A stretch of 52,605 nt of DNA from a virus (lineage: Duplodnaviria; Caudoviricetes): IMG/VR virus record IMGVR_UViG_3300019926_000173, positions 1-52,605 of that record. One strand, given 5' to 3'. Below are positions 1-52,605 of this stretch, one piece after another (within the stretch, counting starts at the first letter, position 1; the number at the start of each line of letters is the position of its first letter). The notes below the pieces were generated by a model that saw nothing but the letters and a program-made list of their open reading frames with translations, searched no databases and had not been told where the DNA came from. The position numbers and the translations under genes were made by a program.

Positions 1-1682
1 ACTGGGGCGACCTTGACAGCCGACTGCAGCGCCTCGCTGACTATCGCTGCCAGTGCCGGCTTAAGCCCATCGGGCGATACCGGCCCTACGAGATCACGGT
101 CGGGTTCGACGACGGGAAGCTTGAGATCACCGTAATTCTCGCCCGGCCAGTCACCGTCAACGAGGAAAAAATGGGCTGCAATAGACATCTGGGCTTCCTC
201 GTCGAGATCATCCCACGAGTCAGCGTCCAGATCGTATTCGTCCATGAAGTCGGCGAGCGTCGGCTTCTCCCAGTCGTCCGTATGCTCGCCATCGAACTCG
301 GGCTCGTGGACGGAATACGACGGGGCCAGTTCGTCGACCTCAGTTTCGCTGTCCGTCTCTGCGGTCCCGGATCCACCGCTCGGGGTATCACTGGATGTGA
401 CGGACAGCTCTTCAGCATCATATCCATCAGCATTAGCGAGGTCGCCCTCGTCGGGAGCCGATGGCATGGAGTCGAACGGATTGTAGGCCCAGTTCAGCAG
501 CGAGATGGCCCACTCAGTCGGACAGCCGTGGGCGCCATCCATTGCATCGCCATCAGGCTCATTTGGACGCATCCGCTCGATGAAGGAGATCGTTCGCTTT
601 GCATCCTCCATGTGCTCGTCTGTCCACTCAGATTTGTTCGTCTCGAGCAATTCGAGATTGCGACTAATGACTGCCTCCGGATCCTCACTGGCTTCCTGGG
701 CACACGGATTCGATGCCCAGTCTTTCAGTTCGCTGGCAGTCATATTGACTGCATCATCCCAGTCACTGTAGACTGAGTCTATCGTCTCTTCGGACCCATC
801 CTCCATTTCCTCAGACGCCATCTCGTCGTCCGAGGACTCCATGTCTGCGTCGGGTGCGTCCATCTGGGTTCGGAGCGACTGAATGTCACTGTAGCCAGCA
901 GAAACAGTGTATCCAGTCGAACTGAGTCGGCCGTTGTTACGCTCGTGGACGTCGACCATGACGATGTCCTTTTTCTCGTCGACGTGGACGATCTGCCCGA
1001 TCATGTCGGGGTTGACCTGCCATTCGACGAACATGCCCTCTGTCCACTCGGGAGCATCGAGACTCGTATCGGCCAATTCTGTGCGACCTTGATCCGCAAG
1101 CGTCTCCACCACATCAGCATCGTCGGGTCGTGGCGACCCCTGGCTCAGGACAGCAACCGCAGTATCCATCGGGCCAGCAGCGAATGCTTCGGCCTCACCA
1201 AACTCGGCAGTGTTCGATGGCGATGCACCATCACGAACGAGTGAGAGATTGTCCGCGTGTGCCTGATCGACGTACCATGCTCCGCTTTCTTCGTCTCGAT
1301 CAAGCTGGGCTGTCTCCGGGTGATAGATGCGCGGGGAGACTTCCAGCAGGCCTGCCTTTACGTCTGCAGCATATTCCTCGTAGTGCGATGCGATTTCGGC
1401 CTCATAGAGAATTCCAACACCTGGCTCGTACGTATCCTTGGTAACCGTGCCAACGGTGCCGGCCGGAGAATTCTCGTGTGCGACAACCAGTTCCTGCCCC
1501 GTCAGTGTCCCTTCCATCATCTGCAGCGCTTCTGCTGACCAGTATTTGCGCTTTTCAGACTCACCGTATGTCACGTCACCTTCGCCGAGCGCGATGCCAT
1601 GAATGACTGCGGGCTCATCATCAGGCGTACTCGCGTTCAGGTCGGCGGTTCCAACGCCGGCATAGGTTGTGACTTGATCCAT
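1..1682 (-). CDS. Prohead protease/scaffold-like protein with internal Tudor/SH3-like and DUF3140-like domains (3' end outside window)
   Basis: Manually translated open frame from ATG 1682 to the window edge (>=560 aa; missing from the ORF track because it has no stop): MDQVTTYAGVG..IHGIALGEGDVTYG..KYWSAEAL..LVVAHEN..VGTV..GILYEAEI..LEVSPRI..NLSLVRDGASPSN. It lies downstream of the portal and contains VNMTASELKDW..WAISLLNWAYNP. Confidence 0.7.
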   Translation of the reverse strand, partial: MDQVTTYAGVGTADLNASTPDDEPAVIHGIALGEGDVTYGESEKRKYWSAEALQMMEGTLTGQELVVAHENSPAGTVGTVTKDTYEPGVGILYEAEIASHYEEYAADVKAGLLEVSPRIYHPETAQLDRDEESGAWYVDQAHADNLSLVRDGASPSNTAEFGEAEAFAAGPMDTAVAVLSQGSPRPDDADVVETLADQGRTELADTSLDAPEWTEGMFVEWQVNPDMIGQIVHVDEKKDIVMVDVHERNNGRLSSTGYTVSAGYSDIQSLRTQMDAPDADMESSDDEMASEEMEDGSEETIDSVYSDWDDAVNMTASELKDWASNPCAQEASEDPEAVISRNLELLETNKSEWTDEHMEDAKRTISFIERMRPNEPDGDAMDGAHGCPTEWAISLLNWAYNPFDSMPSAPDEGDLANADGYDAEELSVTSSDTPSGGSGTAETDSETEVDELAPSYSVHEPEFDGEHTDDWEKPTLADFMDEYDLDADSWDDLDEEAQMSIAAHFFLVDGDWPGENYGDLKLPVVEPDRDLVGPVSPDGLKPALAAIVSEALQSAVKVAP

Positions 1683-1744
1683 ATGAAATGGAGAAAAAGA
1701 GAGGAAAAAGAGAAAGAGCCAGCTGGGAGACTCAGCCTCGATTC

Positions 1745-1771
1745 ATCTGTAGTCTGTGCGATCCTCTTAAA
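1745..1771 (-). promoter_or_regulatory. Late-type promoter (TATA box plus downstream GACTAC element)
   Basis: Minus strand TTTAAGAGgatcgcacaGACTACaGAT; matches copies at 6324-6350 and 23905-23932. Confidence 0.6.
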
Positions 1772-1791
1772 GGGATATACTAAATCCCGAC

Positions 1792-1816
1792 AGAATTAAG
1801 TCACTCATACGCATAC
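1792..1816 (+). promoter_or_regulatory. Early-type promoter motif
   Basis: AGAATTAAGT-N9-GCATAC; same spacing at 32189, 35751 and 42258. Confidence 0.5.
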
Positions 1817-1846
1817 GTGACTGTGACGGCAGTGCGGACTTGTCGC

Positions 1847-3439
1847 ATGGCAACGGCAGATCAAAACGAAACGTACGCCTGTCGCGTAGAGGGATGTAAT
1901 CGGACGTTTGGAACGAAGCATGGGAGAGGACAGCATCATAGTCAAACACACGACTACGAGAAACTACTGAAAGAGGACCTTCAGCGCATTGCAGATGAAC
2001 TCGGGCGAGCACCAACATTGGCAGACATAGATTCTAGAGACGACTGTGCTTCAGCATCCTCTTATCGAAATGAATTCGAAAGTTGGAATGAAACACTCAA
2101 AAGTATCGGAGTTAAGCCAAATCACTTTACAAAATCACGAGCAGAATTGAAAGAAGATCTCCAGCGTATTGCGGATGAGCTCGGGCGAGCACCAAAAATG
2201 AAAGATGTAAACTCTAGTGACGACTGTGCTTCGGGCGGATCTTATCAAAAAGAATTCGGAAGTTGGAATAAGGCACTAGAAAGCGTGGGACTTGAGATTA
2301 ATCCCGTTAGAAAAACAAGAGCAGAATTGAAAGAAGATCTCCAGCGTATTGCGGATGAACTTGGGCGAGCACCAACAGCGAAAGAAATGGAGTATAGAGA
2401 CGACTGTGCTGCGACATCAACTTATGAACTCAGATTCGGAAGTTGGAATAAGGCCCTCGAAAGTGTCGGAGTTGAGCCAAATCAAATTCAACTGAGAAAA
2501 TCACGAGCAGAATTGAAAGAAGATCTCCAGCGTGTTGCAGAAGAACTCGGGCGATCACCAACAGCTAACGAGATAAACTCTAGTGACGACTGTGCTTCGA
2601 CAGAAGCTTATAGAAACGAATTCGGATGTTGGAATAATGCACTCAAAAGCGTAGGACTTGAGATTAACCGACGTCCAGGGAAAACATCGCGAACAGAATT
2701 GAAAGAAGATCTCCACCGCATTGCAGATGAACTCAGTCGAACGCCAAAACAGAAGGATGTAAACTCTAGAAATGACTGTGTTTCGTCAGACTCATATCGA
2801 AATAAATTCGGAAGTTGGAATAAAGCACTCAAAAGCGCAGGACTTGAGATTAATCAAATTCAACTAAAAAAATCACGAGCAGAATTGAAAGAAGATCTCC
2901 AGCGCATTGCAGATGAACTTGGGCGATCACCAACAGCAAGGGAAATAAGATCTAGAAACGACTGTGCTTCGTCAGCAACGTATAGAAGAGAGTTTGGAAG
3001 CTGGAATGAGTCGCTCGAAACCATTGGACTTTCATTAAATCGTGATCAGAGTAGACGTCCTGATCTCCCATTCGCAAAATCCTCAACCAAATGGACCAAA
3101 ATTAGTCAATCTATTCGACAGAGAGACGACCACCACTGCCGGTGCTGTGGTACCACTCAGGAAATAATCGGTCGTGCTCTCAGCATTCATCACATTACAC
3201 CACGACGGAAATTCAAGCATATTGATATCCCTGACAGATTTAAGTTCCAAAACAATCCACAAAACCTCATTTCACTCTGCCCATCTTGTCACGCGTCAGT
3301 AGAGGGGAAGTTCCAGGGCACAGACCCGAAGACATTCGCCCACAAAGCACGGGAGTACCTTGGCTACACCGAAGACAACGACATCCTGCAGTCGCTCACG
3401 AGTCAGGCACACACTGACGCGTCTGTCGCTGCCGACTAG
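1847..3439 (+). CDS. HNH homing endonuclease with C2H2 finger and 6 homing-endonuclease-associated repeats
   Basis: N-terminal CRVEGC..H..H; six LKEDLQRIADELGR.P..Y..FGSWN repeats; C-terminal CRCCG..HHI..NLISLCPSCH. AT-rich and opposite in orientation to its neighbours. ATG 1847 preferred over GTG 1817. Confidence 0.9.
   Translation: MATADQNETYACRVEGCNRTFGTKHGRGQHHSQTHDYEKLLKEDLQRIADELGRAPTLADIDSRDDCASASSYRNEFESWNETLKSIGVKPNHFTKSRAELKEDLQRIADELGRAPKMKDVNSSDDCASGGSYQKEFGSWNKALESVGLEINPVRKTRAELKEDLQRIADELGRAPTAKEMEYRDDCAATSTYELRFGSWNKALESVGVEPNQIQLRKSRAELKEDLQRVAEELGRSPTANEINSSDDCASTEAYRNEFGCWNNALKSVGLEINRRPGKTSRTELKEDLHRIADELSRTPKQKDVNSRNDCVSSDSYRNKFGSWNKALKSAGLEINQIQLKKSRAELKEDLQRIADELGRSPTAREIRSRNDCASSATYRREFGSWNESLETIGLSLNRDQSRRPDLPFAKSSTKWTKISQSIRQRDDHHCRCCGTTQEIIGRALSIHHITPRRKFKHIDIPDRFKFQNNPQNLISLCPSCHASVEGKFQGTDPKTFAHKAREYLGYTEDNDILQSLTSQAHTDASVAAD
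1968..3030 (+). repeat. Six tandem coding repeats (period 180,180,186,186,186 bp)
   Basis: AAGARGAYCT anchor at 1971, 2151, 2331, 2517, 2703 and 2889. Confidence 0.9.
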
Positions 3440-4045
3440 TTAGTCTTCAGCATTTCGCCAACCGGTGTAACCCAATGCTTCGTCCTTCGTGGACCCCGCC
3501 ATTCTGTCCGACCCAAACTCCTTTTTCGCCCCAGTGAATGAGGCTCCAACGGACGTCCACATGTCGAGGAAAATGATCCGTGCAGGCCGATCGGCGTCTT
3601 CCCACGAATCCGGATAGTCGTCCCACCCAACACCGGGATCGTCGACAGCAGGAATATTGACTAATTCTTCCAGCCCATCAAATTCCTCCATTTCTGCTGC
3701 GAGTTCCTCGGACTCGTCCTTAGCTGACTCGACGGGATCCTCGACGTCGGCCTCACCCTCGGGTTTGAACACATCAGACCCAGCCATTGCGATATCTGAT
3801 GCCTTGAATGGACGTGAGCCACCCTCTGCGACGGATACGATGTAGATTGGACTACTCGCCGAGCCGGAGATATCCTCATCACGTTCGGGCCAGCTAATAT
3901 CGTTCTCGTAGATATCAGTTACAACGCCGATCTCGAGCTCACCATCGCCGTAGCGAACGTTGTCTCCCTCACTATACTGATTTGCGAGTTGTGCGATTGA
4001 ACCAGTCTCTTCGTCTCGATCGAGAACGTATGCGGTGATCTTCAT
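3440..4045 (-). CDS. Head-region protein with Hva1/DUF2945-like Tudor domain
   Basis: YSEGDNVRY..GVVTDIYE..GSASSPIYIVS..FKASDI; acidic; lies between portal and protease. Confidence 0.6.
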   Translation of the reverse strand: MKITAYVLDRDEETGSIAQLANQYSEGDNVRYGDGELEIGVVTDIYENDISWPERDEDISGSASSPIYIVSVAEGGSRPFKASDIAMAGSDVFKPEGEADVEDPVESAKDESEELAAEMEEFDGLEELVNIPAVDDPGVGWDDYPDSWEDADRPARIIFLDMWTSVGASFTGAKKEFGSDRMAGSTKDEALGYTGWRNAED

Positions 4046-4068
4046 GCGACAAACGCGAAATGAGATAC

Positions 4069-6279
4069 CTATTCGTCGAGAACAGGGATCAGCTCAGATC
4101 TACATCCGTAGTGGAACGGAGGCGTCGCCGTCAGTGGCGCAAACCCGGACGGAATCGATGCAGACATCTGTGCCTCGAACTGCTCACCGATCGTCTTCGG
4201 ATCGTCGAACATGGCAGTCGCCTGCTCGTGTGTCCCACACCCAGCGAGGTCTTCACAGAGAGTCGTGGTATCACCGACACAGGGATTCGTGACACCAACA
4301 CCAGCAATTCGTGAGTCTCGCTGATATTCGTTCAGCTTGATCTTGTTGACGATGCGCTGGCTGTGCATCCGTGCGATCAACTCTGCTCTGCGTCGGATGC
4401 TCCCCTGATCGATTGCCTCCCGAATCCGATCGCCGATTCGGCCAACATCATCCTGCGACGCTGACGTGACGATTCGGCGAACGTCTGCACTGGCGTCGCG
4501 AGCCATCTTCTCCATGTCCTGTCGAAGACTGCGTCGCTGTTCCTCAACGATATCACGGTGCCTCGACGAATACGTCAGATCCATCGATGGACTGTGTGAG
4601 TCCTGGCCCAGCGTCGCAACAGTGTCCGTCCCGACATCGGCCAGTGAGTCATCAACCGTCTGTTCGAATCCGACATCAACGAGGGATTGCCCAAATCCGG
4701 ACGTGAGTGCGTCTGCAACCTGCCCCGGCGTACTGTCGGAGCCCTGCCTCGCCTGTGAACGAAGCTCTCTGATGGCCCCGTCACGCGCCTGTATGAGCGC
4801 CTCAGTCACAGCCGATGAAACAGCCGAGCCAGAGTCGGCTGTCGAGACGAGTCGTGGGTCAGCAAGTTCGGCAACGCCCTCATCACCGATCGCCTCCGCA
4901 ACATCCTCGGGAATCAGCGTTGACGCCTCCTCTGTACTGTTCGACGATCCGCCGGAATCGTCAGTTAGTGGGCCGGACGGTTTGTCATCATCGTCGGCAG
5001 TCTCATCGTCCGGGTCTGCGTCCGGATCGCGTCGACCCTGCTCTTCGCCTTCGCCATCCACGTCCGACGTGTACCGGATGATAGAACCACTGACATCGTC
5101 CGGTGAGACTTCGCCACTCGGTCGACCAATGTGAAGCTGAATATCCTCCGTATCGAGATCCCAACTTTCTGCAACCTCGACCAGGTATGGTGTAAAGAGA
5201 TCCTCGATCTCTCGCCGGAGTCGACGAATGAGTTTCCGGTACTGTCGTTCCTGTGCGCTTGCTACTGTCGTCGAGATGTTGCCTGCAAACGAGCCCAGTG
5301 CGTACTTCGGCCCCGGCATTCCGCTGATAACGAAGTCAACGTCCTTCTCGACGTGCTCTTTGATATCCGCCGTCTCGCCTGCGAATTCCTTGATATCGAC
5401 GTCGCCGGGGACACCATGGTACATCCCTGGTCCGAGGTTCCCCTCGTCATAGGGCTCCATGAAGTCCTCCATCTCGTCCATCGTCCATGGCCGATCCTCC
5501 TTCCCAAGCTGGAAGAGAATCATCGGCCAGGCTTTCATCGCGATCGCGTCGTCGTTGTCACGGAATTTGGCCTCGAGGGCGCGAGCTCGTTCGTAGACTG
5601 TCTCGAGGCGTGAGGTCCCACGGACGTCACCAATGTCGGGACTGCGAGGCCAGTGGAGCATTTGATCCCGGCTGAACCGGCGTTCCTTCCGGTCACTCCA
5701 TCGAGAGTCCTCGACGTCGAACTGAACGAAGGCTGCTGCGTTCCCCTCTTCGTCTCGCTTGACGCCGTTGAACTCACGATAGTCCTCGGGTGCAAGGAGA
5801 ATGTTTGACTGTGGCTTCGTATGAATCTCAAATGTATCGGACTGGACTGGATTGATAGCGTTATGCCGGCCCTGGCTGTCAGTCACCTTCTCGGCCATGA
5901 ACGTCCCACGAACCTCATACTGGATGACAGCCTGCTTGCCAACTGTCGTGAAGTCCCGACGAGGCATTCCGCCCTCGATCCCGACATTCTCCAGATACTC
6001 CTGGAGCTCCTCAGCAGTCTTCTCCGAAGCAGCCGTTACGTAATATCCTGGCTCGAAGACTTCCGTTGCTGTCCGATTAATTGGCTGGCTGATGAGCGGG
6101 TTCGTCTCGTACAGTCGCCAGTAGTCAGCAATTTCATCCTCGGGCCAACTCACATCGGAATTGACCGATTTAATCTCTGTCGATGCGCGTGAATATGCTT
6201 CTGGATCGGGCGCCTCATCACTCTGAACGAGGGATGCGACACCACGGAGCCGATTTTTGATGTTATTGAAGCGTGACAT
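4069..6279 (-). CDS. Portal protein fused to a MuF/gp7-like minor head domain
   Basis: Directly downstream of TerL. Portal-like N-half (YETNPLISQPI..RGTSRLETV), acidic linker, C-terminal RAELIARMH..C..C..PPFHYGCRSELIP. ATG 6279 or 6297. Confidence 0.85.
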   Translation of the reverse strand: MSRFNNIKNRLRGVASLVQSDEAPDPEAYSRASTEIKSVNSDVSWPEDEIADYWRLYETNPLISQPINRTATEVFEPGYYVTAASEKTAEELQEYLENVGIEGGMPRRDFTTVGKQAVIQYEVRGTFMAEKVTDSQGRHNAINPVQSDTFEIHTKPQSNILLAPEDYREFNGVKRDEEGNAAAFVQFDVEDSRWSDRKERRFSRDQMLHWPRSPDIGDVRGTSRLETVYERARALEAKFRDNDDAIAMKAWPMILFQLGKEDRPWTMDEMEDFMEPYDEGNLGPGMYHGVPGDVDIKEFAGETADIKEHVEKDVDFVISGMPGPKYALGSFAGNISTTVASAQERQYRKLIRRLRREIEDLFTPYLVEVAESWDLDTEDIQLHIGRPSGEVSPDDVSGSIIRYTSDVDGEGEEQGRRDPDADPDDETADDDDKPSGPLTDDSGGSSNSTEEASTLIPEDVAEAIGDEGVAELADPRLVSTADSGSAVSSAVTEALIQARDGAIRELRSQARQGSDSTPGQVADALTSGFGQSLVDVGFEQTVDDSLADVGTDTVATLGQDSHSPSMDLTYSSRHRDIVEEQRRSLRQDMEKMARDASADVRRIVTSASQDDVGRIGDRIREAIDQGSIRRRAELIARMHSQRIVNKIKLNEYQRDSRIAGVGVTNPCVGDTTTLCEDLAGCGTHEQATAMFDDPKTIGEQFEAQMSASIPSGFAPLTATPPFHYGCRSELIPVLDE

Positions 6280-6323
6280 GAAGAGAAAATGGCGCACCGT
6301 CTCTCGGTACTGCCGTGTCGACT

Positions 6324-6350
6324 AATCAGTAGTCCGCACGCGCTTTTAAG
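6324..6350 (-). promoter_or_regulatory. Late-type promoter upstream of portal
   Basis: CTTAAAAGcgcgtgcgGACTACtGATT. Confidence 0.6.
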
Positions 6351-6564
6351 ACGCAATCCAAATCGGCCGTCTCAGCTACCGATGGCTTCAAATTCAAATA
6401 CAACAACGCATACTTGTTTCCCAAACTTTTACGTTCGTTCCAACTATTATATAATACAACAGGGCATCCCGGTTTGGCCAGATGTTTTATTTATGCAACC
6501 GGGATACAGTGCAGACACGATGGGGAGTGCGGGAGGACCAATGGGGATGCAGGTGCAGACACCG

Positions 6565-8022
6565 TTAGCGCCTGTTCCGACGTGATCCAGGTGTGTGGTC
6601 CCGTTTGGTTCGATCCCGTTGACGAGTCGAATTCCGACGTTGCGCGCCACCGTTCGTTACAGACGTATGATTGTCACGGGATTGTCCGCCACCGAGGACC
6701 GCACGCGTCGATCCACGAGCACCACGTCCACCGTCGCCACCCATCGTGTCCGGCATTCCCATCACACAGAGCGCGAGTGCGTCAGCGTAGTCGTCGTTGC
6801 CTGAATCTGCGTGGATGGAGAGGTTCCCAGCACTTGTCGTGTTGAAGTCGATCGCATCGAGCTGCATCCGAAGCGTCTTATTCTGTGGGAGGTACAGGTC
6901 TCCGGCCTCGAGGGCAGCCTTGAGTCCCTGATAGATCGTCTGCTTCTTCTGAATAGACAGGTAGACTGCCTGGAGCTTCCGTTCGATGTTGACGTCGCGC
7001 GCAAGATCTTCGGCAGTCCCACGGCCGATCCCCGTCTCGTCGATCACAATCTGTTCGTAGTCGTATTTCCGATCGAGGGCCTTGATCCGCTCGGCTGCAT
7101 CGAGGACTCCAGCATCAGTCAACACATCTGGTTCCTTGATATTCCCATACTCGTCACCAGTGATGAGCACCGTCTCTGCCCCACCAGCAGCTGCGATGTC
7201 GACCCCAAGATAGACATCTGCGTCCGAATTCGTCTCGGGACTCCCACCCTCCATTGCCTTCTTGATAGCGCCGGATTCGAAGAACTGGGAGGCGTCTTCG
7301 ACGAACTGGCCTTTGACCTCCTGTTTGATCTGGCGCTTCGTCTTCCCGTCTTTGAACGTCTCAACGTCTTCTTCGTCGATCAGTGGGTTCTCCCAGGAGG
7401 AGATCCCGCCCTCTTCTGGGTCCCACGTCGAGTAGTAATCGTCGTCGCCGTCGGTGGCCCATTGGGTCACTTTATCGTAGAAGTAGCCACTCGTCCCAAA
7501 GGGCGTCGAGGCCAACGTCATCGACCCGTTGGTCGCGAGGATCATCGGTTCGAGGACCTCGTTGAAGATGTCCTCATTGATGAATGCTGCCTCGTCGACG
7601 ATTACATTGTCCGCTGAGAACCCACGGATCTGATTCCCGTTCCGACCGGTCGGCAGACAGTGTATCTCACTCCCGTTGTCGAATTCAATGACCGTCTGGG
7701 TGTCCCGATCGACACCCCACGTGTCGTCGTTGATCCCAGATTGGCTCATCTCCGAACGCAGTTGCTTGAATAGCAGCGATGACTGCCGAAGCGACGGGGC
7801 TGTAATCAGCGTCATCGAGTGTGGCTCGGTTAGTGCACCGTGGAGGCCGTCCCACGCACACATCCGCGTCTTCCCGATCTGACGCCCGGAGACAAGCCCA
7901 CGGAAGCGTGAATCAGTGTCGAGAAAGTCCTGCTGGTAGGAGAAGCAGCGAAGTCCTAAGACATCTGATACAAACTTAGAAGGTTTTTCGCGCAATTCCG
8001 AATAATCAGTAAGAGAGTCCAT
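6565..8022 (-). CDS. terL: Terminase large subunit
   Basis: YQQ adenine motif, Walker A GRQIGKT, Walker B VIVDEAAF, LASTP, RNase H-like GVDIA..IDETGIG..DDYADAL. Confidence 0.95.
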   Translation of the reverse strand: MDSLTDYSELREKPSKFVSDVLGLRCFSYQQDFLDTDSRFRGLVSGRQIGKTRMCAWDGLHGALTEPHSMTLITAPSLRQSSLLFKQLRSEMSQSGINDDTWGVDRDTQTVIEFDNGSEIHCLPTGRNGNQIRGFSADNVIVDEAAFINEDIFNEVLEPMILATNGSMTLASTPFGTSGYFYDKVTQWATDGDDDYYSTWDPEEGGISSWENPLIDEEDVETFKDGKTKRQIKQEVKGQFVEDASQFFESGAIKKAMEGGSPETNSDADVYLGVDIAAAGGAETVLITGDEYGNIKEPDVLTDAGVLDAAERIKALDRKYDYEQIVIDETGIGRGTAEDLARDVNIERKLQAVYLSIQKKQTIYQGLKAALEAGDLYLPQNKTLRMQLDAIDFNTTSAGNLSIHADSGNDDYADALALCVMGMPDTMGGDGGRGARGSTRAVLGGGQSRDNHTSVTNGGAQRRNSTRQRDRTKRDHTPGSRRNRR

Positions 8023-8058
8023 GCGACAAACTGCAAATCGACAAAAAGGAAGGGACAG

Positions 8059-9018
8059 CTACGATAGGATCGGAGATCGTTGAAGATAAGACGTGGGGGG
8101 AATTCCCTCGTGATATATGTTGAAAACCGAGATAACGTTAAATCCGAGTTCGTCGTAGACTTCTAACTTTTGTTCCCGTCTTTGATCGTATTCGTTCGAG
8201 TTAGTTATTCCCCAAACTTCGATTAGATTGTCCTGGACTTTGAAGTCTGGAACGTATACTGTATTATCGATCTCTGGTTCATAGGTGTAATCAATATTAT
8301 TCTCAAATAACCAGTTTGCGACACGTAGTTCAAGAGACGACTTGACAGTCTCGCCCCGATCTGTCTCTACTTGTTGCCCCCATCCCGCTTGGTTTTTCAT
8401 TTCAACATCTAGTTCTCGAAGCCATCTACCAATTGTACTTTGACAAACGTCTACAGAGAGTTTTTGGGCTATATCTGATTCGGTCAGGCCTGATTCGTAT
8501 AGTTCAATGAGTCTACTGTTGTCGACTTTATGTTTCTTTTTCCCTCCTGTTGGCTTTGATTTGAGGCCCATTCGATCTCTCCATCGTCGAACTGTGTTGA
8601 TAGATACTCCGAGCTCGTCCGCGGTTTCTCGTGAGTTAAGTCCTTTATCTTCGTGGAGCCGTTTTAATTCTGCTTTATCGAATTTTTCGGGACCATCAAC
8701 ACCACCCGGACCACGAGTTTCTATTTCATAATGCTGCATCCACTTTTTGACGGCACTTTGAGTGACATCAAATTTGTATGCAATATCTGATTGAGACTTC
8801 TCTTTTTCAAAATAGAGTTCCCAGAGACGTTTTTCACTAACTGGTGGCCCAGTTGCATATCTCTCTTTGTCTTTGCTAATATCGTATTTATTTAGCCAGT
8901 ACTGAATTGTTGATCCACCAGAGGCACCATCAAATCGTTTAGCTATTTCTGCCCGTGTGAGATTTTGGTCTAGGTACAAGTATTCAAGAGTATCTTTGTT
9001 TTTGTAGGACCTGTCCAT
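8059..9018 (-). CDS. Free-standing endonuclease: 4 HTH repeats plus PD-(D/E)xK-like nuclease domain
   Basis: Repeated LxxLY..SxxDIA..TIxxWL HTH units; C-terminal KSSLELRVANWLFENNIDYTYEP..PDF..IEVWG; AT-rich; TTTAAATA ~25 nt upstream of the ATG. Confidence 0.8.
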   Translation of the reverse strand: MDRSYKNKDTLEYLYLDQNLTRAEIAKRFDGASGGSTIQYWLNKYDISKDKERYATGPPVSEKRLWELYFEKEKSQSDIAYKFDVTQSAVKKWMQHYEIETRGPGGVDGPEKFDKAELKRLHEDKGLNSRETADELGVSINTVRRWRDRMGLKSKPTGGKKKHKVDNSRLIELYESGLTESDIAQKLSVDVCQSTIGRWLRELDVEMKNQAGWGQQVETDRGETVKSSLELRVANWLFENNIDYTYEPEIDNTVYVPDFKVQDNLIEVWGITNSNEYDQRREQKLEVYDELGFNVISVFNIYHEGIPPTSYLQRSPILS

Positions 9019-9042
9019 GGATTATTTAATATCTAGAAGTAT

Positions 9043-9135
9043 TTAAATGTATTCCAAGCATTCTAATCCCAATACTTCTTTGACAAATTTGGACGGATTT
9101 GCTCGGAGTTCGCTATAATCAGTAAGAGAGTCCAT
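9043..9135 (-). pseudogene. Orphaned duplicate of the terL 5' end (30 codons)
   Basis: MDSLTDYSELRANPSKFVKEVLGLECLEYI* versus TerL MDSLTDYSELREKPSKFVSDVLGLRCFSY; GTCGCATGGACTCTCTTACTGATTAT identical in both. Confidence 0.85.
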
Positions 9136-9158
9136 GCGACGAATCGGGTGCGACGTAG

Positions 9159-9207
9159 CCTTATGTAGCAATAGACGATGGTACCGCGGACTATCTGCTA
9201 CATAAGG
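9159..9207. repeat. Inverted repeat CCTTATGTAGCA-N25-TGCTACATAAGG, copy 1
   Basis: Perfect 12-bp arms; identical arms and spacer length at 50316-50364. Confidence 0.9.
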
Positions 9208-9216
9208 GACAGTGCG

Positions 9217-9504
9217 TCAGAACACGTCGAGCGGATCGATCGACGTATCGACACCATTTAATTCCGCTTCGAGATTCCGACGAACCTCAGTTGGGCTCAA
9301 CTCTTTGATCGCAAGCTGAATCGTTGCTCGTTCGGCATCTTTGCGAGCGTATGGGTGAGATTCGTAGGCAGCCGAGTAGACCGGGACTTCATCGTGAACG
9401 ACGACAAGTGCGTTCTTGTACACGAAGACGATGATTCCATCTTTATGTGAGAGGACTGCCTGATCGGAGAACTGTATCGTGTTGAATTCTTGTGGGAAAG
9501 ACAT
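9217..9504 (-). CDS. Hypothetical protein
   Basis: 95-aa ORF in operon spacing. Confidence 0.7.
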   Translation of the reverse strand: MSFPQEFNTIQFSDQAVLSHKDGIIVFVYKNALVVVHDEVPVYSAAYESHPYARKDAERATIQLAIKELSPTEVRRNLEAELNGVDTSIDPLDVF

Positions 9505-9506
9505 GA

Positions 9507-9869
9507 TTAGGGTAGTGCCTCGACGACTTCTATTTCAATATACGTTCGTTTCTCGTTTGCAGGAATCGTCTCATCAACGTCGAACGTATCGGCCATCGCA
9601 CCGTTGTAGTCGATTCCAAATTCGGCATGGTAAATCCCTGTTCGGGTATCATCACCCTTCTTCCACGTATAGGCGAGCATCCCCTCTTCCGGTGGATCTC
9701 GGATAATTGCAGACGAGTCAATTGTATTTTCTGTGTCATTAATATGCTTCATCTTGAACCGTGCTGCTGCACCGGTCAGATCGACTGGATCCCCCTCTTC
9801 GTCGATCACCTGAATTTCTACCGCAGGCTCGGTGTCTCCTGGTTTGAGAATTATATCTGGTTTACTCAT
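9507..9869 (-). CDS. BppU N-terminal-like (Ig-fold) virion protein
   Basis: LKPGDTEPAVEIQV.DEEGDPVDLTGA..GMLAYTW..D..GIYHAEF..ETIP pattern. Confidence 0.7.
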   Translation of the reverse strand: MSKPDIILKPGDTEPAVEIQVIDEEGDPVDLTGAAARFKMKHINDTENTIDSSAIIRDPPEEGMLAYTWKKGDDTRTGIYHAEFGIDYNGAMADTFDVDETIPANEKRTYIEIEVVEALP

Positions 9870-9902
9870 GTGCGACAATACTGCAACAGCATGGACACCA
9901 AC

Positions 9903-12900
9903 TCACCAGTCTTCATCCGAAAGGATATTGATGTACTTCGGTTCCGTCGTGACCACAGTTCGATACTCATGGGACTCAATTTCGATATACTTGCGTGTGG
10001 CGTCAGTTGTCCGAACAGTCTCCCCGGCAGCCGTTTTCGTCGACGATGCTGACGTGATATGTCTGCTGTCGTATTCGGTTAGCTTCGACAGGTCGAGCGT
10101 TCTGACTCCTGGCGGGATATCCCACGACGCCGTCGAGCTCGTGGCAGACATATATTCCAAGAGTGCATCATCGATACTTTGCGAGAATCCGTGTCCGACA
10201 GGGGTGGCCTCGATCCGTATAATATTGCCCTGTGCACTGCCTGTCGTGACTGGACGGACGGAGATGGGTGTCCCAGTTTCATCGTGAACAATATCCGCAG
10301 TACTTCCGGCCGTCGTCGTTGCAGCGTTGAAGACAGACGCAATGATCTCGGTGATCGACTCGAGATCGATTGCTTCGGCAAACGGACTCGTCACATCAAC
10401 GACTGTTCCGGCGAACGACGCATCAGACTGGACACGGAGGGCAGTCGTCGCGTTAGCAGTAGCCGTTGACGTGGACGTGACGGCGACCGAGTCCGTTGTT
10501 TCCGTCCGAGGATCGTTCGTTAGTGGCGTACTCGTCGCCTGTTGTAGCTGGTCACTGGTGACGATATCAGTTGTTGCAGGATTCGTCGTTACAGTAGACT
10601 GAGTCGGGACAATCGTTGGCTCGATATCAGACGGGTGTGCATTGATTGTACTCGTACTGGCCGACGTTGCTCCGACTGTCACCGTCGTCGCCGTCTCCGG
10701 ATCTATCGTCCCACTCGAACTGACGGTGAACGTCGGCGACAGGGATGGCTGAATATGCGTCGTTGCATTATTCGCTGTCGTACGTGCCGTATTGATTGTC
10801 CCACCGCTTCCGGTTGTCGTCCCGAACGCGAGCTCGCTAAGTGCCATACTTTCTGCGAGATTCCCGTCGTTGAATCCAATAATTGGAGACGCAGTGTCGG
10901 GGATCCCCTCCGCGGATCCAATATCGACGACGGCTGTAATATGGGCTGTCGCATCCGTCGGTACTGATTCATTTGCCGTTGGATCGGCATTGAATAGTAT
11001 CTCGGTAATGGCGCCGACAGGTGACGCGGTTCCGTCTGTGCTGGGCGGGGATTCCGTCGTCGTCGTCCCACCATTTGCAGTGAACGTCGTCGCCTCGCTT
11101 GTCGTGATTGCTGGACCGGTTGCCACCGAAATTGTCGGCTGGATCGTTGCCGTTGCACTCCGTGTCTGCGTTGATGGATCAGTCGTTGTCGTCACAGGAT
11201 CTATCTGGAGCACCGACGACTGCGATATCGTCACTGGCTGACTCGTCGTTGTCGTCGTTATCGATGCATCAGAAATAGTATCCGAAGACATTGTACTGAG
11301 ACGACCAACACTGTCGAGGCGAGTCGTCGGTACTGTCGGACTGCCAGCACTTGTCTCCGGACCCGTCGCAGTGATTAGCGAAATCTTGCCGAAGGACTGA
11401 CTCGAGCTCGTCGACGTGATCGTACCGCCAGTCGCGGTTTTCGTCAGAATATTGGCTGCGGTTGCACGGATCGGAGCTGAAATTGATTCCGTCTGGTAGG
11501 CGTCATCTGTCGTCAACGTGTCTGGTGGAACAGTAGCCGTATTTGCCGTCGCAGTCTGTTGGACCGGTCCAGATACAGTCGTCGTTGTTGGGGCTACTGT
11601 CGCCGTATCCACTACTCCTGCAGATTGTACGGTTGCACTACTTGTGCTGGTCGTCACCTCGGCAGTGAATATTGTTGTGCCAGCAGTAGTCACCGATCCA
11701 GCAAACTGCGTTGCGACTGACGCGTCGGGCGTGATCGTTGCGTCTACCTCTGCGGTAGTGCTGACATCAGTCGTCACCGTAACTGGATCGATGAGAGATG
11801 CAGCGCCCGCAGTAGTCTGTACTGAGGCTGGGTCGGTAGTACTCGTTACGCCATCCCCGACCACATCTGCTCCAACTCCAAGCCCTGGCGTCCCGGTCGT
11901 CGTCGTTGTCAGACCGTTTGCACTATCGGTCGTGACTGATCCAGCAGGATTCTGTAGTGACGGTATCGAGACAGTGACAGGATTGGATTCGATGTCCGTA
12001 CTGCTCGAACTCACTGGTGCAGTGACGTGCTCGATGCCAGCAGACGCGTCTGTCCCGTTCGATGCAGTTGCCGTTACAGTCCCAGTACCAGTTACCGTCG
12101 TCCCCGGCATCGATACTGTCCCAGCACCAGCACTGGATTCAGCCGTACTCGGTGCGACTGTCGACGTCTGCGTCGTCCCAGTCGTTCCAGTCGCCGTTGC
12201 ACCGCTGGCTCGACCGGCAGTCGTGGTCGTCCCGATCGTTGGCGTTGCTGGCGTCGTCGTTCCACCACTCGGACCGGATCGGCCAACAAGACTGGCAATG
12301 CCCGGAAGTGGTGTCCCGATAGTATCTGTGGCAGACCCATCGAACGTCGAGGCGATACTGTCGGATACTGCTGCCGACGTCGCTGCTGTCGTCACAGACC
12401 CATTGATATTCGTCACAACAGGGTCGATGTCGATCGTCGACGCCGAGGCAGACTGGACGGATTGGGCTGAGACGGTAATCGTCAACCCGGTCGCCGTCGC
12501 GAACGTCGAGGTCGAGCTCGGCTTCGTGAGTCGCGCGGTCGTGTTCGTTGCAACCGATGGGGCTGACGGCAACCCCGTCGCTTGTGGGAGACTCGTCTGT
12601 ATTGCTGTTTGCGACGTCGTTGCTGTTGCGACAGTGCCTGTCCCTGTTCCAGGCGACTGAACGGGTGCCGTCGTTGCCGACGTACCTCCATTCGCAGTCC
12701 GCTGGCTCGCCGTTGCACCTGCCGTTGCATAGGAGTCAGTCGTTGCCGTCGTCGTTGCACTGCTGGTCGTGGGTCCAGTCGTCCCACTGCTGATGTCGTT
12801 CGCACTCGTCGTTGCAGTAATCGCCGAGGCTGATCCGACCTGCGTCGATGCTTGATTGTTCGAGACACCAGCTGTCGAGTCAGTAATCGGGGATGCGACA

Positions 12901-12974
12901 ACGTCGGTAGTCGACGCACTATCGGTAACTGTATCAGTATGAACGGCGCCGACGGTTGCATCAGCAGTTGGCAT
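9903..12974 (-). CDS. Thr/Ser/Ala-rich 1023-aa putative fibre or stalk protein
   Basis: Long low-complexity beta-rich ORF inside the structural cluster. Confidence 0.75.
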   Translation of the reverse strand: MPTADATVGAVHTDTVTDSASTTDVVASPITDSTAGVSNNQASTQVGSASAITATTSANDISSGTTGPTTSSATTTATTDSYATAGATASQRTANGGTSATTAPVQSPGTGTGTVATATTSQTAIQTSLPQATGLPSAPSVATNTTARLTKPSSTSTFATATGLTITVSAQSVQSASASTIDIDPVVTNINGSVTTAATSAAVSDSIASTFDGSATDTIGTPLPGIASLVGRSGPSGGTTTPATPTIGTTTTAGRASGATATGTTGTTQTSTVAPSTAESSAGAGTVSMPGTTVTGTGTVTATASNGTDASAGIEHVTAPVSSSSTDIESNPVTVSIPSLQNPAGSVTTDSANGLTTTTTGTPGLGVGADVVGDGVTSTTDPASVQTTAGAASLIDPVTVTTDVSTTAEVDATITPDASVATQFAGSVTTAGTTIFTAEVTTSTSSATVQSAGVVDTATVAPTTTTVSGPVQQTATANTATVPPDTLTTDDAYQTESISAPIRATAANILTKTATGGTITSTSSSQSFGKISLITATGPETSAGSPTVPTTRLDSVGRLSTMSSDTISDASITTTTTSQPVTISQSSVLQIDPVTTTTDPSTQTRSATATIQPTISVATGPAITTSEATTFTANGGTTTTESPPSTDGTASPVGAITEILFNADPTANESVPTDATAHITAVVDIGSAEGIPDTASPIIGFNDGNLAESMALSELAFGTTTGSGGTINTARTTANNATTHIQPSLSPTFTVSSSGTIDPETATTVTVGATSASTSTINAHPSDIEPTIVPTQSTVTTNPATTDIVTSDQLQQATSTPLTNDPRTETTDSVAVTSTSTATANATTALRVQSDASFAGTVVDVTSPFAEAIDLESITEIIASVFNAATTTAGSTADIVHDETGTPISVRPVTTGSAQGNIIRIEATPVGHGFSQSIDDALLEYMSATSSTASWDIPPGVRTLDLSKLTEYDSRHITSASSTKTAAGETVRTTDATRKYIEIESHEYRTVVTTEPKYINILSDEDW

Positions 12975-12986
12975 AGTGAAAGTAGC

Positions 12987-13571
12987 TTATTTTGGCGTCA
13001 CACGGCGAACTGTATAGTAATAGGCCGTATCGGTATTGATCCCAGTATCAGTGTAGGACGTCGTATTGACTCCGATCCCGTCTGCGATCTTCGTGCCGGT
13101 GGATGTTGGGTCAGTTGAACGGAAGATCTCGAATTCACCCTCGGAATTATCATCCTGTTTTGTCCACGAGAGATCGACTTGTCCTTCCGTAGTCGGATCG
13201 ATTGTGACATTCGATGGCGGGAGTAGCGTCGTCACACTCGTTGCTTCGTTGGTCGGATCACTCTCGCCAGTATTATTCGATGCCGTGACGCGGTAGTGAT
13301 ATTCTTTCCCGCTTATGAGCGATGTATCCTCGTATATCGTTGTATTCTCCCCAATATCAGTCACTTTCGTATAGTCGCCGACGGAGGAGCCATTACTCGT
13401 CGACCGGTATATATTGAACGCATTTTCAGCCGTCGAATTATCCTGCCATTCGATCTTGATCGCGTCAGAATTAGTCGTACTGATGATCAAATTCGTCGGG
13501 CTGATTGGAATCCGACCGACGTTCGTCGAGCCAAGCGGGCTGCCACCATACGGATTTGCGCCAAGTGCCAT
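12987..13571 (-). CDS. Fibronectin type III repeat protein (2 FN3)
   Basis: PTNL..IKIEWQDNS..FNIYRS..YEDT.L..YHYRVTA.N..GES; second FN3 ending YYYTVR. Confidence 0.85.
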   Translation of the reverse strand: MALGANPYGGSPLGSTNVGRIPISPTNLIISTTNSDAIKIEWQDNSTAENAFNIYRSTSNGSSVGDYTKVTDIGENTTIYEDTSLISGKEYHYRVTASNNTGESDPTNEATSVTTLLPPSNVTIDPTTEGQVDLSWTKQDDNSEGEFEIFRSTDPTSTGTKIADGIGVNTTSYTDTGINTDTAYYYTVRRVTPK

Positions 13572-13574
13572 AGA

Positions 13575-14276
13575 TTAGAGTGAGGAATTTTCGTTGAGTT
13601 CGCCAGTTAAGCGCAAATCATCATTAATCCCAACGTATGACCGACTACCATCGTAAATATCATTTCCACCCATGTTGAGTGATCCAGTCATCGTATCTCC
13701 GCCGGATTGGACGAAGTCAGAGCCGTGGTAGCCGTCAACAGTGTCGGCGTTATCAGTCTCGTAGGCACTGACTGAGCGTGCAGTGATCGTAAGGACTGAT
13801 TCCTTATTTTTCATTGTCGCCGTCCCATTATTTGCGTACTGATACGTCTGAACTCGTAATGTATCTCCTGCTGAGACTGAAATTGTCTCTGCAAGATGAT
13901 TAGAAGCCTCATGATGACCGGTTGCATCACGAGCATATCCACTCAACCCCCTGGCATTGCGTCCATTTCCGTTAATAGAAAAGCGAATTCCAGGGTTGCT
14001 TCGGTAACTTGTGACGTCATATGCGATCGTTGTATCGACGTGGTACACGCCAGATTCAGTGAATGTAATCTGTCCCGGTGACCCCGATGGGTCGTGTGCG
14101 TACGGTGTGTCAATCAACTTCTGGACGTCCCATGGAATCGTTGTCCAGGAACTCTGATTGATATTCGTCGATGTGTCCGTGCTGGTGAATGATGCAATAC
14201 CTGGCGTCCCAGATGCTCGCATTCTGCCGGTGACTTCCAGGTCGCCAAAGATCGTTGAACTAGAAAGATTTGCCAT
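13575..14276 (-). CDS. Fibre-like protein with C1q/TNF-like head
   Basis: WTTIPWD..ITFTESGVYHVDTTI..VSAGDTLRVQ; NADTVDGYHGSDF fibre motif. Confidence 0.7.
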   Translation of the reverse strand: MANLSSSTIFGDLEVTGRMRASGTPGIASFTSTDTSTNINQSSWTTIPWDVQKLIDTPYAHDPSGSPGQITFTESGVYHVDTTIAYDVTSYRSNPGIRFSINGNGRNARGLSGYARDATGHHEASNHLAETISVSAGDTLRVQTYQYANNGTATMKNKESVLTITARSVSAYETDNADTVDGYHGSDFVQSGGDTMTGSLNMGGNDIYDGSRSYVGINDDLRLTGELNENSSL

Positions 14277-14375
14277 AGTAGAATAGTCCGCTATCGTGTA
14301 TTTGAGAGAAAATGATGTCGTGTTGCGTTTGCCTTTTCGTAGATGTGGGAATTGTGTATATATTCAGGAGAGTTC

Positions 14376-14591
14376 CTACAGCGAGGAATTCTCTGTGAGT
14401 TCACCACTGATACGAAGATCCTCGTCGATATCGACGTTGGATCCGCTATTGTTCTGGATTTGATTTCCGTTTGTATCGATAACCCCACCCTCGACGTCGA
14501 TTCCATTTTTGACAGTAAGTGTACCGTTGATGACGGCACTCCCGACTGCCTTGAGCTTGCCATAGATTGTTGTTGCAGAGAGATTTGCCAT
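14376..14591 (-). CDS. Minimal paralogue of 13575-14276
   Basis: Shares MANLSxxTIxG start and DLRxxGELxENSSL end. Confidence 0.75.
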   Translation of the reverse strand: MANLSATTIYGKLKAVGSAVINGTLTVKNGIDVEGGVIDTNGNQIQNNSGSNVDIDEDLRISGELTENSSL

Positions 14592-14592
14592 A

Positions 14593-15723
14593 TTAGAGTA
14601 ACTCGTCGAACGTCTCTTTCGAGAGAACGTTGCCGTCTTGTGTCTGTATCATCTGTTGATTCTGTCGCGGATTTGTGATCGCGTAGAGTTGTGCGACTTC
14701 TGCATCGGAGAGAGCGCGGTTGTAGAGGCGGACGTCCTGGATTTTACCTTCATAGTACCTGTCATCGTTATGTTCACGTCGCCCTATTGTGTCGAGAACT
14801 GCAATATTATTTTCTATATTTGACGATTCAGTATTGTCTATTGTTCCATCCACATATGTTTTTACTGTAGATGATGTACCTACAATTGAAGCAAAATACC
14901 AATTTCCTGTAGAAATTGTAGCATTGCTATCCCTCCACCCATTTGAGTCCCACCATGTGATGCTGCTATCTCGGACACCAAAGTGTGAAAGTGGAGTCCA
15001 TCCATCTGGATGTTGATTATGTATTCCTGTAATATGTTTAATATTGCTAACATGTGTTGGTCTGATCCAACAACTTAATGCCCACGTTGAACTGTTTGAT
15101 TCACCAACATCTACTGAAATATAACTTGAAGATCCATCAAAACTGTACGCACTCTGCCCAAGCCCGGAAGTAATAGTCGCACCGTTGTTCGTCCCGTTGT
15201 TCGCATTTCTCGAGTGATCGTTTGTGTCGCCATCCAGAGGCCACCATCCAATAAGTGCCTCCGGAGCAGGGCCGACTTCGTTGTGCTTTCCTCCAACAGT
15301 CCCTTCGCGTGCGACAGAGAACTTGTTTGGACGAGTCACTGATGCCGTGACCGGGCCATCGCCACTCGGCTCGTACCGTTCAGCGAGTGCGTGCCCGCCT
15401 TTGACTGTGATGAATCCCCAGTTATTCCGATCATTCTCTGCAGCAACATCATCTATTTTCTTACTCCCGAGTTCCTGCAGTTTTGTAACGCCGTTTGGCT
15501 CAATTCGTGCGCCGTGATCGTTGATCGCAAAGAGTAGGATATGGCCAGTTTGGGCAGTCTCGATGAAGGAGACGAGCGCATCCGTTGCAGTTGTCGGGCT
15601 GCCGTAGGTGTCGAAGTTATCGGTCTTTATTTTGTTCCCACGCTTGTCGATCTCGAGAGCATTGATTCCGCGACCGTGTGCGCCAATGTCGTTGCCATTG
15701 ACCCTGAGTGCATTCTGTCCCAT
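14593..15723 (-). CDS. ILEI-like plus LamG domain protein (C-terminal half of a split adhesin)
   Basis: GRGINALEID..FDTYG..LGS..WGFI.KG (ILEI/PANDER-like), then GWWPLDG..IQDVRLYNRALS. Confidence 0.8.
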   Translation of the reverse strand: MGQNALRVNGNDIGAHGRGINALEIDKRGNKIKTDNFDTYGSPTTATDALVSFIETAQTGHILLFAINDHGARIEPNGVTKLQELGSKKIDDVAAENDRNNWGFITVKGGHALAERYEPSGDGPVTASVTRPNKFSVAREGTVGGKHNEVGPAPEALIGWWPLDGDTNDHSRNANNGTNNGATITSGLGQSAYSFDGSSSYISVDVGESNSSTWALSCWIRPTHVSNIKHITGIHNQHPDGWTPLSHFGVRDSSITWWDSNGWRDSNATISTGNWYFASIVGTSSTVKTYVDGTIDNTESSNIENNIAVLDTIGRREHNDDRYYEGKIQDVRLYNRALSDAEVAQLYAITNPRQNQQMIQTQDGNVLSKETFDELL

Positions 15724-15725
15724 CG

Positions 15726-18700
15726 TTAGAGTAACTCGCTGAACTGCTCTTTTGCCAGGACGCTGCCGTCCTGTGTTTGCAGTAACTGCTGATCTTCTCG
15801 CGGATCCGTCATCGCGTAGAGCTGTGCGACTTCTGCATCGGAGAGGGCGCGGTCGTATATCCGTCCGTCCTGCACATCACCTGCGTAGAACTCCTCCTCG
15901 CCCGCACGAGAACCTATCACAAAATCTGCGCCTGACGACGCAAGTGATGACCCACTTAATGATGCGGATGTCTGCTCAACACCGTCTATATAGAGTCGGA
16001 TAGTAGAACCGTCCCATGTACCAACAACGTGTGTCCAGATATTATCTATATTTGTGTTGACCCTATTTGATGAGCCACCTTCATCGATGTATAGATATAC
16101 GTCACCACTATTTATCCATATTCTATAATTATCATTAGTGTTCGGGTCTCCCTTACCGAATGCGTCTTGTCTTCCGCCACCAGAATCGCTTGGATTTAGC
16201 CAAACAGATAATGTGATTGAATCACCAAAGTTTGACACGTCTAAAGCTGGCGGGTCGCCACAATTAATATAATCAGAGCTACCGTTGAAATTATACGCAC
16301 TCTGACCCAATCCACTACTAATAGATACACCATCGAAACTGTAACCATTTTCAGTATGCCAATCATATATAAACGTATCTGCTAATATTACAGGGTCAGA
16401 CCTATTCAAATCATCGTCAGCGACCATCCTCACATATGCCGTTTCCTCATTACCTCTTACCTCTGATTGGCCCTCACAATTAGAATCAGAATGGTCTCCA
16501 CAAGATACCCAATGCTCTGAACTATCATCACCCTTGTCAGCTGTCCAACATAATTCGTTGTCATAGCCACACCCAGTACCTCTTGTAGCATCATTTTCCA
16601 TCTCCGCCTTTGTGGGTAATCTCCCACCTTGGTCATGCGCGTGTTGTAGTGCTTCTTCGAATGTCACTTTTCCAGAACACGGGTCAGTCTCACCACCAGT
16701 ACTGTTATACCCACTACCTTGGCCATCCCATCCTAAATCAGATGAGCTGCTTGGTGATATATAATCAAGGGATTTCACTCCATCATTTCCGTTCTCGGAG
16801 TAGTCGTTCGTATTTCCATCGAGGGGCCACCACCCAACGAGCGAGTCTGGTGCTGGCCCGACCTCGTTGATGTCTGGGCCAACGAACTCCCCGTTTTGCG
16901 AGATGGACTGGCCGTTGATCTTGATCTGGTCGAATCTACAGTAATTAGCTGACCCGTAGCCAGCTCCGGTAAATCGGATTGATTTCACGCCCGTACTATT
17001 GTCGAGCCCAGTAGTCCCTGTTCGACGGACGTTGCCGTTGAGATCGTACATCTCGTAGTCGTACTGCCCGTTTTCCCAGTCGAAGTCAAACCGGAACCGC
17101 GTCCAGACGTTGTACCCTTGTCCATCGTATCCTGCCACACTATAGCGACCGCCTGAGCCATTGTTGAGATACCACTGCGGATTCTCAGTACCAGATTCCT
17201 GGACTTCGTTCCCATTCCCATCAAGTAGAATGACGACATGGCCAGTCTGGGACCCATCTTCCTTCCAGACGTATTCAAATGAATCAATCTGACGCTCCTG
17301 GTCGAAGACGTTCCACGTTGCCTCTAGGCCACCATCGTTCCAGGATCCGAATGAATAGTCACCACTGTACGATCGATTGCTGGATATCGTTCCGGTACTC
17401 ACGTTCCACTGTGAGTCTGTTGTACCTGATTCGAATGACTCACGAGCGCCGTCAGTCAGTTCGTGACCGTGCGTCGTTCCACCAGCATCGATGCTGGCTC
17501 GTTGTTGGTAGATCTCTTTGACGTCAGTAGCTGAGAGCCCTCTATTGTATATACGGAAATCAGACAGAGCACCATTCAACCAATCATCTGGACCGGTACT
17601 ACCACTTTGGGATCCGGCTTCACTTCCGACTCCAATATGTGTATACGATCTATTTCCAGAACCAACGCCCGAATTATAGTGACTCTCCTCGGAATCTAAT
17701 TCGCCGTCGATGTAGATTTTATGATCATTTGACAGACTGGTATCGAACACACCGACTATGTGGTGCCAATTTCCATCCTGGATTTCTGAGCGACTGGCTG
17801 AACTTACCATGTCTGAACTATACACTGTCCATTGGACGCCGTTTTCACTGTCTGACCCAACACCAAGTCGCCAATACTCATTTCTGTCCGATGCAGCTAT
17901 TATCTGATCTACAGAAGATGACGAGTTGTACCAGGTCGAAACTGTGACCTCGGATAGCGACGTCGTATTATACGAAAGCGATGACCCAATGAAATCACCA
18001 CTTCCATTAAACGAATATGCGCCGGACCCGATCGCAGAGTCGGTCGTATACGTCGGCCCGTTCAGTGTACCATCGTTGCCCTGGCCAGACGCATCGGTGA
18101 CGTCGCCATCTTGATTGAATTTGTAGTGGAGGATCTTCCCGCGAGACAGCTGTGCGACTTCCTTTTCTGAGAGGATGTGATCGTAGAGCCGGACGTCGTC
18201 GATCTTGCCAATGAAATGTCCGCCACTAATATCACCGTCGCCCTCAGTATTTCCACCAATGACGTATGGCCGTGCAGTCGTAGTATTGTCCACCCCACCC
18301 GTGGAAACGAGTTCTCCATTGATGAATGCTCTCGACGTGTTTGACCCCTGGTCGACAGTCATCGCGAAGTGATGCCACTCGTTGACAGCGACTGATCCAA
18401 CATTCGTTGCCCGGTATAGTGTCAGATTTTGATTCCCATTCTGTGTTTGGTCGATACAAAGCGTTGGATACTCGGATGCGTCTCGTGCAAGGATTCGCTC
18501 TACTGTGTATCCAGACGACGTACTCGTCGATTTGAACCAAAGTGAAAATGAATATACGTCCTCATATTCTGTAAAATCGTCGTGTCGAATTAGCTCAATC
18601 CCAGTTCCATTATCTGACGTATTATCGTAGCACTGGCCGAGCTTTCCACTACCGTATTGGACATTTCCGGATTCATAGGTCGGGAATTCTCCAACCTTCT

Positions 18701-18743
18701 TCTCTGCACTCCCGTCGAGAGGCCACCAGCCAACAAGACTCAT
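15726..18743 (-). CDS. Multi-LamG (concanavalin-like) adhesin, 1005 aa
   Basis: Three WWPLDG/HYKFN..D.R.Y..ALS LamG units plus inserted domains. Confidence 0.9.
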   Translation of the reverse strand: MSLVGWWPLDGSAEKKVGEFPTYESGNVQYGSGKLGQCYDNTSDNGTGIELIRHDDFTEYEDVYSFSLWFKSTSTSSGYTVERILARDASEYPTLCIDQTQNGNQNLTLYRATNVGSVAVNEWHHFAMTVDQGSNTSRAFINGELVSTGGVDNTTTARPYVIGGNTEGDGDISGGHFIGKIDDVRLYDHILSEKEVAQLSRGKILHYKFNQDGDVTDASGQGNDGTLNGPTYTTDSAIGSGAYSFNGSGDFIGSSLSYNTTSLSEVTVSTWYNSSSSVDQIIAASDRNEYWRLGVGSDSENGVQWTVYSSDMVSSASRSEIQDGNWHHIVGVFDTSLSNDHKIYIDGELDSEESHYNSGVGSGNRSYTHIGVGSEAGSQSGSTGPDDWLNGALSDFRIYNRGLSATDVKEIYQQRASIDAGGTTHGHELTDGARESFESGTTDSQWNVSTGTISSNRSYSGDYSFGSWNDGGLEATWNVFDQERQIDSFEYVWKEDGSQTGHVVILLDGNGNEVQESGTENPQWYLNNGSGGRYSVAGYDGQGYNVWTRFRFDFDWENGQYDYEMYDLNGNVRRTGTTGLDNSTGVKSIRFTGAGYGSANYCRFDQIKINGQSISQNGEFVGPDINEVGPAPDSLVGWWPLDGNTNDYSENGNDGVKSLDYISPSSSSDLGWDGQGSGYNSTGGETDPCSGKVTFEEALQHAHDQGGRLPTKAEMENDATRGTGCGYDNELCWTADKGDDSSEHWVSCGDHSDSNCEGQSEVRGNEETAYVRMVADDDLNRSDPVILADTFIYDWHTENGYSFDGVSISSGLGQSAYNFNGSSDYINCGDPPALDVSNFGDSITLSVWLNPSDSGGGRQDAFGKGDPNTNDNYRIWINSGDVYLYIDEGGSSNRVNTNIDNIWTHVVGTWDGSTIRLYIDGVEQTSASLSGSSLASSGADFVIGSRAGEEEFYAGDVQDGRIYDRALSDAEVAQLYAMTDPREDQQLLQTQDGSVLAKEQFSELL

Positions 18744-20545
18744 GAGTCGTTCCCCCGACTGTATGCTTCGAGCTTCATCCCAGCGTCGACACGCTCGGTG
18801 AGCATGTGTCCGTGCACAGTTCCGCCGTTGCTGATACTCCCGCGCTGTTCGTAGAGCGACTGGACCTCACTTGCACTTAGTTCAGTCGTATAGATTCGCG
18901 TATCTGCGATCTTCCCGTCGAAGTACGTATTAATATGCGACCCAATCCCGATCGTGAAATTCCCGGTACTATAGCCAGTGTAGAGGTCGCCAACACCATT
19001 CGAATCTTCCTCCACACCGTCGACGTAGATTCGAGCACTGCCGTTATCTTTCGCCGTTGCAGCGACATGGTGCCAGCTACTATCATCGACGCGTGTCGAG
19101 CCATTGACGAACTCTGTACTTCCGTCGTATGCCCGGAATGATGGCGTTCCGTTTTCGATATACATCTCTTTTTCGTGGGAACCGCCAGTCGGCAAATTAT
19201 CGGAGAATCCGCTGATGGACCCATCGGTCGACGTCTTGACCCATGAACAGATCGTATATTCGCCCGGAAGATTGCCAAAGGGATAATAGACGTAGTCCGA
19301 GAGCCCATCAAAGTCGTAGGCACCAAATCCGATCCCTGATGTTCGTGAAAACGTTGCCCCGTTGCGTGTTCCATTGTGGCCGTATCCAGTGCTATCGAGA
19401 ACGACGTCTGGACCACGAGAGCCGACGACGAATGGCGTTGCGGACTCGCGCTCTTCGATCTGGACCTGGGAGAACTCACACCACTGCTGTGACGTCGAGT
19501 AGCCCCACTGGAGTCCGGGCGTAATGCTCGTATTACTTGTGACACCAACTGGAATCTTGAACCTGTGCCAGTTGCCGTCATTCTGCATCGTTATTCCGTC
19601 GGACCCAGCATTACTCCAGTCTCCGGTAATCCAGTTCTTCGCTGACAGACCGGTCTTACTCGCACTGGATTCAAGCCGGTAGTAGCCAGAGTAAGTGATC
19701 GTATCGCCGGTTGCGACATCAACAGAGTTCGTCCGACCGTGCATTCCGTGCCACTGATTGTCCGTGCCAGTCTTGACGAGACGGACGACCTCCTCTCTCG
19801 GGGCCGAACTATCGAGTTTCGTATTCGTCTCACTGCTGTTGTTCCCACGCCATGCATACGAAGCACCGTCGACGAGATTGTAATCCGGGATGAGATTCGT
19901 CGTCGGCCCCTCCCCGAGTGAGTTCATCTTGTAGTGGAGGGCTGTTCCGCGGGAAAGTTGCTTAATTTGTTTCTTCGAGAGCGCGTGATCGTAGAGGCGA
20001 AGATCATCAATATAATCGTCAATAGAACTATTGCCTAACGTGAGGTCGTTACTTTCGTAACTACCCAACGAAAAATTTCCGTCCGTTGTTTGACGTTTTT
20101 CACCATTGACCCATGCTGAGAGTTCTTCACTATTTTTTCGAATGACAAAATGGAACCATTCGCCTTGACTGATGTTTGAGAAGGTATCCTCAGCGACTTG
20201 GTGATAGTTACCGTCTATATCATACAGTCTGGTCAGATGGCCGGGGCCAGCACCAGCATTATTGTAATCGTCACGGCCGTGTTCGATACGATGGCTTCCT
20301 TTGTTGAGATTATCATTCCACGCACTTTGGTTGCTATTTTGTCGCCACCAGAATACAATTGTAAGTTCTTCCCCTTGGAATGTGGATTGGATTTTCTTAG
20401 AATTCCCAAAGTCAATATTGCCTGAATTAGCGTCGTATGCTCTACCCAACTTCCCGTCAACGTAGTTGGGGGAACCTGATCCATGATTACCACCAATTCG
20501 ATCATTTGCGTTTCCATCAAGAGGCCACCAGCCAACAAGACTCAT
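18740..20545 (-). CDS. LamG adhesin with inserted CBM-like domain (N-terminal half of a split adhesin)
   Basis: Two LamG units; first 26 nt identical to the start of the 18743 gene. Confidence 0.85.
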   Translation of the reverse strand: MSLVGWWPLDGNANDRIGGNHGSGSPNYVDGKLGRAYDANSGNIDFGNSKKIQSTFQGEELTIVFWWRQNSNQSAWNDNLNKGSHRIEHGRDDYNNAGAGPGHLTRLYDIDGNYHQVAEDTFSNISQGEWFHFVIRKNSEELSAWVNGEKRQTTDGNFSLGSYESNDLTLGNSSIDDYIDDLRLYDHALSKKQIKQLSRGTALHYKMNSLGEGPTTNLIPDYNLVDGASYAWRGNNSSETNTKLDSSAPREEVVRLVKTGTDNQWHGMHGRTNSVDVATGDTITYSGYYRLESSASKTGLSAKNWITGDWSNAGSDGITMQNDGNWHRFKIPVGVTSNTSITPGLQWGYSTSQQWCEFSQVQIEERESATPFVVGSRGPDVVLDSTGYGHNGTRNGATFSRTSGIGFGAYDFDGLSDYVYYPFGNLPGEYTICSWVKTSTDGSISGFSDNLPTGGSHEKEMYIENGTPSFRAYDGSTEFVNGSTRVDDSSWHHVAATAKDNGSARIYVDGVEEDSNGVGDLYTGYSTGNFTIGIGSHINTYFDGKIADTRIYTTELSASEVQSLYEQRGSISNGGTVHGHMLTERVDAGMKLEAYSRGNDS

Positions 20546-20551
20546 CGGATA

Positions 20552-21475
20552 CTATCCCGTGTAGTTGAAGTCGAGGCTGTTCGTGTTCGTGTTCTCCTCG
20601 ATCTCGAAATTCGAAAACGTTGCTCTCGAGAGAGCGCCATCTTCGACGGCACCACGAGCATCGCTATCAGTATACTCGGGATGGTGGGCATTAGTATCGC
20701 CAATGTGATCACTAGCAAGCCATGTTCCAGTATCGTCTAGGTAAACGTCGGATGTGACGAGCTCGTGTCGTGTCCCGCCACCATCAACGAGTTCGATCCA
20801 GTCGGTATCATTGTCGAAATCGAAGAATAGCCCACTTCCACCGACTTGGCTTGCACTTTGGAGTGCTGTTCGGGCGTCTCCATCTGTATACTCTGGGTGG
20901 TGGGCATCCGGATCACTATCTGGCGAGACGTCGCTCAGTTCACTTGCGCTCGATGTCTTCGAGTGATGTGCATTAGAATCGCTGTCCGGTGAAACGTCAC
21001 TCAGGTCGCTCGCACTGGATGTTTTCGAGTGGTGCGCGTCCGACGTACTATCCGGTGAGACGTCACTCAGTTCGCTTGCACTGCTCGTCTTCGAGTGCGT
21101 GTCTGCTTCTGGGTTGTAGTTACTCGACTCCAGCTTATCATTGAGCTCTGTCTCGATGTCGCCAAACATCTTGGCTGTCGGGCTCAACTGGAGCGAAGAC
21201 GGATTCGGATGGGAGGCCCCGGTCGTCCCCTCCTGTCCGCGCGAGATCGTCAGCGTATCGTTCGTCGTATCCTGCCCGGTGACCCGCACGATCTCCACGT
21301 TGCTGTCGTTGTCGGGTCGAGGATGGCTATTTGCGTCCCACAGAACGAGATTATATTGGCTGCTACTCGGATCCGGGAAGATAGACGCATTCGCGACGCT
21401 AATCGTTGTCTGCGTACTATCTATCGATTCGGCTGTTTCGCCACGGATGAAGTTGGAGACTTGGTCGAGTGCCAT
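20552..21475 (-). CDS. Tail-fibre-like protein with His-containing repeats
   Basis: EIVRVTG..LTISRGQEGTT N-terminal motif; 3x HSKTSSASELSDVSPDS.AH (66 bp); 2x AHHPEYTD.DAR. Confidence 0.75.
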   Translation of the reverse strand: MALDQVSNFIRGETAESIDSTQTTISVANASIFPDPSSSQYNLVLWDANSHPRPDNDSNVEIVRVTGQDTTNDTLTISRGQEGTTGASHPNPSSLQLSPTAKMFGDIETELNDKLESSNYNPEADTHSKTSSASELSDVSPDSTSDAHHSKTSSASDLSDVSPDSDSNAHHSKTSSASELSDVSPDSDPDAHHPEYTDGDARTALQSASQVGGSGLFFDFDNDTDWIELVDGGGTRHELVTSDVYLDDTGTWLASDHIGDTNAHHPEYTDSDARGAVEDGALSRATFSNFEIEENTNTNSLDFNYTG

Positions 21476-21676
21476 GTAAAATTAGAACCGCAAGATGAGC
21501 GTTTGAAGCGACTGTTTGACACAGCCCCCCTATCCGTGACAATACGGAGAATGCGACAGTGGTGAATGCAGTAGTCCTATCGTGTAACTATGTATTGTCT
21601 GACTGGTCGTCGGCGTCAGATTCAACGACATCCGCTGTTGCCTCGAGGGGCGCTATGTCAAGTAACATCTGCCCGA

Positions 21677-22120
21677 TTACGTCAGGCTCAGACCAGCACC
21701 GCTCAGGGTAAACTGGTCGATGTCGCCCAGATCGTAGGACTGGTTCAGACTACCAGTAAAGAGCAAGTGATCGGTTGCACTGGAGTCACCTTTGTCGTCG
21801 GAATTGAAGTTGACGACGACTGCATAGGCGTCAACAGCCTGCGTCGAGTCGGTCGTGTCGAAGGTCTGGTCGGCGATGATCGCTTCCCAGTCGCCTCCAT
21901 TGTCCTGGGTCGAGAGATCTCCGCCGAACGAGGCCGTCTGCCGGGCGAATGCACCGCCAGTGGGCTCGGTCGTAATGTCGCCGATGTCGCTGGCGTCAGT
22001 CAGCGCGTCGGTACTGTCGTTGAATAGTGTGACGTCGATGCTAGCAGGTTTCGAGATAGACTCGGCAAAGAAGTCGTCAAGAATGATCTCCTCGCCGGTA
22101 TCATGCAATTGCGTGACCAT
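21677..22120 (-). CDS. Putative virion structural (fibre-attachment) protein
   Basis: LFNDSTD.L..ITTEPTGG.FARQ pattern; first gene of the fibre cluster. Confidence 0.6.
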   Translation of the reverse strand: MVTQLHDTGEEIILDDFFAESISKPASIDVTLFNDSTDALTDASDIGDITTEPTGGAFARQTASFGGDLSTQDNGGDWEAIIADQTFDTTDSTQAVDAYAVVVNFNSDDKGDSSATDHLLFTGSLNQSYDLGDIDQFTLSGAGLSLT

Positions 22121-22195
22121 ATGTTGTGTAAATAAGTTATTGTCTAAACGTTTGTTTAGTTATTCTGAGTGCGACGAATGAACTACAACGCGAAA

Positions 22196-22573
22196 TTAGT
22201 CGATCGTCGACTCGCCGATCTGGGCCATCCGTCGGAGCCGAACCGTATGCCGGGGCTTCGTCACCAACACAGCCTCGTCCGAGGGCGGATGTGGGATACT
22301 GAGCGAATCCATCCGATCGAAGGAGAGCTCGAGGGTATCGAGGCGAACATTGTCGTCCGGGTAGACTTCGAAATGGACGCCGTCGTCCGGCAGTCGAGCG
22401 TACACAGGCTGGGGTGAGCCTGCCTGGGCGTCAGGACGCCTCAGCAGGTCGTCATACAGTTCCGTGTTGATCCGAGGGTACTCGGCTTCGCTCGGAGTCA
22501 CACGGAGCTCAATCAGGTCATAGGCCTCTGAGAAGTGCATGGCAGTTGGCGGGTTTGCCTCGAAGGTCGACAT
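22196..22573 (-). CDS. Hypothetical protein
   Basis: ATG 22573 adjacent to the upstream stop; acidic. Confidence 0.7.
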   Translation of the reverse strand: MSTFEANPPTAMHFSEAYDLIELRVTPSEAEYPRINTELYDDLLRRPDAQAGSPQPVYARLPDDGVHFEVYPDDNVRLDTLELSFDRMDSLSIPHPPSDEAVLVTKPRHTVRLRRMAQIGESTID

Positions 22574-22574
22574 C

Positions 22575-23666
22575 TCAGGCACCTCCCGAGAGAAGCTTGG
22601 CAATCGACTCGGCTGCCTCTTCCTCGACATCGTCATCGTCGAGGATTTCCAACTCATTCAGCTTCTTCAGAATGTCCCTGTCGAGCCGGGAGTACGGAAG
22701 GTTGACTGGGTGCTCCTCGACGGAGGTAATCTCTTCTTTGGTATCCTCGTCGTAGTCGACGGTCTGCTCTTTCGTGAGTCCCGTGATCTCACCGTCCTCG
22801 ACGAACTCGTCGAGTGAGCCCATGGCTCGGTGCTGGTCGATGGCCGTTCGATAGAGTTCGTTGAACTTGGCCTGGTGATCGCGACCGAAGGGGGCATCCT
22901 CGAGCCAGGAGTTGACCATTCCCTCGATGAAGGCCCGATCTTCCTGGTCGAGCGCTTCCCAGTAATTCGTTCGCTGGGCGAACAGGCCATGCGTCATCCC
23001 GTACGTGTTGCCGTTGTTGGGGTGCTCGCCCTCTGCGAAGTCCTGCTTGTCGGCATGATCGTTGCAATGCGTCTTCCCGTCTTCGCTCAACGGGTACCGC
23101 TCACAGTATCCGACGTGCTCGTTGTACCGATTGGTGACGTTGTGCGGAGCGGAACCATCGATATGGATCCACGTCGCCGTGCCTGCCTCGATGGCAGTCA
23201 TATCCTCGTCTTCGAGCTCGCCGAGTTCCTTCGACTGATACGTCATGTCGGGCTCCTCGACGGGAGGCCGATTCTGATCTACCGCAGTAACTGCCTCCGA
23301 CGCACGCATGGCGTCGGCGGTCGGGATCGAGTCTCCGTCGCCAGCACCGGGGGTGACGTCTGCCCCAAGGGCGACGGCGTCGAGGACGTAATCGTCCCAG
23401 AGCCATTTCCGAAGGGTGCGATAGTCGGGTACAACCTCGACGATGTGTGAGGGATCGTCGGCTGTATCGACAAAGCGACAGAGGACAACAGACCCAGACT
23501 GATCAGTTACCTCGAGCGCATCATCGTGGCCACTATCTGATGCGCCGAGTGTAATCTCGACTCCCAGTTTGTGCGTAATGTTGGCTGCGCACCGATCCGG
23601 GAGTGGTTCTGAGCTGACCATTGCGACGTGATCGCCCTCGGAGAGGGCGAGTCCCAGTACGGCCAT
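22575..23666 (-). CDS. Terminase small subunit-like protein (start uncertain)
   Basis: GYCERYP..HCNDH..GNTYGMTHGLFA resembles the C..C.H..GN.NA.KHGL motif of TerS-like proteins. The 5' part overlaps a structured element, so the true start may be downstream. Confidence 0.6.
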   Translation of the reverse strand: MAVLGLALSEGDHVAMVSSEPLPDRCAANITHKLGVEITLGASDSGHDDALEVTDQSGSVVLCRFVDTADDPSHIVEVVPDYRTLRKWLWDDYVLDAVALGADVTPGAGDGDSIPTADAMRASEAVTAVDQNRPPVEEPDMTYQSKELGELEDEDMTAIEAGTATWIHIDGSAPHNVTNRYNEHVGYCERYPLSEDGKTHCNDHADKQDFAEGEHPNNGNTYGMTHGLFAQRTNYWEALDQEDRAFIEGMVNSWLEDAPFGRDHQAKFNELYRTAIDQHRAMGSLDEFVEDGEITGLTKEQTVDYDEDTKEEITSVEEHPVNLPYSRLDRDILKKLNELEILDDDDVEEEAAESIAKLLSGGA

Positions 23667-23685
23667 CGCAAAGCGATGCGCCGAC
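23560..23685 (+). ncRNA. Candidate structured element, copy A
   Basis: 42/44 nt identical to 39699-39742; stacked hairpins. Confidence 0.45.
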
Positions 23686-23904
23686 GTGTGACAAAATACG
23701 AGACTGCGTTTCAGAAAAACGGAAAGATGGAAAAGAGATGGAGCGGTCCGACCCGACGATAATTAGTTCGTGGAGATTATCGATGAGAGACGTGGTGAGT
23801 CAACAGACGAGCAGTCTCGGACGCGCCCAGTAGCCAGAGACGAAAGAGGAGAAAGAAAATAGTGTAGCCATCCGGACGGGAAATGGGAGACTCCTGTCTG
23901 CATG

Positions 23905-23932
23905 AATCCGTAGTCCGTGCGGTCCTTTTAAG
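23905..23932 (-). promoter_or_regulatory. Late-type promoter upstream of the TerS-like gene
   Basis: CTTAAAAGgaccgcacgGACTACgGATT. Confidence 0.6.
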
Positions 23933-23955
23933 CAGGACTGGACTACGATACCCCG

Positions 23956-25074
23956 TTACTCGTCGTCGCTGGAGAGCTTGCTCAGTGCGGAGATTCCGAC
24001 CAGGCTGACGATGATACCACTAAGGCCACCGATGATCATATCATCAGTGAGCAGGCGGGAGTCACCAGACTGGGTCGTGGTCGGCCCCGAGGCACTCTCG
24101 GTCGATCGGGGCCGAAGTGATCGGGTCGGCGTCGATGGGGGCTGCGTCGGGGTCGACTGGTCCGGCGTCTGGGTCGACGGATCCTCCGGTGTTGGCGTCT
24201 CCAGTCCGGGGGTTGGCGTCGTCGGCGTTGGGTCCGGACTCGACATCTGGTCCGGTGATTCGACGAACTCGACGAAATAGGTCCCTGGGAGATCTTCCTC
24301 GTCCCAGCCAACAACGTCGATCGTGTAGGTCCCAGACGATTGCAATGTCGTCGCCAGTGTTGGCTTGAGAGAGTAATGTGCCTTGTCCGATTGGAATTCA
24401 TCAGTCTCGTCGACGACGTTTCCATCCGGGTCGCGCAGACGGAGTGAGAAGTATTTCTCACTCAACCTGAGAACAATCGAATCACCGTAGCTCCCCTCGA
24501 ATGTGACCGACTCGACAGTTGATTCTGTCTGTCCGTATCTGGTCGTCGTTGAATCCGTCCGTTCGATAGTTCCACCACGATACTCGCCGTACTCGATCGT
24601 CTCGAGATCAGTGACGATATTGCTGAACCGAAGCGTAAATTCGCCCGTCGAGCGGGCGTATTCGGTTGTGACGTAGACTGTGTAGGTCCCAGTCAATTCG
24701 AGCGTCTGGTCGATACTGGCGACACGTCCGCTCGTTTCTTCGACGATTGCCCCGTCTGGATCAACGAGTCGGACCCGTGGGTTGACGTTGCTTGATTTGG
24801 TTCTCACGAGGAGGTGGATCTGGTCACCAGCGCGCCCACTAATATCATCACCACCGTAGCCGGCAAATTCGTACTTCTCAGTGTAGTGATCTTCCGTATC
24901 GAACGGCGTCGTCGAATGCATGGACGTTAGCTCCTCCGTGAACTGATCACCGTATTCGATCGTATCCGCTGGAATGGTAGTTGATTGGCCCGAGACAGTG
25001 GGGACGAGTAGCGACGTACCGGCTGCTGCTGTTCCAGCAAGAAGCTGCCGACGGCTGAGACTACGGTGGTCCAT
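23956..25074 (-). CDS. Tat-exported, membrane-anchored surface protein with 2 PPC-like domains
   Basis: SRRQLL Tat motif plus h-region; two RLVDPDG..GTYT domains; Pro/Thr linker; C-terminal TM helix. Confidence 0.85.
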   Translation of the reverse strand: MDHRSLSRRQLLAGTAAAGTSLLVPTVSGQSTTIPADTIEYGDQFTEELTSMHSTTPFDTEDHYTEKYEFAGYGGDDISGRAGDQIHLLVRTKSSNVNPRVRLVDPDGAIVEETSGRVASIDQTLELTGTYTVYVTTEYARSTGEFTLRFSNIVTDLETIEYGEYRGGTIERTDSTTTRYGQTESTVESVTFEGSYGDSIVLRLSEKYFSLRLRDPDGNVVDETDEFQSDKAHYSLKPTLATTLQSSGTYTIDVVGWDEEDLPGTYFVEFVESPDQMSSPDPTPTTPTPGLETPTPEDPSTQTPDQSTPTQPPSTPTRSLRPRSTESASGPTTTQSGDSRLLTDDMIIGGLSGIIVSLVGISALSKLSSDDE

Positions 25075-25132
25075 TTGTTCTATTACTGACTACATATGCA
25101 GGCTAGAAAAAAGTATTGCAGATGAGTATGCG

Positions 25133-26041
25133 TTAGTCACGACCATCGAGAACGAGCTCGCTGTCGTTTTTCCGAATGAGCGTCCGTGTATCGACGATAT
25201 CCTTCCGATCGAGCTCGAGGTCGTCGAGAAGATCCTGCGTGCCAGCCCGATTGATCGCTCGTCGCTCGATCGCGTCAGCTGGATCCTCGTTTTCGAACTG
25301 CCGGACGTCCTTATCGATATACATCGTCAGGATTGCAACGATCAGGCACTCGGTCGTGATATGGCCAGCTTTGTACGGGCCAACGTCCAGGTGCTCTATC
25401 GTATAGATTGCCTCCTGTTTGTGTTGCTCACTGGCACCCATTTCCCCGCCGAAGGTTTCGACCCATCGTCGCTTATCTGCGTCTGCATTCTGGCTGGCAC
25501 GGGACTCGATCTTCGAGTGCATTCCGTCGTTCCACTTTGCGAGTTTCTCCCAGCCTCGTTTGAGCTCGGACGGTCGGCCCTTCTGTGAGGGCCCATCGGT
25601 CGACGTGTCGCTCGCATAGAATGTTGTTCGTGTCGTCGACCGGCCATCGTTTGGGCCATCGGTCGACGTTTCAGCAACCCAGGCCTCTTCTCGTGAGAGG
25701 GCGCCGTGTCCACCCTGTCGGTCGAGAGGGTCCACCGCAACGCGCTCCAGGGCTTTGCGGTCGACATCCTGGCCCGGTGCGATCGTATCTTCGTGATCCG
25801 TTGCAGGGCGCTGGGTCGTCCAGGCAGCCTCATCTGGGTAATTTTGATCCTGTGGAGGCCCCTTTGCCTCATCATTGTATTCCTGTGATTCGGCAATATC
25901 GGACCTCCCGTATTTGGCGCCACCCATGTCGTCCGTTGCGCCCGTTTGGGTATCGTTGGCACTGTCCGATGCAACTACGTCCTCGTCCTCGTCCGAGTGA
26001 GTATCAGTTTCGTGTGACGATACTCTGTCGGTAGAAACCAT
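25133..26041 (-). CDS. Divergent TFB-like (cyclin-fold) transcription factor
   Basis: TRTTF..WEKLAKWN..KRRWVETFGGEMG..HKQEA..TECLIVAIL resembles the TFB linker plus first cyclin repeat; no Zn ribbon. Confidence 0.5.
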   Translation of the reverse strand: MVSTDRVSSHETDTHSDEDEDVVASDSANDTQTGATDDMGGAKYGRSDIAESQEYNDEAKGPPQDQNYPDEAAWTTQRPATDHEDTIAPGQDVDRKALERVAVDPLDRQGGHGALSREEAWVAETSTDGPNDGRSTTRTTFYASDTSTDGPSQKGRPSELKRGWEKLAKWNDGMHSKIESRASQNADADKRRWVETFGGEMGASEQHKQEAIYTIEHLDVGPYKAGHITTECLIVAILTMYIDKDVRQFENEDPADAIERRAINRAGTQDLLDDLELDRKDIVDTRTLIRKNDSELVLDGRD

Positions 26042-26526
26042 GTGCGACTAATAGACGATGCGTGCGACACAGTAGAAATGATCCGCAACGCACCGAAAAC
26101 TGAATCGAAAGCGAAGAGCGGGGTGGGGTGGAAGTGACTGTGACCGCTCGTGTACCATCACAACAGCACCAATGTGGGAAGACAGTGATGCGGTGTTCTG
26201 ATTGAATGGGGCGTGCTCACCAGCCTCTGTGTCAGCGAGGGTGTGCGGTGCAAGTGGTGCCTGTTGTGATGTATCTCGATATATGTCGGCTATGCACTTA
26301 TACCTGTTGGGTACGACTATGCAATCGTGGGGCGCGATCGTGGTGGCGCCGAGGTGGTCGGGCGCAACAGAGCTGTCCAGGTTCGGCGGACCAACCGCGA
26401 AATTCTGGTGTGAGAACAGGTGGATTAAATTCGTAGGGTTCCCCCGTGTGGAGGAGCTACAAGAAGGGGTGGTATCCTTTTAAAAACCAGCCGTTGGATA
26501 CCACTATCCGACAGACAGGTGCACAC

Positions 26527-26802
26527 GGGGACGTCGTCGGGCGTGGGGGGCTTCTATCCGACAGTTTGACGTCGACTAGGACTCGAACGAGAACGGTGGT
26601 TGGTGGGCAGGCGCTCGCCGTCGTCCGGGTAGCCGGTCGCCTCTCCGGAGCTCACATTATCACCGTTTCGGTCAACCCGCAACCGAAACGGCGATAAAGT
26701 TCGCCCGATGCGACCGGCCCCCATCCTTTGGGCGCGCGCCTTCATCCAGGTGCCGACGAGTAGCGCGCCTCAGTAAACTGGAGGCGCGCGACGTCGTCTC
26801 CC
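26527..26802 (+). ncRNA. Candidate structured RNA
   Basis: Multiple long stems in non-coding DNA; TTTTAAAA at 26478. Confidence 0.35.
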
Positions 26803-26914
26803 AGGTAATTATGTCTGTAAAAAACCTACGCGGAAGTCAGTCGTGTCAGCTATGCAAATATCGATTCCGAGTCGAAGACCTGGTCGGGGCAGTCGAGTTC
26901 GTGGAGTGCCCCCA

Positions 26915-27121
26915 ATGCGAAACGCAGACGGAGGTGTCACTGTAGATATGAATGGAAAGAAACAGCTACTCACCTGTCCGGGGTGTGGCCAGTCGAAGAT
27001 GGTGCCAGCACACATTGCACGCAAGCGTGAGGAATACGGGTACGAATGCGCACCCTGTAAGAAAGACATTCCAAGCCCGGAAGACATGGCCACGGAAGAG
27101 CCGGACGACATCATCCTCTAG
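26915..27121 (+). CDS. Small CxxC zinc-finger protein
   Basis: CPGC..CAPC; followed by a T7 tract. Confidence 0.6.
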   Translation: MRNADGGVTVDMNGKKQLLTCPGCGQSKMVPAHIARKREEYGYECAPCKKDIPSPEDMATEEPDDIIL

Positions 27122-27136
27122 GCCCCACCGGACGCT

Positions 27137-27143
27137 TTTTTTA
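27137..27143 (+). terminator. Oligo-T terminator
   Basis: TTTTTTT ~15 nt after the stop. Confidence 0.45.
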
Positions 27144-27347
27144 TGCCCTGATCGAAATAAGAGCTGGTCCGATCCTATATTGTGGCCGGGTCTGTGCTGA
27201 CGGTTGCACGTGTTCGGATGAACGACCAGCGCACGCGTTACTCGCGCGCGGAACTGGATTAACGCCCTCGCGAGTGCGCTGACGCTGGCACTCGCTCGGG
27301 CTCCGTGGACAGTCGCCTTTGTCTGGAGGGACGGAGTCGACGTGAAC

Positions 27348-27690
27348 GACGACGTGGTCGACGTAGGACTAGACAGAGACGATGTCGACGTTGAAGACGA
27401 CGTGGTCGACGTAGGACTAGACAGAGACGAGGTCGACGTGAACGAAAACGTGGACAGCGTCGGAGTAACTAGCGATGTAGTCGACGCGAACGTGGACGTG
27501 GCTTGCGTGGGAGGCGACGAGGCTGCCATCAGCATGAACGTATGCGTGGAGTCGGTCCGATGTGGCGAGGGTGGACGTCCACTCGACGCAGACGGTGGGA
27601 CCGCTATCGGGAGCAACGGGACTGCTGACGTCGACACGAACGGTGGCACCGCTGTCGGGAGAAACGGGGCTGCTGTCGACACGAACGATG
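27348..27690 (+). repeat. Two pairs of 48-bp-period direct repeats
   Basis: GACGACGTGGTCGACGTAGGACTAGACAGAGACGA at 27348 and 27396; ACGGTGG.ACCGCT.TCGGGAG at 27592 and 27640. Confidence 0.8.
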
Positions 27691-28573
27691 GGGAGAGGTC
27701 GACCACCAACAATCAGAAAGCCCTCACTCGCTCGCGGGACCGTTCCGGGACCCACACTGCGCTCCAGTAGGTGCTTGAGGGGTCCGGGACCACTCGACCG
27801 AGTTCGCCCTTTCAGTCCACCAGCGCCGGCCCCGCCAGGTCGCACTCCTCCTCCTCGCGGGCTCTTCGTGAGCTCGGGTCACGATTTCGACGGACCCTAC
27901 CCGCGTTCTCCCGACACTATTCCGCGCCGACGGCGCGGAAGCCTTGTCTTGTCGAACGCGGGTCCCTTCCATCGAAATCGACCGACTCACATTCATCACT
28001 ACGCAACGGAGAGCTTGCGACGGCTGGACATCAGCTGAAAGAGTCCCACCCGACATTTCAGATGTCAATCACCTCCAACACCTCACCACAAGGGCGCGCG
28101 CGGTCTCTCAACACCGCCCGACCGCGCTCGCAGCCAGCAGAGCTGGCTGTTCGGCTCCGCGCGAGACTGCGCTCGCATCAGCTCGCGCTTCCTCGTGCTC
28201 GTGACCTCGGGCGGGCCCGAGGTCGGCCATTCGTCGTACCGCGGGGGCTTCCTATCACACGATTTCTCTGAACTGTGGACCCTGAGCCGGGTCCCGATTT
28301 TGACGAATCGCGTAGCTTTCGTCGAAATCGACCGGCTCAGAGTTCCTCGTAACAGAAAATCGAGCGATAGCCTTCCTCCTACCATAATTTTGTTAGCACT
28401 TAACCCCGCTGTTTCACTGTGCGCGAGACTGCTGCCGTTGGGACCAACCGCAGGACCGGTCGCGCACGCGCACCAGTGCGCGCGCACGTTTGCCCCAACG
28501 GCGAGCTTCCTCGTGCTCGGAAATGGTGTTGGCCCTGCTCGTAGAGCTGGCCAACACTACCGGGCGTGTGGCC

Positions 28574-28866
28574 GACAAACCGCGTCGGCCATTCCGGGTT
28601 GCCTCCCCGCGACTTCGACCCATGGTACTCCGCACGGCTCCGTACCATGGGACTTCGTCGTGCCGGGGCCACCAGTCGAGCTGGCAGAAGAGTTAAGTGC
28701 TAACTCAGGGGTGGGGGGTCGACCAGGAACCCGCTCGGTCAACCGCAATAGTCTCACAGCCGACGCGCTCGGTCAAACCGCATCTCCGCACTCGCGGTCG
28801 GCTGTTCAGTCAACCGCATCTCGCGGGGTCGACCCCCCACCCCATCGGTCGGGACAAACCGCGTCC
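28574..28866 (+). repeat. Iteron-like G(T/A)CAA(A)CCGC repeats
   Basis: Copies near 28574, 28738, 28772, 28809 and 28853, upstream of the first early gene. Confidence 0.5.
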
Positions 28867-28955
28867 CGACCAAAATCATAGGGACAGGTGTCCCGCTCAG
28901 GGGCTCACAGCGACCGCGCGTGGTCGGTGGCCTCGGGCGTGACAGGTCGTTCAGT

Positions 28956-29963
28956 ATGAATGACAACAACAGCAGTTCGAAGGACGAATTGGTTTCAATC
29001 AACGGCGTCGGTCCGACGGTCGCGTGGCACCTCCAGTGCGAGGGCTTCGAGACGGTCGCCGACATCGCACGAGCGGACGCGGACGAGTTGGCGTCTGTGC
29101 ACGGAATCGGTGTTGCTCGCGCCAACCAGCTCATCACCGAAGCAGCTGAGATGGTCGAACTCGACGATGACGACGACGATGCGGGCGACGAAGCGAGCGA
29201 CAGAACGGTGGTGCCGGACGGACGCGAGGTTGCACACGTGGCCATCTACGCGGACGACGGTGACTTCCCTGACAGCATTGGCACGGTCGAGCACAGAAAC
29301 GAGGTCGGTGAGGACGGATACGATGACCTGGTTGAGGCAATCAAGCTCATCCAGGAAGCAATCGACGATTCCCCATTCAAGCCAACGTCTGTGGTCTTCT
29401 CGAACTTCGCCTCGCACGCAGTCGCAGTCCGAAGTTGGGCCATCATTCATCAGAATTCCGACTTCGACTACAGCCCCAAAATTCGGGCCATCGACTTCCA
29501 GTGGCCAACCTGGGACGACTTCGCGACGAACCGGGATGGCGAGAGAGTGAGGGTCAGAGACGACGACGGGCTGACCAGTGAGGGCTGGAAGATGGGGTTC
29601 CGGGCGACCGACGCGAAGTTGGCCGATGTCGCGAAACACGCAATCTGCGTGACTGAAGACGAGTTCGAATGGACGTTCACCAACGAGTTCGAAGACAACA
29701 ATCCGAAGGGTGACGTCTACAGGCACTACGAGGACTCAATCGAGGCCGACGTCGCCTCCGACGCGATGGGCGTCGATATCACGGAACAGGACCAGACGGC
29801 AAACAAGGGCCACTGGGACGAGGCTGCGGACGAACTCATGCCTCCAAGTGAGGATGCGTGGCACCGTGGTCCGATGGACACGGTAGACAGCCGTGATACG
29901 GACGAGTTCCTCGACGGTGACGGTGTGCCAAAAGCGGACGAGAAGGAGTTCACCAGCAGATAA
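28956..29963 (+). CDS. Helix-hairpin-helix protein with degenerate SLOG-like domain
   Basis: INGVGP..VHGIGV double HhH; C-terminal part aligns with 31242-31784. Confidence 0.75.
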   Translation: MNDNNSSSKDELVSINGVGPTVAWHLQCEGFETVADIARADADELASVHGIGVARANQLITEAAEMVELDDDDDDAGDEASDRTVVPDGREVAHVAIYADDGDFPDSIGTVEHRNEVGEDGYDDLVEAIKLIQEAIDDSPFKPTSVVFSNFASHAVAVRSWAIIHQNSDFDYSPKIRAIDFQWPTWDDFATNRDGERVRVRDDDGLTSEGWKMGFRATDAKLADVAKHAICVTEDEFEWTFTNEFEDNNPKGDVYRHYEDSIEADVASDAMGVDITEQDQTANKGHWDEAADELMPPSEDAWHRGPMDTVDSRDTDEFLDGDGVPKADEKEFTSR

Positions 29964-29980
29964 GACGTCTGCCCGCTGTC

Positions 29981-29990
29981 TTTTTTATTT
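29981..29990 (+). terminator. Oligo-T terminator
   Basis: TTTTTTATTT after the stop. Confidence 0.5.
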
Positions 29991-29994
29991 CCCG

Positions 29995-30235
29995 GACGGG
30001 CATCGAAACGGGCTCGGTGCCACTCGTTGACGGGGCGCTCCGACCCACAAGGGGTCGTCGGTCCATTCGACCTATCGGTCGAATCCGAGCCAGCGGTGGG
30101 TTGGAACTACCACGGACGCGCGTTCCGCACCGACTCGGTCGGCGTCACCGAGGGCTCTGGGAGCCCCTCGTGACGGCTCCCGCAGTGCGACCATCTCGAC
30201 CTAGAGTGCGTCGACCGCTCGCGCGCCCGAGCCAT
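29995..30235 (+). ncRNA. Candidate multi-branched structured RNA
   Basis: At least 7 stems in intergenic DNA. Confidence 0.4.
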
Positions 30236-30282
30236 ATCAACGCTCTCAGAGTGCGCTGACGCTAGCACTCTTCGAGCTCGTC

Positions 30283-30510
30283 GAAAAACCGGGCTCGGGT
30301 GAACCGAATGACGAACAGACGAAAAAAGACAGCACCGCTCCGCCGAACAAGACCGCACCGCACAGCCCAGCACCGCTCCGCCGAAAAACCGGGCCTGGGT
30401 GAATCAGAACGAAAAAAAAAACAACAACAGCGACAGCAGGACCGACAAAAAACCGGTCTGAACTGCACTCGGACAAAAACGAACGAACAGACTGGTACCG
30501 GGTGAGTCGA
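30283..30510 (+). repeat. A-tract-rich ~100-bp degenerate repeats (GAAAAACCGGGC..GGGTGAA)
   Basis: Copies at 30283 and 30383; weaker copies near 30445 and 30497. Confidence 0.6.
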
Positions 30511-30666
30511 AGAGAGCTGCAGGGACAACCGAGGCCATCGGCAAAGTCGAAGTCCGCGAAGCGGACGCCGTACTCTGGAAGTCGCCAAGGGCGACGACCA
30601 AGTCCCCGTAGCCCCCGCTCGACTCACAGCACAACCGAAAAATTGCGATTCCGACCGACGATACAT

Positions 30667-30861
30667 ATGAACGACAACAACACGACGCCGACGACCGAAG
30701 CCGAACGATGCACCGAATGTGGACAACTGTTCCCAGCAACGAACCCGGCAGACAGCTCTGCGCTCAAACGAGAGCACAACTGCGAGACGAATACGGGCGA
30801 CAGTGAAAACGAGAACCCGTACCGCTTCGAGCCGAAAACGGGCCTGCCTGCAGTGAAGTAG
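30667..30861 (+). CDS. Small Zn-finger-like protein
   Basis: MNDNNTT..CTECG..H.C. Confidence 0.55.
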   Translation: MNDNNTTPTTEAERCTECGQLFPATNPADSSALKREHNCETNTGDSENENPYRFEPKTGLPAVK

Positions 30862-31241
30862 ACCGCAGGCCGACAATCGAATCCAACAATCATGACTGAC
30901 CGAACAATCTCACTCGGCGACGGTGGAACAAAACAGCAGAAAGACACGGCAGATGCAATCGAGCAACAGCGAGCTCGGGAGACATCCCCGTAGCCCCCGC
31001 AGGGGTCAGCAAGACAACCGAATAATGCGACCGAAAAAACGACCAACAACACCGTGTCGGAGTCCCGCAAAGCGGACTCCGCACTGCGGAAGCAGTCTCC
31101 GACTGCGACCGAGTCCGAACTGCCTGAAACGAGTCTGCATCGATGCAGGCCAGTCAGAAACGGACGCACTGGACGCGCACTACGAAAACGAGTGCGCACT
31201 GACGAATCGGACGACAGAATAAATTGCGACTCACGTGAACT

Positions 31242-31784
31242 ATGAGTGACAACAACAGCGATACGACGGAGAACAGCCAGCCAAACGGACTCGACAACAT
31301 CGACGGAACGGAGAAGGAAACGGTCCTGCTCCTCGCAGGCGAATCGTCGATGCCGGACGACCGAAACGACGCCGTGCAGGCAATCGACGAAGCCGTGGTC
31401 GAAAGCCCGTTCCAGCCGACGGATGAAATCCGATACCGTGGACTGACCGACCACGAAGACGCGATGCGGGTCTGGGTCAACAGCCGAAACAAGCTCGACC
31501 CGAACGTCGAATACGACGGGACGAAATTCGGCATCGAGTGGCCGGACGACGATGCAGACTGCCGAGACGAAGACGGCGACATCCCGAACGAAGTCATCAG
31601 CGAACTGTTCAACGAACGGAATCGCGAGATGACCGACGGCGTGGATGCAGTCATCATCGTCACCTCCGGCGGAGATGGAGACTACCTCCGCAACATCAAA
31701 CAGATGACCAGCAGAGTCGACACGTACGACGACATGGTCGAGAACATCGACGAAGAGCTGGCGGAAGAAGCACTGGGGTTGTAA
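31242..31784 (+). CDS. SLOG (YspA/DUF2493-like) protein
   Basis: LLLAG..IDEAVVESPF..EW..RNREMTDGVDAVIIV..GG. Confidence 0.6.
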   Translation: MSDNNSDTTENSQPNGLDNIDGTEKETVLLLAGESSMPDDRNDAVQAIDEAVVESPFQPTDEIRYRGLTDHEDAMRVWVNSRNKLDPNVEYDGTKFGIEWPDDDADCRDEDGDIPNEVISELFNERNREMTDGVDAVIIVTSGGDGDYLRNIKQMTSRVDTYDDMVENIDEELAEEALGL

Positions 31785-31917
31785 GACCTCACCGACGACT
31801 CGTTTTGCCGACGATATTTCCGGACAGCAGTTGCAACTCGAAGAACTCCCGGTATGAGTGAAACGCCATCGGCAACATAAGCGTAGCCCCCGCACGGGTC
31901 AGCAATACAACCTAATA

Positions 31918-32190
31918 ATGCACCCAGAACTCGCAACCCAGATAGTCGCAGACCGTGAATCGCTCCCCGAACGAAAGCTGCTGAAGACGATGCTGGACCT
32001 GCTTGACATGAACGCAGCCTACGACGTCAAGACTGTCGGCCAGGGTGGCACGATAGCCCTGAAGATAACCGGCCACAGCGTCCCAGACATCGCAACGAGC
32101 GTTGATGCCACCGCAGCGACGGACTTTGGCATCGACCGCATCATCGAAGACCCAGTCTTCGACGGTGTGGTGCTCACGTATATGCGTTAG
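31918..32190 (+). CDS. Hypothetical protein
   Basis: ORF starting at the end of a repeat motif. Confidence 0.65.
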   Translation: MHPELATQIVADRESLPERKLLKTMLDLLDMNAAYDVKTVGQGGTIALKITGHSVPDIATSVDATAATDFGIDRIIEDPVFDGVVLTYMR

Positions 32191-32349
32191 AATAAAGTAC
32201 CCCACATGCATACACCAGAGTAGACCAATGGTATGTTCGATATGCGAAATGGCCTCGACGCACAGTGACGACGAGATATGCAAGCGCTGCAAGCAGATGC
32301 GCTCGATGTCCAGAGCTCGGTCGAAAAGCCGGGCACCGATTCACGAACT

Positions 32350-32757
32350 ATGAGTCAACGACCAGCCCCAAACGCAGAGCCAGGTACAGGTACACAGATA
32401 GCAGTCGTTGCAGCACCACCCTGCGGATGTCGCGGTGAGAAAGACGCCGACGAGTGTGGCGACATCAACCACGAGTACCCGAACACGTACCGACACGACG
32501 GACAGCGGTGGAAAGTCGGACACGACTACCTCGACACGGAAGTCCACGACGTCGTCGAACTGGTCGAGGTCATCCGCAAGTCCAGCTGGTGCGACACTGG
32601 CCCAGCCGAAGAGGGAACGCTCTACTTCGTCTTCGAAGGCGAACGCGTCGGCCGATGCAAGGTCGCACCAGCACGACGAGACATCGATATGTCCGAGCGC
32701 TTCCTCGAACGAATCGAGACGCAACAGCCCCTGGGCGCACCAACCCCGCCCTGGTAA
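32350..32757 (+). CDS. Hypothetical protein
   Basis: Acidic ORF with GC3-rich codons. Confidence 0.65.
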   Translation: MSQRPAPNAEPGTGTQIAVVAAPPCGCRGEKDADECGDINHEYPNTYRHDGQRWKVGHDYLDTEVHDVVELVEVIRKSSWCDTGPAEEGTLYFVFEGERVGRCKVAPARRDIDMSERFLERIETQQPLGAPTPPW

Positions 32758-32771
32758 ACGGAGATTCAGCT

Positions 32772-33161
32772 ATGAGTTCACACGAACACATTCCCGAGAT
32801 GACGACGTGTAGCGACTGCGACCAAGAATTCGACCTGGCACGACAGCACTACTACGACAACGTCTGCCCGTCGTGCATGGAAGACGAGAGCGAGGAGGAA
32901 GAGTTCCGCTCTTGGCGGAAATGTACGGCCTGCTCGATGCGAGTGCCGACCGACGAGGCAGGCAGTGCAACGTCGCGCGGACGAACTGGAACTGAACGCG
33001 TCCTCGTCTGCTCCGAGGGCTGCAAAGAGCGCATCGAAACACCAATCCACGCTCCGGTCAGACCGGGCATCGAGCAAGGCGACGACCCGTACTACAGCGT
33101 TCGGACGTACAAGATGAACCTGCGCTTCAACGATAACATCGTGCCACCCGAAGAAGAATGA
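32772..33161 (+). CDS. Cys-rich zinc-binding protein
   Basis: CSDC, CPSC, CTAC, CSEGC. Confidence 0.65.
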   Translation: MSSHEHIPEMTTCSDCDQEFDLARQHYYDNVCPSCMEDESEEEEFRSWRKCTACSMRVPTDEAGSATSRGRTGTERVLVCSEGCKERIETPIHAPVRPGIEQGDDPYYSVRTYKMNLRFNDNIVPPEEE

Positions 33162-33244
33162 GCGAACTATACAACCTGCTGATGTCACTCAGCCTGTTCG
33201 CGATGGCACTCGGACTGCTCGTGGTCGGCGTGGGAGCAGTATAA
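33158..33244 (+). CDS. 28-aa membrane microprotein
   Basis: MSELYNLLMSLSLFAMALGLLVVGVGAV; overlaps both neighbours by ATGA/TAATG. Confidence 0.55.
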   Translation: MSELYNLLMSLSLFAMALGLLVVGVGAV

Positions 33245-33438
33245 TGACGGACGACGAAACGTACTACTGTGGCGCCGACACGACGTCATCGCCACACGAT
33301 ACGTGCCAGCGTGAAGTTGCGTACGAACACGCCCGATGTCCGATGCACCCAATCACGGTATTGGAGGCAGAAACGGTCGAAATCGAACCACCCGAACACA
33401 GCGACCTTCGCGAACAAATCAGAGAGATTCAATCATGA
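33244..33438 (+). CDS. Hypothetical protein (C..C..C..H)
   Basis: Translationally coupled ORF. Confidence 0.6.
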   Translation: MTDDETYYCGADTTSSPHDTCQREVAYEHARCPMHPITVLEAETVEIEPPEHSDLREQIREIQS

Positions 33439-33680
33439 CAGACCCAGACGAAATCGTCGAGAACATTAGCACAGGCGCATCAATCAGTGTCGACATCACC
33501 CGCGGACAGGGAACGCGCGATCAGGAGAAGTGGAAGCTGAAAGGCAAAGGCGAATCGGCCAGCGTCGCCATCGAGGAACTTCGTGAGCAACTCGAAGCAG
33601 TCCTCGGCGACCTCGACGACAGCGAGCTCGGCGAACAGGTGCGCAAGTTCCAGCCGGAAATGGAGGATGACGAGGAGTAA
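33435..33680 (+). CDS. Haloarchaeal-type hypothetical protein (RGxGTRDQ motif)
   Basis: TRGQGTRDQEKW. Confidence 0.7.
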   Translation: MTDPDEIVENISTGASISVDITRGQGTRDQEKWKLKGKGESASVAIEELREQLEAVLGDLDDSELGEQVRKFQPEMEDDEE

Positions 33681-33683
33681 CTG

Positions 33684-33977
33684 ATGAGTGAACCCAAACC
33701 GATAGACGATCGTGGGGTAACGGACGATAGTCGGCCGACTGAAGATGAAGTTGTAACAGCACTTCGAGAAGACGATCGCGACCCGTTCGAAGATGCTGAT
33801 GACGTCCAGCACGAGAAATACGTTGTCACGTGTATTCACAAAACACGGTCGGGAGAGGTGAGGATCAACTACAGATACACTGACGGATCCACAGATCACG
33901 GAAAAGCGATGGAGCCGTACTCAGCAGACATATTCCATCCCGGATTCGAGGATGATGCAGCAACGAGTTTCCGGTAA
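33684..33977 (+). CDS. Hypothetical protein
   Basis: Acidic ORF in operon. Confidence 0.65.
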   Translation: MSEPKPIDDRGVTDDSRPTEDEVVTALREDDRDPFEDADDVQHEKYVVTCIHKTRSGEVRINYRYTDGSTDHGKAMEPYSADIFHPGFEDDAATSFR

Positions 33978-33988
33978 TTGAGATTACA

Positions 33989-34219
33989 ATGACGAACCCA
34001 ACAACGCGAAACGACGAACACGATGTACCGATTGACGTCTACGACGAACCAGACGCAGTCACCGTCGGAACAGGCTCATATGGCCTCGGACACGGCGTCA
34101 CGATGACGGTGAACTTCGAATACGTCGGCGAACTCGTAGATGACGATATCGAACGAGACGTCGAAGCACTGCTTCAGGTCGCCCTGGAGCGAGCGCTCGA
34201 ACGGATGGACAACGAGTAA
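33989..34219 (+). CDS. Hypothetical protein
   Basis: Acidic ORF in operon. Confidence 0.65.
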   Translation: MTNPTTRNDEHDVPIDVYDEPDAVTVGTGSYGLGHGVTMTVNFEYVGELVDDDIERDVEALLQVALERALERMDNE

Positions 34220-34274
34220 TTGAGTTGCCGATGACGGCAGCGCGCCATCAGGCACACCTATCGCACCCACAATC

Positions 34275-35111
34275 ATGTCAACCGAAACAAGCGATTCCCC
34301 GGAAGACAGTAGCACAGTTACTCAGCGACACGAGAAGAACCTGATGATCACCGCATATGCAGACGGTGAATCGGAGTACGAAGACACGCGTGAGTTCATC
34401 ACCGACATCTTCGACTTCGAGCACACCGAGCTCGATCCCGAGGCGAAGACGACGCGGGTTGACACGTACCCATCGATTTCGTTCGACCTCGAAGGCGAAG
34501 TCGACGGAATGACGCACAAAGTCTCGGAGAAAGTAGACTTCACGTTCAGCTACGACAAAGACCTCGTCACCCAACTAATCGAGGACGGCGAACTCGACAC
34601 AAGCGAGGTCGACTGGATAGACGTGGACATCGTCGAAGAGGAAAGTACGGATTACGACTACTCGGACGGCGAACTCGTCAAGCACCCGTTCTCGGAGGCA
34701 CTCAAGCACGTCGACCTGAACGAGTTCGGCTACGAAGTGCCAACGTACCCATACGGAGCAGCCAGCTGGCAGCGCGATATCGACGTGAAAGACGTCCACG
34801 CTGACCCCGACGAAACGGAGACGCAGTACATCCGGGTCAACGCTCGTGCCAGTGACGTGCATCCACGTCAGGTGCTCAAACCCCAGGGCGAGCGAACTGG
34901 TCGGGACCGATACGAAGGCGACGAGGAATACTGGTCGCTCCAGATCAGCATCGACCTCGAGGCCCAGAGCCAGGACGAACTGACCCAGCTCGAGCAAACG
35001 CTGGCACCAGTAATCATCGATGCAGTCGCACAGGGACACGGCATCGTTACGACGCGAATCACGGACTGCGAAGTGACGACGACGTCCACTGGCGCCTGCC
35101 ACGACATGTAG
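34275..35111 (+). CDS. Hypothetical protein
   Basis: 278-aa acidic ORF. Confidence 0.8.
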   Translation: MSTETSDSPEDSSTVTQRHEKNLMITAYADGESEYEDTREFITDIFDFEHTELDPEAKTTRVDTYPSISFDLEGEVDGMTHKVSEKVDFTFSYDKDLVTQLIEDGELDTSEVDWIDVDIVEEESTDYDYSDGELVKHPFSEALKHVDLNEFGYEVPTYPYGAASWQRDIDVKDVHADPDETETQYIRVNARASDVHPRQVLKPQGERTGRDRYEGDEEYWSLQISIDLEAQSQDELTQLEQTLAPVIIDAVAQGHGIVTTRITDCEVTTTSTGACHDM

Positions 35112-35151
35112 AATTGAGTCATAACTGAATTCATCAGTCAACACAGTATAC

Positions 35152-35745
35152 ATGCATCAACTCATCACGTTGGTCGTTACCGCAGATGGCAACGACCATG
35201 CACGACAAATCGCAGAGGCAACGTTCGAACACAATGGCGGGCTCGACCAGCACTTCGACTACGGTAAGACGATGAGCGAAGACGCACGATGGAGCGACCA
35301 GATGGCAGACGTCGTCCAAGAAACTGGTGCCATCGAAGCCAATACCGAGACTGGGTTGGACCTAATCAACCGGTCCTGGGAGTCGACCATCGAAGCGCTC
35401 AACCGAAATTTGGCAGTCGTTCGGACCGCATTCGAACAGGGCGCGTCCAACAAGGAGGTCCTCGAACGCCTTGAGGTCGAGACAGAGGTTGACAAGTGGA
35501 ACCCACTCGGACTCGCACAAGAGGAAGATGACCTCAGTGAGACGTACACGAGCGACGTCCGATACGCAATGCACACTATCGGGAGCTACGGTGGGCCGGA
35601 TTATCACCTCTACCACGGTGACTACGCAGAAGCAATCCGGCGACCGTCGGCGTACGAGCAACTCATCGAGGATATCAAGGCAGATGCATCGTACCCCGAT
35701 GAAAAGCTGACATATTTCGCCATCCCGATGGACGTGCATTACTAA
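35152..35745 (+). CDS. Hypothetical protein (C-terminal DVHY)
   Basis: 197-aa acidic ORF. Confidence 0.8.
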   Translation: MHQLITLVVTADGNDHARQIAEATFEHNGGLDQHFDYGKTMSEDARWSDQMADVVQETGAIEANTETGLDLINRSWESTIEALNRNLAVVRTAFEQGASNKEVLERLEVETEVDKWNPLGLAQEEDDLSETYTSDVRYAMHTIGSYGGPDYHLYHGDYAEAIRRPSAYEQLIEDIKADASYPDEKLTYFAIPMDVHY

Positions 35746-35877
35746 GCGATAGAATTAACTATGGTGCATACATACGACAGTATGCACCACAACGCAGGCC
35801 TCCAAGAAAGTAGCTGAGTGCAACTCCCAGCGGGCCCTTGTCGGTCGGAAACGATCGACGCACGGAGGAACAATAAT

Positions 35878-35991
35878 ATGAACGATGAATATCGACCCGA
35901 CGTTGACTCCAGTGCTGGCTGTGCAGAGCTCTGGGAGCACATGATGGAGGAGCGAGCAGAAGACGACGAGGAGAACGATCATGGCGAGTAG
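35878..35991 (+). CDS. Microprotein (GCAELWEH motif)
   Basis: Manually read 37-aa ORF. Confidence 0.5.
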   Translation: MNDEYRPDVDSSAGCAELWEHMMEERAEDDEENDHGE

Positions 35992-36445
35992 TTACAGAAA
36001 CTCAGGAACAGAGACAGACGACGAGAATCGGACGATGATTGATGTGACGATCGGCTTCACGACGATGGCCAGCACGAAGCAGTCAAGCTTCCTGGACAAG
36101 CGCTGGATGAAAGTCGAGTTCAAGCGAATGCTTGAGTCAAATCCGGGCTCGATGGAAGTCTGGTCGAAAGGTCGGTTCACGTCGGAGTTCCACCTGCGAC
36201 TCCCGTCGGAGAACTACACGGCAGTCTTCATCGACGAGATTGACCACTTCGTCATCATCACGCAGATGCACGATCACCCGGACTACCACGACGATCCAGT
36301 CTTCGAAAAGCTGGACGACGAGTGGTTCGACAACCGGTTCGGGAATCGAGTGCCAGCATCGGAGGCACCACGGCCCAACGAGGAAGCAATGGATATCGAA
36401 GTACTCGGAACGCGGACCCACGGTGCGACACGGGGTGACCGATAA
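35981..36445 (+). CDS. Hypothetical protein
   Basis: ORF in operon. Confidence 0.7.
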   Translation: MASSYRNSGTETDDENRTMIDVTIGFTTMASTKQSSFLDKRWMKVEFKRMLESNPGSMEVWSKGRFTSEFHLRLPSENYTAVFIDEIDHFVIITQMHDHPDYHDDPVFEKLDDEWFDNRFGNRVPASEAPRPNEEAMDIEVLGTRTHGATRGDR

Positions 36446-36681
36446 TGCACGCAGTACTGATGTTCGACAAGACGGAGGACGCAGAGAAAGCGATCGATAT
36501 GCTCGACGACGTCGAGCCATTCGGAACCCAACGGTCGCGAACAGTACTCATCGAACACGTCAGCAGCGTCACTGGCCTCAAATCGGAACAGGTCCAGGTG
36601 ACCAAAGACGGCGAAGAGTTCGAGGTCGGCGAGCCAGGCGATGGTGTCGAAATCGTCGACGTGTTCGAAGGTGAGTCGTAA
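36445..36681 (+). CDS. Hypothetical protein
   Basis: TAATG-coupled ORF. Confidence 0.7.
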   Translation: MHAVLMFDKTEDAEKAIDMLDDVEPFGTQRSRTVLIEHVSSVTGLKSEQVQVTKDGEEFEVGEPGDGVEIVDVFEGES

Positions 36682-36821
36682 TGCAGTACTACGGCCCGAC
36701 GTGTCCGAAGTGTGGCTCCGACGAAACGATGTCGAACGAGACACCGATGAACCCCGGTGACCTTGCACGGAACCCATGGTTCTGTACGGACTGCCGAAGC
36801 AACTTCAGTGATTCAGAATGA
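36681..36821 (+). CDS. CPxCG zinc-finger microprotein
   Basis: CPKCGS..CTDC; coupled on both sides. Confidence 0.6.
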   Translation: MQYYGPTCPKCGSDETMSNETPMNPGDLARNPWFCTDCRSNFSDSE

Positions 36822-37009
36822 CAGAGCTATACAACGAGGATGGCATGGCACTCCAGGATATGGAGGTTGTCTACGATGTCCTCGAACAAGTACGAGAGCA
36901 CCTCGACGAAGCTGACCGAACAGATGAGTCTGACATCCTGATGAAAGCACAGATTATCGTCCAAAACTACGACGAAGCGTCCGATTGGAGTGAGCCAACT
37001 GATGAGTGA
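36818..37009 (+). CDS. Hypothetical protein
   Basis: Coupled ORF. Confidence 0.65.
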   Translation: MTELYNEDGMALQDMEVVYDVLEQVREHLDEADRTDESDILMKAQIIVQNYDEASDWSEPTDE

Positions 37010-37316
37010 ACAATCTACCCAATTGACCAGGAGTGACGTTATCCAGATGATAGGCACGATCGACCACCCGCCAGTGTGCGCACCCAAACACGGCTACCCA
37101 GTGACGAAATACGACCTTTGGCCGGGTGATGTCTTGATCAAACAGGAAGAAGTCCACCTAATCGTCGACGTTGGCGACGAGGGCGTCATCTGCTACGACG
37201 TCGCGAACGAACGATACTGGAACTATCATTGGGAATTCATCGAACAGGATATCGAACGCAACACGACATCGGTCGTCGACGAAGTAGTCGCACCACCGGA
37301 ATACCCAGACCAATGA
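37002..37316 (+). CDS. Hypothetical protein
   Basis: Coupled ORF. Confidence 0.65.
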   Translation: MSEQSTQLTRSDVIQMIGTIDHPPVCAPKHGYPVTKYDLWPGDVLIKQEEVHLIVDVGDEGVICYDVANERYWNYHWEFIEQDIERNTTSVVDEVVAPPEYPDQ

Positions 37317-38083
37317 GCAAACAACAACACCCACAGATGACGATCGCAGGCGTCCCGATTACAAATGCATACGTCGACCTGACCGGCGCAGGCGCAGGCA
37401 CGCTATACGTCAAACTGGACGGGTCGATCCCGAAAGAGACGTTCTTCCCGGTCGAAGATGAACCAGTCGGAGCCTCGACGTGGCTGGCCGAAAGCGACGA
37501 CGGCCTCTTCGAGCAGTACCAGGATCATCCAGCACAGCCACCGGCTGACGAGCGTCCGAAGACGGCAACGTCGGCGATTCCACACGCAGACCTTGGTGGA
37601 ACCGAAGATCGCGTCACGTCGTACACGCACGTGACTAAATCGAGCCAGAACAAGCGCAAGCCTGAGTCGTGCATCGAAGTCCGGTACATCAACGGCCGTA
37701 CGAATACGTACCCGACCCGGATCGAGACGGCAGCCAAGATTGTCGATACGTACATCAACGGAGACGCTGGAAGTGAATGCGTCTCCTACTGGGCCCACAG
37801 CGACGACACGAGTTGGGGGCCAGGATACAACGCCGACTACGACGGCTACATCGACTGTACGCCAGTATTCGTCTACGATAAGACGTACACGTGGCTGCTG
37901 AAACGGCTCGAAGACGTCGGTGACAATGACATCCTGTTCGAGTACGATCGCGACTACGTCGTCGTCATCAACGACGAGTACGACTCGGTGTGGAAGCTAT
38001 TCGAGACCGAGTACGAGGCACGTGAGTACGTCGACGACGTCAACGTCGAGACGAGAATCGAGTCAGTCAGCTTCGATCAATGA
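37313..38083 (+). CDS. Hypothetical protein
   Basis: ATGA-coupled acidic ORF. Confidence 0.75.
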   Translation: MSKQQHPQMTIAGVPITNAYVDLTGAGAGTLYVKLDGSIPKETFFPVEDEPVGASTWLAESDDGLFEQYQDHPAQPPADERPKTATSAIPHADLGGTEDRVTSYTHVTKSSQNKRKPESCIEVRYINGRTNTYPTRIETAAKIVDTYINGDAGSECVSYWAHSDDTSWGPGYNADYDGYIDCTPVFVYDKTYTWLLKRLEDVGDNDILFEYDRDYVVVINDEYDSVWKLFETEYEAREYVDDVNVETRIESVSFDQ

Positions 38084-38604
38084 TGAAAGCAAATTCGATC
38101 ATCGGTGAAACGATGACACGGACATACAGTTCACCGACACACGGAGCAAGCGCGATCAGTGTCGAAGTGATCGAGTTTAACCCGTGCCTGGAGTCGTGGC
38201 GATACGATCCACCGTACATCGACACGGACCCGATTCACCCGGAAAAGGAAGAAGTCGAGCGCCCAGCTCGGTTCAGCGGGCAGGACGTGACGAAGGCAAC
38301 GGTACGCCTGGAAGCCGAAGACGGGACGCTGTACTACCGACACGCCAGTCTGAATCGAACAGTCCGGACGCCGTACGAACTGGATGACGATGCAGACTGG
38401 AAGACATCGTGCATGATCAAGTCCCAGAACGGAGTTCGGATCGGCAGGAATGGGAGGGACAATCGCCCAGACCTGCACAAGAATGACTATGATATGCTCT
38501 GGGACTGGAGTGTTCCAGAGCCAGTCACGCTTCGAGGCAACCTGAACAGGCTGCTCGCAAACGCAGACGTCCTGTTCGAACCAGACCAACAGAATAGAGT
38601 CTGA
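38080..38604 (+). CDS. Hypothetical protein
   Basis: Coupled ORF. Confidence 0.7.
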   Translation: MMKANSIIGETMTRTYSSPTHGASAISVEVIEFNPCLESWRYDPPYIDTDPIHPEKEEVERPARFSGQDVTKATVRLEAEDGTLYYRHASLNRTVRTPYELDDDADWKTSCMIKSQNGVRIGRNGRDNRPDLHKNDYDMLWDWSVPEPVTLRGNLNRLLANADVLFEPDQQNRV

Positions 38605-38634
38605 ACAACCGCAGCAACAACGGAGTAACTACCA

Positions 38635-38991
38635 ATGGGAGACAGAGGACACATCACGATTCAAGGACAGCACATGGACACCCCTGTCGTGCTCTACGCA
38701 CACTGGGAAGCGAATACACTACCTCGGACGCTGGCCAACGCACTGGCTCGCGAGGAACGCTGGCACGATCCGGAGTACCTGGCACGGATCATCTTCGACG
38801 AATTAGTTGGCAGTGATACAAGTGCGACCGGGTACGGACTCGGAACCAGCGTTCACGGCGACGCCTGGCGAGTGATCGACGTCGACACGGAAGAGAACAC
38901 GGTCAGCTTCCGAAGTGAAACTGGCTACGCAACGGACAAATACGGTGGCGAGACGTACAGCTTCGACGGATTCATCGAGAACTTCGCATAA
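38635..38991 (+). CDS. Phage-type hypothetical protein (MGDRG..LY.HW)
   Basis: RWHDPEYLARIIF motif. Confidence 0.75.
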   Translation: MGDRGHITIQGQHMDTPVVLYAHWEANTLPRTLANALAREERWHDPEYLARIIFDELVGSDTSATGYGLGTSVHGDAWRVIDVDTEENTVSFRSETGYATDKYGGETYSFDGFIENFA

Positions 38992-38993
38992 CA

Positions 38994-39167
38994 ATGAGCG
39001 ACAACGAACAATCGAGTTACACTATCAACGGCTGGATCCCTACAGTTCCAGTTTCGACCGAGGTAGAGGCAGCGTCACGCGAAGAGGCAGAAGAATTGGG
39101 GCGCGAACAACTTGAAGCAGAACACGGCAACGTAGATATCGACGAGGTGATAGAATGGGGGACGTAA
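38994..39167 (+). CDS. Microprotein (VEAASREEA)
   Basis: Manually read 57-aa ORF. Confidence 0.55.
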   Translation: MSDNEQSSYTINGWIPTVPVSTEVEAASREEAEELGREQLEAEHGNVDIDEVIEWGT

Positions 39168-39412
39168 ACTGCCAATGCTGTGGAGAGCCCTACGGCGTGT
39201 ATTCTCTCCACCACGAGATTCCAGAATGGGACGACCAACCAGACGACGCGTACGATCGATTCATGAACGGAGAGGGCTGTCCAACCTGTGACTGGGGCGA
39301 GAAGGCCGGCGACGTCAGCCTCAGTCGCGAGCAGGACCAGGCAGAGCTCGACGCCCAGCACCTGCAGGGCATCATGAACGAGACTGATGACGACCCAATC
39401 CGGTTCTTCTGA
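39155..39412 (+). CDS. Zn-binding hypothetical protein
   Basis: CQCCGEP..GCPTC. Confidence 0.7.
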   Translation: MGDVNCQCCGEPYGVYSLHHEIPEWDDQPDDAYDRFMNGEGCPTCDWGEKAGDVSLSREQDQAELDAQHLQGIMNETDDDPIRFF

Positions 39413-39416
39413 ATCG

Positions 39417-39632
39417 ATGTACGGCAACATCACAGTCACACTTCGACACGAAACGGGACGAACAAAGACGATCAAAAACTGCCGTCGAGCAGGACACACG
39501 GACAACGGAACAATCGAAGTCGCGTACCTACTCCCAGGTGTCGACAACGACGTCCACGTTGACGAATACGGCGGGCTCGAGTGGGACATCGAGTCGGTCA
39601 GCCATACAGAGATCCCACCAGCAGAACGATGA
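39417..39632 (+). CDS. Hypothetical protein
   Basis: ORF in operon. Confidence 0.6.
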   Translation: MYGNITVTLRHETGRTKTIKNCRRAGHTDNGTIEVAYLLPGVDNDVHVDEYGGLEWDIESVSHTEIPPAER

Positions 39633-39742
39633 CTCGGAGTCCGCAAGCGGACGACGGAGTCTGGAATCCGTACCGCGGAGTCCGACTCGGACGCGCCCAG
39701 AGGGCGAGTCCCAGTACGGCCATCGCGAAGCGATGTGCCGAC
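39631..39742 (+). ncRNA. Candidate structured element, copy B
   Basis: Intergenic; four hairpins; core shared with 23642-23685. Confidence 0.5.
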
Positions 39743-39998
39743 AGCAAGCACAAACGAAATCCTCGTCAAATTGGACGACGGGGAGATGAGAGAACGCCGA
39801 GGTGTCGCATACGCTGAAGACGTTGTCAGAGACGAAGATAATCAGGCAGGAGTCGCAGTCCAGTACATGAGACAGCCAGAGCACAAAGAACCACAGACGG
39901 AGTTCATCGAAGATGCCAGCCTCGTTGGCGTCTACGATGAGATCTGTGACGACTATCTGGCCAACGAATACCGCAACCTCGTCGAAATCGATCCATAG
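39735..39998 (+). CDS. Hypothetical protein
   Basis: Acidic ORF; start GTG 39735 or ATG 39786. Confidence 0.6.
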   Translation: MPTASTNEILVKLDDGEMRERRGVAYAEDVVRDEDNQAGVAVQYMRQPEHKEPQTEFIEDASLVGVYDEICDDYLANEYRNLVEIDP

Positions 39999-40010
39999 GA
40001 AGTGACAAAC

Positions 40011-40766
40011 ATGGGACAATATTTCCAGATTAGGAACCTCAGTCGAAAAGAAGCAGTCAAACTACCAGGCGGAATGAAAGCAGTCGAGCGTGTGACTGAC
40101 ATCGCAGCCATGGGCCCGATCGGCTACCTCCTACTCGAGGGCCCGATCGATGGCACCAGCTTCGGTCGGATGATCGACCGTGAAGACCTGCCAGACGAAG
40201 AGATCCAGGCAAAGATTGACCAGGAACTCGCACAACTCGACGAAAGCGACTACTACGACTCGAAAGAAGACCTGGTCTACTACGACGAAGATGCCGACGA
40301 CTGGGACTACGACAGCATCGTCCGCGTCGTCGCAGCCGGCTACCAGATTGGCGACTTCTTCGAGTACGCCGGGCGCTGGGCAGGCGACGAAGTGACGCTG
40401 GTCGGCGACTACGCAGATAACGACCTGTACACAGAACCCCGGCCCGACGCGGTTATCGAAACGGCAGACGGCGTCGAGCATACGGTCGAGAACTGGGGAC
40501 AACCCCGAAAGGCGATCCCCTGTGGCCCGGATGAGAACTGCACTGCGAAACTCCCCGACGAGGATGCAGAACCGGGAGACACAGTGCAAGTACCATCATC
40601 TCTGGACATCGACGACCAGTTCGCCGAGTTCGTCCGTCTCGAGGACAACGAGTGGACCGACATCACGGACGGGCTGCTGGACGAATTCGCCCGATTCGTC
40701 GGTCCCGAATGGCTCGAAGAGCAGACGAACGGTCGATTTAGCCCGGACATGGTGCTCCAAGCATGA
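40011..40766 (+). CDS. Phage-type hypothetical protein (MGQYF..GRWAGD..VGDY)
   Basis: Motif pattern recalled from phage hypothetical proteins. Confidence 0.8.
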   Translation: MGQYFQIRNLSRKEAVKLPGGMKAVERVTDIAAMGPIGYLLLEGPIDGTSFGRMIDREDLPDEEIQAKIDQELAQLDESDYYDSKEDLVYYDEDADDWDYDSIVRVVAAGYQIGDFFEYAGRWAGDEVTLVGDYADNDLYTEPRPDAVIETADGVEHTVENWGQPRKAIPCGPDENCTAKLPDEDAEPGDTVQVPSSLDIDDQFAEFVRLEDNEWTDITDGLLDEFARFVGPEWLEEQTNGRFSPDMVLQA

Positions 40767-41044
40767 GAGACGATGAAATCGGAGACTCGCAAGGCGAGCG
40801 ACGCTTATCAGAGTCACCCTCGGGTGACGATGAAATCGAACTCAAACGTGGCGACGTCTTCAAGGACTCCGTTGAGTCCTTCCAGATCGTCGACATTCTC
40901 TCGTTCAACGAACTCGTGGTGACCAACCCACTTGTCAATCATCCACAGGACGCTAGTGCTGGAACGTGGAAAATCAAGAAAGACGAACTCAAAGAGGACC
41001 TCCGCAACGGTAACGTCGAACGAGCGGAACTCGAGGTCAAGTGA
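40763..41044 (+). CDS. Hypothetical protein
   Basis: Coupled ORF. Confidence 0.65.
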   Translation: MRDDEIGDSQGERRLSESPSGDDEIELKRGDVFKDSVESFQIVDILSFNELVVTNPLVNHPQDASAGTWKIKKDELKEDLRNGNVERAELEVK

Positions 41045-41051
41045 GAAGCAG

Positions 41052-41261
41052 ATGACGTACCTCAAGAATTGCGACGTTGGCGACAGTGTCTCGTTCGAAG
41101 ATAGGAACGGTAGTTTCGTACTCGCAGACTACACACAGCCAACAAAGTACGGATACGGGATCTGGGTCATCACGACGCACAACGGCGAATACGTCGACCT
41201 CGTCGAGGACAGTGGTGGCCTGAGAATAGAAAAAGATCCGGTCGAGGTAGTACGGAAATGA
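41052..41261 (+). CDS. Hypothetical protein
   Basis: ORF in operon. Confidence 0.6.
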   Translation: MTYLKNCDVGDSVSFEDRNGSFVLADYTQPTKYGYGIWVITTHNGEYVDLVEDSGGLRIEKDPVEVVRK

Positions 41262-41464
41262 CTGATGACACGCAACATCCGGAGGGATGCATGTGCGACA
41301 ACTGCCAACGATTCCGAGAGCGAGCTCGGATGAAAGAGAGCTACCCCGAAGAGCATCAGCGACTGAAGCACATCCGCGGGCAGGACAGTGAACCCGATCC
41401 GGTCCTCTCGAATATCTCAGACGGAATGAGAGAGCGCGAAGCACGGGCAGAAGGATACATATAA
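41258..41464 (+). CDS. Hypothetical protein
   Basis: Coupled ORF. Confidence 0.6.
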   Translation: MTDDTQHPEGCMCDNCQRFRERARMKESYPEEHQRLKHIRGQDSEPDPVLSNISDGMREREARAEGYI

Positions 41465-41673
41465 TGACCCACAAAGATAGCGTCAACTACGAACCCTGCG
41501 AGAACTGTGGTGAACAGCACTTCAAACAACAGGTCATCCAGACTGAGGAAGTCAGAGTCGACGAAAACGGAGAGCCAGACGAATTCGTCCCGACAGGGAG
41601 TTTTCAGGTGCAGAGAATCTGGTGTGTCGAATGTGACGAACTCGTCTTCGATCAAATCAGCAATGAAGACTAA
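41464..41673 (+). CDS. Zn-ribbon microprotein
   Basis: CENCG..CVEC. Confidence 0.65.
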   Translation: MTHKDSVNYEPCENCGEQHFKQQVIQTEEVRVDENGEPDEFVPTGSFQVQRIWCVECDELVFDQISNED

Positions 41674-41884
41674 AAGCTATACCGTCGAGACGTTGATCAC
41701 AATGTGGCAAGAGGGAGAAATTGGCGTCGAGGACGGTGAGATAGAGCCTGCTGACGAGCTCACGATAGAGGTCATCTTCCAGGGAAGCGACGGCAAGCTC
41801 TACCTCACGTACGACCTCCAAGACGACCTCGCAGGTCGAAGTGACACAGACCAACCGGGTCGGTTCAACATCTTCGACTACTAA
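41663..41884 (+). CDS. Hypothetical protein
   Basis: Coupled ORF. Confidence 0.6.
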   Translation: MKTKSYTVETLITMWQEGEIGVEDGEIEPADELTIEVIFQGSDGKLYLTYDLQDDLAGRSDTDQPGRFNIFDY

Positions 41885-42216
41885 TGACACTCGTTGCAAC
41901 CTGCACGAACTGCGAAGACCAGCACAGAGTCGGCGATCGACCAGCCCGAGGTGACACAACATGTTGCGGGACATCGTGTCCACAGTGTGACCACCCTGGA
42001 TACAGCTCAGAGGTGATCGACGAAGACGTCAAAAGCGAAGCCAGTAAGATCGAAGACGCACTCGAGGGCGTCGATGGGATCGGAACGAAGAACAAGCAGA
42101 ACGCGATCGACGCATTCGTCCGATACGACGACTTCGAGCGCGCCAGTGCGAGCAAACTGACCGATATTCGCGGGATCGGCTCGCAAACGGCTGAAAATAT
42201 TATCGACGCACGATAA
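41884..42216 (+). CDS. Zn-ribbon plus HhH DNA-binding protein
   Basis: CTNC..CPQC; VDGIGTK and IRGIGSQTAENI. Confidence 0.75.
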   Translation: MTLVATCTNCEDQHRVGDRPARGDTTCCGTSCPQCDHPGYSSEVIDEDVKSEASKIEDALEGVDGIGTKNKQNAIDAFVRYDDFERASASKLTDIRGIGSQTAENIIDAR

Positions 42217-42303
42217 TCCAATCACAGTCAGCAAGTAGGAACTAACTGAATTGCGTTAGAGTAAAGTACGTCAAGTGCATATACAGCAGTACCACAGTGA
42301 CTA

Positions 42304-42645
42304 ATGAGTAAACAACAGACACCAGTCAAAGACGAATCGGCGATTCAAGAACTCGGCGAGCACGAAGATCACCCGTCGCACCTCGACAAACACGGCTACG
42401 AAGTCGACGACGACATCCAGCAGGCAATCGAGAAACTCCGTAGCGGACTCCAGGTCGACCGAGCGATCTGTTGTTACTACGAAACGAAGCGCCTGCAGGT
42501 GTGGAGTCACGACAAGTACCTGCACGGCTCAATAGTGCGCGCAGCACGGTCAGCCGGATTCGAGCTCGACTTTGCACGGACTCGAACCTGGCTCAATGAA
42601 GACGTCGGCTACGCGGAGTTCGTTCCAACAGGAGATGAACAATGA
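42304..42645 (+). CDS. Hypothetical protein
   Basis: Follows an early promoter motif. Confidence 0.7.
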   Translation: MSKQQTPVKDESAIQELGEHEDHPSHLDKHGYEVDDDIQQAIEKLRSGLQVDRAICCYYETKRLQVWSHDKYLHGSIVRAARSAGFELDFARTRTWLNEDVGYAEFVPTGDEQ

Positions 42646-43067
42646 AAGCACAACAGCAAGATCCACGACCAGTCTGCGGAAGTTGTGGCGGAACGATGAG
42701 CGATGAGGACCGAGCCGAATGGTTCTGTCCCGGCTGTGCCGAGTACGCCAGAAACCTACCGACGATCCAACCACAGTCACCATCACATCCGACCTTCGAG
42801 CGACGGCTCACAGACGATCCAGAGCTGGCTACCGGATATCATCTGATCAGAAGCGACGTGAATGATGAATACGGCACCAGTCTCGGTACAATCGTCCAGT
42901 ACACGGATGGGGACGACGAATACCTAATCGAGACGAACCTCGATGAGCCGTTCAACGTAACACAGCGCTGGATCGACCACGAAACGCTGCTCGAGTTCCT
43001 CGTGACGCCCGATGGAATGAATCCACCACGCGCCAAATCAGACCAGCTCGTCCTCAGATTAGAATGA
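42642..43067 (+). CDS. Zn-ribbon hypothetical protein
   Basis: CGSCG..CPGC. Confidence 0.65.
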   Translation: MKAQQQDPRPVCGSCGGTMSDEDRAEWFCPGCAEYARNLPTIQPQSPSHPTFERRLTDDPELATGYHLIRSDVNDEYGTSLGTIVQYTDGDDEYLIETNLDEPFNVTQRWIDHETLLEFLVTPDGMNPPRAKSDQLVLRLE

Positions 43068-43330
43068 CAGAATCTAAGCCTGCAAAGCAGGAGCCAGATT
43101 GCGGAAGCTCCGAAGGAGCGACCGAGACAGAAACTCACGACACGGAAGATCAGTGCATCGAAGCAGAAGCATTCCTCGGTGACGAGGCCGACGAGCCGGA
43201 GTTGATCGACGACGGTCAGGCGTTCACAGAGAAACGGACGTGCCCCGTCTGTGGCAGAGAGTGGGAGTACGTCTTCGACATGGTCGGACTCTGGAATCCG
43301 CGAGAGAAAGAGTACGAGTGGGAGAAGTAG
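43064..43330 (+). CDS. Hypothetical protein (CPVCG)
   Basis: Coupled ORF. Confidence 0.65.
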   Translation: MTESKPAKQEPDCGSSEGATETETHDTEDQCIEAEAFLGDEADEPELIDDGQAFTEKRTCPVCGREWEYVFDMVGLWNPREKEYEWEK

Positions 43331-43410
43331 AAGTCCAAGTCGGACTCTCTCAAGAGAGCGTCCGTACTGGAACTTGGAGTCGCCTGAAGGCTTCTCCGAG
43401 TACAAGTCGC

Positions 43411-43611
43411 ATGGGAGAAACGTTCGAACACGAACAAGTCATTCAGACAGACCACGGCCAGTACGGTAGTGAGTGTGCGATCTGTGCTGAATCGACGTCG
43501 ATCACGTACCGTCTCGAGTCAGAAACGCACGCTGCAGACTGCTGTGGAGACTGCTTCGCAGGCTGGCTCGTCGAACACGGTGGCTCCGTCACGCTCGATC
43601 TGGACTACTAA
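43411..43611 (+). CDS. Zn-binding microprotein
   Basis: CAIC..CCGDC. Confidence 0.6.
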   Translation: MGETFEHEQVIQTDHGQYGSECAICAESTSITYRLESETHAADCCGDCFAGWLVEHGGSVTLDLDY

Positions 43612-43613
43612 AC

Positions 43614-43781
43614 ATGGAAAACGATAGAACCGAGATTTCGCTCAAGTGCCCGAACTGTGAAGAAAAACACGGCCACATCGTCTACGAGCCGGCACCGGTC
43701 GATACGTTCGGAACGACGTGTCCGGACTGCAGTGAATTCAGCAAGCACGAAGTAACCGGACGGATCGACTCACATTCATGA
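43614..43781 (+). CDS. Zn-ribbon microprotein
   Basis: CPNC..CPDC (manually read). Confidence 0.55.
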   Translation: MENDRTEISLKCPNCEEKHGHIVYEPAPVDTFGTTCPDCSEFSKHEVTGRIDSHS

Positions 43782-43833
43782 TGAGAGTGGTCGCATTGCA
43801 GAAGCTCCAAAGGAGCGACTGAATCTGGTGACA

Positions 43834-44310
43834 ATGGCAACAAAACCAGCACTACACCGATACGCCGATCGAATGAAAAGTGGCGAAGTCATCGTTGGAT
43901 CCAACCACGATGATTTCCACTTCAACGCACAAGAAAAAGATCGGTACGACGTCCGAAAATTCAGCGTCACACAACGGTCACGAAATGTCGAAAATACAGG
44001 ACAGATACAACCTGTCTACTACATGGTCGGGCGCGTGGACATGGAAGACGTCGTTCGGAAGTTCCTCGAAGTGAACGAGACGTGGGCCGAGGTGAACTAC
44101 AAGTTCAGCATCACACAGATGTTCGGCAACATCAGTCAGGACGCAAAAGACGCGTGGAAGAACGTCTGCCACGAGTTCGACTGTCGGACGAGAGACTACA
44201 CCAGCGACGGTGGTGAGGGAAAAGACGACGATCGGAACGACTGTGGGCTGTGTGGCGCCGAAAACGTCGACCTCTCGTCACACCTCAGAAACAGCTGCCC
44301 GGAGAAATAG
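43834..44310 (+). CDS. Hypothetical protein with C-terminal C2HC finger
   Basis: CGLCG..HLRNSCP. Confidence 0.7.
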   Translation: MATKPALHRYADRMKSGEVIVGSNHDDFHFNAQEKDRYDVRKFSVTQRSRNVENTGQIQPVYYMVGRVDMEDVVRKFLEVNETWAEVNYKFSITQMFGNISQDAKDAWKNVCHEFDCRTRDYTSDGGEGKDDDRNDCGLCGAENVDLSSHLRNSCPEK

Positions 44311-44315
44311 AACAA

Positions 44316-44561
44316 ATGAAACAACCACTCGACAACATCGACGACGAACTGGCCGATCTCGATACGGTCGAAGATGCCAGAATAGACACAGTCAATCAAG
44401 AGCTAGAAATCGAAATCGAACTGGAGAATAGTTCGTGGGGAATCCCAGGTGAGATCTACGAAGCAATGTACAAGAATCGAATCGTCATCATTGACGTCAG
44501 CCACGTCAGCGAAGACGGATTCACTGCGTACTGCGTACACGCAACGGAGGCATTCAAATGA
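44316..44561 (+). CDS. Hypothetical protein
   Basis: ORF in operon. Confidence 0.6.
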   Translation: MKQPLDNIDDELADLDTVEDARIDTVNQELEIEIELENSSWGIPGEIYEAMYKNRIVIIDVSHVSEDGFTAYCVHATEAFK

Positions 44562-45064
44562 ACTGCCAAGTATGCGACTTCGATAATACACCAGCACCAG
44601 GCGGACAAGCACCAACGCACTGCGAAGGATGTGGGACCAGAATCGGGGGCGGGGACAAGCCGTTCCCCGGTATCCGAGTCGATCCGGATGGCCACCCCGA
44701 GCACGATCGGACAGACCCAGTCGTGGTCTGCGCATCGCATAGCGATGGCAGTACTGTGGAAGTCTCCGAAGGAGACGCCCAAGTCGACGACGAACTACGA
44801 AACCAGTTCCCACACAGTGAGGTCGACGACGTCCTCGTGATCATCAAAGCGACCTATCACTGGGGACGTGGCATCGGAATGGAGCCAGACGGCTACATGA
44901 CCGACGAGCGCGTCACTGTCGAAGAGACAGAAGAACCCTGCGAGCAGTGTGGCAACGACGAAATCCGTGCATCGTACAGTCAAGACGGAGCCGGCATTGC
45001 AGGCGCCTACACGGCGACGTGTACGCGCTGTGACTACGTCCGGACGAAGGAACACTGGGCATGA
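44558..45064 (+). CDS. Double Zn-ribbon protein
   Basis: 4 CxxC motifs. Confidence 0.7.
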   Translation: MNCQVCDFDNTPAPGGQAPTHCEGCGTRIGGGDKPFPGIRVDPDGHPEHDRTDPVVVCASHSDGSTVEVSEGDAQVDDELRNQFPHSEVDDVLVIIKATYHWGRGIGMEPDGYMTDERVTVEETEEPCEQCGNDEIRASYSQDGAGIAGAYTATCTRCDYVRTKEHWA

Positions 45065-45156
45065 AATTCAACTGTAGCAATTGCGGGTTCGAACTGAATC
45101 CGGCCAAAGACGGCGAGAACTGCCCCGTGTGCGGATACAACCCATACAGAGAGTGA
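45061..45156 (+). CDS. CPxCG microprotein (31 aa)
   Basis: CSNCG..CPVCG. Confidence 0.55.
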   Translation: MKFNCSNCGFELNPAKDGENCPVCGYNPYRE

Positions 45157-45163
45157 GATACAC

Positions 45164-45418
45164 ATGACAGATTCAATCGAAGACGACGACCTGTACAACA
45201 TGACTGGGGCATTCTTCCCCTGTGGAATGAATAACACCGATGTCACAAGAAACCTCGAAATCCGGCTCTTCCACGAAGATAGAAATCCTGGGCTCGACAC
45301 GGAAGTGATCGCACTCAACGGGACTGATGCTCGAGGAGAAGATATCGACATCGTCCTGGAACGTGACCAGATCGAAGCAATCGTCTCGTTCATCGACCAG
45401 ACGAAAGAACTCTACTAA
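45164..45418 (+). CDS. Hypothetical protein
   Basis: Acidic ORF. Confidence 0.65.
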   Translation: MTDSIEDDDLYNMTGAFFPCGMNNTDVTRNLEIRLFHEDRNPGLDTEVIALNGTDARGEDIDIVLERDQIEAIVSFIDQTKELY

Positions 45419-45419
45419 C

Positions 45420-45725
45420 ATGGCAACAACAGATAAATCCAGACTCATCGACCGAGTCGTCGACACGGCAAAACGAATCGAAGCGATGGAGGACCCTGAC
45501 GAACTCGACGTCCTCGAAGTAACCGTTGATGCAAGCCTCGATGGGACTGCACGAGCATTTACTGCAGTCTTGACGACCGGTGGTCCGCAGATCGAAGTGA
45601 ACGTCTCGAAGGGAACTGTGACGGGCTACTGGGCCAGTGAGCGACATACGACCCACGTCGACAACGACGACGTCCTCGATGCACTCGAATTCAGATACCA
45701 GGGACTGTGGGAGGCCAATCAATAA
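45420..45725 (+). CDS. Phage-type hypothetical protein (LTTGGP..V.GYW)
   Basis: ORF in operon. Confidence 0.7.
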   Translation: MATTDKSRLIDRVVDTAKRIEAMEDPDELDVLEVTVDASLDGTARAFTAVLTTGGPQIEVNVSKGTVTGYWASERHTTHVDNDDVLDALEFRYQGLWEANQ

Positions 45726-46063
45726 TGGCGATCCTCTGCATCATCAAGACGCACAAAGACTTCCTTCGGATCACGACGAGTCACAACCAGCAGAGCTCAC
45801 GCGTCTACTGTCAGCGGTTCAGCAAGGAGAATGGCTGGGTCGACCTCGAACGGTCGCCTCGAACAAAGACCATCTTCCAGGAAGCACGGCGAATGGTCGA
45901 CCATCTCGAGCGCGTCTACGAACGACAGATCCGAGAAATCGTCCCGTACGAATCGATGGGACCAGCAACGGAGCAACATATCAGAGAACGACTGAGGCTC
46001 GGCGATCGTGAAGCTGACCCGGAGATCGACATGACAGAGATTGAACCACCGACGGACAAATAA
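45725..46063 (+). CDS. Hypothetical protein
   Basis: TAATG-coupled ORF. Confidence 0.65.
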   Translation: MAILCIIKTHKDFLRITTSHNQQSSRVYCQRFSKENGWVDLERSPRTKTIFQEARRMVDHLERVYERQIREIVPYESMGPATEQHIRERLRLGDREADPEIDMTEIEPPTDK

Positions 46064-46338
46064 TGGAATCAGATACTGAATACTGGGTCGAACAACTCTC
46101 AGCATTCATCGACCAGTACGCAGCAGAAGTCCACGAAGAAACGGATAGTGAGGCTACAATCACCGCTGAGATCGGAGGCAAACAGGTAGTCATTCAGACA
46201 TGGGGACAGACTCGACGCGAAAGAGCACAGTTCATCAACAAACTCGAGACGTGTGGATTCAGAGTCAATTCGATGTGCGGTTCGCCAGTGATCAGGATCG
46301 ACGCAACAGCAGAGAAACTAGAGCATAGTTACGCATGA
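46063..46338 (+). CDS. Hypothetical protein
   Basis: Coupled ORF. Confidence 0.65.
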   Translation: MESDTEYWVEQLSAFIDQYAAEVHEETDSEATITAEIGGKQVVIQTWGQTRRERAQFINKLETCGFRVNSMCGSPVIRIDATAEKLEHSYA

Positions 46339-46526
46339 GCAAAGCAGCAAACGGAGACAACGATCTGTCCCAGTTCGTCCCCCAGGGCGAGATCGTCTTC
46401 ATAACGGACGCCGATGACGAGTTCGTCGAAATGGTGCAGGATGCACTCGACGAGTACCCCGGAATCAAGATACAGATCGTGGAAAACTCGACTGGGACGC
46501 ATTACATCATCAACCAGGCAGCATGA
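46335..46526 (+). CDS. Hypothetical protein
   Basis: Coupled ORF. Confidence 0.6.
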   Translation: MSKAANGDNDLSQFVPQGEIVFITDADDEFVEMVQDALDEYPGIKIQIVENSTGTHYIINQAA

Positions 46527-46864
46527 AAACACCAAACCTCGACGATATCGAAATCGAACGATCACAAGAGATCGGCGAGACGATCAAGCAACTCGAACTC
46601 GGAGACGGCATCAAAGCAACGAACAACCAGCTTGATCGGTACATCCTCGGCGTCGTCGTCGAAAAAGTGGATCGGCCAAACGATAAGCGGTTCTACAAGG
46701 CAATCGTCGAACAGCCAGACGAGAAGCTCGTCGAGATCCACGCCAACTGGCGAGACATTCCACTGAGTCACGACGACAAAGAGACGCCATTCACTGGATT
46801 ACTGATCGAACCGTTCGACAATACAGCACCAGCTGTGACAGATATCGAGATACTGAACAAATGA
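46523..46864 (+). CDS. Hypothetical protein
   Basis: Coupled ORF. Confidence 0.65.
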   Translation: MKTPNLDDIEIERSQEIGETIKQLELGDGIKATNNQLDRYILGVVVEKVDRPNDKRFYKAIVEQPDEKLVEIHANWRDIPLSHDDKETPFTGLLIEPFDNTAPAVTDIEILNK

Positions 46865-47103
46865 CAGGAAACAAATCAGGCAGCAAATTGGTCGCGATCG
46901 AAGCAGGAGACCTCATCAGCGACGGTCGGGACAACTGGAAAGTCCAAGCAGTGGACGGTCCAGCCGTGTCAGACGACGAGATCGTGGTAGAGCGCTACGA
47001 CGGTCACAGCGAGTTGACCAAGCACGAGTACATAGCACAGTGCGACTGTGGAATGCTCGTGTTCGGAGATGGGCCGTGTTACGGCTGCTACAAGATATCC
47101 TGA
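46861..47103 (+). CDS. Hypothetical protein
   Basis: Coupled ORF. Confidence 0.6.
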   Translation: MTGNKSGSKLVAIEAGDLISDGRDNWKVQAVDGPAVSDDEIVVERYDGHSELTKHEYIAQCDCGMLVFGDGPCYGCYKIS

Positions 47104-47116
47104 GTGGATAAGTACC

Positions 47117-47503
47117 ATGACAGACGACACAATCGAAGTTCCACGAGACGCACTTGTACAGCGCACGATTGATATCGCCCTCGAGGTCGGCCAGTACGAC
47201 GACTTCCGAGTCCCGGACGACTGTGACGACTGGTCGCTCAAAGACATGGACGTCGACTACGTCACGACAGACGGCTCGACAGTCATCGTTGAAGGACTAG
47301 TCGAAGGGTCAGTCACGACAAAGGTCGCCTCAGCACGATATAATCCGCCAGGAAAAGCGCATCCAGCCGAATACGAGCGCCACGACGTCCCAATCGATAT
47401 CTCGATTCGGTGGGACCTCGAAAAGTTCGCGAAAGTCGGCGAGATCAAGCTGTACGCACAGGCGCGAAAGGATCCAAGTGAACCGCCAGCACCAGACATC
47501 TAA
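47117..47503 (+). CDS. Hypothetical protein
   Basis: Acidic ORF. Confidence 0.7.
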   Translation: MTDDTIEVPRDALVQRTIDIALEVGQYDDFRVPDDCDDWSLKDMDVDYVTTDGSTVIVEGLVEGSVTTKVASARYNPPGKAHPAEYERHDVPIDISIRWDLEKFAKVGEIKLYAQARKDPSEPPAPDI

Positions 47504-47507
47504 TACA

Positions 47508-47705
47508 ATGGTAGACGAATCAGACCCAGACGGAACGACGGTACTCCAATCGCACGGACACATCAGCTTCGATGCAACCTGCCCGGATGCATTCCGGCAG
47601 CTCGTCCGAGATACACTCAACGAGAGTGAATTCATCCGAATGACTGAGTCAGAAGCAGAAAGTAACGACCTGCTCGTCATCAACGAAGTTTACCAGGACG
47701 AATAA
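47508..47705 (+). CDS. Hypothetical protein
   Basis: ORF in operon. Confidence 0.6.
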   Translation: MVDESDPDGTTVLQSHGHISFDATCPDAFRQLVRDTLNESEFIRMTESEAESNDLLVINEVYQDE

Positions 47706-47709
47706 CACA

Positions 47710-48156
47710 ATGTCAAGCAATTCATACACCCACGACGACCCGACGTTGAGCGGACTCGACGACCTCGCAGCCAACATGCCAGTCACCGACACCGACGCAC
47801 TGGAGAAGATTACGCAACCGCTTACTATCGGCAAACCGCCGGAGTGGTGGCTCGACGAGGTTGGCGCAGACATGGAAACCGGCGAACCAGCACTCGCATT
47901 CGCTGGGACTCGAGAACAGACTCGCGTCTCGAACGAAGACGTCGAGCGCAACCAGATGGCCGTCCTCGACACGGTCAAAGACGACTACTGGGACGACGTC
48001 GATGCAATGATCGCGCCCGACGAGCTCGAGGTCGGCGAATGCCAGCACTTCGGCAACGTCGAACTCACGTTCAAGCGAATCGACGGCTGGGCGCTGACTC
48101 GCTACGAAATCAGCCTCTTCGACGAGGTAGTGACCGAGGAATTCGTCCAAGAATGA
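47710..48156 (+). CDS. Hypothetical protein
   Basis: Acidic ORF. Confidence 0.7.
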   Translation: MSSNSYTHDDPTLSGLDDLAANMPVTDTDALEKITQPLTIGKPPEWWLDEVGADMETGEPALAFAGTREQTRVSNEDVERNQMAVLDTVKDDYWDDVDAMIAPDELEVGECQHFGNVELTFKRIDGWALTRYEISLFDEVVTEEFVQE

Positions 48157-48959
48157 GCAAAGCACAACAGACGGCGCAATCACTTGCAACGCACAGTCAG
48201 GACTGCTCGTGCCCGATCCACGACGACGGCGCAGTTCCAACACTACCCAGAGGAATCGACTTCGCCGATCGAGTCACAGTCGCACCCATCAACCCGAGTA
48301 CTGCTGGTGAAATCTACGAGGCCCATCACTCGTACAAGCCAGAGATGCCAAACGTCACCTTCGACGACGGCAATCACGGGATCTACGTCGGCGATCACCT
48401 CGTCGGCGCGATCTCGTACAACTACCACATCATCAACAAACTGAAGCTGTACATCGAAGACAACGAGACTGCAGACGGCGGACTCACGTTCCACCGGAAC
48501 GATTCCCGCGGATCAGACGAGGACAAGCACATCCTGATGGGAAACAGGTTCGCCCACGTTGCCCGAATCTGCATCGGGGTCGACATGCACAACCTGGCCT
48601 CCTGTGCGCTCGCGAAGAGCCAGGAGTACTTTGTCGAGAACACCGACAAAGACGTCGACTTCCTGCTGACGTTCATCAGAGGTGATCACGTCGGCTCGAT
48701 GCTGAAGGCACTCAACGACAAGGGATGGCAGTTGACCGGACACACGCGATCGTCGACCGGATCAGGGAATCGAGAAGAGACAGACATCCACAACTGGACA
48801 AAACAACGCTGGCTGTGTGCAATCGACGATAGCCTCGAGCAGATCAAATCGTGCGACTGCGAGGACGACATGCTCGAACTGGTCGGGAAATCTCACGTCT
48901 GCAGTGAGTGCAAGCAGTGGTACGGATTCGACGGACACAGCTGGGCGCCGAACAACTGA
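48153..48959 (+). CDS. Mom-like GNAT-fold DNA-modification protein
   Basis: HHSY..GIY..LVGAISY..ARICI..NLASCAL..LLTFI..HVGSMLKA..W..TG pattern; ATGA-coupled start at 48153. Confidence 0.6.
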   Translation: MSKAQQTAQSLATHSQDCSCPIHDDGAVPTLPRGIDFADRVTVAPINPSTAGEIYEAHHSYKPEMPNVTFDDGNHGIYVGDHLVGAISYNYHIINKLKLYIEDNETADGGLTFHRNDSRGSDEDKHILMGNRFAHVARICIGVDMHNLASCALAKSQEYFVENTDKDVDFLLTFIRGDHVGSMLKALNDKGWQLTGHTRSSTGSGNREETDIHNWTKQRWLCAIDDSLEQIKSCDCEDDMLELVGKSHVCSECKQWYGFDGHSWAPNN

Positions 48960-48962
48960 ATC

Positions 48963-49148
48963 ATGACAGAATACACGATCCACGGGGCCTACATCGTCGG
49001 CCTCGAGCGAACAGTCGAATTAGACGACGGACTAGAAATGGACGACGCACAAGCACACGAGTTGCTCCACGAAGAACTCGATTCGCTCGGCATCAGGCAC
49101 GGCACGACATGTGGAATACTCGACGTCGACGACATTGTGGAAGGATAA
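48963..49148 (+). CDS. Hypothetical protein
   Basis: Acidic ORF. Confidence 0.6.
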   Translation: MTEYTIHGAYIVGLERTVELDDGLEMDDAQAHELLHEELDSLGIRHGTTCGILDVDDIVEG

Positions 49149-49151
49149 CTC

Positions 49152-49628
49152 ATGAAAAAACAGAATCCGCTAGTCGGTGACGACGATGGCGCAGAGGACG
49201 ACGAACCAGAACCGTACGACACACCAAGTCCCGAGTGGACGCCCAAACAACAGACCAACTGGGAGGAACATTGCCAAAGTCTCTACGAAAACCTTGAAAC
49301 TGAAGCTGGTCGCTATTGGTTCAAAAGAACATGGCGCCCAAAGAAGCGGAATCAAGGATACATGGAGCGCGATCACGTCGAACTGGGAACGCCTGAAGAC
49401 TACATCGTCGCCCACGTCGAAGACCAGCTGGAACCGATGGGCGACATCACGAGCGTCATGATGCGAAAACTCGGCACTCGGAATGTCGACGAAGACGAGC
49501 TCGAGGAAGCGATAAGCGACATCGTCCAGGCAAAGTTGCAGCAGATCGAGGAAACCGATCCCGATCGAGCTCGGCGCCTCGTCAGTGACGCAAACATGGC
49601 TGCAGAACTCTACGGAGCAAGCGAATAA
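49152..49628 (+). CDS. Hypothetical protein
   Basis: Acidic ORF. Confidence 0.7.
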   Translation: MKKQNPLVGDDDGAEDDEPEPYDTPSPEWTPKQQTNWEEHCQSLYENLETEAGRYWFKRTWRPKKRNQGYMERDHVELGTPEDYIVAHVEDQLEPMGDITSVMMRKLGTRNVDEDELEEAISDIVQAKLQQIEETDPDRARRLVSDANMAAELYGASE

Positions 49629-49786
49629 TGCCAACAATCTGCCCTAAATGTGAAACAGAAATACGGTGGATGTACGACGAAGCAACAGTAAATCCGACTG
49701 ACGCAGTCGTTCCAGGTGCGTGTCCCGATTGTGGGACTGCATTCCGAAAACGATACGAAATCGATCGGATAGACGAGGTGATTTAA
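49628..49786 (+). CDS. CPxCG microprotein
   Basis: CPKC..CPDCG (manually read). Confidence 0.55.
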   Translation: MPTICPKCETEIRWMYDEATVNPTDAVVPGACPDCGTAFRKRYEIDRIDEVI

Positions 49787-49788
49787 AA

Positions 49789-50052
49789 ATGAGTACACCA
49801 ACAACGACCGAGACGCAGACGGACCTCCTCGAAGAATTCGCAGAGGAATTCCGCGAGATGGGCGTCGTTACAGAAGCGACAACCAGTCCTGCAAGGGACC
49901 AGGTCAAAATCGTCACGAAGCCAAAGGGGGTGAACGTCACCAACGTTCGACTCGACGGATTCGAATTCGACCTCGACGACTGCTGGGTCAACAACAACGG
50001 AACGCTGACGCTGTGGTTCACAGTCAACGACAATGTCGGAACTCGATACTAA
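49789..50052 (+). CDS. Hypothetical protein
   Basis: GAGGTGA Shine-Dalgarno upstream. Confidence 0.7.
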   Translation: MSTPTTTETQTDLLEEFAEEFREMGVVTEATTSPARDQVKIVTKPKGVNVTNVRLDGFEFDLDDCWVNNNGTLTLWFTVNDNVGTRY

Positions 50053-50055
50053 TCG

Positions 50056-50274
50056 ATGACAGATGATTTCACCGATATTGCAAATCAGTGTCGCAACGAT
50101 GGAACAATTGCGGTCCACTTTGCTGGGCAAGTGTCGAACGGCAAAAAGCTCCGCATTGAAGCCGACGAGATTCCACAGTGGCTCTGGATGTGGATGCACA
50201 CCAACGGTGGCTACCCAGTCGAAGCGTATTCGACACGACCGATCACACTGACGTTCAAAATTCCTGAATTGTAG
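50056..50274 (+). CDS. Hypothetical protein
   Basis: ORF in operon. Confidence 0.6.
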   Translation: MTDDFTDIANQCRNDGTIAVHFAGQVSNGKKLRIEADEIPQWLWMWMHTNGGYPVEAYSTRPITLTFKIPEL

Positions 50275-50315
50275 GTAACATCGAAAGCAGAACAGCGAGG
50301 ACGACCAATCTATCG

Positions 50316-50364
50316 CCTTATGTAGCAACAAGGCCACGGTGCGACGCCAATATGCTACATAAGG
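50316..50364. repeat. Inverted repeat CCTTATGTAGCA-N25-TGCTACATAAGG, copy 2
   Basis: Identical arms to 9159-9207, unrelated spacer. Confidence 0.9.
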
Positions 50365-50405
50365 GATGACGAGCGATCGCAGGCGACGAGCAGACACATC
50401 TATCA

Positions 50406-51182
50406 ATGGAACCAACACACGGCGAGTACGATCAGACTGAAGTTGCGGGAAGTACAGAACTCAACCAGCGGATCCGAGATGCAGAGTGCCTGACTGACTG
50501 GCGACGGATCCTCAACGATCACATCTCGTGGGGGAACACGAAAGTCGGCGACGACACGGCAATCTTCAACATGAACTCGGCAACCGATTGCCCGAACGCG
50601 AAGACACAGGAAGAGGGCGAGTCCGACACTGGCCTGTGTCAAGTCGGCTGGGACACCTGCTACGCTCACAAAGCAGAGAACGCATATCCAAACGCACTAC
50701 CCTACAGACGTCGACAAGAGATGCTCTGGGACCATCTCGACGCGGATACGTTCGCCAAAGCCTTCCTCGAGATCTGTGACAACAAGGTCACGATGGGAAA
50801 CACGGACTCGATCAGCGACATCGACCTTCGGGTCAGCGAATCAGGCGACTTCCGACACCGTGGCGACATCGTCAAAGCCGAACGCATCGCCGACCTACTC
50901 GAGGGGCACGGAATCACGATGTACACCTACAGTGCCAGTTACAAGCTCGACTGGTCGGTCGCAGACACACTCGTCGTCCAACAGTCCGTCGCCAGTGCGA
51001 ATTACGGTGATCGAGTCTTCACCGCCGTCGAAAGCGTCGACGAGCTCGACGACAACACAGTTGCCTGTCCGTACTCACTCCAGCAGCAAAATGACGTTCC
51101 GGAAGAAGAGCGGACCAAGTGTGGGGACTGTCGACTTTGCCTCAACCACGATGGACCAGACGTTGCCGTCATCGAACACTAA
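50406..51182 (+). CDS. GP88-like phage protein (radical-SAM-like, Cys-rich)
   Basis: GNTKV..CP..C..CYA.K..RVSESGDF..YTY..CP..CGDCRLC. Confidence 0.7.
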   Translation: MEPTHGEYDQTEVAGSTELNQRIRDAECLTDWRRILNDHISWGNTKVGDDTAIFNMNSATDCPNAKTQEEGESDTGLCQVGWDTCYAHKAENAYPNALPYRRRQEMLWDHLDADTFAKAFLEICDNKVTMGNTDSISDIDLRVSESGDFRHRGDIVKAERIADLLEGHGITMYTYSASYKLDWSVADTLVVQQSVASANYGDRVFTAVESVDELDDNTVACPYSLQQQNDVPEEERTKCGDCRLCLNHDGPDVAVIEH

Positions 51183-51379
51183 TGCACGACATGAATCCGC
51201 CACCAGACATCGATAGCGAAATCACGGTCGAAGAGAAGCACACCTGCAACGATTGCGGACACGACGCAGTCATGCTGTATCACGCAGGACGATGTGCAAA
51301 TTGCGCCTTCGACGTCGAAGAACGGCAGAGTCGCAGCCAGAACGAGATCACAACCCAACAAAGCGAACTCCACTCATGA
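51182..51379 (+). CDS. Zn-binding microprotein
   Basis: CNDC..CANC. Confidence 0.6.
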   Translation: MHDMNPPPDIDSEITVEEKHTCNDCGHDAVMLYHAGRCANCAFDVEERQSRSQNEITTQQSELHS

Positions 51380-51690
51380 CAACCGAACACCTCATCCAGA
51401 CAGACTACGACGAGTTCATCAAACAGATCAGCGAAGCTGGCACGAAGATGGGCGCGGATCCAGAGAAGGTTGCACAGATCGCCATCATCGCAACAGAAAA
51501 GATCGATGAAAACGAGTACATCCTGCGATTCAACGGTGATCCATACATCATGGAACGCGTCTGGCCGAGTGACGTCTTCCAAAATAGCGACCGATATCCA
51601 GTCGTCACTGAAGGCGAGGACGTGACGATCCGTGACATGGCAGTCGAAATCCTCGCCAGCGAGATTCAAGTATATAGAGACGCAGAATAG
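51376..51690 (+). CDS. Hypothetical protein
   Basis: ATGA-coupled ORF. Confidence 0.65.
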   Translation: MTTEHLIQTDYDEFIKQISEAGTKMGADPEKVAQIAIIATEKIDENEYILRFNGDPYIMERVWPSDVFQNSDRYPVVTEGEDVTIRDMAVEILASEIQVYRDAE

Positions 51691-51717
51691 TGCAGGATTG
51701 AACTACCGCGTTCTATA

Positions 51718-51873
51718 CCCCACTGACGTGCTCTCCCGTGACGTAGCGGTCGTACCGAACGACCTGGGAGTGGGGCCCGCACCAGTTCAGACGAGCTGGT
51801 CGCTAAACGGGCACAGACGTGGATGAGCCAGACGGCGAATCCAGGTACGAGAGCTCCCGACAGGAGCGACCGA
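51718..51873 (+). ncRNA. Candidate structured element, copy D
   Basis: Intergenic; nested stems; GGAT..ATCC-AG-GTACG core. Confidence 0.45.
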
Positions 51874-51890
51874 AAAATTGGAGACTACCA

Positions 51891-52424
51891 ATGCTACTCG
51901 AAGTCAACAAAAGCGAAGAAGCACGACTCCTCGAACTGGACGGATTCAATCGACACGGCGAGAAGGCTGTCATCGCACAGACCTTCGAATCAGCACACAG
52001 TGTGCTCGATCGAGAGGACGTCACCGTCCGTAAGATCGTCATCGAACGAGAAAACGGAGATGAAGAAGGTGCACTGATCGATGACTACCTACAGACGGGC
52101 CTCGCAGGCAGTCACACGCTTCATAGCCCACGGGTGAAACGACTCAGCACGAACAAGGATGACATCCTGAAGACGGAAAGCCGACGGAAACGTGTGAAAA
52201 TCAAAGAGAACAAAATCGTCGCAAAAGATCGCTTCCGGTCAGTACTCAACGGAACGTTCCGCCCTGAACCCTCGACCGAAGACGTTCACAAGACGCTCAA
52301 GAAGGCACAAGAACGAATCGACGACGCAATAGCCGATCATCAAGAACGAATCGAGGAACTGCGCTCGATGTGGGACGAAATAGAACAGATGTCCCACGGT
52401 GAGTTCGTCGAAGAATACTGCTAA
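51891..52424 (+). CDS. Hypothetical protein with C-terminal coiled coil
   Basis: ATG 51891 with GGAG upstream. Confidence 0.7.
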   Translation: MLLEVNKSEEARLLELDGFNRHGEKAVIAQTFESAHSVLDREDVTVRKIVIERENGDEEGALIDDYLQTGLAGSHTLHSPRVKRLSTNKDDILKTESRRKRVKIKENKIVAKDRFRSVLNGTFRPEPSTEDVHKTLKKAQERIDDAIADHQERIEELRSMWDEIEQMSHGEFVEEYC

Positions 52425-52440
52425 GTTGCAGTAACCACTC

Positions 52441-52498
52441 GCCCTGGACTCGGTCGCAGACCGTGTCCTGGTACGGCGCCTGCAAAGCAGGCTTCGAC
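52441..52498 (+). ncRNA. Candidate structured element, copy C
   Basis: GGAC-hairpin-GTCC-TG-GTACGGC-hairpin-CGAC. Confidence 0.45.
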
Positions 52499-52559
52499 TC
52501 CGGTCCCGTAACAGCTCGCCTTCCGGTCCCGTAACCGCTCGCCTTCCGGTCCCGTAACC
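52499..52559 (+). repeat. 23-bp tandem repeat (~2.6 copies) near the window end
   Basis: TCCGGTCCCGTAAC.GCTCGCCT. Confidence 0.7.
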
Positions 52560-52605
52560 CTCGGCCCTGCTCCGGTTCTAACAGGGACTGGGTAGGGGGG
52601 AAATA

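Follow-up and report, generated by a model that had tools for sequence, protein, structure and literature searches.

A complete adhesin gene lies between the two pieces of a paralogue split within its GG-lectin domain in a metagenomic tailed virus

Receptor-binding proteins decide which cells can be infected, and very little is known of them in the viruses of archaea. The receptor-binding and tail-fibre genes of phages are modular, and their distal domains are exchanged by recombination. In T4-like phages, genes in pieces have arisen through the insertion of free-standing ORFs, including mobE in nrdA of Aeromonas phage Aeh1, mobA in the T4 topoisomerase gene, and seg in gene 43 (Edgell et al. 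2010, PMC2988022). There, the start of the inserted ORF overlaps the stop of the upstream piece, which suggests translational coupling, and in the cases studied the pieces reassemble into a working protein (PMC2988022). As in the cases described there, the gene presented here is contiguous in relatives, and a whole ORF with an overlapping start divides it into two cistrons.

The window, meaning the whole stretch of DNA that was analysed, is the 52.6-kb (52,605 nt) sequence of a tailed virus from a metagenome. Three consecutive genes on its minus strand, A, B and C, lie at the coordinates given in the initial annotation (Table 1), and the complete adhesin gene B does sit, as had been proposed, exactly between the pieces of one LamG / GG-lectin adhesin gene. 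All three match the LamG / concanavalin-A-like family (PF13385) above its Pfam cut-off of 27.6 bits, with 114.6 for A, 203 for B and 66.5 for C. Gene A encodes an N-terminal LamG, a middle beta-rich domain, a second LamG, a conserved His-rich linker and an 18-residue tail ending in GNDS. Gene B has three LamG domains along with a beta domain at its centre, an inserted lectin-like segment rich in AT, and a conserved C-terminal tail. Gene C consists of a GG-lectin / ILEI domain without its strand 1, a linker, a distal LamG and a conserved tail.

Table 1. Positions of the features of the A/B/C adhesin locus in the window
Feature	Position	Strand	Basis or remark
Gene A	18740..20545	-	601 aa ORF; Pfam Laminin_G_3 E 6e-33; 95%-identical 601-aa copy (P0152) in a second assembly
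A tail, residues 584-601, strand 1 of the predicted GG-lectin / ILEI-type domain	18743..18796	-	Alignment to contiguous homologues; P0004 model; PDB profile alignment
A/B junction	18737..18748	.	A stop overlaps B start (ATGA, 18740-18743; 4-nt overlap), within a 12-bp palindrome
Gene B	15726..18743	-	1005 aa ORF; Pfam Laminin_G_3 E 3e-60, three stretches; complete paralogue
B/C junction	15721..15728	-	B stop, 2-nt gap, then C start codon
Gene C	14593..15723	-	376 aa ORF; Pfam ILEI 53.7 bits at residues 18-110; Laminin_G_3 at 196-344
GG-lectin / ILEI part of C (~residues 1-135), beginning at strand 2	15319..15723	-	Pfam; profile alignment; P0004 model; Foldseek
Distal LamG of C	14692..15138	-	AT-rich, GC down to 0.38; other sequence there in the relative
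Conserved 3' tail of C	14593..14767	-	Repeated at 15726-15900, the 3' end of B; 175 nt, 77% identical (repeat family D1)
Conserved 5' head of A	20507..20545	-	Repeated at 18705-18743, the 5' end of B; 39 nt, 87% identical, first 26 nt identical (repeat family D3)
Upstream fibre-like gene, 307 aa	20552..21475	-	In L002 and L019 the lone adhesin gene is likewise preceded by its conserved C-terminal motif
Downstream small gene, 71 aa, N-terminus MANLS	14376..14591	-	In L002 and L003 a homologue comes next after the intact gene

The common gene ends are likewise as first described, both at the starts of A and B (Table 1) and over the last 13 nt of B and C. Joining 20545-18745 to 15725-14593, with 3019 nt taken out, gives 2934 nt with a single terminal stop, which is the restored 977-aa frame that had been predicted. 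An in-frame outcome of joining A to C is by itself a 1-in-3 chance, and it is raised above chance because five contiguous homologues align across the A/C joint. The palindrome at the A/B junction exists but has no special status, since it is one of 20 of its kind in the genome against 13.1 expected from shuffles. No ribosome-binding sequence is visible for C, so its translation rests on an assumed coupling.

Uninterrupted counterparts of A plus C are present in relatives. Five homologues of 816-822 aa (P0004, P0005, P0226, P0227 and P0228) read straight across the point where A stops and C starts; therefore A and C were once one gene. Three of the five are 51-53% identical to C residues 1-140. 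When compared with the contiguous homologues, the start residue of C aligns with the Ser three residues past GNDS, and two residues (PT) are absent. A single uninterrupted adhesin gene occupies the equivalent position in all four related loci that have genomic context (L001, L002, L003 and L019), and in L003 the MANLS gene comes directly after the intact one. A tree of the domain places the two split forms together as sisters (support 95/84), next to an intact clade (93/86), the monophyly of the split forms being drawn from two sequences only.

These homologues came from an exhaustive search of representatives, after C residues 1-160 had given no match at E <= 0.001 to longer proteins in a word-indexed library. 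The search of metagenome contigs returned L003 as the only close match, one of 8 loci, and the 8 loci from genome contigs held distant bacterial GG domains only. There was no match in the viral contigs, searched with the C-like protein P0002 described below and with the domain alignment, nor in the phage GenBank collection, searched by megablast with the locus and by tblastn with C.

It had been suggested that one ILEI-like domain lies in two halves, at the end of A and at the start of C. One ancestral domain has indeed been cut, but not into equal halves: A has strand 1 only, and the Pfam ILEI domain (PF15711) lies wholly in C, where profile positions 1-90 of 90 are covered with a score well above the cut-off of 27 (Table 1). 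A single ILEI-type domain across the joint is also what AlphaFold2 predicts, using the homologue P0004 in place of joined A+C; residues 395-603 are modelled as one fold that includes the N-terminal strand (pLDDT 83, pTM 0.73). In the numbering of the model, strand 1 is 37-45, the loop 46-52 and strand 2 53-58, and the strand 1 segment has mean pLDDT values of 79 and 91 in 10-residue blocks. Foldseek matched this model to the POMGnT1 stem domain (5ggl_B; E 2e-8, target TM 0.83), and to FAM3C/FAM3B. A dimer structure of ILEI exists (5lc4), and going by the title of a 2017 paper, ILEI is reportedly a domain-swapped dimer. A sequence-profile search of the PDB found POMGnT1 at E 2e-38, with the alignment beginning at strand 1 of the stem domain. 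The A/C break is thus predicted to fall in the loop that joins strand 1 to strand 2 in a GG-lectin domain of the ILEI / POMGnT1-stem type. The divided domain has the same GG-type lectin fold as the POMGnT1 stem and FAM3/ILEI (PF15711), but whereas the known members are single chains, here one polypeptide has strand 1 and another has the remainder.

Two other devices were considered at the junctions and rejected. A split intein does not fit: where A ends and where C begins, the sequence is directly homologous to that of the contiguous proteins, with nothing extra of intein size. For a -1 frameshift fusing A to B, no slippery heptamer was seen on inspection of the junction sequence by eye.

Of the sequencing runs matching the locus, one was a DNA run, from a hypersaline lake (X1), and none is listed as RNA. 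A separately assembled 13,582-bp contig of this run is collinear with positions 10715-25261 of the window, across both junctions, at ~94% nucleotide identity; in its flanks 159 of 2860 and 279 of 4913 letters differ. This contig could stem from a related sample, and because it is ~6% diverged it represents a different strain. Its A gene (P0152) matches A at 572 of 601 residues without gaps, and the B/C junction is kept, within an aligned piece that spans 15145-15845. A third, distant contig of 6,424 bp encodes an A-like protein of 434 aa that ends in GNDS (P0157) and a C-like protein of 370 aa (P0002), which begins with MG at the same alignment column as C and is 47% identical to it. The A tail shares 12 of 19 residues with P0157, as counted from the alignment, against 30-35% identity in the LamG domains; it is better conserved than the rest of A. 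No B-like protein from the 6,424-bp contig was found among the best 120 of 560 family matches, in a length window of 449-1759 aa. This suggests that the split may predate B, but it is weak evidence because of that length window and because the best 120 of the 560 were covered. The inheritance of the split in both the ~94%-identical relative and the distant contig points to a fixed architecture.

The shared gene ends had been expected to allow the recombinational loss of A or C. They do seem to permit recombination, although in another way, the relative having a different B allele between conserved ends. Its middle gene (P0155) fills exactly 2904 nt (967 codons and a stop) between the same boundaries and is 32-47% identical to B, making it a 967-aa, PA14-bearing allele in the B slot. 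The domain matches of B and P0155 are to LamG, pentaxin and PA14 only, with an HNH_repeat trace (E 0.18) that is noise. By its domain matches B is therefore not a homing endonuclease; the genome does have HNH genes, but away from B (at 1817-3439 and possibly 8059-9018). In the X1 relative other sequence has likewise taken the place of the distal LamG of C, where a joint from 14706 to 15145 skips 438 nt and 453 other letters are found instead. Short apparent joints inside B are cross-matches between paralogous domains at 80% likeness and were left out. Next door, the relative also lacks exactly one gene unit, the 801 nt at 13575-14375 of the window, which shows that insertions or deletions with gene ends as their limits take place here.

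The locus is probably a split gene that has become fixed, with a paralogue inserted in it and without active switching. The ancestral gene, X, would have encoded LamG, possibly the middle domain, LamG, the His-rich linker, the GG-lectin/ILEI domain, a linker, LamG and the conserved tail. The complete paralogous adhesin gene B would have interrupted X in the strand 1-2 surface loop of the GG-lectin domain, plausibly through a single illegitimate insertion reaching from the start codon of B through the start codon of the next donor gene. The ATGA of B would then have supplied the stop of A, and the next ATG of the donor the start of C. The result would be the closely abutting cistrons A, B and C, whose 4-nt overlap and subsequent 2-nt gap are spaced as in translationally coupled genes, as these may be. 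A and C would be made as separate polypeptides, and the 18-residue A tail, as strand 1, would most likely dock onto the C domain that lacks it, rebuilding an X-like adhesin non-covalently. That A and C re-associate, presumably by strand complementation, has indirect support in the conserved A tail and may well be so, but is put forward tentatively. Two adhesin specificities, A+C and B, would be present on the virion, and homologous recombination at the conserved heads and tails of the genes would swap the B slot and the distal LamG of C from virus to virus.

It is possible, though unlikely, that fission came first, X having broken into adjacent cistrons A and C by a small mutation in the strand 1-2 loop and B having landed there later. 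The A-like and C-like halves of the 6,424-bp contig, with the lack of a B-like protein among the matches covered, are in keeping with this order of events, as is the gene-unit indel next door. However, one insertion accounts for both the A stop, which is B's own ATGA, and the C start, and the sequence past the B stop resembles the stop-to-start junction past C. Fission would need a new stop and a new start within a 7-residue loop and then a second event at the same spot, and the missing B-like match carries little weight given its scope. It is improbable that the insertion of B inactivated X, leaving B alone at work and A and C as remnants that are decaying or open by chance. C is without strand 1 and without a clear ribosome-binding site, as such remnants might be, but A is open and gapless over 601 codons at 5% protein divergence, and both halves are open in a lineage as distant as that of the 6,424-bp contig. 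The greater conservation of the short A tail over the A domains also argues against decay, as does the distal LamG of C, which was exchanged and did not degrade. A chimeric assembly of two co-existing alleles of one locus is scarcely credible. The window is a metagenome contig and the alleles have heads and tails in common; nevertheless, the break points lie away from the shared sequences, the same topology is found in the separately assembled X1 contig, and the third contig has the same split ends.

The initial annotation read the start-to-stop precision of the insertion as a sign of a cassette, a circular intermediate or a reversible switch. This reading is not supported: no recombinase was found among the ORFs scanned, B has no flanking repeats, the bulge-helix-bulge motif is incomplete, and the split is inherited in relatives; active switching is unsupported. 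In a switch at the DNA level, B would excise and reintegrate, possibly via a circle, toggling between an A-C fusion and separate A, B and C. The precision and the palindrome might speak for it, but precision is expected from selection alone and palindromes of such size are common in the genome. The absence of a recombinase from the window, already remarked upon, was borne out: neither the 52 ORFs scanned with Pfam nor the 26 scanned with PHROGs yielded an integrase, invertase or transposase, and in the PHROGs scan families labelled transposase or DNA invertase were matched only by the HTH-rich ORF 8059-9018. No direct or inverted repeats bracket B, the only repeats being the gene heads (A/B) and tails (B/C), and the site is filled in both of two diverged lineages. 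The proposed empty junction, joining 18745 to 15725, is in none of the X1 contigs, which drop rare variants and so do not extend to rare empty sites. Rejoining of the RNA is highly improbable, and switching of the DNA is more remote again. At the RNA level, the archaeal splicing endonuclease would cut a relaxed bulge-helix-bulge formed by the 5' end of B and the B/C junction, giving an A-C fusion mRNA with 3019 nt out; that B is an intron-borne gene is equally hard to credit. As in archaeal bulge-helix-bulge introns, the A stop and the C start can be taken as two correctly placed 3-nt bulges with a 4-bp central helix between them, and the intron side has a 6-bp helix. Symmetric cuts in both bulges would remove exactly 3019 nt, and the configuration occurs at a rate of 3.9e-4 among random position pairs. 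Unlike those introns, the A/B/C locus has no exon-side helix (0 bp), so the canonical motif is lacking, and the homodimeric splicing endonuclease of haloarchaea needs a strict one. Moreover, ~0.1 chance hits are expected over the 17 x 17 nearby positions, the energy of the junction duplex is no better than that of shuffles (54% as good or better), and P0002 has E in place of Q at its fourth codon, a difference that would cost one central pair if no compensating change were present. To our knowledge, a 3-kb intron with a full gene would be far outside the known protein-gene examples. It would be very surprising if the split were used in this manner, with the level of splicing deciding between a fused 977-aa fibre and A, B and C, and with B as a 3-kb, possibly circular, intron-borne message. 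In a milder version, the same long-range helix may merely tune the translation of C.

As a fixed split gene with an inserted paralogue, the locus would be one way of gaining a second adhesin while keeping the first, through a paralogue nested in a surface loop of the resident gene. The two leftover pieces, A and C, persist for a long time. If they re-associate, this would be natural fragment complementation in the GG-lectin fold, and the locus would also be the first known 'gene in pieces' with a paralogue, not a homing endonuclease, as the intruder; a literature search of limited coverage found no such report, and none on the locus or on split fibre genes. The nested slot is also where near-identical viruses exchange adhesin alleles that differ greatly from one another, which matters for the reading of host-range variation in salt-lake viromes.

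The differences from the phage genes in pieces are in the insert and in the gene that is split. The insert here is a LamG adhesin, a paralogue of the gene it divides, and it is itself exchanged for other alleles. The split gene is a structural adhesin of an archaeal virus rather than an enzyme, and for A and C reassembly is inferred only. The locus is like the modular tail-fibre genes in that variable binding domains of foreign composition lie between conserved heads and tails, with both B and the distal LamG of C swapped in the relative. In contrast to those genes, the exchangeable unit here is a whole gene, nested inside a domain of another.

An ORF check of the adhesin locus returned genes A, B and C with the coordinates of the initial annotation. 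The first 26 nt are common to A and B and the last 13 nt are common to B and C. The stop codon of A overlaps the start of B, and 2 nt separate the stop of B from the start of C. When C is joined to A shortened by its last bases, the result is a 2934-nt frame that encodes 977 aa and has no stop but the terminal one. The original observation is confirmed. The 12-bp palindrome noted at the A/B junction is present, but it is unremarkable, with 20 such palindromes in the genome against 13.1 in shuffled sequences.

Genes of the adhesin locus; LamG domains were found in all three proteins (Pfam)
Gene	Coordinates	Strand	Product
A	20545-18740	minus	601 aa, LamG
B	18743-15726	minus	1005 aa, LamG
C	15723-14593	minus	376 aa, LamG and a full Pfam ILEI match at residues 18-110

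Uninterrupted homologues of A plus C, which the initial annotation had suggested looking for, were found in five cases (816 to 822 aa), all reading through the break. An exhaustive search of 1.84 billion representative proteins with residues 1-160 of C gave 180 matches at E <= 0.001, five of them below 1e-30. Among these are P0004 (822 aa) and P0005 (817 aa), which align to C from about residue 445 onward and in which the segment directly upstream of the C-matching part aligns to the tail of A. Three further contiguous homologues, P0226, P0227 and P0228 (816-821 aa), came from a family-profile search. In 5/5, the sequence runs without interruption from a His-rich linker to a strand ending SAGNDS, then PT(S/G)GFS, then a strand ending VNG. 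The last residues of A are GNDS and the start of C is aligned with the Ser of the homologues' loop, two residues (PT) being absent. A more distant homologue, P0190, is contiguous too. On the contig of P0004 (L003) the gene is intact, and after it comes the small MANLS gene, named from its N-terminus, that also follows C; the related loci L001, L002 and L019 have one uninterrupted family gene each at this position. A and C are pieces of one ancestral gene.

Residues 395-603 of P0004 were modelled from a 25-row alignment (mean pLDDT 83, pTM 0.73), with 10-residue pLDDT block means over 90 from residue 41 onward. Strand 1 of the model has nine residues (37-45) and corresponds to the tail of A; after a loop (46-52) comes strand 2 (53-58). 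Foldseek matched the model to the POMGnT1 stem domain (E 2e-8, target TM 0.83), FAM3C/ILEI and FAM3B. A sequence profile matched POMGnT1 at E 2e-38, in an alignment starting at that first strand. The strands and fold matches thus place the break, as modelled, in the hairpin loop between strands 1 and 2 of a GG-type lectin domain, of which A has kept strand 1 and C the remainder. The earlier description of 'the two halves of one ILEI-like domain' overstates the share of A, because Pfam's shorter ILEI model falls wholly in C.

The second member of A's 90% cluster, P0152, is also 601 aa, with 572/601 residues identical and the same end. Contigs of the DNA sequencing run X1, which contains a ~94%-identical relative, were aligned to window positions 8000-27000. 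One contig, 13,582 bp long, is collinear with 10715-25261, with differing letters of 159/2860, 31/331, 81/701, 279/4913 and 105/1580. Its aligned piece 15145-15845 covers the B/C junction and 18711-23623 covers the A/B junction. At 80%, B's interior has no alignment to this contig, and exactly 2904 nt are left for a middle gene, the size of P0155 (967 aa), which comes from a 13,582-bp contig. P0155 has a PA14 domain, is 32-47% identical to B over aligned domain segments, and is close to B at its first 11 residues and over its last ~50. A third contig, of 6,424 bp, encodes both P0157 (434 aa, 30-35% identical to A, ending FSRGNDS) and P0002 (370 aa, 47% identical to C, with an MG start at the same column). 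Over the 19 residues after the linker, 12/19 are identical between A and P0157 by manual count, well above the 30-35% of the domains. A maximum-likelihood tree of this domain pairs C with P0002 as sisters (support 95/84), beside the intact clade (93/86); it contains two split sequences only, and in the first column of its alignment the start residue of the long proteins is misplaced. The split arrangement is inherited and not transient. The proposal of a gene nested in its own paralogue is supported.

The sequence after the stop of B resembles the stop-to-start junction after C, which suggests a single-insertion origin in which B arrived with the donor's next start codon. One illegitimate insertion would have brought B and the start codon of the gene following B in the donor, the frame of A being closed by B's ATGA and that of C opened by the carried ATG. 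As the right phase is needed for either outcome, roughly 1/9 of random insertions in the loop would give three open, closely abutting cistrons. It is also conceivable, if unlikely, that the ancestral contiguous gene was split before B came to the new gene boundary. No B-like protein from the 6,424-bp contig is among the best 120 of 560 family matches, which weakly favours an earlier split, while the likeness of the two junctions points to the single insertion. A clean gene-unit difference of 801 nt is found next door, in the same locus, in the X1 contig.

It can be argued that the pieces A and C are used, since both are open in three lineages and the tail of A is conserved. The simplest use would be for strand 1 on A to dock onto C and so rebuild the lectin domain, giving an A+C adhesin in addition to B. 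Such re-association is put forward tentatively, its chances being a little short of even.

The possibility of a switch between receptor-binding proteins, also raised initially, is so far unsupported. No integrase, invertase or transposase domain was found by Pfam in 52 ORFs. With PHROGs (26 ORFs), families labelled transposase or DNA invertase were matched only by an HTH-rich ORF at 8059-9018. The repeats in 14300-20800 are those of gene heads (39 nt, 87%) and gene tails (175 nt, 77%) only, and none in this region brackets B. A bulge-helix-bulge was sought between the A/B and B/C junctions, with the stop codon of A and the start codon of C as the bulges. There is a central helix of 4 bp and an intron-side helix of 6 bp, and symmetric cuts in the two bulges would remove 3019 nt, but exon-side pairing is absent at the two junctions. 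This configuration occurs at 3.9e-4 per random position pair, with about 0.1 expected over 17 x 17 neighbouring positions, and the RNA duplex energy of the junction regions is ordinary. Among the sequencing runs listed for this sequence there is none of RNA. An intein was rejected, there being no intein-like extra sequence at the end of A or the start of C. In the minus-strand RNA, the 5' end of B (codons 2-4) can form 10 bp with the B-stop/C-start region (18733-18740 with 15717-15729), and the AUG of C then bulges out as 3 nt. The pairing could have arisen by chance, with about 0.1 expected over nearby positions, or could be a device tuning translation of C.

Other differences are found around the locus. 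The 801-nt unit (13575-14375) consists of a 233-aa MANLS-type fibre gene and its upstream spacer; the X1 contig joins 13574 directly to 14376, and has one such gene where the window carries a tandem pair of paralogues whose heads and tails are conserved. At 14706-15145, where GC falls to 0.38, the X1 relative has 453 other letters in place of the distal LamG of C; only the binding tip has been swapped. Upstream, at 20552-21475, lies the gene for a fibre-like protein of 307 aa, in which a ~21-residue Ser/Asp-rich unit occurs three times in tandem. What it shares with an 822-aa protein in the same place in L002 is limited to the first ~110 and last ~20 residues, which makes it another gene whose ends are conserved and whose middle has been replaced. 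Within B, positions 16100-16850 (residues about 657-800) are AT-rich and strongly G-over-C skewed, and encode a Cys-rich insert with a weak, sub-threshold match to an FGE-sulfatase/C-type-lectin-like family (E 0.0034). The segment resembles a foreign domain introduced ahead of the last LamG.

The window, an entire record of 52,605 bp with 54% GC, encodes a portal, large terminase, HNH endonuclease, BppU-like baseplate piece and fibre-like genes (Pfam, PHROGs), and the virus is therefore tailed. Its closest DNA relative comes from a sequencing run that carries the label hypersaline lake metagenome. P0232, a family member of 982 aa with the annotation LamG protein, belongs to a 973-kb record of Candidatus Nanohalobium constans and has 59% identity to B across 22% of B's length. 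Its presence there may reflect a provirus or genes shared between host and virus, and it offers a hint of a possible host group. The HNH endonuclease, encoded at 1817-3439, carries six homing-endonuclease-associated repeats, and the HTH-rich ORF, which has PHROG matches to HNH endonuclease families, lies next to the genes for the large terminase and the portal. Both may be mobile nuclease genes within the packaging module.

The locus is relevant to virus-host recognition and, should A and C re-associate, to protein fragment complementation. Its closest known kind is the 'genes in pieces' of T4-like phages. The genes described as split in those phages are nrdA, the topoisomerase gene and gene 43; they are interrupted by a free-standing homing endonuclease gene that overlaps the stop of the upstream piece, and the protein reassembles from its pieces (PMC2988022). 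In contrast, B is without a nuclease domain and is a paralogue of the gene it splits, which encodes an adhesin in a virus from hypersaline surroundings; B itself is swapped between strains.

Follow-up and report, generated by a model that had tools for sequence, protein, structure and literature searches.

What kind of element recurs, with changing stems but a constant architecture, along the genome of a halophilic archaeal virus? The window analyzed here, a stretch of 52,605 nucleotides, represents about 40% of the virus genome. The original prediction described four to five copies of a multi-hairpin element and proposed an RNA processing site, a ribozyme, an sRNA, or a tiny mobile element. 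The analysis described below favored the last of these options, and the RNA options were left with neither an Rfam match nor a consistent strand. The copies are most likely a miniature mobile DNA element, in preference to a novel RNA gene or a ribozyme.

The family is real and larger than first counted. A two-hairpin element of ∼57 nt is present in about ten copies, eight of which are clear (four on each strand) and two degenerate, and all of which lie within 23.6-52.5 kb. Read along the motif strand, it shows a left flank of (C)GAC, then hairpin I with its GG..CC closure, the GTAC(G) linker, hairpin II, and, terminally, a CGAC that pairs with this linker. The motif was found where it had been predicted, with the 10-nt core TCCNRGTACG occurring four times, always on the plus strand and always in the copies A, B, C, and D (0.74 occurrences expected; 1 of 100 shuffles reached four). 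A hairpin scan around every GTACG was crude and too permissive. A covariance model trained only on the four plus-strand copies was then run on the window and returned four more, every one of them on the minus strand, with E values of 2.8e-6 to 6e-4.

The best plus-strand copy, B (39684-39742), is situated between an ORF at 39387-39632 and an ATG at 39786 and contains a GAC, a GGAC-closed hairpin I with a 5-bp inner stem and a 3-nt loop, a CAGTAC linker, hairpin II, and CGAC. Copy A (23625-23685) has a degenerate outer helix in hairpin I, yet over its 3' 44 nt it shares 95% identity with B (repeat family D14) though the two loci are unrelated. It lies in a block of minus-strand genes and precedes the ATG at 23621 (ORF 22575-23621) by 4 nt; the ORF beside it (22575-23666), only putatively terS, has no Pfam match. 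Copy C (51816-51874) falls between an ORF at 51253-51690 and an ATG at 51891, and its right end may be the CGAC at 51866-51869. Copy D (52441-52498), with a left flank of GCC in place of GAC, starts 17 nt past the stop of ORF 51891-52424; after it come 2.9 tandem repeats of 23 nt and then the end of the contig. The additional upstream stems ascribed to A, B, and D are not homologous between these copies. A third hairpin of like design is present only in B, just upstream (about 39655-39688), and the minus strand is consequently also a weak copy there (39654-39720, 24.1 bits).

On the minus strand, copies E (30546-30604, model match 30542-30608) and G (31056-31115, model match 31052-31119) reside in non-coding stretches at 29964-30666 and 30862-31241, respectively. 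Promoter-like 47-nt repeats occur at 30600, 30982, and 31875; E and G lie beside such repeats in a long non-coding region, and the one at 30600-30646 adjoins E. A search for promoter-like motifs around the elements revealed no consistent link. Copy H (43339-43408, model match 43334-43412), which has an enlarged hairpin I, is the loose fifth copy first placed at 43333-43404. An element is indeed there, but the minus strand fits it better (21.5 versus 13.4 bits). Copy F (44726-44785, model match 44721-44789) is in frame inside an ORF at 44558-45064. The degenerate copy I (43072-43128, minus strand) lies inside the 5' end of ORF 43064-43330 and retains both hairpins; its terminal triplets are altered (GTC, ATCT, AGAT) and its linker and right end still pair. 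Copy J (30128-30220, plus strand, 16.4 bits), in which hairpin I is enlarged and hairpin II is poor, is a weak, probable relic that retains CGAC-TC-GG..CC-GCAGTGCG..CGAC.

The borders of the element are sharp, as the alignment of the flanks stops at the GAC triplets. The left flank reads NGAC in seven of the eight clear copies (CGAC in four, GGAC in two, AGAC in one) and CGCC in the remaining one, and the right end reads NGAC in all eight if the alternative end of copy C is used. A GAC is thus present on both sides in 7/8 copies, D being the exception, and such a constant triplet fits either a 3-bp target duplication or a target plus an element end. The hairpins lie 2 nt and 0-4 nt from the element ends in every clear copy. 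The two hairpins of one copy are unlike each other, and what defines the element is its shape together with a few terminal bases, not the sequences of its stems.

The claim that the stems vary while staying paired was borne out by the eight-copy alignment, which was fitted to the covariance model and is therefore biased in favor of structure. In this alignment, 10 of 19 pairs have changes on both sides, compared to 5.6 ± 1.4 in shuffles, and 85.6% of 146 cells are paired, compared to 72.3 ± 2.0 in shuffles; 0 of 500 shuffles reached either value. Shifting the partners by one to three columns left just 29-47% paired. The pairing between linker and right end is likewise kept by double changes, from G-C to U-A in copy F and from G-C to A-U in copy I. 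The covariance model check that had been proposed thus returned covariation above shuffles. GC-rich hairpins are common in this genome, and unrelated hairpins such as terminators could have come to look alike by chance. We regard this as very improbable, since a four-copy model found four others in which the parts follow one order and the conserved triplets recur, a 35-nt pattern common to E, F, and G occurs three times in the window against 0.01 expected, and no T-runs are found 3' of the hairpins.

Covarying intergenic hairpins could also be a cis-acting structured RNA in viral transcripts, either an intercistronic processing or stability element or a polymerase-modifying RNA resembling the put sites of phage HK022, which are two-hairpin RNAs of this kind. 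The copies are mostly intergenic within the early operon, and the RNA folds are significantly better than those of shuffles (z = -3 to -5.6). In copies C and D, moreover, the sense strand folds better by 3-5 kcal/mol, and D has two G-U pairs. The strands, however, argue otherwise. Plus polarity had been inferred from G-T wobbles, and this inference fails with the four additional minus-strand copies. Relative to local transcription, three of the clear copies are sense and five antisense, and the summed folding energies of the eight copies are nearly equal (-237.4 kcal/mol for the motif strand and -230.6 kcal/mol for the opposite strand), with the motif strand slightly better in five copies and the opposite strand in three. 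As single-stranded DNA, the fold is equally stable (z = -5.7 and -4.8). The comparison with Rfam that had been suggested turned up no known family. No matches were obtained for the whole window at gathering thresholds, and at E values up to 10, the 8.3 kb around A, B, C, and D gave four weak matches, none at an element. Neither tRNA nor tmRNA was detected in the window. Two copies, in addition, are inside ORFs whose relatives do without them. Taken together, a structured RNA is an unlikely explanation.

Both of these ORFs show precise presence or absence of the element at an otherwise conserved site. The host gene of copy F (44558-45064, plus strand) encodes a protein of 168 aa that carries CxxC pairs at its two ends. 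Bases 44726-44782 of copy F (57 nt), bounded by GTC trinucleotides on the plus strand, encode residues 57-75 of this protein, and exactly these 19 residues are missing in 6/6 full-length homologues (39-93% identity) with conserved flanks. Among these, P0007 (93% aligned identity) and P0009 (55%) both lack residues 57-75, as do four more distant proteins (39-44% identity). Copy F was found by an RNA covariance model independently of the protein comparison, and both point to the same span. The host gene of copy I (43064-43330, plus strand) encodes 88 aa. The one orthologue found, P0011 from a close relative, measures 71 aa; the 17 N-terminal residues missing from it overlap the degenerate copy. 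The empty sites of F and I are known at the protein level, and the gap at copy I amounts to 17 residues, not 19. The P0011 contig measures 10,450 bp, as does the longest contig listed for P0007.

Sites that serve the virus at the DNA level, namely hairpins or cruciforms to which a viral protein binds in order to prime replication, regulate genes, or recombine gene cassettes, would account for the independence from orientation and the stable single-stranded DNA folds. T4-type phages carry promoter/stem-loop cassettes. Two helix-hairpin-helix proteins are encoded nearby (28920-29963 and 41884-42216), E and G neighbor the promoter-like repeats, and a related virus has whole-gene indels in the same region. 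Copies F and I inside ORFs, on the other hand, are hard to explain as designed sites, and the joints of the relative's indels miss the elements with the exception of the right edge of F. We therefore consider such sites improbable as well, if by a hair less so than a structured RNA.

The precise in-frame insertion of copy F, the overlap of copy I, and the occurrence of both orientations relative to transcription instead favor a mobile element. Further support comes from the sharp borders, the equally stable single-stranded DNA fold, the double changes that keep linker and right end paired, the precedent of the haloarchaeal PATEs discussed below, and the filling of short gaps; in the tightly packed operon, the elements take up most of what would otherwise be very short gaps, as exemplified by copy H, which occupies nearly all of the 80 nt that separate the stop at 43330 from the ATG at 43411. 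The identity of A and B could reflect recent spread or exchange between copies, as could copy F, which combines the hairpin II common to A and B with a hairpin I of the E/G type, and we count both for mobility. A point against mobility is that the stems are very divergent, which is unusual for recent transposition or for a transposase that binds hairpins sequence-specifically, and which long-term selection on structure would fit equally well. The orientation of the copies, moreover, follows no simple replication-linked pattern, and no copy turned up outside this virus in the searches described below. On balance, we hold "mobile or insertional DNA element" to be the probable identity of the family, and nearly as probable is the fuller description of miniature, non-autonomous, structure-defined mobile DNA elements of ∼57 bp with two adjacent imperfect palindromes.

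Such an element would move as single-stranded DNA and insert beside a GAC, its hairpins being recognized by an enzyme acting in trans. The likeliest candidate would be an IS200/IS605-type HUH (Y1) transposase of the host or of the remaining 60% of the virus genome. Inside ORFs, copies would survive if their length is a multiple of three, they contain no stop codon, and they fall within variable linkers. This specific IS200/IS605-type mechanism, drawn by analogy, is tentative and somewhat doubtful. No Y1 transposase (PF01797) was detected in six frames of the window, whereas control genomes including Haloferax volcanii were positive, and TnpB (PF07282) gave no convincing match in the window (best E value 0.05). 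A further point against it is that the two hairpins of one copy differ and that the left GAC stands a mere 2 nt from hairpin I, which leaves no space for a separate left guide like that of IS608. The missing transposase gene would suit an RNA-mediated or template-switch spread of hairpins that needs no dedicated transposase, as proposed for the mitochondrial double-hairpin elements of Allomyces, with which the viral element, going by their review, shares form and behavior (PMC2800124). The 40 ORFs scanned include no reverse transcriptase gene, however, and the conserved terminal triplets suggest site-specific cutting, which makes this route quite improbable.

A more speculative, rather unlikely proposal is that of a self-contained, shape-defined single-stranded DNA transposon of ∼57 nt, in which the central guide GTAC(G) would pair with the same CGAC cleavage site at either border. 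Any two GG..CC-closed hairpins would be accepted in this minimal variant of the IS200/IS605 guide-and-hairpin logic, so that the stems could drift freely while the triplets stay fixed. The mover would be an unrecognized viral or host enzyme, and the virus might use the element to shuffle early-gene cassettes.

Nucleotide and locus searches for close relatives of this virus gave distant matches at best. A megablast search with 39000-44000 found no match among phages, and the sole blastn match of 1-8000 was the prohead protease of HGTV-1 (68%); HGTV-1 was also the best tblastn match of TerL (38%). In viral contigs, a related locus was found once with TerL (distant) and not with protein P0004; the GP88-like protein matched two giant viral contigs at 35-37%, and the HNH protein led to no related locus in genome contigs. 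No copies outside this virus were found in HGTV-1 (best E value 0.1 with element model R2), the two giant viral contigs (0/2 with R2), three haloarchaeal megaplasmids (1.41 Mb), or the scans of sequence collections. The megaplasmids gave only weak matches (≤21.5 bits), two of which were inspected and fall inside annotated ISH8-family (IS4-like) transposase genes. A 26-nt pattern for hairpin II of A, B, and F had no matches in viral or genome contigs, and a BLASTN query with copy B returned chance-level matches only among plasmids and phages. A 14-mer shared by A and B matched 100 loci in viral contigs and was judged to do so by chance on the basis of the pattern match, and the 35-nt E/F/G pattern had 14 metagenome loci, none with two hairpins (best 23.8 bits). 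A contig from another sample, about 95% identical, spans 43155-43403 and thus most of copy H. One DNA sequencing run contains 6% of the sampled words of the window, and no RNA sequencing runs with its sequence were listed.

[quoted passage not shown] The family combines a very small size and conservation of structure, not sequence, with in-frame insertion into viral proteins. It would offer one route for small viral ORFs to acquire linker segments and for intergenic spacers to lengthen. It also advises caution in RNA-motif discovery, as intergenic covarying hairpins can be mobile elements at the DNA level. If the single-guide idea is true, it would supply a minimal natural substrate with which to study or engineer HUH-type single-stranded DNA transposition in halophiles.

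Several known systems resemble the viral element in part. REPs are bacterial extragenic palindromes with well-conserved sequence within a genome and hundreds of copies; they are mobilized by RAYT (IS200-like) transposases and thought to be single-stranded DNA substrates of a Y1 HUH enzyme. The viral element likewise is kept as hairpins with a conserved short 5' motif, but REPINs are inverted pairs, whereas it consists of two different tandem hairpins. Integron attC sites are recombination substrates of folded single-stranded DNA that are read by shape and have short conserved end motifs and very variable stems; unlike the viral element, attC is a single long imperfect hairpin with other end motifs and needs an integron integrase, none of which was seen here. 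MITEs, short non-autonomous elements that have invaded virus genomes, are in the accounts consulted recognized by their terminal inverted repeats together with target duplications and tend to be longer (PMC6004678, PMC11602168), whereas the left and right ends of the viral element, compared by eye in the aligned copies, are not mutual reverse complements.

The class I intergenic repeats of halovirus HF2, a haloarchaeal tailed virus, have a similar size (56-58 bp) and lie among early and middle genes, but are described as AT-rich promoters with sequence, position, and orientation conserved across related viruses (PMC8707807). The viral elements are GC-rich hairpins of variable sequence with no TATA-like part, and the 47-nt repeats are the better counterpart as far as that description goes. 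The class of double-hairpin elements, for which Allomyces elements, optional GC clusters of yeast, and repetitive hairpin-forming elements of sponges are reviewed as comparable (PMC2800124, with Paquin et al. 2000 and Wenzlau & Perlman 1990 as references therein), is closer in form. Mitochondrial members occur between and inside genes, with insertion frequencies that differ between closely related species (PMC2800124). As described there, they share with the viral element a short two-hairpin fold, dispersed intergenic copies, and in-gene copies that are tolerated and not removed. The class is descriptive and not one of descent, as they belong to eukaryotic organelle genomes and have no sequence relation to the viral element, whose conserved GAC/GTAC/GAC triplets are particular to this element family.

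The closest precedent is provided by the PATEs of Haloquadratum, for which a trans-acting IS200/IS605-type transposase has been proposed and which, in the account available, lack terminal inverted repeats and have palindromes close to their ends as well as a targeting oligonucleotide of 4-6 nt outside the element at its 5' border; H. walsbyi also carries 52-bp "terminal-only" IS605-type remnants with strain-specific insertions (PMC3119063). Judged by this description and not by IS605 end sequence, the viral element differs in its two dissimilar hairpins and conserved GTAC linker, the 52-bp forms keeping one palindrome repeat copy, and in its residence on a virus replicon whose window contains no IS200/IS605 gene and thus no cognate TnpA (Y1 HUH). 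The two agree in their haloarchaeal setting, the lack of terminal inverted repeats, the position of the palindromes near both ends (8/8 copies), and a short conserved terminal oligonucleotide; a targeting role may fall to the left flank of the viral element, whose empty sites are seen at the protein level. They further agree in being non-coding by size and heterogeneous in sequence, and the minimal forms known from Haloquadratum measure ∼52 bp.

The dispersed hairpin elements of the window form a real repeat family, and a stronger one than was first reported. The core TCCNRGTACG occurs four times in the window (0.74 expected; 1 of 100 shuffles reached four), on the + strand only and solely at copies A (23625-23685), B (39684-39742), C (51816-51874), and D (52441-52498), where the original prediction had placed them. 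A covariance model trained solely on these copies (R1) was scored over every position of the window. After the training copies, the next matches were four new full-length ones, all on the minus strand, namely copy F (44721-44789, 29.2 bits, E 2.8e-6), copy G (31052-31119, 26.1 bits), copy H (43334-43412, 21.5 bits), and copy E (30542-30608, 20.7 bits, E 6e-4). Copy H had been described as a loose version of the motif; it does belong to the family, but on the minus strand, as the + strand scores just 13.4 bits. A 35-nt pattern common to three of the new copies occurs three times in the window as compared to 0.01 expected. Retraining on all eight clear copies gave a second model (R2), which returned a degenerate candidate, copy I (43068-43132, minus, 23.9 bits), a weak candidate, copy J (30128-30220, +, 16.4 bits), and a reverse-strand echo of copy B. 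Copies A and B, which lie at unrelated loci, are near-identical (95% over 44 nt).

Read on the motif strand, the eight copies consist of (C)GAC, 2 nt, hairpin I, 2 to 3 nt, GTAC(G), hairpin II, and CGAC. Hairpin I has an outer helix closed by GG..CC, a small internal loop, a 5 to 6-bp stem, and a 3 to 4-nt loop, and hairpin II follows the same design. The terminal CGAC pairs with the GT(A)CG linker; alternatively, the linker GT can pair with AC in the left GAC. Outside the bounding GAC triplets, the flanks of the copies do not align. In the alignment of the eight copies, which was fitted to the model and leans in favor of structure, 85.6% of 146 cells are paired as compared to 72.3 ± 2.0 in shuffles, and both sides have changed in 10 of 19 pairs as compared to 5.6 ± 1.4; neither value was reached in any of 500 shuffles. 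Sliding the partners by one to three columns lowers pairing to 29 to 47%. The earlier observation that the stems vary yet stay paired is borne out. The linker/right-end helix is likewise preserved by double changes, from G-C to U-A in copy F and from G-C to A-U in copy I. In DNA quasi-palindromes, a change in one arm can be copied into the other by intrastrand template switching, and compensatory changes in the stems need not reflect selection on RNA. A 14-nt sequence, GA(G/C)TCTGGAATCCG, is found both in the third hairpin that precedes copy B (39656-39669) and where the ORF at 43064-43330 encodes its conserved C-terminal region (43287-43300).

RNA folding of both strands found the motif strand slightly more stable in five of the eight copies and the opposite strand in three, with summed energies of -237.4 and -230.6 kcal/mol, respectively. 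Three copies (B, C, and D) have the sense orientation relative to local transcription, and five (A, E, F, G, and H) have the antisense orientation. The + polarity originally proposed fails because both strands fold about equally and the copies lie in both orientations to transcription, although C and D alone favor the + strand. Folding as ssDNA predicts the same structure (z = -5.7 for B and -4.8 for F).

Copy F lies inside the ORF at 44558-45064, which encodes an acidic 168-aa protein with a CxxC pair at each end. A word-indexed search returned two homologous proteins, P0007 (149 aa, 93% aligned identity) and P0009 (161 aa, 55%), both of which are without residues 57-75. Searching 1.84 billion representatives exhaustively with phmmer gave 15 matches at E up to 1e-3. 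P0007 and the five matches spanning most of the query were aligned (n = 6), leaving out P0008, the window's own partial gene call, and nine matches confined to the C-terminal part. In this protein-level comparison, the identical 19 residues are missing from all six homologues, while the flanks are conserved. The missing residues correspond to 44726-44782, which is 57 nt of copy F bordered on the + strand by GTC...GTC. Since the copy is absent from near and distant relatives, the simplest reading of these sequences is that F was inserted in the window's lineage. In one sediment metagenome run, a short contig stops matching at 44671 and picks up again precisely at 44783, where F has its right edge; this joint is weak evidence because its intervening sequence is marked "between: not known".

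Copy I provides a second, weaker case of apparent presence/absence. It is located within the 5' end of the ORF at 43064-43330, and its core is 57 nt, or 19 codons. P0011, the sole orthologue found, has 71 aa as compared to 88 and, at the protein level, is missing 17 residues at copy I, so the fit is approximate. The contigs encoding P0011 and P0007 are equal in size. For copy H, a short contig (250 nt) from the same sediment metagenome run is about 95% identical and spans 43155-43403, which indicates that H is present in that relative.

The family is most likely a non-autonomous mobile DNA element. This reading rests on short elements with sharp borders, the lack of terminal inverted repeats, palindromes that adjoin the ends, constant short end motifs, and occurrence in both orientations, together with presence/absence inside genes, tiny intergenic gaps that are nearly filled, and the 95% pair A/B. 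Among the options originally listed (RNA processing site, ribozyme, sRNA, or tiny mobile element), only the last is supported, by the absence of F from six of six homologues and by the two orientations. By analogy, the elements could move as ssDNA, with a hairpin-recognizing HUH transposase supplied in trans. In IS608, a guide pairs with the cleavage site, and the GTAC(G)/CGAC pairing may play the corresponding role here. Against this specific HUH mechanism, the window (about 40% of the virus genome) encodes no Y1 transposase and gives only a chance-level match to TnpB, the divergence of the stems far exceeds what one sequence-specific transposase would predict, and the element has no space for a separate left guide.

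The 52,605-bp window spans a full IMG/VR virus entry, classed as linear and about 40% complete. Its large terminase (6565-8022, minus) is 38% identical to the counterpart in Halogranum tailed virus 1 (HGTV-1), the nearest cultured virus. Between 1 and 26 kb the genes point leftward; from about 29 kb through to the end they point rightward, and there the + strand is markedly rich in A. A Pfam search covering 40 ORFs of the window found no family for most early ORFs. Within the leftward structural block, an HNH homing endonuclease gene on the opposite strand (1817-3439, +) encodes six "homing endonuclease associated repeats" (PF18780, E 5e-103), and its 180 to 186-nt tandem DNA repeats are the largest in the window. 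The first ~25 codons of terL are duplicated (7943-8030 and 9056-9143, minus, 74% nt identity); in the second copy, MDSLTDYSELRANPSKFVKEVLGLE... is followed by a stop, just upstream of the ORF at 8059-9018. This ORF encodes a 319-aa multi-HTH protein and could represent a mobile insertion at the terL 5' end or else the small terminase. The large adjoining ORFs at 15726-18743 and 18740-20545 (minus), and also that at 14593-15723, have a common N-terminus (MSLVGWWPLDG...) and common internal repeats of 62 to 175 nt, and look like paralogous tail-fibre-type genes. Two 48-nt tandem-repeat arrays (27327-27518, four copies; 27592-27691, about two copies) sit in the GC-rich zone separating the two gene blocks and may represent either iterons or repetitive coding sequence. 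In one metagenome run, the contigs of a related virus skip 35112-35745, 38996-39179, and 33162-33249; the first stretch comprises the entire 197-aa ORF at 35152-35745 and is replaced by 25 other letters. Early-gene cassettes are therefore gained and lost among relatives. The stretch 29964-30666 is 700 nt without a convincing ORF, has many GC-rich hairpins, long A-rich runs, and the strongest AT skew in the window (0.40), and could be a regulatory or origin region. A 23-nt tandem repeat (52499-52563, 2.9 copies) immediately follows copy D and stops some 40 nt short of the contig end.

The element was not found in a model scan of HGTV-1, in two 220 to 230-kb viral contigs having one early protein in common with the window, in 1.41 Mb of haloarchaeal megaplasmids, by exact-pattern scans of viral, genome, and metagenome collections, or by BLASTN against plasmids and phages. 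The proposed Rfam comparison was run, and the elements match no family, which rules out membership in one. They are not classical MITEs because they have no terminal inverted repeat. Promoter repeats of the HF2 type were also rejected, those of HF2 being AT-rich and sequence-conserved (PMC8707807). A 47-nt repeat of the window (30600-30646, 30982-31028, and 31875-31921, +) resembles the HF2 repeats more than the hairpin elements do. Its 3' end, CCGAAWAAT(T)GC, resembles a BRE/TATA promoter, and M(N/S)DNN begins the products of three genes nearby (28956, 30667, and 31242). The repeat may correspond to the intergenic repeats that carry promoters in halovirus HF2.

In form, the elements of the window are similar to mitochondrial double-hairpin and repetitive hairpin-forming elements known from fungi and sponges; those elements lie between and inside genes and vary in insertion frequency among closely related species (PMC2800124). 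By description, the closest counterparts are the PATEs of Haloquadratum walsbyi. Their report describes elements of heterogeneous sequence without inverted terminal repeats, with near-terminal palindromes and a 4 to 6-nt targeting oligonucleotide, and includes six strain-specific insertions of 52-bp terminal-only forms (PMC3119063). Like PATEs, the elements described here lack terminal inverted repeats and have palindromes that adjoin their ends; they also carry short constant end motifs.
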